A DNA stretch of 64,000 bases from Mytilus trossulus (lineage: Eukaryota): NCBI RefSeq assembly GCF_036588685.1, contig NC_086384.1:34410001-34474000 (forward strand). Direction: 5' to 3'. How positions within the stretch are numbered: the first letter of the stretch is position 1; every line of letters begins with the position of its first letter. This document shows positions 1 through 64,000 of this stretch, one piece after another. The notes beneath the pieces were generated by a model, which saw nothing but the letters and a program-made list of their open reading frames with translations, searched no databases and was not told where the DNA came from. Both the position numbers and the translations under genes were made by a program.

Positions 1-447
1 GTACATGTAAGACCACTAATTTGCTACCCCTTAACTGGTCTATTAAAACAGATTTCACTGTACATATAAGACCACTAAATTGCTATCCCTTAAGTGATCT
101 ATTAAAACAGATTTCACTGTACATGTAAGACCACTAATTTGCTACCCCTTAACTGGTCTATTAAAACAGATTTCACTGTACATATAAGACCACTAAATTG
201 CTATCCCTTAAGTGATCTATTAAAACAGATTTCACTGTACATGTAAGACCACTAATTTGCTACCCCTTAAGTGGTATATTAAAACAGGTTTCACTGTACA
301 TGTAAGACCACTAATTTGCTATCCCCTAAGTGGTCTATTAAAACAGATTTCACTATACATGTAAGACCACTAATTTGCTATCCCCTAAGTGGTCTATTAA
401 AACAGGTTCCACTGTACATGTGAAACCACTAATTTGCTATCTCTTAA
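1..447. repeat. 59-bp tandem repeat, left block (~7.5 copies, continues off window)
   Basis: Unit gtacatgtaagaccactaatttgctatcccttaagtggtctattaaaacaggtttcact, with internal inverted repeat agaccact/agtggtct. Confidence 0.95.
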
Positions 448-728
448 GGCCTAAAAAAAATAATGTTGTGTTTCCGATCACCCCCTTGAAATTTTTAAGG
501 GACGGTAGGTAGGGATTTTTTAATTTTTTTTTATTTTTTTTTAATATTATGCTTCATTGCTGTCTCGATTTTTTTTAAAGGCATGGGCACTTTGTTCATT
601 GCTTCAGACCATTTGACAATATTCTAGATTATTGTGTGAGTTTTTATCAGCAATATCCATTTATTTTCTTTTGTATTTTATATATTATATGATAACTTGT
701 ATAGTAGTTTACCCCCTTTTAAAATACC

Positions 729-1521
729 CATACCTGTCAACTCACCCGTTTTTTGTGGGTGACACCCGTTATTTTCACCTCTCACCCGGGAGTTTTTCTT
801 TACCCGGCGGGTCCCGGGAATTTCTAACATTACCCGTTTGACCCGGATTTCTGACCGGAATTGTTTCCGGTATTTAGAAGTAAAACCTTCGGTTTTATCG
901 GTCTTTTTCAATGTAACCAAAAGTCAAAATGTAGGACTTGTTTATCTGAGCTACGTAACGATATTTTCAACAAGCTACAAGATGAGTTCAGTGACTATCA
1001 GTTGACCCCATTAGATGAACTTCCACTTTGCACTTCCCCTGAAACTGACATTGGTACATTTTGGGGAGAAATGTCCAAGTTGCATGACATTTTTCTTAAC
1101 AAGCCAAGATTTTTTGTTTTGTCAAAACTTGCTAAAACATTACTGGTTTTTCCAAACAGCAATGCAGACAGTGAGAGGGCATTTTCTTTAGTAAAGAAAA
1201 TAGCTACAGAGTTTAGGGCTGATCTTAATAAGGATACACTGTGTGCTCTTCTTTCTTGTAAAATGAATACACATTTGCATTGCTATGAACTGAAACCAAG
1301 TGCAGTTCTTTTAAAGAATGCCAAGTCTGCTACTATGGAATATAACAAACTTGTATACATGTTCTAACTGTTTCATATACATATTGACTATATAAATTAT
1401 ATGTAAACATTTTTTTTTCTTCAATTGAGCCCGCAAAATGTCGTACGCGTTATGACCTGAGATTTTTTTTCTCAATGCAGGTCATGACCTGACTTTTCAT
1501 TTTCAGAGGTTGACAGGTATG
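729..1521 (+). mobile_element. Internally deleted hAT-family DNA transposon with 13-bp TIRs and 6-bp TSD
   Basis: TIRs CATACCTGTCAAC (729-741) / GTTGACAGGTATG (1509-1521); AATACC on both flanks; carries a transposase C-terminus. Confidence 0.85.
861..1367 (+). pseudogene. hAT transposase C-terminal (dimerisation domain) fragment
   Basis: FW...LSKLAKTLLVFPNSNADSERAFSLVKKIATEFRADLNKDTLCALL matches the hAT C-terminal SxAxxERxFS motif; N-terminal and catalytic parts missing. Confidence 0.85.
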
Positions 1522-2433
1522 AATACCCCTGAAAAAAAAACGTCCAAAACTAAATAAAATTTGGGCAGCTCTTCCCCATGAAAATTAGCTTTTTAAACCC
1601 AATTCCCCTATTTCAGGACCAAAAGTTTTGGATTGTCAGATTTGTAACATTTGGGGTTAATTTTAAAAACAATAACTCCTACTCATTATTGATCTTGACA
1701 TAACCAATGTGAACTCTAGAAATTGGGCTTGGGGTGATCTGTATTAATGTTAAATATTGTAGGGCATTTATATATGGTTGAAGAACTTATACATGAATCA
1801 TTTATTTTTGATATCTTATGAAAAGAGTATTTACTCTTAATTATTATATTTTCTCAATTTTAACACTTGTGTCCAGCAAATAACCCGTACAGGGCCCCAT
1901 TACTGCTTTGCACCTATATACGAAACTAACGAGGTTTTACTTCACTGTCAACCTCCAAATCAAAGGCAATTCATTGCATATCTACTGTTAAAATAATTAT
2001 AAACTGTAAAGTATTGTTTAAAAGCTTATTTTTATCAAAGCTTAGCAATGTACAGTGTACATATTATGTCATCGAAACAAATCTATTTTTAGAACAGTTT
2101 ATTTTCGTATCCCAGGTAAAGGAAAGTCGGATGCAAATAAACTAATTTAATAAAAACAAAATGTGTTTTAATCTTTATTTAAAGAAACAAAATAAAATAA
2201 CACATGACACTAGACAAATAATTTTTATTAGAATAAATCAACATTCAGTATGTTGTATGTGGATTACAGACGTAAATTGTTTTCTTTTGGGGCGATAAAA
2301 AGGTCGAGGGATTTAGAATTTTTTATTTTCTTTCAGAAAAAAACGGTCAGTAGGTATAAAAATTATTTTTTTCCCACATCAGCTTTAAAAACTTTTGAGT
2401 CGGGGGTCTGAAGGACGGTTGGTCGGGTGACCA

Positions 2434-2818
2434 AAGTGGTCTATTTAAACAGGTTTCACTGTACATGTAAGACCACAAATTTGCTATCCCTTAAGTGGTC
2501 TATTAAAACAGGTTTCACTGTACATGTAAGACCACTAATTTGTTCTCCCTTAAGTGGTCTATTAAAACAGGTTTCACTGTTCATGTAAGACCACTAATTT
2601 GCTATCCCTTAAGTGGTCTATTAAAACAGATTTCACTGTACATGTAAGACCACTAATTTGCTATCCCTTAAGTGGTCTATTAACATAGGTTTCACTGTAC
2701 ATATAAGACCACTAATTTGCTATCCCTTAAGTGGTCTATTAAAACAGGTTTCACTGTACATATAAGACCACTAATTTGCTATCCCTTAAGTGGTCTATTA
2801 AAACAGGTTTCACTGTAC
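2434..2818. repeat. 59-bp tandem repeat, right block (~6.5 copies), abutting the LDLa 15 donor
   Basis: Same unit as 1-447; ends exactly at the donor GTACAG (2818). Confidence 0.95.
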
Positions 2819-2962
2819 CTGTACATGAGTCTTCGTCACTGTTGTCATCACAATCTTTGTCACCATCACAACGATAGTCAATCGGGATACATTGTCCATT
2901 CCTACATGTTGCTTGTCCAACACCACATGGACCAACTGGAGCAGGCGTTGTTGGTACAGTTA
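2819..2962 (-). CDS. HSPG2: Perlecan exon, LDLa 15
   Basis: 144 nt: [47 protein letters not shown]. Confidence 0.92.
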
Positions 2963-5900
2963 CTAAAAGTAGATTGAAATCATTCATGAAAGACAATGCT
3001 TTTAACATGAGCTAGGTATTATAATTCTCAATAATTATCCATAAGTCTGATTTTTTTATGACGATAAACCCCTAATCCTCCCTCTCCTATTCCTTACCAT
3101 CAGAAACTATGTCAGCTGTATAATTGTACATAACCATTCTATCGTGCCCTAATTCTCAATACAAGGGTTATATAAAGATATTTCTACCCTTTTATCAAAA
3201 CCTCTACTATTTTTTTCACATATTCACAACAGATCTTCTTTAAATTCTTATTTCAAAGCTATTTTTAATTCTGATGAAGAATTTAATGTAGTTTGTATCA
3301 TTACATGGAACATGGCAGATAAATCCTATAAAGTCTGTAATGTAGAGACAAGTTATTAATACCCTACACTCTGTTTAAGCCATATTTCCATGTATTGCAA
3401 CATAACATACTTACTTTGACTGACTACAAGCCTAGCTGATTCTGTGTATGTCCTGTCATTGTAGATACCAGAGCAGATATAATCTCCTACATCAGTGATA
3501 TCAAGGTTAGGTACTTACTTTGCCTGACTACAAGCCTGGCTGATTCTGTGTACGTCTTGTCATTGTAGATACCAGAGCAGATATAATCTCCTGCATCAGT
3601 GATATCAAGGTTAGGTACTTACTTTGCCTGACTACAAGCCTGGCTGATTCTGTGTACATCCTGTCATTGTAGATACCAGAGTAGATATAATCTCCTGCAT
3701 CAGTGATATCAAGGTTAGGTACTTACTTTGCCTGACTACAAGCCTGGCTGATTCTGTGTACGTCCTGTCATTGTAGATACCAGAGCAGATATAATCCCCA
3801 GCATCAGTGATATCAAGGTGAGGTACTTACTTTGCCTGACTACAAGCCTGGCTGATTCTGTGTACGTCCTGTCATTGTAGATACCAGAGCAGATACAATC
3901 CCCAGCATCAGTGATATCAAGGTTAGGTACTTACTTTGCCTGACTACAAGCCTGGCTGATTCTGTGTATGTCCTGTCATTGTAGATACCAGAGCAGATAT
4001 TATCTCCTGCATCAGTGATATCATATCAAGGTTAGGTACTTACTTTGCCTGACTACAAGCCTGGCTGATTCTGTGTACGTCCTGTCATTGTAGATACCAG
4101 AGCAGATACAATCCCCAGCATCAGTGATATCAAGGTTAGGTACTTACTTTGCCTGACTACAAGCCTGGCTGATTCTGTGTACGTCCTGTCATTGTAGATA
4201 CCAGAGCAGATATAATCTCCTGCATCAGTGATATCAAGGTTAGGTACTTACTTTGCCTGACTACAAGCCTGGCTGATTCTGTGAATGTCCTGTCATTGTA
4301 GATACCAGAGCAGATATAATCCCCAGCATCAGTGATATCAAGGTTAGGTACTTACTTTGCCTGACTACAAGCCTGGCTGATTCTGTGTACGTCCTGTCAT
4401 TGTAGATACCAGAGCAGATACAATCCCCAGCATCAGTGATATCAAGGTTAAGTACTTACTTTGCCTGACTACAAGCCTGGCTGATTCTGTGTACGTCCTG
4501 TCATTGTAGATACCAGAGCAGATATAATCCCCAGCATCAGTGATATCAAGGTTAAGTACTTACTTTGCCTGACTACAAGCCTGGCTGATTCTGTGTACGT
4601 CCTGTCATTGTAGATACCAGAGCAGATATAATCCCCAGCATCAGTGATATCAAGGTTAGGTACTTACTTTGCCTGACTACAAGCCTGGCTGATTCTGTGT
4701 ACGTCCTGTCATTGTAGATACCAGAGCAGATACAATCCCCAGCATCAGTGATATCAAGGTTAAGTACTTACTTTGCCTGACTACAAGCCTGGCTGATTCT
4801 GTGTACGTTCTGTCATTGTAGATACCAGAGCAGATATAATCTCCTGCATCAGTGATATCTAGGTTAGGTACTTACTTTGCCTGACTTCAAGCCTGGCTGA
4901 TTCTGTGTACGTCCTGTCATTGTAGATACCAGAGCAGATATAATCCCCAGCATCAGTGATATCAAGGTTAGGTATGATCAGACGACCTCTCTCCATGGTA
5001 GCTTTAGGTTGTATATCCTACAATAGAGAGAAAATTCATAATTTATTGATAATCAAAAGTGTATAATAACATTACATGAAGGTTTCATTATAATACATTA
5101 TTTTAATGAGCTAACAGCAATCTGGCATCATTCTTAATTTTTTTTTTTCATTTCAAAATAAAAAGCGACATTCATGATGACACATACTTTCACAATAAAG
5201 AGCTCAGTTAAATGAAAGAAAAACTTGATTGAAATCTTAATGAACCTAGGAAAATGATGTTTTGATAAGCATTGCTTTGACTGTTTGGTCAGGTTGTTGT
5301 CTCTTTGACATATTCCCCATTTCCATTCTTAATTTTATTCTTTTAGTATATAGGGTTAGAAAAGCATTGATTGAGCACACATTGTTAGATTGAAGCCCTT
5401 ACAAAATGCACTTCAGGCGAAGCTTATACCCCATCACCCCCCCCCCCCTCTCAATTAATTTACAAAGAGAAGCATTGTTCTACAATCTTGATAAAGGAGG
5501 ATAGCACCTAGTTAAGAATTAACCTAGACACTTTCTCAAGTTTGAAAAACCATTTATAATATCTATAATCTATTTACACATATTCTCTAGGACCAAGGAT
5601 CCAGATTTTTTTTCACCTTATTTCAGTCACTACTGACAGATAATTTCCATTCTGAACACAGTAGAGTGATATGATCATTTATTGTTGGAAAGTAAGGGCC
5701 CACATCCCCTATGTCAATGAAATCAACAATGACGTCATAGGTAAAATTGCAATAAACAGATTATATTGGTCACTTCTACTCGATTGCTTTTCTCACTTTT
5801 CACCGTACCAGCTGAAGCAAGAAAATCAATCTTGTTGAGATTACCAAAGATAACGTATAAATTTTAGACACTTACAATATTTCCATTTCTGTACCATTCT

Positions 5901-8900
5901 AATGGTGTGTCTGCTGGTGATATAGTACACTCAAAATAAGCCTGAGATCCTACTCTCAAAGTCATCTCTCTGGGAGTAATGCTGATGGTTACTTGTTGAG
6001 AAGCTACAAAAGAAAATAATATTGTTATTTTTTACAATATATATTATTTACTGAAATATCATGCAACATCTCTATATTAAGTCATTAGGTCTGGGAAAAC
6101 AGTTATCTTCCTTCAATTTTAGTTGAGCAGAAATGAGTGATTTGGTTAGGTAAAACAGGTGTAACTTCATCTTCTCGGAATCTCTCTGGCTTCACCCATA
6201 CCCATACCGCAGTCCTTGTGTTTTGTAATGCCAGAGAAAATGAGCTGATGAAGTTTTCTTAATTTTTGATGTTTTTAATTACACAACAAAGATCATTTTT
6301 CCCACAGAAAATAGAAAATTGAAATGTTTGCCCCTGGAGCACCTCATCAAGATCTATATAGAAATTGAAATAGATAAATTAGAGAAAATAAAAGCAAAAT
6401 TCAATAATATGAAAAATATAATCCTCCATGCCTCAACAGAATGAAACATTTGACTCAACTTTCTTTTACAAATATAAGAATGTCACATCTTTCTTTCCTA
6501 TGTAGATTCTCCCCCTCTAATTTGGTATCTGATTAGCTATTTTCCTAATGTAATACTACATCTTTCTAAATTGTAATGAATACTTGACAGGTATTCTAAA
6601 AGTTCCAATCATTTTATAAACTGTTGTGTTCGTATATTGTAAATTTACATACGACAATTCAGTTCATCTGAGCCATCACGACAATCTGATCTCCTATCAC
6701 ATCTACGGTCAGCAGGGATACAGTCTCCACTTCTACATGTAAATTCATTTGGTTGACATCCTGTAATGAAAAAGTTTATGTGTAACCTGGTATATCCAAA
6801 ACCAGCATGAATAAAATTATTATTAAAAGTTTGATCTGTTATCCTGTAATTTCTACAATCAGCAAGTATACAGTCTCAAATTGTTTCACTTTATCCTTTT
6901 ATTGCATTTTTTTCATCTATATTTGCTGTTTTAGCTTAAAAAATTATATAGCTATACACATTAATTTAGTAATTTATTTAAACAGTCCCATCGATTAAAC
7001 AGAACAAAGCTATTGGTCATTAAATCAAAGTTCTAAAAGTACTGTGGATTCATTTATTTTTTCGTGGTTAAAAATTTTGTTGCATTGAGGAAAAAATATA
7101 ATTCCTGGATATCTGATTTTGTGGTGTTTGCCAAAGTCTAGGAACAAATCTATTGAAAATGTGTTCCTGTTTTGAATATCTGAATTCATGTTTTACCAAC
7201 ACCCAAGTAGTTTACCAAGAATATTATTGAATCCATAGTAAATTTAAAATTTATTCTTAACATCTTCAGAATCTAAACAACTGCTTAGCACACAATCATA
7301 TACAAATGTCTGATGATTTTTAACTGTTCCCTTCTTCACTAAAATGTGTAAAGTTGACCCTTACCACATCCCTCCTCATCAGAGTTGTCCAAACAATCCC
7401 TGTTACGATCACACTGCCGCCTGTTATCAATACACTGACCATTACTGCAGCGGAACTCGTTGGGTTTACAAGCTGTGATAAAAAATAACACGTCATATAT
7501 TTCATACTTTGAAAGCACTTTTCTGAGTGTAAATTCATCAGGAAATGAGAACATGAGATCAAAGGTGATTTTTTTATGGGGTTCTTTTTTCTCAGTCTAG
7601 TTTTCTATTTTGTACTTTATTTTCTGTTGTTTGTCTTGTGGTTGTTGTATTATTTTTTGGCCATTGCATTGTTATTCTGTTTTTGACTTATGAGTTTGGT
7701 ATCTTTTACTATCTTTCTTTTGAAAACCAGGGATATAAAGTTGCATCATCGCACGCACTGGAAGATTGTCTATTGCCGTAACATTTTCTTCTTTCATATT
7801 ATCAGTTTCCTTCTAATTTTAAAAAATACACAAATCAACAAAAGAAGGTGTTAATCTGAAAAGGATTTTAAATATATGAAAGTTTGTATACTTAAAACCT
7901 TAATGACTAGTAGTAGCTGAAAAAATGTAATTTTTGTCAATGATGCTTAAAGAATAAATTTCTAGCAAATAAAAAGTAAAAATTACAAGGAAGTGTGAAC
8001 AAATCGCAAATTGCAATAATAAATTGTCTTAGATGTCCAAATCAACAAGACTCTGTACAAAGTCAGGACAGTGACAGTTGTTAACCATTCGTCTGACTTG
8101 TTTTGAGGTTTTGATTATGCCATTTGATTAGTGACTTTCTACTTTTACAGCTAATTTCCTAATGCATGTGAAGCAAGACTTATAATGGTTAGTTTGCTTG
8201 CTTTATTTTTATATTGTACAATCATTAGGATAACACCCAATTAAATTCAAATAATATATAGTCAGGTTAAACTATGCCTATATATATTGTTTAAAGATTT
8301 CAATCTTATTTTATAGACAATTATACAAACAAAGCAAGCAAGCCAACCAAAGTTTTGCCTTACATGCATTAGGAAATTAGCTGTAAATTTTCCTCACAGT
8401 TTGTCACTTTTGTTATTTGACTTTTTTCTTACCACAGCCTTCCTCGTCAGTTCTATCAGAACAGTCAGCGAAACCATCACATTTTCTAGCCGCTGGTATA
8501 CACTGGAATTGTTGTGTACAAGTAAACTGATCGGCACGACAATTCAACGTGGCTACGAGAGAAAAAAAAGACATAATTAAAAGGATTACTGTAAACCAAC
8601 TTTACTTCACATTTTAACCATTTTAGTCCATGTCACAGCTTTTTTATTTTGCTATTTTGTAACTAACTTGATGGAGTTTTTAAAAAGTAAAGATCCAAGT
8701 TTGATATTTTCACAACAATTTCACATTATTTGACTACTAATGTAAGTTGTGAAATCAAATCACTTACAAAGACAAGTTGGTTTACAGTATTTCAAATCCG
8801 TCCTCAATCCAGTGTTTTGATCATTCTTAATTTTAACTGCATTTTATGCATTCTTTACCACCAAAAAATCAAACATTTCACAAGAAACAATTGATCTAGT

Positions 8901-11900
8901 TTATCAGTGAATAGAAGGATAATAGAATAGTTGACATTGGGATAACATAAATTATCTCCCTTGTATTAACCAATCAAAGTCTAGCATTTTGACATTAAGC
9001 ATGATTAATTTGTCAACTTCTATAGTTAACACAAGTTTTCTTTGAAGCTGGCAAATGTCCTTTCTTATTTATTTTTGTGACAAAATTGAAGCTGGCACAT
9101 GTCTTTTCTTATTTATTTTTGTGGCAATTGCCAATTTCATTCAATTGAAGCTGGCAAATGTCTTTTCTTATTTATTTTTGTTGCAATTGCCAATTTCATT
9201 CAATTAAATCTGCAACTGCATGTTTAAACTTATATAAATACATTTTATGTACTGTAAATTTAGAAATTAGTGTGAGAATTTTTATTGCTATAACTGTAGA
9301 CAATGTGAGTAATTGTGAGATTAATCTGCATACAAATAAATGTACTGTGGTTTCATTATTTTTCGTTGGATACCAATTTTCGTGGATTTTATGGGTACAG
9401 ATGAACCACGAATTTAAATGATCAACGAATTACAAATTTTCAATAGACTTGCATGCAGACTTTGGCAGAACCACGAAATTAAATATCCACGAAAGTCCAA
9501 GTTTTGTTCAATCCACAAAAATTTGTGCCCACGAACATAAATGAATCCACAGTATCAGATATCAGAATGTGTGTTCTGATTACTGTGACACTCCCCCAGT
9601 CGCATTATAATTTGCATTAAGGTAGTACCTAATACTACAGGGAGATAACTCTATAAAATCAGCTAAATGTTTTAATTACGTTGTGTTTTTAAGGTAAAAT
9701 TATGCTTTTCAAAGATCAAAATAAGTTTTTGTCAAACTGCTATATAACCAGTGTAATTTTTCTGAAAAAACGGTTGGTTGAAATTTTTTCAAATTTTTAT
9801 ATTTTTGTCAAAGGGTCAAAGTAAATACTTTGTCAAAATTTTAAGAAAATTAAACGAGCCAAATTAATTTTAGTTAAAGTGTTGGGTACCACCTTAACAC
9901 GTCAGAATTATTTCTGAATTCATGGTAAATACATAATTTCAGCAACTTATTGCTACATGTCTATAAAAATAAAAATGCTGAAGAAAAAAAAAACTCAATC
10001 GTAAACTTTAGAAAAACTAAACTTACGACAATTATTTTCGTCAGAATTGTCCACACAGTCTCTGACACCATCACACTCTTTAACAAGGTTGATACATGTA
10101 CCATCACTGCAACGGAATTCATCAGGGCGACATGTGGATACTACAAAAGTCAAACAAAACTTCTTTTATAAACATTTATTCTAAAACATTACAGGTTGTT
10201 ATTATTCACAAATCCCCACTAAGTTTACAAAAAAAATAACAATATTATATCTAAATGATAAATAATTGTGTGTAAATTGTTGTAACTGGTTAATTTTCAT
10301 TCTGAATTTCAAAGCCAAAGCTGATGACGTGTACAGCATTTTTTTGTCTTCTTGTCTGATTTAGACAACGAAAATGATTTTTATTTTTTTTAATTTTTTT
10401 TCTGAATCTACACAGTAAACCTTGGAATCATTAAATTTCCTTGGTAAGAATCTTTGTATTTTCCTTGAAACCTGATTCTTTACTTTTCTATCTTTCTTTG
10501 TAGAAGCAAGAAGAAAGTTTGCATTTGTTGAACATTAGAATTTTTGGTTTACATATACCCAAGATATCCAAAAAAAATTAATTCCTCACAAATGACAACT
10601 TCAACCAACTGTAACTCATACTGATGATTTGATCTTAAATAACAAGAAAATGTTACATGGAATACTTATGTACTTTGATACATTCCCCATTTCCATTCTC
10701 AATTTTATTATGGAAAACTCATGAAATAATCCTGGAACACTCATGAAATAATCCTGGAATACTCATGAAATAATCCTGGAATACTCATGAAATAATCCTG
10801 GAATACTCATGAAATTTCTTTGTTATACTGTAACTTAAGGAATACTCCTCGAATAATCATGTAATACTTGTGAAATAATCATAAAATAATCATGGAATAC
10901 TCTTGGAATAATCATTGAATACTCTTGGAATACTTATGGAATACTTCTAAAATAGTTATAGTATACACAAAGATTACTCATGGAATACTTATGGAATACT
11001 CTTGGAATAATCATTGAATACTCTTGGAATACTTGTGGAATACTCATGAATACTTCTAGAATAATCATGGAATACACAAAGATTACTCATGGAATACTTA
11101 TGGAATACTGGAATACTTTTGGAATACTCACCACATCTGCTATGTTCATCTGATCGATCAGTACAGTCAGTAATTCCATCACACTCCTGCATGGCATCAA
11201 TACACTTGGTACCATCTCTACATTGGAACTGTCTTAGACTTGGACAACCACAATATTTAGGAAATTCGTCTGACCCATCTCTGCACTCTGTACGGTCATT
11301 ACAGCCACTTCCTTGCCTGGCACATGACCCGTCGTCACAGACGTACTGACCTGTACGACATGGACCTCCTGGGCCTGTAGATTATACAAAAAAATCTATT
11401 AGGTTCACAAACAAGGTATTTTACCAGAATGAAATGTATAATACATAAAAATTATGGCAAGATTATAAGGTGTGTGAGTGTTTCTTAAAGGGAAAATTCA
11501 CGATTTTTTACTTATGGTTTAAATATGTTCATTATGATATAATATATATATTCACAAAGTTTTATCGCTATATGTTCAGTAATAAAGGAGAAATTCAATA
11601 TTTAATGAAAAAATATTAACTACTTCCTGTAGGTCGTGACGTTTTCTCCTGGTTTTTGCATGCCGGGATTTAAAAAACAATCATTAAAAGTCTTGGTTTC
11701 TAATCATATTTTAACGTAATCGTAAGCGCGCCGATGACTTATGCTTTATCTAATAACCATCCGATAATAAGAAGATAAAACGCACATACGTTCAATTGTA
11801 CATATTCATGAGATAAATTTTCTATGTTAAACGTATATATTCGAATTATTTTTGTAGACAACACAAAAAGTTATAAATTGATTTTTAATTAATGTATTTT

Positions 11901-14900
11901 CGGACTGATAAGGTGAACAAAGTAAAGTACAATAATCTATAAAGACAATATGTTGGTGTACTCTTATTGACCTTTTACTATCTCTGCTATGACTTGGTTG
12001 ATACGATGTGTGTATTCACGGTTCTGTAGCAATACTCGTAGATGGCTTGTTGAAAGGTAAATTGTTATTTGCACTTCGGTATTTAACCACGCCTCTCGGG
12101 CACACCTTGCCAGGTGTGACTGTCTATTCGGATCAGTGAATTATAAGACAAGGGGAGCATCCAATACACATATTTAAAATATATATTTAAGTTGGTGACA
12201 AATAAAAATTGATCGCCGTGGAATTATTTAATTATGTTTGGTGCTATTATTTATTTGAATTCAAATAAGTTAATTTACTAAGAAATACACAATTTTTGGT
12301 TAAAGACGGGAAACTTAATTCATATGTCCGATTGAAATGATTTACACCTTTTGTCCTTGATTGATGTCTAATAAAAAGGAGAACTTAGAAATTATAAATA
12401 GCTTTACCAAAGTATTTTTATTTGTCTTTATTAGGCAAATAAATGAATGAGAACACTTAGATTTAGACTTTTTAAAAGCCACGTACAAATGAATAACTGG
12501 AACTCACTGAAGACTACTCTACCGAAGCGGAATATAATATGAACGAATAAAGAAAAAATACTTTTGTACTTGAGAAGTCTTAAACATTGACAGCAAATTT
12601 AAGGTCTTCTTGGAATGGAATCGAAAAATTACGAATAGATATTCTTTATCAAGTGTGAAAAACGTCAACCAAATTTAATCATAATCGGGGACGTCCTTAT
12701 TAAAGTAGTCTTCGTCTCACAACGTATAATACTTAATAACTATTTGACCAAAGATGTTTAAAAACAAAAGACAACGAATTTAATGTCATCTTTCCCTATT
12801 TTTGAATGTAATTATAAGTCTGTTCAACTGGCAAGAACACCCCTAAAGCGGACAAACATCTGTCAAGCAGTTTATTCTTTAAATTTGCTGTCATTGAATA
12901 TCAAGAAAGAAAATAAATCCTGAAAATGATTTGAAACTTTAATACTCAATAGCTTTCCTAGAAAATATTCACATCCCTCGGGGATTATTAGTGTACGTCC
13001 AGTTGCATATGTCGGAACAGTTGTGGTGATGACGAATTTCTTTCTTTATTCGAGAACAATCTAATTGATATATAAATCTGTGATTTTACTATGTTCATAA
13101 CTTCGATGAACCAAAGCAAGTTATAGATCGACCTGTATTTAAATCAAATTGGTCCTCTTCTTCTTCTTCTTCTTCTTTTGGTATACAATAGTCTATCGAA
13201 TTGGATGATTACATACTGTTGGTATACGTGGACTAGTCTATTTACAAAACTTTTACCCCAATTTGCACAAAATGTATGTTTCTTTCTTATGTTCAATGTA
13301 TACATGTATATATTTTAAATTGCGCTGTATTTCCGTAACTTTCTATCCGGGCGTATAAACGAATCGTCGACAAGTGCGCACATTTTTTTAATCAACATTT
13401 CTGGAATGATCCAACTATGTCCTTTACTATTGACAACGAGTAAATATTACATTATCCCAGAGACATATAATACAATTTTATGTCTCTGATTTTCTCCAAA
13501 TTAACCCTTGGAAAAAATACGTATATTTGTATATCTTCAATTTTTTTATTTTTTTTGGTATCATTTTTTTTTTTATAAATAATATTCTTTACACCAGACA
13601 TTTTATTTATAAACAAGCGTATGAGTTAAGTAATGACTAGTATATTATATCACTTTCGGACACGCAAGACAGAGATGTATATTATACATGCACCTGATAG
13701 TTCAAAATGGAAAGTTATAAGTTATCGGCCGTGTACACTGATCAATACCTACAGAAGTGAAACGATGCATGAACTTGCAGGCCCGACAGGAAATCGCTTG
13801 AATACCTGGTCGTGTCATCTTACACCCCTCACAATACCTTTGGGAGTAATACCTAAGCCATGCGGGTGATCAGTGGAGCGAAGATCCTAATTTATTTGAA
13901 TAAAGTATATTACTTTAAAGAATTATGAACGAATTGATTTTCGAAAACAATTTTCACGGAACTCTTATTTATGATTTGAACTTTAACTTTTTAACTAATA
14001 CCAATATTAACAGTTTAAAAATAACAGACTATATGGTTATTAAAAATATAAGAACATTTTCCGAATCAAGTTAGTTAGTCAGATCATGGAAGTAATATCT
14101 AAATATCTAAATATTACTTCCATGGTCAGATAAAACAACCGTACGATTGACAAGATATAGACACGTAATTACGACAACATCGGTTACTGTAGTTTTGATT
14201 CTTTATGGTTTATAGACATATCGTGATTTTTATTTGGACAAGATAACAAAATGGCGGAAGGCAAAGAACTGATACTCAAAATTTAAAATCGATGGTGATC
14301 TCTTATCTAGCGGAATAAAACTTTAATATTTATAAATTTGAGCATTTTTATACAGAATGGACATAATATGAATTTTTGATTTTTTTGCGAAGTTTCCCTT
14401 TAATGAGATACAAGTATTTGAAAGAACAAAAAAAAAAAAAAAAAAAAACCAATTTCATGAGTTAGGTCCTTACCAAAAATAGAAAAGACTTTGCTACTTC
14501 TCTGTTGATTTTTAGAGCAAATAAAAACCTCAACTTTGTCTAGAATTTATCCATAAAATGTTTCAGAGTTAATCACCAACAATAACCAACATTCACTTTT
14601 AATATTCACCACTTGAGAGTGAAGTCTAACTGAATTAACCTGTGAGAAATGTAGTAACAAGGGTCTGGATGGGGGATGGGCTTGTTATATTTGTATTCTT
14701 TAATATTTAGGCCATCATTCTTTATTTTTTATATTTTAACACAAAATTGTTCTCTATTTTTTAGTTTTTGGTCTATATTTCTTTTTTCTTTAATTCTTGG
14801 CATATTTTTTTATTTTTTTAAATTTTTTGGCCTATTTGTATCTGTTCACTTTTCTTATTTGCACACTTCTTTAAGGTATTGGCCAATGTTATCAAAAATC

Positions 14901-17900
14901 CTCCTTTTGTCATGGGTACACATGTACTTACAGTTTTCCTCATCAGAACGATCATTACAGTCAGCATAACCATCACATCTGTACGTGTCTGTAATACATG
15001 TTCCATCTCGGCAACGGAATTGGTTCGGTTCACATGCTGAAATAATAATGACATGATAAATATATGATGAGGACCTTGTCTGGCTTTACAACCCTAGCAC
15101 AGTCAGTGGTAAATGTATGGATTATAACATGCCCTTTTCAATATTGGCCCTGGTATCATCTAGAGACTCCCATATCTGCCTCGAGGCTTTAGCCAAGGGC
15201 CGATATGGGTCAAGGGATGATACCAGGGCCAATATTGAAAAGACATGTTATAATCTTTTTATCACATATTTATGTTCTGCTGAAAAGAGAAAAAAAGGTC
15301 AATTATAACAATTTAAAGAAAGATAAAAGGTAAAACATTTTATCACAAACGTTTTGTTAAGGACGCAATAACGTCCCATCATTTAGAATCAGGGCACAAT
15401 ATCAATATACTCTTTTTTTGCCCCAGGCAATTTTGAGGTTATTGCATATGCAAAACCCAACATATTCGTTACAAATATGTGATAAATAAAATATATGGTA
15501 TAGCAAATTATTAGCATAACATAAAATCAACATTTTAATGATTGAAAAATTAAAGATTGCTCTCATTTTGTACAAATGAACTGCATTATAAATATTAAGC
15601 AATGGAAAAAAATTAGGTACATTTATTATCAACAATAGGAATTTAATTTCTTAGGTAAAGTCAAAGTAATCAATGAATAATTGTTTTTTCAAGGAAACCT
15701 TTAAACTTAAATGAAAGAACTCCAAAAATCATAGAAATTGTATTTATCCATTTGCACAGTTCACTTTTCAAAAATTGAAATGGCCACGTTAAACACCAAT
15801 TATTTCTGGAGAAAGGTTTAATTTCCACACAGTTTACTTTTCAAAAATTGAATGATCAGCTGGTAAACAACAATCAATTTTAGGGAAAGGTTTTAATTTC
15901 TTTTGTCATAAATATGTAGGACTCAAATCTATGGTGGGTTTCAAATCTATGGCAGATTCCTAATCTATGGTAAATATGACATCATGCCATCCAAAATCTA
16001 TCGCAAGATTTGTAATTTCCTAATCTATGGCAGATTTATGTTGTTTCCAAATCTATTGCAGGTTTTGTGCAAATGTAGAACAAGGCAGTACATATTCAAT
16101 CCATGACTTAAATAATTTGAAATGTAAGACAAAGAGAGCATGCATGTCTTATTGATTTTTGATTTTTAATGTATATTATTTTTTAACTTCTCTGCAGTAA
16201 CCTTTGTACTTGCATAGTTTCATAGTTTTAGGGACGACATCAAAAGTTCAGTGTAGGATAAAAAAACTTAATTCACATAGTTTTCACTGACCTCCCCTAG
16301 ACAGCATTTATAAAAAAAAATAAGTTTGACTTTTCACATAATATTTAATTCAGCATTAATTAATCTTTTTTAACTGGTGACAATTTTCTCACTTTAAATA
16401 TATGCCTGCCGTAAACGTTAAAATATTTACTATAACTAGACTCCCAAAATATCCACTACTAAAAACATCTGTGCATTTATTGGTTGCGGGATTCAGCTAA
16501 TTATTGCCCCTCCTATGAATAAAAGATCACGTCTTCCTTTTAAACCATCATCAAAGGAAAACAGAAAGTATTTTCCTGAGAATCTTCAACACAGGACTTC
16601 AGGAATGTTTGGAGAGCCAACAACTTTGCTGAAGTAGGTGACAAACTATATGGCGTTATTTTTATTGTGACATTATATTGGCATTATTGTAATTCTTAAA
16701 TCTGCCATAGATTTGGAGAAAACAAAAATCTGCCATTGATTTGTCTGGCGTTTGTAACTTCATATACCATAGATTAGGAATCTGCCATAGATTTAGAACC
16801 CGCTATAGATTTGAGTCCTACAAATATACTACTCCTTACCTGGGATAACCAATAGACTGGCCCTGTCTGGAGTGGCTCTTGGTGCTGTAGGTACAGAACA
16901 GATGTAGGTGTCAGCATCAGCGAGTACCAGATTTGGAATGGTCAGTCTTCCTCTATCAATCACAGCTTTAGATGGTATATCCTATTATTTACATACAAAT
17001 TATTATATAGTAAACCATAAATGAATTAGATGGGCAAAATATAAATTTCTGTAGAGTACTGTTAAATATGCATGATGTTCAATTTGAAAACGAAACAAAA
17101 ATATTTGGATCATGAAGATAAGACCCAAACAGGAAACCTTAGTTATCATAACCAGTATGACTATCCAGCACAGAATCTGAAGAACAGATAAACATTATCA
17201 CCATTTTCTTTAACTTTCCTCTGATTTTCAGCGTTATAATTTTTCATCTTAATCTAATCCACTGAGATGAGGCCATCATAAAAGTGTTGAGGGGTATGAT
17301 GTATTATCAAGTGCCGAACTGTAACTTATGAAAAACAGATCTCTAAAAAAGTGCACTTCCTTTTGTTTTTTATCTATTCTGTAAGGGTCTTGAAATATCT
17401 AACCACCATTCAGAATCTCTTAGTTGAAAAACATGCAATTAATGAAAAGAAAGAATAACCATTAGAAAGTTTTTTTTCTTAGAGATATACAAGAAAAAAA
17501 GAGTTTTTTTCAAAGAGAAAAGAGTTTTCACAAGATGATAATATCCAGTTTGGGCTATTCCATTACAATAGTTGTTAGAGGGTATAAAGGGACATATAAT
17601 CTTAAGACATTAGACATGGGTCACTTGTAGCTGTATATTCGTTTGATGTATCATTATTTCACACAAAGTAAGTACATTGGTTGTGGGGAGTTTCAGAGCT
17701 CCTTTACTACCCCCCCCCCCCCCCCCAAAAAAAAAAAAATCCATTGTAATGGAATAGCCTTTACAACTACTAGCCTTCTATGTATATATTTCAGCTACAA
17801 TACATATTGGTCTGTTATCAAGACAGGGGTTTGTAAGAAAAGACATTATCCACAAAATGTGTACCCCAATGAGCTATAAACCTTCATGTACAACACATAT

Positions 17901-20900
17901 TACTTCCACTTACTGTCTGTGGTTAATAATGCAGTATTTAGTCTTATGCTAGCTGGAATCAACTTACAATATTAATATTTGGATATGTTCCCTTTTTTCC
18001 GCAAATCATGTTCTTACGTAAAAAGCCTATTTATAAGAGTACTATGTTGCATATTATGCCCAATATGGATACAGCTGGATAATCGGAATTACAAGAAGTA
18101 GTCCATGAAGGATAGTTCAGAATATTCTATTTTCATAATACTGTTTTATGACTTGAATATATATTTTTTTGACAGGTTACTTTCTCTGTGGTAGGACATG
18201 ACAGATTCCTGGTACTCAGTTAAGTGTGAGCAAACAAAAGAAGTAAAATCAAAAATATAACTGGAACAATTAGGGGGAAAAGTTTACTGTTTTCAGACAA
18301 TTTTGCTGTGAATAGAAAATATAATAGAGTAAACTTTACCCCCAAAATTGTTTCTATTGAAAGCTTCATATTACTTCTGTATGTTGCTCTTATTTGAAGA
18401 AGTACCAGGCCTTGCGGTTATAAAAATTTCGAGTCAGTTTTTTGTGCTCATACTCCAAAATCAACCAATCAAAATGTTGGATTTCAAGTTTCAAGCATGA
18501 TTTTTGTGCTCCGAGCACGACAGAGCAAAGTTTTATGACTTCTAGCCCTGGATACCCTACCAGAGAGTAGGTAATCTGTCGAAAAACATAAAACTCAGGA
18601 GTCATAAGTCGGTAATATGTAAATAGACTATGGTATCATATGTGGTTATATTATATAGAAAATTATCTGGCAATTTTTTTTATCTAATCAGCAATAAATT
18701 CAAACAGGATCATTCAAGCAGCATATATTGTTTCAATATATAAAATTAAAAAAAAATCCAAGGTTATACCTTTACAAATTTAGTACAGTGAAAAAGAACC
18801 TTTTTTCAAAATATTTTACTCGACTTAACATTAGAAACTTCCTGCCATTGAAGCTGGGATTATATTGTATCAAAAAAAAAATGTTATGCAATAAACATTT
18901 GGTTTACGCAAGTCATGGGTAAAGGGAGATTACCCAGTACAAAAATGAAAATCAAACATGTATATATGTAGTGTAAAGGGAGTTTAACCTGTACAAAAGG
19001 GGAAATAATCCGGGAAAAATATGGAGTGTAAAGGCATATTACTCTGTTCAAAAAAGACAATCATCCAGGACAAAATATTTTGTGTCTGTGTAATGCTGTA
19101 AAGGGAGATCACCCAAGACAAAGGTGTAAAGGGATTCATCTCACCGACAGGAAATACAAGGTGGAGCAGACACAATTGTTTACATCTCAACATCATAAAT
19201 CTTTTTCTGTCTTTCAAATAATGAAACAGAATCAGTATCTTTTCAAATTTCAGTTATACAAATATTGTCTTCAATTTCAATGTTCCAAATTTTGTCCTTT
19301 TTTAGTACAAATTAATACTTTAAAGTATAATTTCTCTAAATTTTATTGAGGTCAATAATTTTATTCGCAATTTGTACTTTTAGATTGAGGAAAATGTCAC
19401 ATGACTGTCTTATATAAAAAAGTATGATATTGTTTTTGTATATAAATCACTGATCGCCATGGTTGCATGTAACATTGTGTCTGCTCTTACCTGTTAATGG
19501 TAAGTTATATATACCACTTACATTATACTTACCATATTATCCTGAAACTTTTAATCAACAAAATTGAATAAAAAATTCTTAAAATCTACTTTTCAAATGA
19601 GAGTGGCTTAATTCACACTCTCAGTGATAGGGTCGTTCGCAATAATGAAAGGAACAAACAGACCTGACTAAATTAACAAAGTTATCCTCATCAGTCTAAT
19701 GCATTCTGGGTATCAATATCAGAAAGTATACCAAAACATTTTGATTGGGTGACAAAGTTATAAACAGAGGATATTCACATTATTTTTCATATTTGAGTAT
19801 AGTCACATAAGCTACAATCCCTCAAATTCTGAAACTGGGAATTCCAAGTAGATAAAATATTCCAGAGTTAATGTATTTCTTATAAAGAATACTGCTCATA
19901 AGAAAGTTATTGCATCAAAGTTCTCAAGTGGTAAGGTTGAAGTCAAGTCCTAAACTATTTCATGGATTCCATCAAGATTATGTTATATAAAATAAGCTTA
20001 TTAAAAAATTCTAATGTGTGGATTTATATATTGTCATATAAGTATAATTTTATAAATCTGTAAGTAAAACAAAAGCATTATGTCAAGTTGCATGGTTATG
20101 ACTTTTTAAGGTGGTACCTAACACTACAGGGAGATAACTCTGTAAAGTCAGCTAAACGTTTTAATTACGTTGTGTTGTAAAGGGAATATTAAGCTTCTCA
20201 ATGATCAAAATTGGTGTTTGTCAAACTGCTATATACCCAGTGTAATTTTTCTGACAAAACGGTTGGTTCAAAATTTTTGAAATGTTTATATTTTTGTTAA
20301 GGGGTCAAAGTAAATACTTTGATAAAATTTAATGAAAATTAAAAGAGCCAAACTGATTTTAGTGAAAGTGTTGGGTACCACCTTAAATGAAAAAACAATA
20401 ATAACACTATCACCATGGTAATTACCTGAGAACCTCTGGTCCAATGGATTTTGACAGCGGTATTAGCTTCGACAACACAATCAAACACAGCAGTTTCTCC
20501 CTCATTCAGAACTAGCTCTTTGTTCGTTATTTTCAGTGAGGTCACAATTACACCTAAAAAAAAATCAAAACTATGTAATTTTTCAGTCAAATAAAAATTC
20601 CATTAGGTTTTGACAAAGTTATTGATGTTAAAAAAAAATTAACCACTGAGTGAACCATTATGTTGAGGCAGGCAACAGAATGCAGGTTGCTATTGTTGCA
20701 AGCTCAAAATTTAACTGTTCATCTAAATGATTTGAAATGTGATTAAATATTAAAACATTGCAAAGATTTTCCTTCCACATCTTAAAGCCCAAAATGCTAA
20801 CAAAACCTGACAGGACAATAAATTGATATGAGTTATTACTTGAATTCAGAAAACTGAAAACAAAATTTAGATTAAGTGACCATAATTTATTAATAGACAA

Positions 20901-23900
20901 GAGGCTGTCACAACGACAGCAAACCGGATTTATTAACATTTATTTGTGTCCTGGCATTATCACAAGAACCATTACTGATGATTAGTGAAAGTGAAAATCG
21001 TCAATATCAAATTTGACCTCCATTTTGTCATCAGTATCAACATATTAAAATTTGAAAAGCTTTTTTTAATAGATTGAATGGTTCATGAGTAAATGCAACA
21101 ACGTGAATGGAAACACCATTTTAAGATCTTTAAAGAACCATAACTCCTAAACAGTAAAAGTCAAAACCGTCATTATTGAACTTGACCTCTATTTTGTCAT
21201 CAGTAACAACATATTAAAATTTGAAAATCTTTGGTTGAATGGTTCATGAGAAAATGCACAGACACGACTAGAAACACCATTTTTCAATCTTTCAAGAACC
21301 ATAACTCCTGAACGGTAAAAGTCAAAATCGTCATTATTGAACTTGACCTCCATTTAGTCATCAGTAACAACTTAGTAAAATTTGGGATGCTTTGGTAGTA
21401 CAGTTCATGCGTAAATGCACGAACACGACTGGAAACGCCATTTTAAGATCTTTCAAGAACCATAACTACTGAACGGTAAAAGTCAAAATCATCATTATTG
21501 AACTTGACCTCTTTTTTGTCATCAGTAACAACATATTAGAATTTGAAAAGCTTTGGTTGAATGGTTCATGAGAAAATGCACGGACAGGACTGGAAACACC
21601 ATTTTTCAATCTTTCAAGAACCATAACTCCTGAACGGTAAAAGTCAAAATTGTCATTATTGAACTTGACCTCCACTTTGTCACCAGTAACAACATATTAA
21701 AATTTGGGAAGCTTTGGTAGAACAGTTCATGTGTAAATGCACGGACACGACTGGAAACTCCATTTTTCAATCTTTCAAGAACCATAACTCCTGAACAGTA
21801 AAAGTTAAAATCGCCATTATTGAACTTGACCTTCATTTAGTTGTAAGTAACAACATATTAAAATTTTAAAAGCTTTGGTTAAACGGTTCATGAGTAAATG
21901 CACGGACAACATTTAATTGCCGCCCTCCTGCCCACCGAGCATCCTCAAATCAATAACCGACATTTTTGTCACAAAAATCTGGTTAAAAAGGGAAGATACC
22001 TTAAAATACCAAGAGAAGAGAGATTATACAAAATTGAACATGAAAATCATTTCTTTTTATATTGTAATAGAAACCATAATAGAAAAGTTTATTTTGATTT
22101 TTTGATAAATGAGAATATCCGCTTTATAAATTTAAATGACATAGTTAAAAAAAAACATATATACTCAACCCAATTTCATACATTTAGGTAAATAAGTTAA
22201 GATCCTTTTTAAAACGGTCTATTTAACTGAGAACAGGGGACTCTTAGAATATTTACTTCTATTGTGTATATTAATGATCTTGTTATTATTTTTCATTTTC
22301 ATTTTGTTATGTTGTGTCACATACTATAAATATGTAGTTTTATGGCAATAAAGATTTGAATTGAATTGAATTATAAATTGAAAAAAAAATTGTGCATTTT
22401 TCTAATTTAAATTGTTGAACAAATGACAAAATTGTGAAAGTAATGATTTTTTAAAAGATACCTACAATTCATGAAATTTATGAAATAAAAATTAAATTGT
22501 CATGTTTGCAAGACTGATCTTGTAGCCATTTTTGAGAGAGAAAAAAATCTAAATTTACAGTACCTATTTGTAAAGGCAATAGAGCAAAGATAAAAGAAGA
22601 ATGTGTCTGAGGACATGAAGCTTTGCATTTTTTCAATTTTAAAAGTTTTTTAAAAATGTTGATACAGTCAACGGATTGTAGGTCACTATGTCTCAGGCTA
22701 AACAATGATATACTAACCACATGTTGCTACGGATTCATCAGTATTATCACGACAGTCTTGTCTATTGTCACACCTCCTTGCTTGTGGTATACACTGATTA
22801 TCAGCACAGGTAAACATGCCCTCTGGACATGCTGGTTTTACAGGACCTATCAAATAAATAACATACGACAGTGAACCAGTGCAATGTAAATCTCGATACA
22901 ATAGAATCCCTGAAAGTGGATACCATGTGATCTTGTAAAGTGAGACAAGATTGCACATGGCATTAATCTTTTCTTCATTGTTACTAAAGGATTTGTTTAT
23001 GCTTCTTCGAAGTAAAAGTTTGACAGAAATAACACTTAACAGGCCCGTAGCCAGGAATTTCCAAGAGGGGGTTCATTTGACTCACAAACTCGACTTTAAC
23101 AGTCACAATTCGAAAACAGAGCATTGACTTTAACAGTGCTTATTTGTTTTCAAGGGGGGGTTTGTCCGAACCCCCCAACCCCCCTGGCTACGGGTATGCT
23201 TAAGGTGGCTTGGGTCTATTCGAAGTTTCTATCAGAAGTGCCGTATTTTTGGTTATTTTATTCTTTAAAGAAATTGAATCAAATTGGTCCGAAAAAAATA
23301 GGGGGTCACGGACCATTTAAGCTCAAAATTTTACTTTTAAACAAGTACGTAAAAGGGACCATTTTACAATTAAATGATAGGGAAAATAGAAGTGTTGACA
23401 TATATTTATCAGAATATCAATAAAACGTTCTATGACAATTGGTCAAAAACTGTAATATGAAAAGCTGGAATATAGCTTCAAAGAATGAGCCAATAAAAAA
23501 CATAGGTCACAGATAAGGGAAAAAAATTATTTGCCTTAAAACCCAATTATGGCGAAAAATGGTGAAAATGGGTAAAATGTATTTTGACCCTTTAACAAAT
23601 AAGGATAATAACAAAAATATTCTATTAGTCACATAACTACAATGATTTAACATTTCTAATTAATTAAAATATTTTTAAAAGATTAAATCGAATTACGACA
23701 AATACTTTTGTAATTCATGCATGAAATTATGTGCAGTCAAATCGTCCTGAGCCACCTTAAAAAATATTTTCTTCAATGCCCAAAAAAATGACTTGAAAAC
23801 CTAATTTCAAAAATACTATCCTCACAAGACCCGCATAGGTTGTCAAGGTCATTTAACAAAAGTCCCTCATTTAAAATGTCTCCTGTTTTCATGGGTGTTG

Positions 23901-26900
23901 TATATGATTGATGATTGTATGTTCACCCCTACTTGTCTTGTTACTTGTATGTTCTTGTTGGATTGCTGTTTCATTGACATTTGTGGGAAAAACCCTTATA
24001 TTCAAATTCTTTTTTTTAAAAGCAAAGAAACTTGTGCTGAATTTGAAAATTAATGACTTCCCATATACTAAAAAGACTCTAAATATTTTAGATTCTTTTA
24101 TTTTCATTGGTATATTTTTTTGAGAATTAAGGAACAAATGTATTTTTATGAATATTTAAAAGATTCTGTAGTTTTTTAAATGTTTGCGAACAAAACCATT
24201 TGAAGTTACATAATTGACCGTTTCAGAATCTAAAGTAATATGGGTAATTTGGATGTTCATACCCCAAAATGAAAATAACGTCACTACATTGGTTGAATTT
24301 CCATTGTTTTTGGAAAATATTACCCAGAATGCATTATATTCTGAAACGGCAAATTCATTGCACTTTTAAATTTTACACAAGAAATCCATAAAAATTGATG
24401 CCCAACTTAAAATAAATAATCGAAAGTACCCTATGACCTAGAGGTCAAATGTCATAAGTCAGAAGGACAACTTACAATCTTCTTCGTCTGAACGATCCTG
24501 ACAGTCAGGGGTACTATCACATTTTCTAGAGTTTGGTATACACTGTCCACTTCTACATCGAAACTCATCTGGTCTGCAGGCTAAAAATAGAAAAATTAGA
24601 TATCTAGACCAATCAGAACTCTTTCTTCGCATACTATATATCCAAAGATATCTGTTATATATATATATATTAATATTATATATTAATAAAATTAAATTTC
24701 AAAATGTCTTTAAAGTCCTTTCATTATCTACATTTTTCTCCAAATGGTTTCACATCTTTGTGATAATCATGGATGATATATATATATGTGAAATATAAGT
24801 TCATTAAAACAGATACTCTTTTTCAACAAAATTGTGTTGCCTTATGCAATAAGCTATAATCTATTTATAAATCATACCACAATTGGCTTCATCTGAGCGA
24901 TCCCTACATTGGACTATTCCATTACATCTGGCGTCTGGTGAAACACATTGTCCATCATCACAACGATAAAGTCCTTCTGGACAGGGTGGAGCAACATTAC
25001 CTAAAATAAAATATAAAACACTGTAAACCAACAAATTTTCAGAGGCAATTTATTCCCCCATTTTCAGGAGTAGAAAAATAACACTATTTATATAAATCAT
25101 TTTAAATCAGTAAAAATTGCATTTTTCCCTATTTAACATTACGAAGTAATTTCAAAAAAGCTATTGGCTACATCATGATGGCTATTTTTTACAGGTAGGG
25201 GAAGCTATTGGCTACATCATGATGGCTATTCTTTACAGGTAGGGGAAGCTATTGGCTACATCATGATGGCTATTCTTTACAGGTAGGGGAAGCTATTGGC
25301 TACATCATGATGGCTATTCTTTACAGGTAGGGGAAGCTATTGACTATATCATGATGGCTATTCTTTACAGGTAGGGGAAGCTATTGGCTATATCATGATG
25401 GCTATTCTTTACAGGTAGGGGAAGCTATTGGCAATCTTAGACATTTCAGAGAGGAGTCAAGCACACCTTGCCACCAGCAAGGTATGAACCCACAACCTCA
25501 GTCATGACAGATAAGTTATAAATGCAGATGCACTACTTATACTCTCAGCAAACATCATCTGTCACCTAGGGTCATACGCCTCCCTACCACCAAACATCAT
25601 CTGTCACCTAGGATCACGCCCCTCCCTACCACCAAAAACCATCTGTCACCTAGGGTCACACCCCTCCTTACCACCTAACACCATCTGTCACCTAGAGTCA
25701 TACCCCTCCCTAACACCATACATCATCTGTCACCTAGGGTCACACCCCTCCCTACCACCAAACATCATCTGTCACCTAGGGCCACACCCCTCCCTACCAC
25801 CAAACATCATCTGTCACCTAGGGTCATACCCCTCCCTACCACCAAACATCATCTGTCACCTAGGGTCATACCCCTCCCTAACACCAAACATCATCTGTCA
25901 CCTAGGGTCACACCCCTTTCTACCACCAAACATCATCTGTCACCTAGGGTCATACCCCTCCCTAACACCAAACATCATCTGTCACCTAGGGTCACACCCC
26001 TTTCTACCACCAAACATCATCTGTCACCTAGGGTCATACCCCTCCCTAACACCAAACATCATCTGTCACCTAGGGTCACACCCATCCCTACCACCAAACA
26101 TCATCTGTCACCTAGGGTCATACCCCTCCCTAACACCAAACATCATCTGTCACCTAGGGCCACACCCCTTTCTACCACCAAACATCATCTGTCACCTAGG
26201 GTCACACCCCTCCCTACCACAAACATCATCTGTCACCTAGGGTCATACCCCTCCCTAACACCAAACATCATATGTCACCTAGGGTCACACCCCTCCCTAA
26301 CACCAAACATCATCTGTCACCTAGGGTCACACCCCTCCCTACCACAAACATCATCTGTCACCTAGGGTCATACCCCTCCCTACCACCAAACATCATCTGT
26401 CGCCTATGGCCACACCCCTCCCTACCCCTCAGACTTCAAACTTACATTCTTCTTCATCAGACAGATCATCACAATCAAACTGGTCATTACATCTCAGTAA
26501 GGATTCAATACATTGTCCATTACGGCATTCAAACTGGCCCAAACGGCATCCCTCAGCTGAAAATATACATTAACAAAATTGTCAAAATGTTTCATTATTT
26601 AACATATTTGGTCACTTTTACTGACTTTTCATGATAAACACAAGTTTGAAAACCAATAATTAAGGATGGTAGGGGTATTTCAATATAATTATTACCCATA
26701 ATGCCAGAAGGAATTTTTTTTTACCCATAATGATTTGAAAGAGTCTTTTTAAAACATCATATCATAATTGTTATTGCATCTGCAGTGAGTGTAGTTCTTT
26801 TCAGTCCTATATCCATAAAAATGATATTTTAGATATTTTCTTTCATTTTTTTTTTTAAATATGTGAGAAGTAAACTTGGATTTTGTTGTTTACTTATCTC

Positions 26901-29900
26901 TTAATTTTCTAATTCTTATATACATATATATATAGGTTTAAATGGACCTTCCTTTTCACAATAGATTGGCTAATATATACCCTAATGACTTTATTGTCGC
27001 ATTAGGTATAAGTCCTATTTAGAATGCAAGTATTTTTTTATTAGCAATACATGTATATCTAAATAAACATATCAATCATAATAGTAATACTAATAGTAAT
27101 AGAGTTAGTACTAAAACAAATAAAACATGTAAAGTCAATAAAAACTAAAGAGTCAAAATAAAATTACAAAAATCACCATTTCTAACATTTATATCACATT
27201 AAAAATATTAATCTGTTAATAAAAATAACATTTAAAAATAAAATACATGACAATCCAAGTATTTTGCATTGCAATCTAAAGCTTAGAAATCATGTACAAC
27301 CAATTTTAAATATTCTCCTTTTGTCCTATAACTCCTTTCACAGAAGAGTTGCTCTGTTTAAAGGTCGCAATAGAAGAAAGATCGTTTACCAATTGCCAAT
27401 AATATATACCGGGTACTGTAAATTCAGAAATTATTACTAGGTTTTTATTATTGCGAATAATGTGACAGAGTTGTAAACACAATAATTAAAACTTGCATTT
27501 TGATATATCTCATCTGAATTAAACAGGCTTTTCTCAAAATCTTAAAAATTAAAATCGCATTTCAGTTTGAAATGACAAAATCGCAATAATAAATGCACAC
27601 AATAATTTCTGAATGTACAGTACTGCATGTCCAATAACTCAGAACTGTGATCAGGGCAATTATATATATATATGATAAAGGAATGCCAGACAGGCTGTGT
27701 TTTATTATTGCTTGGTTATTGGCTTTTTTCAAAATACCCCATATGGTCTGTAGTAGAGTATTGGCTTTGAGTAAGACATTCCCATATTTTTTTTTATCAA
27801 GGTTAATATATCAAAAGGTTTAAAATTGACAATTCTGTATGTATAGAACATGAAATATAGGAATGTTAGCTCGATCTGACTTACTGAACAAGGAGACAGG
27901 GTCATCATAGCAATGCTTATCTTGTGAGCCAGCATGCTAGCACTGACTTACTGAACAAGGAGACAGTCATCATAGCAATGCTTATCTTGTGAGTCAGCAT
28001 GCTAGCACTGACTTACTGAACAAGGAGACAGTCATCATAGCAATGCTTATCTTGTGAGTCAGCATGCTAGCACTGACTTACTGAACAAGGAGACAGTCAT
28101 CATAGCAATGCTTATCTTGTGAGTCAGCATGCTAGCACTGACTTACTGAACAAGGAGACAGAGTCATCATAGCAATGCTTATCTTGTGAGCCAGCATGTT
28201 AGCACTGACTTACTGAACAAGGAGACAGAGTCATCATAGCAATGCTTATCTTGTGAGCCAGCATGCTAGCACTGACTTACTGAACAAGGAGACAGAGTCA
28301 TCATAGCAATGCTTATCTTGTGAGCCAGCATGCTAGCACTGACTTACTGAACAAGGAGACAGAGTCATCATAGCAATGCTTATCTTGTGAGCCAGCATGT
28401 TAGCACTGACTTACTGAACAAGGAGACAGAGTCTTCATAGCAATGCTTATCTTGTGAGCCAGCATGCTAGCACTGACTTACTGAACAAGGAGACAGAGTC
28501 TTCATAGCATTGCTTATCTTGTGAGCAAGCATGTTATCACTGACTTACTGAACAAGGAGACAGAGTCTTCATAGCAATGCTTATCTTGTGAGCCAGCATG
28601 CTAGCACTGACTTACTGAACAAGGAGACAGAGTCATCATAGCAATGCTTATCTTGTGAGCCAGCATGTTATCACTGACTTACTGAACAAGGAGACAGAGT
28701 CATCATAGCAATGCTTATCTTGTGAGCCAGCATGCTAGCACTGACTTACTGAACAAGGAGACAGAGTCATCATAGCAATGCTTATCTTGTGAGCCAGCAT
28801 GTTAGCACTGACTTACTGAACAAGGAGACAGAGTCTTCATAGCAATGCTTATCTTGTGAGCCAGCATGCTAGCACTGACTTACTGAACAAGGAGACAGAG
28901 TCATCATAGCAATGCTTATCTTGTGAGCCAGCATGTTATCACTGACTTACTGAACAAGGAGACAGAATCATCATAGCAATGCTTATCTTGTGAGCCAGCA
29001 TGTTAGCACTGACTTACTGAACAAGGAGACAGAGTCATCATAGCAATGCTTATCTTGTGAGCCAGCATGTTAGCACTGACTTACTGAACAAGGAGACAGA
29101 GTCATCATAGCAATGCTTATCTTGTGAGCCAGCATGTTAGCTCTGACTTACTGAACAAGGAGACAGAGTCATCATAGCAATGCTTATCTTGTGAGCCAGC
29201 ATGTTAGCTCTGACTTACTGAACAAGGAGACAGAGTCTTCATAGCAATGCTTATCTTGTGAGCCAGCATGCTAGCACTGACTTACTGAACAAGGAGACAG
29301 AGTCATCATAGCAATGCTTATCTTGTGAGCCAGCATGTTAGCTCTGACTTACTGAACAAGGAGACAGAGTCTTCATAGCAATGCTTATCTTGTGAGCCAG
29401 CATGCTAGCACTGACTTACTGAACAAGGAGACAGAGTCATCATAGCAATGCTTATCTTGTGAGCCAGCATGTTAGCACTGACTTACTGAACAAGGAGACA
29501 GAATCATCATAGCAATGCTTATCTTGTGAGCCAGCATGTTAGCACTGACTTACTGAACAAGGAGACAGAGTCATCATAGCAATGCTTATCTTGTGAGCCA
29601 GCATGTTATCACTGACTTACTGAACAAGGAATCAGAGTCTTCATAGCAATGCTTATCTTGTGAGCCAGCATGCTAGCACTGACTTACTGAACAAGGAGAC
29701 AGAGTCTTCATAGCAATGCTTATCTTGTGAGCCAGCATGCTAGCACTGACTTACTGAACAAGGAGACAGAGTCATCATAGCAATGCTTATCTTGTGAGCA
29801 AGCATGTTATCACTGACTTACTGAACAAGGAGACAGAGTCTTCATAGCAATGCTTATCTTGTGAGCCAGCATGCTAGTACTGACTTACTGAACAAGGAGA

Positions 29901-32900
29901 CAGAGTCTTCATAGCAATGCTTATCTTGTGAGCCAGCATGTTATCACTGACTTACTGAACAAGGAGACAGAGTCATCATAGCAAGGCTTATCTTGTGAGC
30001 CAGAATGTTAGCTCTGACTTACTGAACAAGGAGACAGAATCATCATAGCAATGCTTATCTTGTGAGCCAGCATGCTAGCACTGACTTACTGAACAAGGAG
30101 ACAGAGTCATCATAGCAATGCTTATCTTGTGAGCCAGCATGTTAGCACTGACTTACTGAACAAGGAGACAGAGTCTTCATAGCAATGCTTATCTTGTGAG
30201 CCAGCATGTTATCACTGACTTACTGAACAAGGAGACAGAGTCTTCATAGCAATGCTTATCTTGTGAGCCAGCATGCTAGTACTGACTTACTGAACAAGGA
30301 GACAGAGTCTTCATAGCAATGCTTATCTTGTGAGCCAGCATGCTAGCAAGGTATCTTCATAGCAATGCTTATCTTGTGAGCCAGCATGCTAGCAAGGTAT
30401 CTTCATAGCAATGCTTATCTTGTGAGCCAGCATGCTAGCAAGGTATCTTCATAGCAATGCTTATCTTGTGAGCCAGCATGCTAGCACTGACTTACTGAAC
30501 AAGAAGACAGAGTCTTCATAGCAAGGTAACTTGTTAGCCAGCATGCTAGCAAGGTATCTTCATAGCAATGCTTATCTTGTGAGCCAGCATGTTAGCACTG
30601 ACTTACTGAACAAGGAGACAGAGTCTTCATAGCAAGTAACTTGTGAGCCAGCATGCTAGCAAGGTATCTTCATAGCAAGGCTTATCTTGTGAGCCAGCAT
30701 GTTAGCACTGACTTACTGAACAAGGAGACAGGGTCTTCATAGCAAGGCTTATCTTGTGAGCCAGCATGTTAGCACTGACTTACTGAACAAGCAGACAGAG
30801 TCTTCATAGCAAGGTAACTTGTGAGCCAGCATGCTAGCAAGGTATCTTCATAGCAATGCTTATCTTGTGAGCCAGCATGTTAGCACTGACTTACTGAACA
30901 AGGAGACAGAGTCTTCATAGCAAGGTAACTTGTGAGCCAGCATGCTAGCAAGGTATCTTCATAGCAATGCTTATCTTGTGAGCCAGCATGCTAGCAAGGT
31001 ATCTTCATAGCAATGCTTATCTTGTGAGCCAGCATGCTAGCAAGGTATCTTCATAGCAATGCTTATCTTGTGAGCCAGCATGCTAGCAAGGTATCTTCAT
31101 ACCAAACTAACCTCATTCCATAAATCAAATAATAAATAGCCACAACCAACAGTAAAAATTCAATCATATTGATGAAAAACAGGGGAAGATTTAAGGGGGG
31201 TTGGATTAATAAAACCTGTTTATCATTATTGTGTTCAGGCCTTTGCAAGAGGAACTGTTGATAACAAGGAGGGACTGAATTATTCAGGTTATATACAGCA
31301 GGGACTCTATATCCTTTCAGCAACCTGGTCTACATCATGGTTGAAAGTTTTGATGAGGAGGCTTAGGAGTTCCCAGAGAGAACCATGAAACAGGAAAACT
31401 GGCAATCCTTGTCAATTAAGATTGTAGTCAAATGCACCTCGCATCCAGTAAGATTTGAACTCACAACCTAATTATAAAATGAACTACTCTGCTAAAGAAG
31501 TCCTTGGACACTTAAGTATGAAGTAAGAATTATGCACAATTTATAGCAGTGTTTGAATATAAAATGAAAACCCATTGTGATTAAAATAAATAACCCATAG
31601 TAAACTGTAAATACTCTGTCTGGGAGGAAAATTGGTATACATGTATATTGGAACTTTATAAAATAAGTTTGAAATACAAATGATTATATTAATATATATA
31701 CATGTAATGAAAATATTCTTGGGAATAAAAACGAATATATAATAGATAAGATACATGTATATTTAGGGTAATATATAAAATAATTTGGAGAAGAAAAATG
31801 ATTTTACTATAAATGACTGATGTATACATGTATAATTAGGGGTAATAGATGTATACATGTATATTGAGGGTTTATAAAATAATTTGGCAAATAAAAGTGA
31901 GTACATGTATTCTATAAATGACACATGACAAAAAAGTTGAAAATAAAAATAAAATATTTTAGAATAAGTTTTTAACATTTTGGAACATTCAAACCCTTTC
32001 TGTACATCAAGAGTTTAGCATGTTATAAACTATAAGATACATAATCTAATGACTGGCTTGAAATATCTACACAAATTTATTAAGTATGAATATTTCTACA
32101 TGGGTGATGATACTATGAGCATAAATGAGCATAAATGAGCATAATGCACGGTTACATCACAAACGCTCCTGAGCCATACTTACGACATCCTCTCTCATCA
32201 GAGCGATCAGGGCAGTCAGATCTGCCGTTACAGACAAGATTCACACTGATGCATGATCCATCGTCACAACGAAACTCGCTTGATGAGCATTGATCATAGG
32301 CTAAAACATTTACATATACATGTCAAAATGCTGGGGGACAAAGTTATCTGCCCTTGTAATTGGAATACAAAGTTATCTACCATGCTAGAAGGTATAAAGT
32401 TGTCTACCCTTCTTGTGGGAGACAAGGTTGTCTGCTCTTGTTCTTTAATGACATAGTTATCTGTCCTCGTTGTTATAACACAAAGTAATCTACCCTTTTA
32501 GCAAGGACAAAATTATCTCCCATTGTACTTTAATCCCAAAGTAATCTAACCTTCTTGTAAGAACAAATTACTTTCCCTTTCATGTGGGGACACAGTTATT
32601 TGGCCTTGAAGTTGAAACACAATGTTGTCTGCTCTTGTACTTTAATCACATACATGTAGTTATCAACCCTTCTAGCATGAACAACAATTATCTTCCTTTT
32701 CTGTATAGGGGACAAATATTATATTCCTTTCCTGTACAGGTGACAATATTACTCCTTTTCCTACGGGGGAGAGACAACTTTATTCCCTTTCCAGTGAGAC
32801 AAAAGTGACTAAGCTCCTTCTATTGGCAACAAATTCTTCTTACGAATTACCCATAAACCTTAATTTTAACATCTGGATAATCCCATTTGACCTTCAATCA

Positions 32901-35900
32901 ATTAGTCTTGTAAGTTGTCATTGTCCTTAGCAGTTGTTTAGCACAGCAAATTGGTGGTAGTTTATGAGTTAATTAAAGGTGTGGAAAACTGAACACAGTA
33001 CAATGAAATGTCACAAAATAGTTAATACAATTTTTATACATTGAGGGTAACAACTTGTAAGGAGGACAAAACAGGTTACATGTAAAATATGACAGCTCAA
33101 ATGAAAAATGATATAATTTCAGAGTTATTCTATCCAATATTAATGTCATGATTTGCACCTATAATATAAACAAGACGACAGGTAGAACATGTAGAGCAAG
33201 ATCTGCCTACCTTTCCTGAGCACCTGAGATCACCCCCAGTTTGTTTAGTCCTTAGTTTTCTATGTTGTGTCTTCTGTACTATTATTTGTCTGTTTCTCTT
33301 TTTATTTTTTAGCCATAGCGTTGTCAGCTTAATTTCAATCTATGAGTTTGACTGTCCCTCTGGTATCTTTTGTCCCTCTTTTGCAATTCAATAGATACAG
33401 CTATTATTTTCATAACCAGTTTCATTATAAAAACCTTAACCCAATCCCCAAATCATGATCCTGCCCAAAACTGAAAATTTAATTTACACTTCTTAAACAT
33501 GAAACCTCAGTTTTGCAAAAATAAAAGCTGAAACAATTTCCTAAAATGCAATAAATTAAATCTGCTTTTTAAAGACATGTGGGTTATCTAGTTTTGTCTA
33601 TAATGCAGGGTTCACACATTGCCGATTATTTCTCCCGTTTGAGATCAGACAGCGATACGAAACGAAAAGTGAAAAAGTCGGATTACTATATATCCTCAAT
33701 TATCTGGAATGTCTTACCATTGTCTGAATGCAGTCATTAAAGTTTGTAACAGATTCCTACAGGTCTGGAAGGGTCCAAATAGTTCGACGAAGCACCCTGA
33801 CAGTTAGGTGCATCCCATAACATTCCAGGAAACTCAGCCGATTTAGTCTAGTCGGATTACAATCGTGCCTATGTCGTGATAGATTCTGCTGTATCAGATC
33901 ACAATCCTAACGATGTTCTGTGTATTCTGGACGGTGTCATGTGTAACAGGAATGATCTGGGGAAGTTTTTCATTGCTTTTTTTCTGCCGATTGAGTCCAG
34001 ATTGCATCCAGATCTTGTCGATTGCGAACCATTTTTGCCAAAACCGTCCGGAACAGTCCCGTTATTAATACGAAATTCGTCAATGATACCCACGTCCCAA
34101 CAATTACAGAATACAATATGACTTAGACGAGACAAAGCCGTTTGGAATGTGATAGAGCGGACCGCGATGGGATTAAGTTCCGACAGTACCTGATCATCCT
34201 GAGTATGCAAACAGTTTTTCGAACGGATAACTTCCGTCAGCGTTGGTTCACTGTCTGGTCACTGTCTGATCTCTGTCGTATTAAATTCGGTAGAATCGGG
34301 ATGCAGTCGTAACAGAGTTGGTCAAAATTTACTTGGCGAAAGTACAAATTGGATTAGAAGCGGATTGAGAAAGGGATTATCGGGATAAATTCGCCTGGAA
34401 ACGGTTGATTATCGACACTTCCTGAACAATATCTGATTGTTGTCATGATTAAATTATTTGTTTTACAAATTTTTATTAAAGTTTGAATTTCCATCCACGA
34501 TTCACAGGATCTTGATCAGACTTTTGACAAATTTAAATCGGGAATGATTCTGTCAAGGACTGCGGTTAAAATCGTGAATGTGTGACCCCAGCTTAAGATG
34601 AGAATAACTTTATGCCATTGGTAAGGATATCCATTGATAAGTGCAGATTAGCAATTCAAAATGTTTTTAAATGTTCTTTGAAAATTTGACTCAAGATATT
34701 ACTTCTGATTTGTGCTGTCAAAATTTCACTTCCATAAAACGTGAAAAAAAGAACAAAATATACAGAATATAATTATGTGTACAAATAAGGTACACAAAAA
34801 GCACATGTATATCTCTGAATAATCAATTTTCAATCATTTTAGTGATAAAGCTAGATATAAAGGTTTCAGTGCAAAATTTGAGTTCATGAATTTTTTAAGT
34901 TAAATAGGAAGAAGGGTTTTAAGCTCAAAATTTAAATAAATCCAAGAGGAGATAACTTACGACAATTGTCTTCATCGCTGTCATCGGCACAGTCAAACTG
35001 TCTATTACAAACGAAGACTTTGGGTACACACTGCTGCTTGTTATTACAACGAAACTCATCAGTATTACATATGACAGCCGCTGAAAGCATAAAAACAATA
35101 ACATAAAATAACAGTTGATGTGTAAAACAAATTGTTGTCAAATTTTATAGGAGAAACACAATTTGGATTAGTACGTGTCTAATGTGGAAAAGGTCTGATT
35201 ACTCTTCCAAACCACATGGTTTGTGTTGATAAGTTTTCTATGTTGTTTTTCCTCTACTGCTGTAAGTCATTTGGTCTGTTTTTTGTTTTTTGCCTTAGCC
35301 TTGACAGTTAGTTTGAGTTTGAAAAGCCCTTTGGTCTGTTTTTTGCCTTAGCCTTGACAGTTAGGATGAGTTTGAAAAGCCCTTTGGTCTGTTTTTTGTT
35401 TTTGCCTTAGCCTTGACATGAGTAACACAATTTGGATTAGTACATAAAATTGAGAATGGAAATGGGGAATGTGTCAAAGAGACAACAACCCGACCAAAAT
35501 AAAAAAACACAACAGCAGAAGGTCACCAACAGGTCTTCAATGTAGCGAGAAATTCCCGCACCCGGAGGAGTCCTTCAGCTGGCCCCTAAACAAATATATA
35601 CTAGTTCAGTGATAATGAACGCCATACTAATTTCCAAATTGTACACAAGAAACTAAAATTTAAATAATACAAGACTAACAAAGGCCAGAGGCTCCTGACT
35701 TGGGACAGGCGCAAAAATGCGGCGGGGTTAAACATGTTTGTGAGATCTCAACCCTCCCCCTATACCTCTAACCAGTGTAGAAAAGTAAAAGCACAACAAT
35801 ACGCACATTAAAATTCAGTTCAAGAGAAGTCCGAGTCTGATGTCAGAAGATGTAACCAAAGAAAATAAACAAAATGACAATAATACATAAATAACAACAG

Positions 35901-38900
35901 ACTACTAGCAGTTAACTGACATGCCAGCTCCAGACTTCAATTAAACTGACTGAAAGATTATGATTTCATCATATGAACATCAGGCACAATCCTTCCCGTA
36001 AGGGGTTTAGTATCATACCATCATAACATATATGAGAAGAACATAACCCGTGTCATGCCAACAACTGTTTTTAGAATAAATGTGTTTAGTTCCGACGCAA
36101 AGACCTTATCAGTGACTCAATATTAACGCCAAAATATGCAATCTTTAATGACTTGACAACAGTATCGTAATTATATCCCTTCTTAATAAGTCTATTCAAA
36201 GGTTTTGTAAGTTTATGAGGTGAATACTGACACCTTTGTGCTTTATAAAGAATATTTCCATAAAAAATTGGATGTGAAATACCTGAACGTATAAAAAGTC
36301 TGCATGTTGAGCTATATTTACGAATGATGTCTTTATACCGATGATAAAATTTAGTAAATGTTTTGACTAGTTTGTGATATCGAAAACCCTGGTGTAATAA
36401 TTTTTCAGTAATACATAAATTTCTCTCGTTAAAATCTAAAACATTGTTACATACACGAGCGAATCGTACAAGTTGAGATATATAAACACCGTAAGATGGT
36501 GACAAGGGAACGTCACCATCTAAAAACGGATAATTAACGATAGGAAATGAAAAATCATCCCTTTTATCATAAATTTTAGTATTCAGCTTTCCGTTAGTGA
36601 TATAGATGTCAAGATCGAGGAAAAGTCTAATGTGGAAAAGGTCTGATTACTCTTCCAAACCACATGGTTTGTGTTGATTAGTTTTCTATGTTGTTTTTCC
36701 TCTACTGCTGTAAGTCATTTGGTCTGTTTTTTGTTTTTTGCCCTAGCCTTGACAGTTAGTTTGAGTTTGAAAAGCCCTTTGGTCTGTTCTTTTGCCTTAG
36801 CCTTGACATTTAGTATGAGTTTGAAAAGCCCTTTGGTCTGTTTTTTGTTTTTTGCCTTAGCCTTGACAGTAAATATGAGTTTGAAAAGCCCTTTGGTTTG
36901 TTTTTTGTTTTTTGCCTTAGCCTTGACAGTTAGTATGAGTTTGAAAAGCCCTTTGGTCTGTTTTTTGCCTTAGCCTTGACAGTTAGTATGAGTTTGAAAT
37001 GCCCTTTGGTCTGTTTTTTAGTTTTTTGCCTTAGCCTTGACAGTTAATATGAGTTTGAAATGCCCTTTGGTTTGTTTTTTTGTTTTTTGCCTTAGCCTTG
37101 ACATTTAGTATGAGTTTGAAAAGCCCTTTGGTCTGTTTTTTGTTTTTTGCCTTAGCCTTGACAGTAAGTATGAGTTTGAAAAGCTCTTTTGTCTGTTTTT
37201 TTGTTTTTTGCCTTAGCCTTGACATTTAGTATGAGTTTGAAATGCCCTTTGGTCTGTTTTTTAGTTTTTTGCCTTAGCCTTGACAGTTAGTATGAGTTTG
37301 AAATGCCATTTGGTTTGTTTTTTTGTTTTTTTCCTTAGCCTTGACAGTTAGTATGAGTTTGAAAAGCCCTTTGGTTTGTTTTTTTTGTTTTTTGCCTTAG
37401 CCTTGACATTTAGTATGAGTTTGAAAAGCCCTTTGGTCTGTTTTTTGTTTTTTGCCTAAGCCTTGACAGTAAGTATGAGTTTGAAAAGCCCTTTGTTCTG
37501 TTTTTTTTTTTTTTTTGCCTTAGCCTTGACAGTTAGTATAAGTTTGAAATGCCCTTTGGTTTGTTTTTTTGTTTTTTGCCTTAGCCTTGACAGTTAGTAT
37601 GAGTTTGAAAAGCCCTTTGGTCTGTTTTTTAGTTTTTTGCCTTAGCCTTGACAGTTAGTATGAGTTTGAAAAGCCCTTTGGTTTGTTTTTTAGTTTTTTG
37701 CCTTAGCCTTGACAGTTAGTATGAGTTTGAAAAGCCCTTTGGTCTGTTTTTTGTTTTTTGCCTTAGCCTTGACAGTAAGTATGAGTTTGAAAAGCTCTTT
37801 GGTTGTTTTTTTGTTTTTTTGCCTTAACCTTGACATGAGTATGAGTTTGAAAAGCCCTTTGGTCTGTTTTTTGTTTTTTGCCTTAGCCTTGACAGTAAGT
37901 ATGAGTTTGAAACTTTGGTCTGTTTTTACTTTTTTGCCTTAGCCTTGACAGTTAGTATGAGTTTGAAAAGCCCTTTGGTCTGTTTTTTAGTTTTTTGCCT
38001 TAGCCTTGACAGTTAGTAAGAGTTTGAAATGCTCTTTGTTTTTTTCTTTTTTGTTTTTTGCCTTAGCCTTGACATTTAGTATGAGTTTGAAAAGCCCTTT
38101 GGTCTGTTTTTTGTTTTTTGCCTAAGCCTTGACAGTAAGTATGAGTTTGAAAAGCCCTTTGTTCTGTTTTTTTGTTTTTTGCCTTAGCCTTGACAGTTAG
38201 TATAAGTTTGAAATGCCCTTTGGTTTGTTTTTTTTTTGTTTTTTGCCTTAGCCTTGACAGTTAGTATGAGTTTGAAAAGCCCTTTGGTCTGTTTTTTGTT
38301 ATTTGCATTAGCCTTGACAGTAAGTATGAGTTTGAAAAGCCCTTTGGTTGTTTTTTTGTTTTTTTGCCTTAACCTTGACATGAGTATGAGTTTGAAAAGC
38401 CCTTTGGTCTGTTTTTTGTTTTTTGCCTTAGCCTTGACAGTAAGTATGAGTTTGAAAAGCCCTTTGGTCTGTTTTTACTTTTTTGCCTTAGCCTTGACAG
38501 TTAGTATGAGTTTGAAAAGCCCTTTGGTCTGTTTTTTAGTTTTTTGCCTTAGCCTTGACATTTAGTATGAGTTTGAAAAGCCCTTTGGTTTGTTTTTTAG
38601 TTTTTTGCCTTAGCCTTGATAGTTAGTATGAGTTGGAAAAGCCCTTTGGTTTGTTTTTTGTTTTTTGCCTTAGCCTTGACAGTTAGAATGAGTTTGAAGA
38701 GCCCTTTGGTTTGTTTTTTTAGTTTTTTGCCTTAGCCTTGACAGTTAGTATGAGTTTGAAAAGCCCTCTGGTTTGTTTTTTTGTTTTTTGCCTTAGCCTT
38801 GACAGTATGTATGAGTTTGAAGAGCCCTTTGGTTTGATTTTTTGTTTTTTGCCTTAGCCTTGACAGTTAGTATGAGTTTGAAAAGCCCTTTGGTTTGTTT

Positions 38901-41900
38901 TTTTGTTTTTTGCCTTAGCCTTGACAGTAAGTATGAGTTTGAAAAGCCCTTTGGTTTGTTGTTTTGTTCGTTGCCTTAGCCTTGACATTTAGTATGAGTT
39001 TGAAAAGCCCTTTGGTCTGTTTTTTGTTTTTTTGCCTTAGCCTTGACAGTTAGTATGAGTTTGAAAAGCCCTTTGGTCTGTGATTTGTTTTTTTGCCTTA
39101 GCCTTGACAGTTAGTATGAGTTTGAAAAGCCCTTTGGTCTGTGATTTGTTTTTTTGCCTTAGCCTTGACAGTTAGTATGAGTTTGAAAAGCCCTTAGATA
39201 TCTTTTGTCTCTTTTAAATAAAAACTAAAAAAATTGATGAAAATTTTATCCAGATGTTTTTTGTCTCTAATGGTCACCATGATCAAACTTACTTTGGAAG
39301 TGATTAGATGTATGGTTCAACAGATTTATTTATCATTTACAGATCATTTCAGTCAGTATGTAGCTAATAGTAATATCTTTGGTTAGCTTGCTTGTTAACT
39401 GAACCGTGAAGTCATTGTTAGGTAAGGTAAACTTCCCTCCTTTAAAAGTAGACTAGCCCAACAGATAAAAAATCTATCTCTCTGTAGGACTAAGTCTACT
39501 ATTAAAGGAGGGAAGTTTACCTTACCTAACAATGACTTCACGGTTCAGCTAACAAGCAAGCTAACCAAAGATATCACCATTAGCTACATACTGACTGAAA
39601 TGTGCTGTAATATATAGCTACTGTAACCTTGTCCCTTGACTCAAAATAAATACAAGTCTTTTTCATCAAAATGTCCATGATATAAACCAAGGACAAATTT
39701 TTTTTTTTTTTATGGTTTAAAAGAATGGTGACCTGAATATTACTTGTAAGTATCAAGTGAGTTCCAAGGCATTGTAACCTGGATATTATTTGACTTGGTC
39801 TTTGACCTAGTGACCTCAAACTCAATAGGATCTTTCTCACCCCAATGAGACAATGTTACACATATTGGTAAAATAACTGATTATGGCTTAAAAAATATAT
39901 CCGACTTTATGCAAAATTTCTTAAAAGGTTCAATTAAAACATGTAATTGCTGCTATCAATGTAAAAATAAGAGTTTACCCCAAAAAAACATAACTACTGT
40001 AAATTCAGAAATCATTTCGTGCATTTATTATTGCGATTTTGTCATGCGCTTTTAAATTTTATGATTTTGAGAAAATGCATGTTTAATTCATATAAAATAT
40101 TTCAAAATGAGAGTTTAATTTATTGTGTTTACAACTCCATCACATTTTTCACAATAATAAAAAACTCTCATTAATTTCTGAACTTACAGTAACCCAAAAG
40201 TTTTGAAAAATCAAACTAGAGGCTCTAATTATAAAGAGCCTGTGTCGCTCACCTTGGTCTATGAGAATATTAAACATGGTAAGCAGATGTATTCATGACA
40301 AAATTGTGTTTTGGTGATGGTGATGTGTTTTTACATCTTACTTTACTGAACAATCTTGCTGCTTACAATTATTTCTATCTATAATGAACTTGGCCCAGTA
40401 GTTTCAGTGGAAAATGTTATTAAAAATTTACAAATTTTATGAAAATTGTTAAAAATTGACTATAAAGGACAATAACTCCTTAGGGGGTCAATTGACCATT
40501 TCAGTCATGTTGACTTATTTGTAAATCTTACTTATTTGAACATTTACAGATTGTCTCTATCTATAATAATATTCAAGATAATAACCAAAAACAGCAAAAT
40601 TTCCTTAAAATTATCAATTTAGGGGCAGCAACCCAACAACGGGTTGTCCGATTCATCTGAAAATTTAAGGGTAGATAGATCTTGACCTGATAAATAATTT
40701 AACCCCAGTCAGATTTGCTCTAAATTTGCTAAGCCAAAAACTGCATTTTACCCCTATGTTCTTTTTTAACAGTGGCGACCATCTTAGTTGGATGGTCGGG
40801 TCACCAGACACATTTTTTTAACTAAATACCCCAAAAATAAGTGTGGCCAAGTTTGGATTAATTTGGCCCAGTAGTTTCAGAGAGAATATTTTTTGTAAAA
40901 GATTACTAAGATTTGCGAAAAATGGTTAAAATTGACTATAAAGGGCAATAACTCCTAAAGGGGTCAACTGACCATTTCGGTCATGTTGACTTATTTGTAA
41001 ATCTTACTTTGCTGAACATCATTGCTGTTTACAGTTTATCTCTATCTATAATTATATTCAAGATAATAACCCCAAAACAGTAAAATTTCCATAAAATTAC
41101 AAATTCAGGGGCAGCATCCCAACAACAGGTTGTCCGATTCAACTGAAAATTTAAGGGCAGATAGATCTTGACCTGATGAACAATTTAACCTATGTCAGAT
41201 TTGCTCTAAATGCTTTGGTTTTGAGTTATAAGCCAAAAACCACATTTTACCCCTATTTTCTATTTTTAGCCATGGCGGCCATCTTGGTTGGTTGACCAGG
41301 TCACCAGACACATTTTTTAAACTAGATACCATAATAATGATTGTGGCCAAGTTTGGTTTAATTTGGCCCAGTTGTTTCAGAGGAGAAGATTTTTGTAAAA
41401 GTTAAAGCCAGACAACACCGGACGCAAAGTGATGGGAAAAGCTCACTTGGCCTTTTAGGCCAGGTGAGCTAAAAAAAATCAAAGCATCATCTTAAAAATA
41501 AATTTCCAATTAGTCTCTTTAAATAATTTTATACCAATGAACTGAACAGAATTATCTGCAAATAAAACTACTGGACTTGACTATAGGTCAATAAAACTTA
41601 CGACAGTTAAGTTCATCTGACTCATCATTACAATCAATTTGTCCGTCACATTTAAACCTTCCATCTACACAATCACCATCATCACAACGGAACTGGTTGT
41701 CTGCACATCTTGATGGGGTAACAGATCCTGAAAATTTATTCATAGTTAGTTGATATGATCAAGAGGTAGAACATGATAAACAAGAATGCATCCATAGTAC
41801 ACTATATCATTTTCTATATTCAGTCCACCATCAATTTGGGTCAATACCTAATTTGGCATTAAAATTAGAAAGATCATATCATAAGGAAGATATGTACTAA

Positions 41901-44900
41901 GTTTCAAATTGAAAGGACTTCAACTTCATCAAAAACTACCTTGAACAAAACTTTAACCAAAAACTTTAACCTGAAGTAGGACAGATGGATGAACGAATGG
42001 ATAAAACGAGGCACAGACCAGAGAACATAAATGGGGCATAAAAATAACAAACAAGAAAACTACTGTAAATTCAAATTTTCTTAAATGGATCTTTAATTTG
42101 AGATCACTTGAAATGTAAGGCCGTATTTTCAAACTGTTGAATTATGATTACCAGAGAACAGAGGACATGGATGGATATGGTAAGGTCTTTAATGTACATA
42201 CACCTTCAAAAATGAGCAAAACTCATAGGTAATAGTAAGCTATAAAACTTTTTTAAAGGCCTCTGAATGACAAAACATGAAACGTTTGTAACAAGAAAAC
42301 CACCCATGGTATTTCAAAGTCCTTTATAGCTGACTATGCTGTATGGGATTTGCTCATTGTTGAAGGCCATAAAGTGACCTATAGTTGATTATTTCTGTGT
42401 CATTTTAGTCTCTTGTGGAGAGTTGTCTCATTGGCAATCATACCACATCTTCTTTTATATATGACCAATTTAACAACTTACCATCTATACCAGTGTAATC
42501 CATTATAGCTTTAAGGGCAAAAGTAGCTTTTGTATCCAGAAAGTCAGTGCCATTTAACAACTTACCATCTATACCAGAGTAATCCATTATAGCTTTAAGG
42601 AAAAAAGTAGCTTTTGTATCCAGAAAGTCAGTGCCATTTAACAACTTACCATCTATACCAGTGTAATCCATTATAGCTTTAAGGGCAAAAGTAGCTTTTG
42701 TATCCAGAAAGTCAGTGCCATTTAACAACTTACCATCTATACCAGTGTAATCCATTATAGCTTTAAGGGCAAAAGTAGCTTTTGTATCCTGAAACTCAGT
42801 GCCATTTAAATTTATTATGCTTCCAGTGCTTGCGTCTTCATTGTAGATTCTTGCGTAATAATTTTGATACAATTCTCTGTCGTTAACAGTATCTTCTGCT
42901 CGTGTGGCACTGGCAACCACGCCTTCTTCTGCCAGTTTTGGATAAAAGATACCAATGAAATCTCCTTTCTCGACAGCAATTGGTGGATCAACGAAGACAG
43001 TCTGGTTTCCTTCATTGGCAATTGGAAGTTCTGTTTTACCGATAAGTCGAAACTGTAAATCGTTGATTTGTCTCCAGACACCAACATAGCCAGTGTAACG
43101 AGGAACAATACGATAATATTGCCAAGCAACGACATAACCACGGCATGGAAAGATGTTGTTTATAAGAAGATTGGCACGGTTGTCTCCGGAGCGAGGTAAT
43201 CTTGAAGGGTCCCTTCCAACAAAATCTGGACATGTTCTTCCATCTGTAATTAAATATCAAATTTTAGTCAGAAGATTTTCATATTACATTGTAGTTTACC
43301 TAAATATGTTAAGTTTTTTAAATTTTTTATTCTAAATATTTGAAACAGTTACGGCTAAATGCCCTTCAGTTGCATAATGCATTTATGTGTAAATTATATA
43401 ATTGTAACAACAGAAAGAAAAGTTTAAAATTGATAGTCAAATGTACCAATTGCAACATACACTAAAATACTAATAAAACATATAGTTAGTATTTATACTA
43501 ATGAAAAATACATTACCTCTTTCAAAAACAATCCCGTATTGTGCAAAAGCAAAATATAGGTTAAAAATTATAAAAATACATTTCCGAAACAAATCCATGT
43601 TTAGAATGTTCAAATTACATCACAGATATTATTTTCAGTTTACATAGCGGGCAATTTTTTTAAAAACTTTTACACAAACAAATCAGATAAAATAACAACG
43701 CTTTATTCATGTCATTATATAAGTACATGTAAAATAAACTCATGCTACACAATATAAGGATATCATAAATACAAGGTAAATGTAAATGTACATGTATCTC
43801 ACTTTGATCTGATCTAATAACAGGTTACGCTGAAGTTTTAAATAAATATTTCAAATAAAAAAGAAATCATAACCCCGCAATTATAATGTAATCAATACTT
43901 AAATGACTAACCGTAATTGATCATTAACTGTTTTTTAATGTGCTAAAGAAGTCAAATGATATTTATCTTTTGAACCTTTTGAAGAGAAAAAAGGCATCTT
44001 TTCATTTTATTTTTTTTCTAAAAAAATAATTTAAAGTTGGCTTTACACACTGAAAAAAACTCAGAATAACATGAGGACTTTTGATTTTTAAAAATTGATA
44101 TATAAGATACTCGAGGAATGAATTCCTAAGGTCTTAAATTTACCAGATTCTCATATCACAAAATGATTTTAGGCATCTTTTGCAATTTGAACTACAAGCA
44201 GCATAAAAATCCCATCATAATTTACTAATCTCAGTGAACCCCATTTCACGCTCTATATTCTTAAACTTTAAGTTACCAGGATAGAAGAGGATAAGATTCT
44301 TAAAGAAAACACAACATCTATGCCAAAATGATAGTCAAACTCATAAGTCCGTCCATCTGTCCCTATCCAGGTTAACGTTTTTGGTCAAGGTAGTTTTTGA
44401 TGAAGTTGAAGTCCAAGCAACTTGAAACTTAGTAAAATGCATGTTCCCTATGATATGATGTTTCTAATTTTAATGCCTGATTAGAATTTTGACCCCAATT
44501 TCACGGTCAATTGAACATAGAAAATGATATTGCGATTGGGGCATCTGTGTACTGTGGACACTAGCTGATATTTTTGTTTCTGTTCCAATATCATTTAAGA
44601 CGGGTGCCATATGTGGAGCAGGATCTGCTTACCCTTCCAGAGCACTCCTAGTTTTTGGTGGGGTTCGTGTTGTTTATTCTGTAGTTTTCTATGTTGTGTA
44701 CTTCTGTTTGTCTGTTTGTCTTTTTCATTTTTAGCCATGGCGTTGTCAGTTTATTTTAGATTTATGAGTTTGACTGTCTGTTTCAAAAACATATTCTTGA
44801 GTCAAATTCATAGAAAATGTCACTTGACACCACATTGAAATGTCTTGGACCTATTCTATGAACCCTGGCAGAATAGCTGTCTTTCAAATACATTCAACAG

Positions 44901-47900
44901 AAACCCAGGATGAAAGTACATTCACAGGTCACATTTTAATTTCATAACGACTAGCTGGGACCTTAAATAGCCCATACAAAATTTTAGGATGGAAATATCC
45001 ATAGTGAGTATATTATTATCTTTCAAATTGAGGCGGCCCTAGATTCGAAATATGTTAATCTGTTTCCCTGCTCTTAGGTGTTTAGTGTAAATTTCCAATG
45101 GCATATTTATACTTCTTTTATATCTGATTCTGTATGCCATACTGTTACACATAACCATCTAAGCAATGATTGATTGATTTCTGGTGTTTCATGCCACTGC
45201 CAGCTTAGTGGCAATTTGTTGATAGCCTTTTGTTATAAATTAAGAAGCTGAAAATGGGATCATCAAGCTCAATCTTTATTTTTCTATGTTGTGTTTAGAA
45301 TAATGTCTCTTGTTTATTTTTCTATGTTGTGTTTTGAATAATGTCTCTTGTTTATTTCTTATAGTTTGCCTAGGCATTGTCAGTTTGTTTTGACTAATGA
45401 CTTTAAATACAACTTTGGTAATTATCCCCCTTTCTTAGCTATATATAGTTCACCATGAGATGTATTTTTCTTTTTGTGTCTTGGGTTGCTGTCTTATTAC
45501 CCTGCATAATATTCATTTATATAAAAAATGAACTCTTCCTTTTTTTTTCTGTAACTCTACCTTTTTTTCTGTCATCTTTTTGTTTGCTTTTCTGTTAGAT
45601 TTTTCAATGTTACATTTTTTGTTGTTGTTGAAATTAATTAAGACATAACAAAATTCCAGCAACAGAAATATATTCTGTGAGATATATTTCAATAAATTCT
45701 CTTATAAATCTTTTTATACTTCACACATGGTTTAAATACCAACGAAATGAACATCTAATGATTATGACTTTTTCAATTTCTATAACTTTCGCATATTTTT
45801 CATCTGATATAATAATTAAACACATGCATTAATTGCGCAAATGCACATGCCAACATCATACATATTACTCATAAGTGCTTAATAATGAATGATTACATTT
45901 CGTGGTCTCACTGCTTATGGGAGAGTCTGGATGGGTGATCCTTTAATTCTTTATTCTTTATTTAGTTTTTAGAACATTTTTTTCTATTCTTTATATTTCA
46001 GTCCCCCATTCTTCTCTGTTTTTTCATGTTTTTTTGTCTTATTTTTCTTTCATCATTCCCCCCCCCCCTTTTCCCTCTCTTTTGTCCATTCCTCTTTTTT
46101 CAGTAGACCCCATCTATACCCTCTGATAGCAAACATTTGAAATGAAGCACATATGTTAGGTTGAATGGGTAGGAAATTGACCTATCTATATGAGAATAAC
46201 CTTTTTGACCTTATCAATAAATGTTATCATAAGCACTTATTAAACTAATACAAATATTAAACATGTTGATTCTGATTATAAAAATATTTGTATGTTAGGT
46301 AAACAAATTACAGAAATTTGGAAATGTGTGGTATATAAATTACAGCAGATTAACAGATTTAGAAATATAAATATTGAGACTGATATAAAAATATTTTTTT
46401 ATTGTTATATAAACAGTCAAGAAAAAGTCAAATATCTTCCTTCTTTATTTGTATTAAAATGTCAATTTTGAAGTTTTGCTATATATTTCTACATACAACA
46501 AAAAGAATTTGAAGATGATGATGGACAGATGTTTAACGTCCAAGGACTAATTGACTAATTGAATAATTTTCAAATATGATATAACCGACTTTTGACCCCA
46601 TATATATATTGTAGAACTTATGGACAAGTTATATGGTTATACATCAAGTAAAAGCAACCAAAAGATTTAAAATTAAACATATAATCCTTGTTACTTGAGG
46701 GAAATTTTACTGTTTTCCAATGATTTTGTTGTGTACAAAAAAATATATAAATGTCTGAGTCAAAAGTCTGTAATATTCAAGATTACAAGGAATGATAATG
46801 AGATATGTCTTAACTGCTTTGAACTGGACAGACACACTGACCCAGATTTGGAACTGTTCCCAGGAAGACATACCTCTACACCTGGGCATATCTGGACAGA
46901 CACACTGAGCCAGATTTGGAACTGTTCCCAAGGAAGACATACCTCTCTACACCTTGGCATTTCTGGACAGACACACTGAGCCAGATTTGGAACCCTAAGC
47001 CCAGGAAAACATACCTCTACACCTGGGCATATCTGGACAGCCAGTTCTGGAACCCTAAGCCTTAACTGCTTTGAACTGGACAGACACACTGACCCAGATT
47101 TGGAACTGTTCCCAGGAAGACATACCTCTACACCTGGGCATATCTGGACAGACACACTGAGCAAGATTTTGAACTGTTCCCAATAAGACATACCTCTACA
47201 CCTGGGCATATCTGGATAGACACACTGAGCCAGATTTGGAACTGTTCCCCAAGGAAGACATACCTCTCTACACCTTTGCATATCTGGACAGACACACTGA
47301 GCCAGATTTGGAACCCTAAGCCCAGGAAGACATACCTCTACACCTGGGCATATCTGGACAGACACACTGAGCCAGTTCTGGAACCCTAAGCCCAGGAAGA
47401 CATACCTCTACACCTGGGCATATCTGGACAGACACACTGAGCCAGATTTGGAACCCTTCCCAGGAGGACATACCTCTACACCTGGGCATATCTGGACAGA
47501 CACACTGAGCCAGATTTGGAACCCTTCCCAGGATGACATACCTCTACACCTGGGCATATCTGGAAAGACACACTGAGCCAGATTTGGAACCCTTCCCAGG
47601 ATGACATACCTCTACACCTGGGCATATCTGGAAAGACACACTGAGCCAGATTTGGAACCCTTCCCAGGATGACATACTTCTTCACCTGGGCATATCTGGA
47701 CAGACAAACTGAGCCAGAATTTGGAACTGTTCCCAGGAAGACATACCTTTACACCTGGGCATATCTGGACAGACACACTGAGCCAGATTTGGAACTGTTC
47801 CCAGGATGACATACCTCTACACCTGGGCATATCTGGACAGACACACTGAGCCAGATTTTGAACTGTTCCCAGGATGACATGCCTCTACACCTGGGCATAT

Positions 47901-50900
47901 CTGGACAGACACACTGAGTCAGATTTGGAATCCTTCCCAGGATGACATACCTCTACACCTGGGCATATCTGGACAGACACACTGAGCAAGATTTGGAACT
48001 GTTCCCAGGAAGACATACCTCTACACCTGGGCATATCTGGACAGACACACTGAGCAAGATTTGGAACTGTTCCCAGGAAGACATACCTCTACACCTGGGC
48101 ATATCTGGACAGACACACTGAGCCATATTTGGAACCCTTCCCAGGATGACATACCTCTACACCTGGGCATATCTGGACAGACACACTGAGCCAGATTTGG
48201 AACCCTTCCCAGGATGACATGCCTCTACACCTGGGCATGTCTGGACAGACACACTGAGCCAGATTTTGAACTGTTCCCAAGGAAAACATACCTCTCTACA
48301 CCTGGGCATATTATTCTTAGGCCAAACAGTCTTTTAAATGACTCCCAAAATGCTGTGGTTAGAAACAAATTTATACCAGTTTTCAAGTCTTTGGTCTGGC
48401 AAGGTATTGAAACCTTTACCTTACAAACCAGAGGCAAGCACATAGCAAGATGACCAAAGAGCTTTTTTTCTTGATATTTTAAGCACATTAAAATCCTTTA
48501 CAAGTTCTAAATGCAAACAAGACTGATAAATTCTAAATTCCAAAATTTACCATTGTTCATGAAATATTATCCAATTTAAGTAATTTTAACTTTTACATGG
48601 TAACAACATTAAAAATTAAAAATTAATTCAAGCAAATAACCCTTTTTACCATAAAATGCTGGACTAACCATATGAATTTTGAGACTCTAAAAGACATAGT
48701 CCATTTGGTATTTTGTTTATGTGTAACCTTGGGTAATTATGTCTGCTGTAAATATTATGTCATGTTAAAGCTACAACACTTCATGTTAGATTTATTTCAC
48801 TCCCACCTACGACGAGGAATTCTTCACGAATGCAAAACAAAATTGCAAATAACATCTTTTTATTTTGTCATAAAAGCAAAAGCCCTCAGATTTTTGTAGT
48901 GCAGTTTACTAAAGTCAAGTTATTCACAAATAGAGACGTATTTTTCATATTACACTTATAGGCATATTGTTTAAACATTAAAAATGAAGAAGTAAAGGTC
49001 TAAATTTATATCTTAGAACAACAACCTGAACCCTACCTAGAAAAGGGACACATTCTGCATATATATTTTTAATTTTATACCGTACAAACTGAACCCAAAA
49101 TAACAAAATCTGATTTTTTCAATTCTTAAGATTCCATAGCTCACTTCTGATCCATCCATCTTATATCTAGTGCAGTATTTACATTATCAATACTTATCAA
49201 TATCAATATCTATATACATAAGTATAATTGATATATCTGATTATCAATAAACATAGAAAATCAGTGTAAGTAGCTTTACCAGACTATAAATGATGTACCT
49301 AATTACTGACCAATGTTTACTCACCTAGGAATGATTATACAGACAACATACCATGTCTGCTTATAATGTTTTTGTATAAGCAATTTTTGTGACAGACTTA
49401 AAAGTTGTTTAACTCATGACCCCACTGTAGGATCCCATTATAACTTTGAAGTTTCCAGTGAATCTATTCTTGCAATGTCCTTTCTTATTTCTTAAGTTCA
49501 ATAAAGCAAAATATAGACAAACTTTTGAAAGATACAAAACCCTACAAAATATAAGTGTAAGTAACTTGGCCAGACTATACATGATGTACCTAATTACTGA
49601 CCAATGTTTACTCACCTAGGAATGCTTACACAGACAAAACATACCATGTCTGCTAAAGTTATTTCTTAGGCTTTTTTGTAACAGACTTAAAAGTTGTTTA
49701 ACTAAGTGACCCCACAATAGGAAGAAACCCATGATTACCATACATTTACCATTCATAAAAAAGCTTGCAGCTATAGCCAGAACAGTCAATCTTTTACAAC
49801 AATATTCCTTGTTCTTTGGCAGTGATCCTGACAAAGAGTTATTTCCCTTTAATTTTTATAGAGATAAAGAAAATTATCCCTTTACTGAATAATACAGTTA
49901 TTATATTAGGCTCACTATGGATCACTACAGTAATTGAAAGGAAGAGAGAATGGGGACAGTAAGGGCCTGAATTATTCAAGTTAAAAGATCCCAGTGAATC
50001 TTTCCGTCATAGCCATCTCAGAGGGGGGATAGGACCTGTATTGGGACTCCGGGATCGGGTATTTTTAAGCTCGGGATTTCAGGATTGACCCTTTCGGGAT
50101 CTGGGAAGTCTTTTTTTTGAATTTCGGGACCTCAGGATTTCGTTTATTTAAACCTGGGATTTCGGGATTTCGTGTTTTTAAGTTTGGGATTTCGGGATCA
50201 GAACCGCTCCTACCCTCCCTCATCTCAAACATCTCGACAATTTATTTTGCTTTGTCCTCTTGGTTTCAGCTACAACTTTGTTTAAATTTCTTTGTCTTTA
50301 TAATTTCTATATATCCTTAATAAAGCAAACAATTCTTTGAAAATTTATTGTTTTATCATTAAGATACAAACTTTATGAGTAAGAGACTTATTCAAGTCAA
50401 CACCCAAGAAATATTAATATACTTATAGACTAGTTGGAGGCAACATTAATATTAATAGTTTCCTAGTATAAAATCTGAAATAGATTGAAACAAATGCCTT
50501 TTTGTTTTCTAATTCCAAAAAAGAATTAGTTATGCTGTACTGGTATGTTTTGTTACACCCTATGACAAGACTTTCATTTAAATCTTCATTGCCTGTATAA
50601 TTTTGATAATTTCGTCAACTGTTGGGATTTAAATTGAAGTCAATATTGTAACTTTCCTTATAATGATTTCAGACACTGGTAATGTAATCATATTAAACTA
50701 CTGAACTTAAATTATGCGTGAGAATTTTGAAAATGTATGATGCCATAATGGCAGCAGACTCCCCAGATGAATCTGTTGCATGGTTAATTGAAGCCTCCAT
50801 ATGAACTTCACAATGTTATTGCATAATTTGCCAAGAAAACAAGATAACTCTACATTTAGACTATACATCAATACCTAGGGGTGTTTATATCAACACAAGA

Positions 50901-53900
50901 GAAATTTCATTTTGCAGAAGAATGTCTTAATGAAAAAGTTGGAATGTGCTCATCAGACTGGAGCAGTACTATAAAGAGGGAATATACAACCAGTACATAG
51001 TTACAAACCAGAATCTGGAATGGAGCAAATGACGTAATTATTGTCTCTTGAATGCATAAAGAGACACCTTATTTCATGAGAAACAGCAACGAATGTCAAA
51101 TAAAAAACAGGTTAAAGGTCAAGGAGACTGTAACTCAACAATACAATTTGACCTGGTTTAATAACTGGTAGCCACTGCTTTGTGCTGACACAGTATCATT
51201 TTGATTTTGATTGAATGATGTACTATGGGTTATTATATCATACAATTATTGACATTTTGTGAGGTTCATACTATATATAAATAACACATAGAAGAGAGCC
51301 GTGGTGTAGTGGTTAGGGCATCGGACTACTAACACAAAGGTTCCTGGTTCGATTCCCGTTCCGGATGAAAATTTCAGGAACTCAATTTTCGGCTCTCCCT
51401 TGACACCATTTGCGAGTATGGTCTTGAGGAAACGATGATAGTCCGTCGGAAGGGGACGATAAATGGCTGACCCGTGTTAAGAGAGAGCCATATCTCTTGC
51501 ACGTTAAAGACACCCTTGTAGATTTCGAAAAAGAGTAGGCTAATGCCGCTACAAGGCAGCACTTGCACCCGCAAAGTGGAAAGGGATTAATATAAGTTGC
51601 AAAACTTGTTTCCCAATCCACTATAAATAAATATGTTTAAACTAAACTGAGAGGGTAATAGAGCAGATTGTTACCCTGAGAAAACATTGTCAACTGAGGC
51701 AAAGCCAAGGTTGACAATGTCTTTTTGAGGTTACTTTTACTGTTCTAGTGTTATGCCCCTTTACAAATGGAATAAATACTGAATTTTTTGTTTCCACTTT
51801 TACTTAAGTTACATGTAGCCTTTAATAGTAGGGAACATATACATGTTGCATTGATATGTTCTTTTTCTAAATATGCATTTCATTTGCCAATGAACATTAT
51901 AAAGCTACATGACTATTAATCATCCCTGGAAAGGGAAATAACTCTAGTTAAATTGTTATTTTTACACTTAGGTTAACTTCATGAAATTCAGAACAGATAT
52001 TTTGTTCTTAAGTTATTATATGTGTATCTGAACTTTCTGACAAGGAACATTATTTTTCATTTGTTTGGATTGGGGAGGAGAGGCGGAGGCAGAAGGGGGT
52101 ATAATATTCTTGTGTGATGACTATTTTATTGAAGTAATTTTTGTCCTTCTTTAAAGCTATAGTGTTTTTATTTTGAACAAAACAGTATCAATATGCTCTA
52201 AAGAAACTTAATAATACTAAAATGATTTATTAATTTTGGAATTATATCCATCTAAAAACCTTCCACATTATTAATTATTTGAGGGATAAAGAACTTTCGT
52301 TACGTCAATAAAAGAACATGAACATAATTGGTAAATAACAAATTTCAGAACATTAAAATATAAACATACAAATTAATTCTAATCAAATTGGGTGGTATTA
52401 ACCAGGTGCTCAACGTCTTTTTCTTGACAAGGACAGACTACTTCTCATGACAAAATTATATTAACTTCCGATTTTAACATTTCAACATTACCGCACAAAA
52501 GAAGTATTTTAAAACATATAACAAAAAGGTCTTATCAACATCCAATCGATCAAAATTGTCGACACTTATTAAACCTTAGTGAAATTTCTCAATGTATTGA
52601 TAATGATCACATGGTTTTGATGTCATGCATAATTTAACTTTCCTTCCACTTCAATAAATTTATATTTCCTGATAAAAAAAAGCACAATTAAGATATCTCA
52701 TTAAAATTTGATTTTTATTTTCAAAATGCTTAATTTACAATCTGACCTATATTTCTTTTTTTCTGATGTATACACTTAAACGTGAGGGCGTAAAAAATCA
52801 ACCATGCCAGACTTATAAATGTAGGGCACCACAGTTTTAGTGATATAAGGGAATAAACATACTATCAAAGTTGTTTTTAAATAGCTCTCAATAAAGTGAG
52901 TCAACTTTTAAACTGCTGATTCAACAGAATCTGATTTTTATAAGTTATGCATACCTTTTATACTATAATGTTATCATAACTTTCAAAGGCTTTAATATGG
53001 TGTTAAAATGATTAGATATGAACAAGTGGCACTTAAAAATGGTGAGGGAGGGAAATATAAGAACACAACTGTCATTTGAACTTTTTTTTCTCAAATTTTC
53101 TAAATTCTTTGACCATATTACTATGTATCCCTTTTCTATACATTAAAAAAGTCAAATTAATTTATCATGCAAGCAATAACAGGCCATGTCAGATCACCCT
53201 AGATTTTTACCATTTGTGTCAAACCTATGGAATTTGAATCTCAATTCAAAAAGTGACCTCTAATAGGGTCAGTTTTCTTAAGTCCTGAGTGTGACCTTTA
53301 TACAGGTTTGATTGTACATAACCTTAATTAAAAAGCTAAGTGATGACAGATTCTAATATTCCTTCATTTTTCATTTACCTGTCTTTTGTAAACAGTATAG
53401 ATAAAAAATCATTATTCTGTCGAGAGGTGTGGGTATAATAATCATTGGCAGATCCAGGGGAGTTGGGGTTCCAGGGTCACCCCCCCTTTTTTTTTTGGCT
53501 GATCAATGTATTTGAATGGGGACATATAGCTGGAAACCCCCTTAATCCTGGGTTGGGAACCCCCCCCCCCCTTTTTTTAAATGGCTGGATCCACCCCTGA
53601 TAATAGAATAACAATATGCTTAGCAATTTTCTTTGTCTGATTAACACTTCGTCCATCTTGATTCATTCATATTGAAGTAATTTACAATTTGAGACAGCTG
53701 TATCCTTGTATAGATTGTACTTTCAAATCCATTATCTTAGCAATACTTGAATATGTTTTCTGGCGGAAGAAAATGGAATTAAGATTAGTTTTAGATGAGC
53801 AAGTTGACCCAGGTGAATGCTATTGTTTAAAATGAGGCTTACATGGAGAGTGAGGCTTTTTTTGGAGAGTTGTATCATTGGCAATCTTCTTATTTTCGTA

Positions 53901-56900
53901 GACAGGACTTATAACTATAGTCTAAACAAACAATATGCAGCAGAGAAAATACAACAAGAAATGTAATTGTCAGAAGATATCATTTCTCTTGTTTATCTGG
54001 CAAAGGCATGTCTTAAAATATATAAAAGTCATTGTCTTAGTGAATGTGATACTTAAATATGTCTTTAGGTGAAAGAAAATGGAACTTATAAAGATTAGTT
54101 TTAGATGAGCATGATCTTGAACCAAGTGAATGCTATTGTTTTAAATGAGGCTTATGTGGAGCCTCCCAGAGTGAGGCTCTTGTGGAGAGTTGTATCATTG
54201 GCAATATTCTTATATTTTAAACAGTCTTTAGACGTGTATAGTACATTATTTTTTCAAGTTATTTTTCTAATTTAAAAAAAAAAAAATCTCACAATTCACA
54301 ATTTTGAAGGGTGCGTATTTACAAAACTGCGAACTATACACAACTAGATACAGTATTTACAGACACAGCATGATTTGAAACCTCTTGTGGAGATTTGCAT
54401 AATTGGCAATCATATAATATACCACATCTTTATTTCTTATATTTGCAGACACTGTTAGTTTTGAAACAAACCAGCAGCAGAGCAAATGCAACAAAAAATG
54501 TAAATGTCAGAAGATATCAGTTCTCTTGTTTATCTGACGAAGGCATGTATCAAAAGTATAAAAGTCATTTCGGTACAAACTGAAGTAGACAATCTGAGCA
54601 TGGGAAATACATCTTGAGAAAAATTATATCTGCAAATTTCATGCATGCTAGACATAAATCAGCAGTAATTACATAAATTTTGTTAATTTTATCTTGCAGG
54701 AAACATGAGATAGGTAACTGTCAGAAGTGCATCAGTGATTTTTTTCACATCAGAATTTTACGTACATTGCATGTTATGTATGTGGGAAGGACAAACTGGG
54801 ATTTCCTTAATGATGTAACTTAAAAAACATGAAACAATGCAAGCAGATTTGTTTGTTTATCAATTATAGTAAAGAATATGCATGTTTGTTTGTTGTTTAT
54901 GGTAGACAGTACATATTATACATTTGTACTGTATCTTTACAAGTGATTTAGTACAAAGCAGAGGTGGATCTTAAGTTTGTTGATAATTAAGGGATGTATT
55001 AGACTTAAAATGAAGCAAAGACAAGCATGTCTAATTCTTCAATAAATGTGTACGGTTTTTTGGGGGCACAGTTGCAGGATTCTTCCCCTCTTAAATTCAT
55101 GTTTAAAATAAAGAAAAAGGCAAAAACTTTGTGTTAGTTAACTTGACTAAAAATCATAATATAACATTTAAAATTTACTCTCTTTTTTTTCTTTTTTTTT
55201 TAAATGTTAAACAAGAGTTCACACACTGAAATGTCTCACCTTCTTTACTAATCATTGATATTATGTTGAAAGTCCTAAATATAAATAAAGCTTTATAACA
55301 ACTGTCACATAAACCAAGTAAACTAAAAATTGACCTTTGAACCATGAAAATGAAGTCAAGGTCAGATGAACCATGCCAGGCAGACATGTACAGCTAACAA
55401 TTCTTCCAAACAACAAATATAGTGGACCTATTGCTTATAGTTTAAGAAAAACAGACTAAAACACAAAAACTTAACACAGAGCAAGGAACCATGAAAATGA
55501 GGTCAAGGTCAAATAAAACCTGCGCGACTGACATATAGATCATAAAATATTTCCATACACCAAATAAAGTTGACATATTGCATATAGTATTAGAAAAAAA
55601 GACCAAAACTCAAAAACTGAACTTTGACCATTCAACCATGAAAATGAGGTCAAGGTCAGATGACACCTACCAACTAGACATGTACACCTTACAATCATTT
55701 CATACACCAAATACAGTAGACCTATTGCATACAGAATAAGAAAAACAGACCAAAACACAAAAACCTAACTATAACCACTGAACCATGAAAATGAGGTCAA
55801 GGTCAGATGACACCTGCCAGTTGGACATGTAAATCTTACAATGTTTCCATACACCGAATATACTAGACCTACTGCTTATAGTATCTGAGATATGGACTTG
55901 ACCACCAAAACTTAACCTTGTTCACTAATCCATGAAATGTGAAAACTGTCTGACGGGTATGAGGACCTTGCAAGGTACGCACATATAAAATATAGTTTCC
56001 TATTACTTATAATAAGTGAGAATTTAACATTACAAAAAATCTTAACATTTTTTTCAAGTAGTCACTGAACCATGACAATGGGGTCAAGGACAGTGGACAT
56101 GTGACTGACAGAAACTTTGTAACATGAGGCATCCACATACAAAGTATGAAGCATCCAGGTCTTTTACCTTCTAAAAGATAAAGCTTTTAAGAAGTGAGCT
56201 AACACCACCGCTGCTGAAGCCGGATCACTATCCCTATGTCGAGCTTTCTGCGACAAAAGTTGCAGGCTCGACAAAAAAACATGCTATAAGAGTGGGGGGC
56301 AATAGGGGTTCCGTTAACATGTTAACAACACCTCGATTTTGGCAAAAACAGTTAACAATAATGCAAAAATGCTGATAATAGTTAACAAAATAGGTTGAAA
56401 ACAGTTAACAGCTTTAATTTGTCTCAGATAACAGTTAACAACACCTTGAAAAGGGCCAAAAAGGTTAACATAAAAAGGTATTGCCCCCCCCCCCCCTCTT
56501 ATAACTTCCATCACCAAAAAAAACAAGAAAAATGGAGAGATTATTTATAAGAAAGAAGAATTCTTATCATCTTATCTGTTATATTATGAATGTCATTATC
56601 AAATCCTTTCAATAGAGATTTATTCACCACACAGGCCTGTATATGTCAATTGAGACAAAGTTTATAGACACAAGAGATCAGATGGATTTACAAACAGTGG
56701 TATTATGAACCAGAGGAGGTATAAAATATGACCCTTCAAATAGATAAAACTATGTTTCTTTAAGAAAATTTAATAATTATTTCTAAATAAAAGAAAAGTT
56801 ATCTAGATGTTCTGTATGATTTGGTGAGTGACCTTCAGATTCACTGATGCATCAAAATATACTGAAATGGACCGCAACTGAATACATTTCATAAAGAACA

Positions 56901-59900
56901 TTGTCAGTTTCATTTTTTGTCCTGCTGGCTTCCCTTATAAAACTTCAAAATATTTAACTTTTAGTTTTTAAAAACATTTCATAATAATGGGTTCAAAAAT
57001 TATTCAGAGATGGTTGCTCAATAATTTTGAAAATTTTACAAAACCATAAAAAAAATCTGAATTAACAGGGGATTTTTTTCCATAAAAATACAAACAACTG
57101 CATTAAATTTACAAACATGTAGTACAATTCCATTCAATTGGGCTTATATTTTTTTTTAAATATAGTACAGACAAAATTTTACGAGTTATGCATTACTAAA
57201 TTGTTCTATAATTCATCTTTTTTTTTATCTAAATGTGTGTGCATTGATACAAGCATAGGTATGAAAAATACATTTATAATGTTGATGTGAAAAGTTCCCA
57301 TTCACAAAAGTTAAAAGTACAAAAAATGCATTAAAGCTGTGACCGTAGCAAAACTATTTTATGAACCATGATGAATAAACCCTAAAAAACTATAAATTAC
57401 TATAATAAATGTGATAATCCCTTTTCTAACATCATGCATTGTGTAAAAACTAACTTGAATATAAAATTGTGCACATATAAAAACTCATCCCCAAATGATT
57501 ACAGGTCAATAACTTAAAACCTATTCAAAGTTTGTTTTGTTATGAAAATATTTATTTTTCAAATTATATAAAGTAGATATTTTGTCTCAATAAAGATAAA
57601 TAATGATCTATAAATTATAGGATATTTAGTTACTTATCTATAAAACATATTTAACCTTTATTGTAATCATGCACACCTGGGAAAACGGTATAAAAAAATT
57701 TCAAACCATCATTTACAATTTCTTAGCAATGATTTTTTTTATGTGAGGAAATAATTTTTGTTCTTTGTTTGTGAGAAAAAGATCATTCATTCATGGTGAA
57801 AGATTTTTGAACTATATAAAAAAAATCTATACCAATATAATTCCCACGATTGCATTTAGTAAAGCTTAAATTTACTTCAGATAATTTTACGAAATCCAAA
57901 TTTTTTTGTGAATAACTGGTTATAGCAAATGCAATACAATGTATTACTAAAAACATTAAAGTTCATTTTTAAACTCATAATTTATAATACAAATGTACAA
58001 TATATTATATATTCATAAAATAAGTTTAAAGAATTTCTATAAATATATAACTATCATAAAGGCATGCTATAACATTTAAAATTCCAGACAAAATATGACT
58101 CATTCTTATAAAAACCACTGAACCCTAAAAATATTATCAAAATAGAAAATATGAAAAAAGCATAGCATGAATTGGTTGCTTTTACCATTGAGATAAAGAA
58201 CAGTCGATGGAAGGGTTAATGTTCTAGTTGAATCACTGTGACCTAGTATACAAAAAGATACATTTTGTGAGTCAACAACAATCTATAGTCTGCAATATTT
58301 AAAGAAGCACAGGCACAGATCCAGGATTTGATGTCAGAGAGGATCTCCGGAGATTTCAGAGTTAAGGGATCATGTACAAAGGACAAGGTTCACTTATGGC
58401 ACAAAATGGCCTAAAATATCAACGCTTTATTATAAAACACCAAAAAGGTCTCAATTTGGTTCGTAAATGGGTCTATTTCAAAGTTTAAATGCTAAATATA
58501 TCCATTCTTTTCAAAAGAGTACATAAATTTCTCCAAGGTAAACCCATTTGGGACATTTTGTTAAAATATGATGATTTCGTGCACTTTTCAGACCCAAGTT
58601 AAAGCTTTAGAAACACATTGGTATAATTTCTATAAAGATTTCATCAATATAAAAACTTTTTGGATTGTAGATGGCGGCCAAAGTTAATTATGCCAAAAAA
58701 AATTAAAATTTGGGAAAAAAGTACCAAAACTGACCTTTTCATACGAATTGTGTTTATTTAAGGGGTCATAGATCCATGAATTGTACAGGAAAGGGCCAGA
58801 AAAAATATTTTAGTCTTATTAGTATTATCACAAGTATTTCTATGTGAATTTTGTTAGTTTTTGGCCCGATTTAAAAAAACATAAAAAATTCAGGGCCAAT
58901 TTTAACTCTTTGTGACCCTTCTCCTTTGATGTATTTTCCTAAATATATCTTAGATTATCCACCTCAGTCCTCCACTGAATCTGTGCCTGATCTCAGACCT
59001 GTAATAGCTAGTAAAACATAATTAATCATAAGCCAACAATTATTATTCGAAACTATATATAGCACTGTAAAAAAAAAAAAAATATTGCCCCAGGATTGGA
59101 AAAATTCTCTATAAATCACCAGTTTTCTTGAATAAGGGTTGTACCAACACTACCTGAGCAGTTGTGCAGGTGTACATTAAGCCAGAGAATAAGGACTTCT
59201 TTAGAAGAAATTAAACGTAGGTAGGGAAGTTTGATTTCTTTTTTGTTTTGCTTTAATAATTTGCCTTTAGTCTCCTTGAGCATACCTGCCAACTGCCACT
59301 ATTTGAGGGGGATTTCCCCCATGGAGGCTCCCAAATTGAAAATTTGAAAGAGCAATTTTGTCCACAATTTTTAAAAAAAACAATCAAATTTTAGTGACTT
59401 TTGGCTTATAAAAGTATGAAAAAGCCAAATAACAACATTAAAATGTATTTAAAGGCCCACCTGAAGGTTTTTTAGGACTGTTGAGACATGTGATTTTGTC
59501 TCAAAATGTGCCAAAAAAACATTAGAATAGACATTTTGAAGTGTACAATTACAAATGGAAGATAATAGAAACTTTAAGAGCACTGGAATAGAAAATGGAA
59601 ATAAGGAATGTGTCAAAGAAACTCCAACGCAATCAAAAAAGTAGAAGTATTTTCACCTAAGTGTCAAGTTTATATACTATATATGGGTTTTAAGGGAAAG
59701 TTTGTTTCAAACTTTGTTAGTTGACAACACAGTTAATGCATCCTCATCATGCAAGAAAATAATATACATTTATATGTTTTAGGGTTAATTTTGCATTTAT
59801 TCATTGTCAATATCATCAGTTAATTTCAACCTGCTTATATTTAATTAGTTTTAGGGATACAGACTTACAAAATATATCTCCTAACAAAAACAAGTGCTTA

Positions 59901-60945
59901 CCTGAGAATGATCTGAAAGCAAAACCCACAGGGCTAGCTTTATACTGTCCAACTCGTCCATCATTCAGTGGTTTTTCTAGGGTTTGTCTTAAAACAGGTT
60001 CATCATAGTAACCTCGTGACGTTAAATCAAAAGTCGTCAGAAGAGATCCAGGTCTGAAAATTAACAAAAAAACAGGAAAATTATAGTTTCTACAATGCAT
60101 TTGATTTTTGAAACACACATTTTTGTCTCTGCAATTTTTTTCTTTATTATAACTGAGAACAGAACAAATATAAACCTCAAAAAGATTTACTATAAAAGTT
60201 TGAATTTCACAACTGCAGATGTTATAAAGCAATGCTGTCAAGTTTCATTTTATTCAAATCAGGGACAAAACTTAAAAGGGGCCCAGTCGCCAATGGCTCC
60301 TAGATTTTGAGCTGGGCCCCTAAACTTTCAGTTAAATTTCAGTTGAACATATAGAAACTAATTAGGAAATATCTGGTCTGGGCTCCTAGCTTGAAATTCC
60401 CAAGTTGTGTCCCTGCAAATGTAAGTGAATTAAGTTTTTTTAGCATTGGCAGTCCATGTGTTGCTTTTGGAAACCCAAAAAGAAAAAAAGGAAAGTGCAT
60501 CATAAAGATTTGTCGGAGATTTGAGATTGACAATCATGACGAATGTTTGACCTCTGCTTGTCTCCTGCTTTATTGTTGTTGAGTAGCTGTCCCATTAACA
60601 TACACACAACTCCTTTATTAATATACATACATTTGTGGATATCTATCTCATTATTAATTGAATAGCATGCTTTTGCACTTGTTTTAGATTGTGAATCAAA
60701 AAGTCCTTCCTCACAGAATGCTGTTCTTGTTGAAGAAAAATGATGAAAATTTATATTTAAATTGAATACTGGTACTTACTGAAATTGAATCACAACTACT
60801 TCCTGGGTACCAGGTACATTTATATATAAAGGTGTTAAGACATTCTGAATTTTTTCTGCTAAAGTTTTAAATTCATTACTGTCTCTATTAGATAATTCCT
60901 GTGTATATAAAATATCTGTGAAGTTCACGTCTACTCTGTATACCA
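2819..60945 (-). CDS. HSPG2: Perlecan (basement membrane heparan sulfate proteoglycan core protein), partial multi-exon gene: SEA - extra domain - 7xLDLa - Ig - 7xLDLa - Ig - LDLa
   Basis: 21 exons with AG/GT boundaries and compatible phases join with no stop. The SEA sequence (VYRVDVNFT...[12 protein letters not shown]...[13 protein letters not shown]) resembles the perlecan SEA domain as I recall it (VYFRALVNFT...IPGDQVVSVVF...YVTSPQGFQFRRL). SEA followed by LDLa and Ig is the perlecan domain I-II order. Confidence 0.88.
3410..4974 (-). repeat. 104-bp tandem repeat (15 copies) of the Ig-B exon 3' end plus its splice donor
   Basis: cttac (minus-strand GTAAG) at 3410, 3514, 3618, 3722, 3826, 3930, 4039, 4143, 4247, 4351, 4455, 4559, 4663, 4767, 4871. 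Confidence 0.95.
4876..5017 (-). CDS. HSPG2: Perlecan exon, Ig domain B second half
   Basis: 142 nt, phase 0-1: [47 protein letters not shown] (DAGDYIC motif). Confidence 0.9.
5876..6003 (-). CDS. HSPG2: Perlecan exon, Ig domain B first half
   Basis: 128 nt, phase 1-0: [42 protein letters not shown]. Confidence 0.9.
6653..6760 (-). CDS. HSPG2: Perlecan exon, LDLa 14
   Basis: 108 nt: [35 protein letters not shown]. Confidence 0.93.
7365..7472 (-). CDS. HSPG2: Perlecan exon, LDLa 13
   Basis: 108 nt: [35 protein letters not shown]. Confidence 0.93.
8145..8386. mobile_element. Palindromic MITE (TA-CAG ends)
   Basis: ttacagctaatttcctaatgcatgt ... acatgcattaggaaattagctgtaa. Confidence 0.7.
8433..8552 (-). 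CDS. HSPG2: Perlecan exon, LDLa 12
   Basis: 120 nt: [39 protein letters not shown]. Confidence 0.93.
9621..9893. mobile_element. 273-bp MITE, TTAA TSD (Kolobok-like), copy 1; appears nested in a TA-type MITE
   Basis: ttaa|ggtagtacctaatact ... agtgttgggtaccacc|ttaa; near-identical copy at 20110-20382. Confidence 0.85.
10027..10140 (-). CDS. HSPG2: Perlecan exon, LDLa 11
   Basis: 114 nt: [37 protein letters not shown]. Confidence 0.93.
10710..11130. repeat. Degenerate ~11-bp repeat (tggaatactca) abutting the LDLa 9/10 donor
   Basis: Many ggaatact(c/t)a and gaaataatc units ending at the donor GTGAGTATTCCA. Confidence 0.8.
11132..11374 (-). CDS. HSPG2: Perlecan exon, LDLa 9 and 10
   Basis: 243 nt: (C)[80 protein letters not shown]. 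Confidence 0.92.
11489..14399. mobile_element. ~2.9-kb non-autonomous DNA transposon, TTAA TSD (Kolobok-like)
   Basis: ttaa|agggaaaattcacg ... tgcgaagtttccct|ttaa; CpG-richer interior; no transposase ORF seen. Confidence 0.7.
14932..15036 (-). CDS. HSPG2: Perlecan exon, LDLa 8 (last Cys codon split T|GC)
   Basis: 105 nt: [34 protein letters not shown](C). Confidence 0.92.
15915..16822. mobile_element. Non-autonomous TIR element with TGT...ACA ends and 4-bp TSD (Ginger-like)
   Basis: aata|tgtaggactcaaatctat ... atagatttgagtcctaca|aata; ~60-bp TIRs with repeated aatctatgg. Confidence 0.75.
16840..16981 (-). CDS. HSPG2: Perlecan exon, Ig domain A second half
   Basis: 142 nt, phase 0-1: [47 protein letters not shown] (DxxxYxC motif). 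Confidence 0.9.
20110..20382. mobile_element. 273-bp MITE, TTAA TSD, copy 2
   Basis: ttaa|ggtggtacctaacact ... agtgttgggtaccacc|ttaa. Confidence 0.85.
20426..20553 (-). CDS. HSPG2: Perlecan exon, Ig domain A first half
   Basis: 128 nt, phase 1-0: [42 protein letters not shown] (B-strand Cys, C-strand Trp). Confidence 0.9.
20897..21989. mobile_element. Helentron-associated (HINE-like) element with internal 161-bp tandem array (~5.7 copies)
   Basis: acaagagg start, 161-bp period (ccat at 21277, 21438), terminal hairpin aaccg..attttt/aaaaat..ggtt then A-run. Confidence 0.65.
22718..22846 (-). CDS. HSPG2: Perlecan exon, LDLa 7
   Basis: 129 nt: (C)[42 protein letters not shown]. Confidence 0.92.
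23040..23198. mobile_element. MITE with 5-bp TSD (CTTAA)
   Basis: cttaa|caggcccgtagccagg ... cctggctacgggtatg|cttaa. Confidence 0.75.
23204..23756. mobile_element. 553-bp TTAA-TSD element inserted into the right TSD of the preceding MITE
   Basis: ttaa|ggtggcttggg ... cctgagccacc|ttaa. Confidence 0.75.
24476..24580 (-). CDS. HSPG2: Perlecan exon, LDLa 6 (last Cys codon split T|GT)
   Basis: 105 nt: [34 protein letters not shown](C). Confidence 0.92.
24878..25000 (-). CDS. HSPG2: Perlecan exon, LDLa 5
   Basis: 123 nt: (C)[40 protein letters not shown]. Confidence 0.92.
25158..25432. repeat. 44-bp tandem repeat (~6 copies) adjoining a degenerate SINE remnant
   Basis: Unit aagctattggctacatcatgatggctattctttacaggtagggg. 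Confidence 0.9.
25548..26426. repeat. 42-bp tandem repeat (~21 copies), G-rich on the gene's sense strand
   Basis: Unit caaacatcatctgtcacctagggtcacacccctccctaccac; starts ~19 nt after the LDLa 4 donor. Confidence 0.95.
26446..26556 (-). CDS. HSPG2: Perlecan exon, LDLa 4 (last Cys codon split T|GT)
   Basis: 111 nt: [36 protein letters not shown](C). Confidence 0.92.
27414..27622. mobile_element. TA-flanked MITE (Tc1/mariner-like); related copy at ~39995-40191
   Basis: tactgtaaattcagaaattatt ... aataatttctgaatgtacagta. Confidence 0.7.
27877..31101. repeat. 67-bp satellite with a 46-bp variant at the high-coordinate end (~3.2 kb)
   Basis: Unit ctgacttactgaacaaggagacagagtcatcatagcaatgcttatcttgtgagccagcatgctagca; 46-bp unit from ~30345. 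Confidence 0.95.
32184..32300 (-). CDS. HSPG2: Perlecan exon, LDLa 3
   Basis: 117 nt: [38 protein letters not shown]. Confidence 0.93.
33604..34593. mobile_element. ~1-kb non-autonomous PIF/Harbinger-like element
   Basis: taa|tgcagggttcacacatt ... aatgtgtgaccccagct|taa (TAA TSD). Confidence 0.7.
34961..35080 (-). CDS. HSPG2: Perlecan exon, LDLa 2
   Basis: 120 nt: [39 protein letters not shown]. Confidence 0.93.
35969..36035 (-). promoter_or_regulatory. SECIS-like element (type II) in the retroelement 3' UTR
   Basis: UCAUAU..AUGAU-GGUAUGAU-ACU-AAA-CCCC-UUAC-GGG-AAGG-AUUGUGCC-UGAU..AUAUGA: AUGA/GA core, 12 nt to AAA, paired helix II, apical mini-stem, helix I. Confidence 0.75.
36086..36622 (-). 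pseudogene. Penelope-like reverse transcriptase C-terminal fragment
   Basis: [58 protein letters not shown]...; no GIY-YIG domain follows before the stop. Confidence 0.85.
36717..39195. repeat. ~60-bp satellite (~41 copies); short copy at 35270-35420
   Basis: Unit gccttagccttgacagttagtatgagtttgaaaagccctttggtctgttttttgtttttt. Confidence 0.95.
39337..39610. mobile_element. Near-perfect ~270-bp palindrome / foldback MITE
   Basis: Arms catttcagtcagtatgtagcta...agtagact / agtctact...tagctacatactgactgaaatg with a short loop. Confidence 0.85.
40213..41478. mobile_element. HINE-like element with a two-copy internal repeat
   Basis: aaactagagg...gctcacct start; gctcacttggcc-tttt-aggccaggtgagc terminal hairpin plus A-run. 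Confidence 0.65.
41602..41727 (-). CDS. HSPG2: Perlecan exon, LDLa 1
   Basis: 126 nt, phase 1-1: [42 protein letters not shown]. Confidence 0.93.
42468..42809 (-). repeat. 84-bp tandem repeat (4 copies) of the extra-domain exon 3' end plus its donor
   Basis: GATG|GTAAGT donors after 42734, 42650, 42566 and 42482; frame open throughout. Confidence 0.95.
42734..43243 (-). CDS. HSPG2: Perlecan exon encoding an uncharacterised ~170-aa domain between SEA and LDLa
   Basis: aattacag|...|gtaagt, 510 nt, phase 1-1, open: [170 protein letters not shown]. Confidence 0.82.
46820..48311. repeat. 68-bp satellite (~21 copies), apparently derived from an adjacent SINE body
   Basis: Unit catacctctacacctgggcatatctggacagacacactgagccagatttggaactgttcccaggaaga; continues into a degenerate SINE-like stretch at 48312-48455. 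Confidence 0.92.
51296..51648 (+). mobile_element. tRNA-derived SINE, apparently full length, with a Deu/Nin-like central domain
   Basis: A box TGGTGTAGTGG, B box GGTTCGATTCC, central tcggaaggggacgataaa...gcacgttaaaga...ttcgaaaaagagtagg, (TAAAC)n tail. Confidence 0.8.
53443..53599. mobile_element. MITE with 5-bp TSD (ATAAT)
   Basis: ataat|cattggcagatccag ... ctggatccacccctg|ataat. Confidence 0.65.
55209..56279. mobile_element. HINE-like element with degenerate internal tandem repeats
   Basis: aaacaagag start, repeated gaaccatgaaaatgaggtcaaggtca, terminal hairpin tgtcgagc..ctgcgac/gttgcag.gctcgaca plus A-run. Confidence 0.65.
58186..58242 (-). CDS. Candidate 57-nt cassette linker exon
   Basis: ctttttgtatactag|...AATG|gtaaaa, phase 1-1, open: [19 protein letters not shown]; no domain support. 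Confidence 0.4.
59902..60053 (-). CDS. HSPG2: Perlecan exon, SEA domain second half
   Basis: ttttcag|...|gtaagc, 152 nt, phase 2-1: [51 protein letters not shown]. Confidence 0.9.
60780..60945 (-). CDS. HSPG2: Perlecan exon, SEA domain first half
   Basis: tttttcag|...|gtaagt, 166 nt, phase 1-2: [54 protein letters not shown]. Confidence 0.9.
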
Positions 60946-63900
60946 CTGAAAAAAAATAAAAAAGTATAATTTAGCAATGCAATTATTCAAATATGACTCC
61001 TTATTATAGGGAGGTAACTACATTATGTGCTATTAATGAAAAAAACAACTTAGCATGATGTACTAATTAACTACTGTGGGTTCATTTATTTTCTAGGGTT
61101 CTAATATTCATGAATTGAGGAAAACATTTTTGTGGATATTTAAACTTTCAGTTTTGTCAAAATCCACATACAAGCATATAGAAAATATCTTTTCAAATTT
61201 TTATCCAGGAAAATTAATTTCCCCACAAAAAATAATAAATCCACAGTATACAAATTTATGCAAAGCTTCATACATGCAATTATTAGATTAAATTCACTGA
61301 AACAAGTTTTTACGTTTGTTTATATTTATTTATTTTAATTTTTTTTTTGGGGGGGGAGGGGGGGAGGGGTTTTATTTGTGAGGGACTGATCTAAACAAAG
61401 CAAGTACAGGTGGACATTGCTATAATTATATTCAATTAAGTTATGCAGTGTACATATATAACAGTAAGACGATGTGGTATGACTCCTAATGAAACGAATC
61501 ATCACAAGAGACTAAATGACGTAGCTAAGGGACTCAAACAGCTTTATCTACACATAGTCGTCATTTTTCCTGAAACACAAAGCAATGATCTCATCAACAG
61601 TATGCCTTCTTCAAGCAAGACAACAAACTTGTTAGTTTCACTTACGATTATACGTTTATAAACTGTCATAACCATCATAAACCCCTTTTATTGTTAATTA
61701 AATCTTCATAAAAAAATTTCATCATTAAATAAGAGCTTATCATATCAATCTTTCTTTATACAATTGACATTGATTACAGACATCCATAAAGCTATTTAGA
61801 ACTGGCAAAATGTTATATTATACAATAAAACCAGATCATCTTATATGATACAGCAGAAAAAATAACCTGCTTGGAATTCTTCGTCTGATTATGACACATG
61901 TTTTGGCATTACAGTCTTCCTTAATTATTTCCCTGAATATTCGCCAAAGCTTGAAACTGTTACTGGTAGTTATATACACTACAAATACTTGCAAGGGACA
62001 AAATTAACTATTTTCTGCTGTTCAATTATTGAGATTATGTATGATTTCATGGTAAAATAAATCATTTTGCCAGATCTAAATATCTTAATGGTTTTGCCAT
62101 TGAAAACCTCTTGGTTTCTGCTTATAGTCACTTTTGCATACATGTCGAAAATTTCCATTAATACTTTTAAAAATAAGTAGTTAACTTATTCTTTTTTTTT
62201 ATTTAAAAAACCTGAGCTCAGACACAAAGTGAGCCTTGAAATTCGTGTTCTTCAGTTTCCATTTATAGGAGCAGAAAACAGACATACATCAATAAGGCTG
62301 TTTAACAACCCAAAGACTTCAGAGAAGTATTAAAGTGTGTCAGGGGGCCAAGTCCCTAGTCCCCCTCTTTTTTTTATCCTAGGTCCACATCTAGAATTAG
62401 TACATGAAAGTTAAAACTATCAAAAATTACTCAAGAAACATAGATATGAAAAAAAAGAACCAGATGGGTGATTTTTATACAAGAACCTGACTAAATAGCT
62501 CATATAAAATTGTAATTAAAGTAACATGTGGCAGCATTTCTGCTTTACATACAGCTTGTATATGTAAATCCATTTCAACTGATATTTTATAGTGTGTCTT
62601 TCTATATTGTCATGTTACACTATTGTTATAGGAAAGGGTGAAGGTTGGTACCTATTAAAATGTTTAAATCCTCTGCATTTGTTTGCACCTTTCCTAGGTC
62701 AGGAACCTGTGATGTTCAGTTAAAGTTGTTTGTTGATGTGATATCAATTTTTCTCATTTCTCATGTTTTATAAAGATTAGACTGTTGGTTTTCCTGTTTG
62801 AATGGTTTTACAGTAGTCATTTGTTTAGGCCTTTTAAAGCTTGCTGTTTGTTGTGTACCAAGGCTACATGTTGAATGTGTTACTTTGACCTCCTAAGTAC
62901 CGCTTGACCCAAATAGATGGTAAATTTCATACTAAATTTTTTATTGTTTTGAATCAAAAACTGTTTTGTATATATAATATTGCTAACAATGATTTTTTTG
63001 GCTAACAATAATTCTTATTCCAGAAATTTTAAACCATTAATTTATTGTTGGTTGAAATTAATGCCACTTTCATACCTAATGTCCTTAATTTTTGGGTCAG
63101 TTGTTATTGGTTAAAGCTAGAAACTCACAGAAAAGTGCCACCTTCTGCAGGAAAACTGACAATCCTAGTCAATTATTGATAATGGAGTCAATCCCACCTG
63201 CCATGTGCAGGGTTCCTTAAGATTAAGGATTAAATGAATTTCTGTTTACTTAAATCTCAAAAAAGAACTACCGTACTCATTCAATAGACATGATAGATAA
63301 GATTTTGAAATTAAAAAAGTTAAAGTGCAACAGCATATTTTAGGTTGCTTTTCTGTTAATCTATAACTGACTTTTGAGTTTCCCAGAGTTCTGCCTTAGC
63401 ACTAAGAACTTCTGGTTTAATCATCATATATATATTTCTTTATCCATTTCGGATAAGATCAAATTCAAAACTCACAATTTTCCAGACAAATAAGTTACAC
63501 TTGAATGGTTTTAGGGTGAAGTTTTCATAAGCATGCAATTTGATAATCATGAAAAAATATTCTGACAAAACAAGGTCAAGGACTAATATTATAAGTTCTA
63601 TGGTTTGCTACTGACCCCATACGGATCCATAGGGGGTGAGGCCGTAGGCCGAGTTACCTATGAATTTTATTCACCCTCTATGGATCCGTAGGGGGTCAGT
63701 AGTTAACCGTATAACGGATTTATCGGATGCTGGACTTTTTCTGCGGTGTTTTGTTGAAAAATAAACAATGAAACACAACAACATGAATAGATGACGGCGC
63801 CATTAACGCGTCACGAACCCCATATGAAACTTACTAACCCCATACGGTCTCATAGGGGGTCACCATGTGACGGCGTTTAACCAATCACAACGTGATAATT

Positions 63901-64000
63901 CATCTGGGGTCAGATAAATTTTATTGTAATATTTAACCAAACATATTTTACAATATAACTCTAGTGGATTTTTCATAGATTCACAAAAAGGTAGTTTAAA

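Follow-up and report, generated by a model that had tools for sequence, protein, structure and literature searches.

Arrays of minisatellite type that copy an exon-intron boundary have so far been handled gene by gene. In lancelets, such repeats, known as 'mirages', occur in Adh3, the globin genes BflGb6 and BflGb9, troponin C and PGBD5 (PMC3087553, PMC3902484), and the work describing them calls their mechanism of origin unclear (PMC3087553). Boundary minisatellites have also been documented in five human genes, namely F7, 6-16, CBS, LMNB2 and PDGF (PMC1557585). Here, we describe comparable arrays in a mussel gene and report a measured excess of such arrays at both types of splice junction.

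The window analyzed, a stretch of 64,000 nucleotides from Mytilus trossulus, contains 21 exons of a minus-strand gene, including SEA, LDLa-repeat and Ig-like exons. Together with 65 flanking exons (86 in all), they yield 4,211 codons, none of them a stop, when joined. The exon model combines an ab initio model trained on dynein genes with hand curation. Pfam matches to SEA, LDLa, laminin B and laminin EGF domains were obtained for five of the nine exons tried, and the Ig and laminin G exons were assigned by eye from their sequence patterns. The gene shows the domain order SEA - LDLa - Ig - laminin B/EGF - Ig array - laminin G/EGF, from which we take it to be perlecan-like. Spliced contigs or reads support five of its junctions between 5017 and 10140 as well as the junction 42734/41727. 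Protein homolog searches with two window exons gave no match among proteins of up to 2,000 aa, and a third search returned vertebrate DNAH11, from which little was gained. The relevant features are listed below, with donors given as the first intron base on the minus strand (2818, 4875, 11131, 26445 and 42733).

2819..60945, onward to about window -80600, minus strand: perlecan-like gene (Pfam matches and stop-free exon joining)
1..448, extending to window -100, minus strand: second array of the 59-mer, away from any splice site
2434..2823, minus strand: array of 6.6 copies of a 59-bp unit at donor 2818; the unit derives from a repeat dispersed in the genome and lacks an exon part
2819..2962, minus strand: LDLa exon upstream of the 59-mer (gene model, Pfam)
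3408..4974, minus strand: junction copy, 15 copies of a 104-bp unit across donor 4875, with 99 exon and 5 intron nt
4876..5017, minus strand: Ig-like half exon upstream of the 104-mer; donor 4875, predicted from the model and the open frame, lies inside the first 104-mer unit
10710..11130, minus strand: degenerate array (67% matches) of 39 copies of an 11-bp unit, intronic, starting at +2 of donor 11131
11132..11374, minus strand: double LDLa exon upstream of the 11-mer (gene model, Pfam)
25549..26426, minus strand: G-rich array of 21 copies of a 42-bp unit, intronic, starting 19 nt past donor 26445
26446..26556, minus strand: LDLa exon upstream of the 42-mer (gene model, Pfam)
42468..42809, minus strand: junction copy, 4.1 copies of an 84-bp unit across donor 42733, with 76 exon and 8 intron nt
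42734..43243, minus strand: 169-aa exon upstream of the 84-mer, flanked by the SEA exons and the run of LDLa exons; its donor (first intron base 42733) lies inside the first 84-mer unit and is used according to RNA contigs

The acceptor of the Ig-like half exon is supported by an RNA joint (5016/5875). The 169-aa exon, which has neither a Pfam match nor a homolog among proteins of up to 2,000 aa, is possibly a lineage-specific perlecan domain.

A preliminary description of this DNA had reported arrays at five of the 21 5' splice sites of a gene and none at its 21 acceptors. Both observations were borne out: the five arrays and their donors lie where they had been placed, and no array is found within 150 nt of an acceptor, the nearest being 157 nt away. 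If an array is counted as being at a donor when it starts between one unit upstream and 25 nt downstream, five of the 15 window arrays of at least 150 bp are at donors, compared with 0.70 expected (Poisson P=8e-4, for a test chosen post hoc). The five had been treated as one phenomenon, which holds for two of them. The 84-mer and the 104-mer duplicate the junction itself and have the structure of the lancelet mirages and the F7 repeat, in which the unit comprises an exon edge plus splice signal and one copy is the real junction. The 59-, 11- and 42-mers, by contrast, lack any exon part and hence this structure, beginning in the intron at positions +1, +2 and +20, respectively. The 59-mer array is presumably a transposon end that inserted at the TA of the donor. 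Among the 46 matches listed for its monomer, 38, a lower bound for the genome, lie away from the locus, mostly as single monomers and on both strands, and the second array is found 2.4 kb from the first within the same intron. Its decoy donors score at most 1.7 bits, compared with 6.4 bits for the real donor.

The two junction copies carry microhomologies of 6 nt (TTAAAT, 84-mer) and 2 nt (TA, 104-mer) at the duplication. All three decoy donors of the 84-mer are intact and score the same as the real donor (10.2 bits), and reading through the copies is in frame and free of stops. In the 104-mer, all 14 decoy GTs are intact, again with scores equal to that of the real donor, and splicing at any of them would shift the reading frame. 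Arrays of this kind misguide gene prediction in practice: the ab initio model predicted false exons within the 84- and 104-mers and within a 96-mer elsewhere in the gene. The introns of the perlecan-like gene are unusually rich in arrays altogether. In the window, interior arrays comprise 44 copies of a 67-bp unit at 27876-31105, with higher-order units of 46/110/178, 40 copies of a 61-bp unit at 36785-39195, with a relative at 35270, and 18 copies of a 68-bp unit at 46824-48311. Two intronic open frames, at 855-1364 (plus strand, 170 aa) and 36089-36646 (minus strand, 186 aa), resemble the end of a hAT transposase and the end of a retroelement polymerase, respectively.

Splice-site use was assessed with contigs that we took to be RNA from an automatic guess and their spliced joins, and in which rare forms are dropped. 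Contig X5 matches 42733-43246 with no differences and then continues in the exon at 41727, so that the first donor of the 84-mer is the one used. Contig X9, from organism B, likewise exits this exon at 42734 and hence at its first donor. Two raw-read runs (X23 and X24) yielded nine reads and one read on this exon, respectively, with none at the donor. Beyond the joint, contig X9 continues in sequence missing from the window. The closest approximate match to that sequence falls at the beginning of an Ig exon ~89 kb downstream (L007, near window -46229; 7 edits in 30), and the joint represents either exon skipping over a long distance or the use of another exon. At the other junction copy, contig X5 stops at 4917, inside a 104-mer unit, and the 104-mer donor is absent from the matches listed. 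Of the suggestion that such arrays are tolerated, with the first donor being used and the distal copies harmless, first-donor use is borne out at the 84-mer, at which one contig joins the next exon. As an account of why such arrays are frequent, tolerance falls short, since tolerance alone cannot exceed the rate seen in intron interiors; an excess over that rate calls for more births, more amplification or a longer life.

Such an excess was measured in an independent sample of 1,406 introns, covering about 2 Mb in 20 of the 22 dynein heavy-chain genes, 22 of about 28 myosin genes and the rest of the perlecan-like gene, with many genes partly covered. Dyneins contributed 1,004 introns (71%), myosins 338 and the perlecan flanks 64, and the sample thus draws on three gene families and represents 0.15% of one genome of 1,299 Mb. 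Gene models were our own, generated with a spliced protein-to-genome aligner, and 1,101 introns were of high and 305 of lower confidence. Arrays were counted if their unit was at least 20 bp and their score at least 100, with a stricter set requiring at least 10 exon nt, and a filter against dispersed families was applied with the exons masked. Expected numbers came either from those interior arrays whose sequence forms no further array in the sample or from sham junctions placed in intron interiors (200 shuffles).

Tandem copies of an exon edge plus its splice signal are about four to six times commoner at both junction types than in intron interiors. Arrays span 40 donors and 28 acceptors in this sample. 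With at least 10 exon nt required, 35 donor and 22 acceptor arrays remain, compared with 5.9 expected for each from the interior arrays. Against sham junctions, the counts are 37 and 24 versus 6.7-7.0, and none of the 200 shuffles reaches the observed values, which confirms in independent genes that donors are enriched over random intron sites. The excess persists if units are restricted to 40-160 bp and the family filter is dropped (33 donors and 23 acceptors versus about 6) and if the two richest genes are left out (27 and 15 versus 4.8-6.0). It is smaller if the far ends of the junction arrays themselves are counted among the sham hits (37 versus 8.6 for donors, 24 versus 11.6 for acceptors). 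Outside the dyneins (402 introns), the donor excess is clear (8 versus about 2; 0 of 200 shuffles) and the acceptor excess weak (5 versus about 2; 6-11 of 200 shuffles). The outcome varies with the choice of null. A per-base null that includes transposon-borne satellites, which mostly have units of 161-600 bp and cannot hold a host exon, leaves an excess at donors (37 versus 21.7, or 1.7-fold; 0 of 200 shuffles) and none at acceptors (24 versus 21.9; 74 of 200 shuffles). Units shorter than 40 bp show no excess (3 donors and 1 acceptor versus 1.6), and unit length never exceeds 160 bp among the 57 junction arrays.

These 57 arrays sit on about 4% of the 1,406 introns sampled. Seventeen of them lie in two neighbouring dynein genes with 136 introns (L068-L082, G000:C3:86.54-86.69 Mb), and gene-to-gene heterogeneity is not significant (p=0.11). 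A myosin gene (L193-L195, G000:C3:75.83-75.86 Mb) carries two acceptor arrays, with 55 copies of a 33-bp and 25 copies of a 63-bp unit, both multiples of three, which contain 53 and 24 intact decoy AGs, respectively. The rest of the perlecan-like gene (L003-L009) has donor copies of 96 bp x12 (window -9739), 65 bp x2 (-40492) and 126 bp x5.6 (-60579) and an acceptor copy of 91 bp x2 (-42937). The repeat list lacks what appears to be a 110-bp duplicate of a donor near -36330/-36440, so the array counts are likely to be low.

We regard it as extremely improbable that assembly errors, annotation bias or transposon insertions produced this pattern. The 59-mer is indeed a dispersed element, three of the five window arrays are not junction copies, and the gene models are our own. 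However, the copies within an array are several per cent apart, and these differences follow a gradient that starts at the exon; the aligner handles donors and acceptors alike, and the excess, which none of the 200 shuffles reproduced, is also found in the high-confidence introns taken by themselves (28 donors and 16 acceptors versus 4.8-5.7).

As the alternative to tolerance, the preliminary description had offered a donor-biased duplication process, with transcription- or splicing-coupled breaks and microhomology repair as an example. In favor of this idea, the window has five arrays at donors and none at acceptors, donors are ahead in most strata, and intronic arrays that start within 25 nt of a donor are overrepresented (12 versus 4.9, p=0.005), with a smaller surplus at acceptors (9 versus 4.9, p=0.06). 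However, a bias confined to donors is contradicted by the 22-28 acceptor-spanning arrays in the 1,406 introns, the split of 35:22 is not significant (p=0.11), and the donor share of 0.61 fits the 0.54-0.59 expected from the lengths of the splice signals once the longer acceptor signal is allowed for (p=0.35-0.79). At the donor share of 59% measured elsewhere, a 5:0 split has a probability of about 0.07, and the donor-only picture in the window is likely to reflect small numbers, given a slight preponderance of donors, combined with three arrays that merely abut a donor. An apparent cluster of breakpoints at +7 to +16 of donors disappeared after correction for unit length (KS p=0.38), which leaves a mechanism based on nascent RNA or the U1 footprint without support. 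The donor-only idea is thus not supported, and we consider donor-specific breakage a very improbable source of the arrays. The excess at both intron ends instead suggests that the exons themselves are likely to seed them. Unit lengths modulo 3 (0/1/2) were 16/11/13 at donors and 13/9/6 at acceptors, with no clear in-frame bias in an informal comparison.

The arrays are also polar. Among those of at least five units, the window 104-mer included, the pair of neighbouring units at the exon end is more alike than the pair at the far end in 19 of 27 cases, with the reverse in one (p=0.0006). Interior arrays show no polarity (n=37), and for acceptor arrays alone it is not significant (p=0.15). In 28 arrays, the intron part of the unit is 0.92 identical to the first decoy and 0.78 identical to the native continuation. 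Further features bear the marks of selection: no array lies inside an exon in 271 kb of exon sequence, none of the 28 acceptor units has fewer than 16 intron nt, compared with 6.9 expected, and the real donors are stronger at array-bearing sites (9.5 versus 8.5 bits). Decoy GTs are kept in 216 of 226 and decoy AGs in 183 of 186 cases, values that are biased upward by the way in which the decoys were located. Reverse transcription of lariat intermediates as a source of the acceptor units found no support, with their intron parts spread over 16-78 nt.

It is conceivable, although we think it unlikely, that arrays are born evenly along introns and only persist longer at junctions, with a unit that has one selected copy decaying more slowly and escaping whole deletion while interiors turn over. 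No new mutational process would be needed, and both junction types, the floors just described and, in part, the polarity would be explained; intron interiors are also rich in dispersed satellites, which make up 70 of the 203 interior arrays. However, one held copy should, by our reasoning, at most about double the lifetime of an array, and with identity serving as an imperfect age clock, the excess is strongest among homogeneous multi-copy arrays (14 donors and 9 acceptors versus 1.0 at three or more copies and at least 95% identity, thus 9-14-fold) and small (1-2-fold) among diverged ones with less than 85% identity. Moreover, if arrays were shielded from deletion, this effect should taper off only across hundreds of bases, whereas the density of array edges drops from about 40-46 per 100 kb within 25 intron nt of the junction to about 10 beyond 50 nt, where it is flat.

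A second possibility is that exon chromatin, through nucleosomes or gene-body methylation, attracts repair that misfires into duplications of 40-150 bp, with those inside exons being purged and those across exon edges left behind. Consistent with this notion, genes with a higher coding CpG o/e tend to have fewer junction arrays per intron (43 genes; Spearman -0.32, p=0.037), and eight CpG-rich genes have them at 2 of 152 introns, compared with 55 of 1,254 in the others. However, Fisher tests at two thresholds gave p=0.08 and 0.57, the CpG-rich class consists entirely of myosin genes and is thus confounded, CpG is found at 3 of 59 exon-side breakpoints against a background of 10%, and the GC content of interior units equals that of introns (0.306 versus 0.304), which also speaks against GC-driven expansion. 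On balance, we hold this explanation to be improbable.

As to the model that we favor, we are evenly divided between belief and doubt: local duplications would be anchored in the conserved exon, grow from the exon end and persist because the splice-site copy nearest the exon body is used. The first step is seen in the arrays themselves: a piece of 20-150 bp containing the exon edge and its splice signal is duplicated in place, between short microhomologies in the two cases in the window. Exchange or repair between alleles may then pair best in exons, because mussel genomes are SNP-rich and widely hemizygous, leading to template switches at the exon edges and to unequal exchange that would re-copy the exon-side unit again and again. 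Mussel heterozygosity has been put at 1.73%, with 36.78% of one assembly hemizygous (PMC7653742), and in some human minisatellites the active end coincides with recombination hotspots (PMC2599865). Exon definition would choose the innermost donor or acceptor, so that the decoys are spliced out, as seen at one donor and presumed for the rest. Lancelets, too, are very heterozygous. Finally, to judge from the arrays that are absent, selection may purge duplications inside exons and those that cut the innermost splice signal.

The choice of splice site deserves particular attention. A plain first-come rule, as in F7, would purge acceptor arrays, yet these are common, which favors use of the innermost site, and we infer that this site is generally used, in keeping with exon definition. 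The apparent bypassing of up to 53 intact upstream acceptors likewise favors exon definition over first-come use. More broadly, conserved exons may anchor an ongoing duplication process in highly heterozygous broadcast spawners that makes minisatellites across splice junctions, with growth from the exon end, and affects about 1 intron in 25, a generalization that we put forward tentatively and with more doubt than confidence. If it were true, each genome would hold thousands of natural splice-site competition experiments, the lancelet mirages would have a genomic cause, and intron gain and exon extension could draw on a permanent stock of decoy sites. In any event, the measured excess and the exon-ward polarity turn a 'tolerated oddity' into a testable claim on where duplications arise or are sustained.

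The arrays share clear similarities with known systems. Like the lancelet mirages, which are portrayed as minisatellite-like boundary copies at 5' and 3' boundaries with decoy signals and normal splicing (PMC3087553), they occur at both ends of introns. The passages describing mirages proceed gene by gene, without a rate, a null model or a donor:acceptor count, and in BflGb6 the cluster boundaries are reported to be excluded from homogenization, whereas the exon end of the mussel arrays is as homogeneous as the middle. A close parallel is also provided by the 37-bp VNTR in intron 7 of human F7, whose first monomer spans the exon-intron boundary and is followed by identical downstream pseudo-donors, with the most upstream donor alone being used (PMC1557585), as at the 84-mer. 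However, its unit has 4 exon nt (PMC1557585), compared with 76-99 in the junction copies of the window, and F7-type repeats, as portrayed there, are limited to the donor side in a handful of genes, whereas in the mussel they affect 57 of 1,406 introns, acceptors included. Human segmental duplications also show variable repeats at exon-intron boundaries, with 162 alignments and 27 intron modifications (PMC2812944), but they concern recent paralogs and changes in gene structure, and the section in question holds no test against intron interiors (PMC2812944). Transposon-carried bivalve satellites (PMC7492417, PMC3879986), in turn, are the likely source of the 147-192 bp arrays that recur in many introns and possibly of the 59-mer, whose monomer is dispersed in the genome; they differ from the junction copies in that they travel with their element and hold no host exon. 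The preliminary description had known of no general mechanism of this kind in molluscs. The structure itself, as far as the cited passages go, was on record for both boundaries in lancelets and for five human genes, and a search of the openly available full-text literature returned no published measure of the excess and no genome-scale count of junction-spanning arrays. The type of repeat is therefore already known, and its excess at splice junctions and its polarity toward the exon are apparently new.

What the first reader, a model, noticed from the sequence alone, without database searches (positions are those of the whole stretch)
42734..43243. Unexplained ~170-aa domain inserted between SEA and LDLa of perlecan
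Seen: a symmetric phase 1-1 exon of 510 nt, over twice the size of any other exon here. It encodes a beta-rich-looking sequence ([13 protein letters not shown]...GYVGVWR...FRLIGKTEL...[14 protein letters not shown]) with two Cys and NQT/NGT sequons. Established: vertebrate perlecan goes from SEA to LDLa with no such domain. Inference: an exon-shuffled module; the pattern loosely recalls DUF4082-type beta-sandwiches, from memory only. The ORF track shows only its C-terminal part.
Basis: partly seen in the sequence, partly recalled or inferred. Interest (0 to 1): 0.7.

Follow-up and report, generated by a model that had tools for sequence, protein, structure and literature searches.

The report
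Unnamed jelly-roll domain in mollusc perlecan
This animal's perlecan, a core basement-membrane protein, carries a spliced-in 170-residue domain without a Pfam name that also occurs in mollusc and ribbon-worm perlecans and in invertebrate polycystin-1-like proteins, and is predicted to fold as a lectin-like beta-sandwich that likely binds sugars.

The parts
42734..43243 (-). Phase 1-1 exon encoding the whole ~170-aa jelly-roll domain (P0001 = 42736-43241)
   Evidence: frame, splice sites; spliced on both sides; fold
43230..43232 (-). Cys4 codon; likely disulfide partner of Cys33 (inferred)
   Evidence: Cys in 50 of 56 rows that have this column
43143..43145 (-). Cys33 codon of the F-x-C-x-G motif
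   Evidence: Cys in 85 of 92 rows
60780..60945 (-). First SEA-domain exon of perlecan
   Evidence: tblastn to scallop perlecan residues 92-144, inside its Pfam SEA 90-182; joint 60053/60780
59902..60053 (-). Second SEA-domain exon; its donor is spliced to 43243
41602..41727 (-). First LDLa exon, directly downstream of the domain exon
42468..42809 (-). 84-bp x 4.1 tandem duplication of the exon's 3' end and donor: three further in-frame GT donors (exon ends 42650, 42566, 42482), not seen used
   Evidence: 96% matches; each would add 28 aa in frame; both contigs leave at the first donor; no depth at 42479-42609

Best explanation
The exon adds to perlecan one self-contained domain between SEA and the first LDLa repeat, predicted to fold as a jelly-roll beta-sandwich, likely brought in by exon shuffling in the spiralian line, and likely working as a non-catalytic glycan-binding module. 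Shown: the exon is spliced in frame; the same SEA-domain-LDLa order occurs in other mollusc and nemertean perlecans; the family recurs in unrelated extracellular mosaics. Predicted: an all-beta fold related to Cwp84 lectin-like, PHR, DUF4082 and CBM domains. Inferred: a Cys4-Cys33 disulfide that pins the N-terminal arm. Inferred: placed just after the acidic Ser-Gly (candidate glycosaminoglycan) segment and SEA, the domain would let the N-terminal arm of perlecan grip carbohydrate on matrix or cell-surface partners. My odds are about 0.95 for the anatomy, about 0.75 for insertion by shuffling in spiralians, and about 0.45 for glycan as the ligand.
Confidence: 0.5

Rival explanations
1. Same anatomy, but the domain binds a protein (a matrix partner, a growth factor or the neighbouring SEA/LDLa domains), as PHR domains, IFT25 and phage cement modules do.
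Confidence: 0.3
2. The domain is a rigid spacer with no ligand, holding the glycosaminoglycan/SEA head away from the LDLa array.
For: Family-wide conservation is mostly glycine, aromatic and cysteine positions. Skipping the exon would keep the frame.
Against: It keeps 65% identity to the scallop copy and 55% to Bulinus, against 43-51% for the SEA exons of the same scallop protein. Polar N21, N29, R44 and E123 are kept in 70% or more of 32 close relatives.
Confidence: 0.2
3. On origin: the domain is an old part of perlecan that vertebrates, arthropods and nematodes lost, or it entered mollusc and nemertean perlecan twice.
For: The family is old: Atlas clusters with sponge members, and split copies in Nematostella and arachnid polycystins. 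Mollusc and Tubulanus copies do not form one supported clade.
Against: Trichoplax perlecan is described with SEA followed by a human-like domain II, and Nematostella perlecan without domain I (PMC4398486, passages; that study predicted genes from human modules and could have missed an unknown domain). All named LDLa-bearing hits are spiralian. The same slot in both phyla argues for one event.
Confidence: 0.25
4. Artefact: an intronic open frame that is not part of perlecan mRNA.
For: None found.
Against: Exact splicing on both sides and the same domain in annotated perlecans.
Confidence: 0.01

Closest known systems
Perlecan / HSPG2
   Same: Acidic Ser-Gly segment, SEA, LDLa repeats with Ig, laminin B and laminin EGF, then Ig repeats, collinear with scallop perlecan P0002.
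   Different: An extra ~170-aa domain between SEA and LDLa1, and many more LDLa repeats (18 Pfam stretches in P0002) than the three before the first Ig of the human protein (PMC4398486).
DUF4082 (PF13313)
   Same: Weak profile match over profile positions about 12-132 in several members; among the nearest named Atlas clusters.
   Different: 0 of 101 proteins scanned reach the 28.4-bit cut-off (best 25.8), and P0001 has no hit. The DUF4082 cluster shown is mostly bacterial. That DUF4082 lacks the Cys pair is not tested.
Cwp84 lectin-like domain (PDB 4ci7; that PF18560 Lectin_like is built on it is recalled)
   Different: 13% identity; a bacterial surface protease; binds calcium (PMC4089489), which was not tested here. 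Its own carbohydrate binding is unproven.
PHR domain (PF08005)
   Different: Intracellular (recalled), 5-11% identity; my family profile does not hit the PHR-like frame L004.
Galactose-binding-like jelly rolls (CBM6/32/62, F-lectin, F5/8 C)
Polycystin-1-like ectodomains of invertebrates
   Same: Uninterrupted N-terminal copies in 7 hemichordate and echinoderm proteins, and a split copy in 55 of 87 proteins (hhalign 97.8%, E 8e-13).
   Different: The split copy carries a ~60-residue Cys-rich insert after the W-R strand; the perlecan copy has none.

Membership tests
Perlecan (host gene) | Order SEA - LDLa - Ig - laminin B/EGF - Ig repeats | tested here: met
   tblastn of scallop perlecan runs largely in order from the window to C12:34370119, to residue 3127; laminin B at C12:34381898
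Perlecan (host gene) | C-terminal laminin G domain V | not tested
   only 40 kb downstream of the window were fetched
Perlecan (host gene) | Acidic Ser-Gly glycosaminoglycan sites before SEA | tested here: met
   two Ser-Gly pairs after an acidic run in the upstream exon near C12:34484000; the modification itself is not testable here
DUF4082 (PF13313) | Score over Pfam's curated cut-off (28.4 bits) | tested here: not met
   P0001 no hit; best member 25.8 bits, 0 of 101 over the cut-off
DUF4082 (PF13313) | Remote profile similarity over the domain | tested here: met
   10 of 99 members at E<=1, best 1.2e-5; no other family hits the domain in more than one member
Galactose-binding-like / Cwp84-type jelly roll | Antiparallel beta-sandwich of this topology | tested here: met
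Carbohydrate-binding module / lectin | Demonstrated sugar binding or a conserved binding site | not testable with these tools
   no coordinates in the script box (file list); no assay
Cwp84 lectin-like (PF18560) | Pfam match | tested here: not met
   0 of 99 members at E<=1
Cwp84 lectin-like (PF18560) | Structural calcium site | not tested
   site described in PMC4089489; not mapped onto the model
Class 1-1 mobile extracellular module | Domain bounded by phase-1 introns and found in several unrelated architectures | tested here: met
   phase 1-1 here; at least nine partner sets; intron phases of other members were not tested
Human polycystin-1 ectodomain region around 'LDL-A' | Homologous split copy in vertebrate PKD1 | not testable with these tools
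   no jawed-vertebrate PKD1 among the 120 listed of 208 hits; the PDB polycystin-1 chains matched only the membrane-proximal part; the likeness is recalled, from no call

The most novel reading that the evidence does not exclude
This exon defines an ancient, unnamed family of animal extracellular glycan-binding jelly rolls related to bacterial and phage DUF4082/Cwp84-type modules. The family is shared by spiralian perlecan and the polycystin-1 line up to human polycystin-1, whose so-called LDL-A module would be only a Cys-rich insert inside this domain.
Probability: 0.3. Interest if true: 0.75.

Novelty: new variant of a known kind. Interest (0 to 1): 0.5.

Why it matters
Perlecan is treated as a fixed part of the basement-membrane toolkit (PMC3308698, passages). 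Molluscs and ribbon worms have built an extra folded domain into its N-terminal arm, next to the sugar-chain sites. The domain belongs to a large family that Pfam, NCBIfam and PHROGs do not name, and it explains unannotated gaps in many invertebrate secreted proteins. The uninterrupted single-exon perlecan copy is a convenient 168-aa construct for a structure and ligand screen. If the split copy seen in most invertebrate polycystin-1-like proteins extends to human polycystin-1, it gives a fold and a testable function to a poorly annotated part of a disease protein.

Tried and rejected
Pfam on P0001: 0 families at E<=10. NCBIfam and PHROGs on 99 members: no family hit more than one member. PDB by sequence: nothing significant for the protein or the profile. 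Word-index protein searches for longer relatives found none, although such proteins exist, so these blanks mean nothing. The single-sequence fold was poor (pLDDT 47.9) and was dropped. Foldseek on PDB gave no E<=0.001; viral models gave 4 at E<=0.001, the named ones including phage fibronectin-domain and neck proteins. Paralogues in the own genome: only this exon and its 84-bp copies were found with P0001 and with P0016; these are lower bounds. PF13313 hit one unrelated frame that my profile does not match. No RNA holder was listed as on record. Exon skipping was not seen, but contigs drop rare forms and no lay spanned both flanking exons. The sequons were rejected as a family feature. The tree is a quick one (the careful search was unfinished); its '4 changes' counts context-free fragments as non-perlecan and was not used. 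A vertebrate PKD1 sequence could not be obtained. Eight literature searches listed no paper describing this domain in perlecan or polycystin; DUF4082 occurs in 2 papers, both bacterial by their listing. Most subscription papers, InterPro, CDD and AlphaFold-based domain catalogues were not available, so a prior name there is not excluded. No supplements were read. Three look-ups of earlier findings returned nothing.

Full report
Observation. The stretch 42734-43243 on the minus strand is bounded by an AG acceptor and a GTAAGT donor, is 510 nt long, phase 1 at both ends, and reads 168 whole codons without a stop. Joined by coordinates to its neighbours it gives one frame, SEA - new domain - LDLa. 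In two public runs from two studies (X1, X4; RNA status guessed), a single contig covers the LDLa exon and this exon back to back with no other letters. The same contigs carry both SEA exons, with the loose end at 59902 continuing into this exon. Most of the intron just upstream of the exon (43396-43788) has no depth. Of two raw RNA runs of a related organism, one covered most of the exon at depth about 3 and the other barely; a further contig run (X9) laid nothing on the SEA exons. The exon is therefore part of the mRNA.

Host gene. A 4494-aa scallop protein named as perlecan-like (P0002) aligns exon by exon through the window and on through Ig, laminin B/EGF and Ig exons in the 40 kb downstream. 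An upstream exon holds an acidic run with two Ser-Gly pairs. The gene is perlecan. The animal is likely a bivalve, inferred from the 65% match to the scallop copy. Domain V was not looked for.

Family. An exhaustive phmmer search found 188 relatives at E<=1e-3, of which 150 were listed. I scanned 42 of the 46 longer than 260 aa with Pfam and located the domain with my own profile. Seven carry LDLa directly after the domain; the six of them looked up are from Ylistrum, Bulinus (two), Elysia, Mactra and the nemertean Tubulanus. One more named perlecan fragment (P0012) also carries it. In others the domain lies beside kringle, sushi, VWA, F5/8 C and ShK-like, SUEL and CUB, PAN, astacin, ITI or laminin G domains, often in two to four copies. 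Named carriers include Owenia, Lineus, Babylonia, Ptychodera and one bacterium, Candidatus Entotheonella (weak, three copies). Most short hits are unnamed and look like single exons called from eukaryotic contigs (inference). No Pfam family covers the domain in any of them. The best-kept positions are C4, G9, F31, C33, G35, Y42, W56, R57, L66, G78, V90, G93, D94 and G97. The two sequons are private to this copy.

Polycystin link. One hit, a Ptychodera polycystin-1-like protein, has two N-terminal copies. I fetched 119 further long proteins through its PLAT region; 86 are polycystin-like and 33 are multi-PLAT controls. My profile scored 16 of 120 at 10 bits or more; the controls scored 0 and reversed sequences at most 2.1. 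Several hits were two half-domains about 60 residues apart. A profile iterated from nine such regions found this split copy in 55 of 87 polycystin-like proteins, among them Nematostella, Stylophora, Lingula, Mytilus, Octopus, echinoderms and arachnids, and in 0 of 33 controls. It aligns to the perlecan family with 97.8% probability (E 8e-13, 124 columns), with a Cys-rich insert after the W-R strand. The seeds were picked with the first profile, so this test is partly circular, and the 87 include near-duplicates. The amphioxus and lamprey proteins in the set did not hit. I recall that the annotated LDL-A segment of human polycystin-1 lies in a similar setting, but no jawed-vertebrate PKD1 was returned, so this is an untested lead.

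Origin. A symmetric phase 1-1 exon that holds exactly one domain, and the same domain in many architectures, is the usual signature of exon shuffling (established knowledge). PMC4398486 (first fifth of the text and passages) describes Trichoplax perlecan with SEA and a human-like domain II and Nematostella perlecan without domain I, and does not mention molluscs. That supports a spiralian gain, but the paper's method could miss an unknown domain. A quick tree of 127 copies puts the mollusc perlecan copies in one weakly supported group (84) and the Tubulanus copy in another (97), with the link between them unresolved. One gain is likely from the shared position, but is not shown.

Mechanism. 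I commit to a non-catalytic binding module on the N-terminal arm of perlecan, disulfide-pinned (inferred), most likely binding glycan (about 0.45), with protein binding (0.3) and a plain spacer (0.2) as rivals. For binding: the domain is better conserved than the adjacent SEA (about 64% against 43-51% to the scallop), keeps polar N21, N29, R44 and E123 among 32 close relatives, and has lectin-type fold neighbours and lectin-type domain partners. Against glycan: the closest folds are phage structural parts and Cwp84, whose authors found the usual sugar site absent (PMC4089489, passages). No surface analysis or assay was possible.

Novelty. Eight searches of the open literature (listings, plus passages of PMC3308698, PMC9848320 and PMC11781568) showed no description of this domain in perlecan, astacins or polycystins. 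InterPro, CDD and structure-based catalogues could not be checked, and no supplements were read. The sequences themselves are in public annotations under the plain name perlecan. Verdict: a new variant of a known protein, built with an unnamed but widespread domain of a known fold. Interest 0.5, higher if the link to human polycystin-1 and a ligand are confirmed.

Noticed in passing
window 42468-42809: A recent 84-bp x 4.1 tandem duplication (96% matches) copies the exon's last codons and its GT donor in frame, giving three spare donors that would each add 28 aa. The two spliced contigs use only the first donor.
   Followed up: partly
proteins P0189-P0277 and P0136: Most invertebrate polycystin-1-like proteins fetched (55 of 87) hold a split copy of the same domain with a Cys-rich insert; some hemichordate and echinoderm ones have extra uninterrupted copies at the N-terminus.
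   Followed up: partly
window 60037-60053 (-): The SEA domain reads P-G-S-L-L-T at the place of the G-S-V-V autocleavage motif that PMC4398486 notes in Trichoplax perlecan; whether it self-cleaves is unknown.
   Followed up: no
G000:C12 near 34483980-34484120 (L006/L007 border): Upstream exon with an acidic run and two Ser-Gly pairs (candidate glycosaminoglycan sites), preceded by a K-R-S sequence that looks like a convertase site; similar in the scallop and Bulinus proteins.
   Followed up: partly
P0132/P0155 (Candidatus Entotheonella): A bacterial LamG protein carries three weak copies of the domain (30-38 bits); whether by descent or transfer was not examined.
   Followed up: no
L004 (G000:C14:69651791-69655105): PF13313 weakly hits (E 0.018) a 355-aa frame that reads like BTB-BACK-PHR, which hints that DUF4082 and PHR are related.
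   Followed up: partly
window 41300-41430, 41824-42085, 42217-42478, 44313-44836: Intronic pieces with very high read depth, many joints and strand changes: high-copy dispersed repeats (MITE/SINE-like; not classified).
   Followed up: no
window 855-1367 (+) and 36086-36646 (-): Intronic frames that read like a hAT-type transposase end and a reverse-transcriptase-linked retroelement piece (recalled likeness, not searched).
   Followed up: no
window 3408-4974, 25549-26426, 27876-30839, 36785-39195, 47076-48311: Long intronic tandem arrays (periods 104, 42, 67, 61, 68) that account for several spurious long frames.
   Followed up: no
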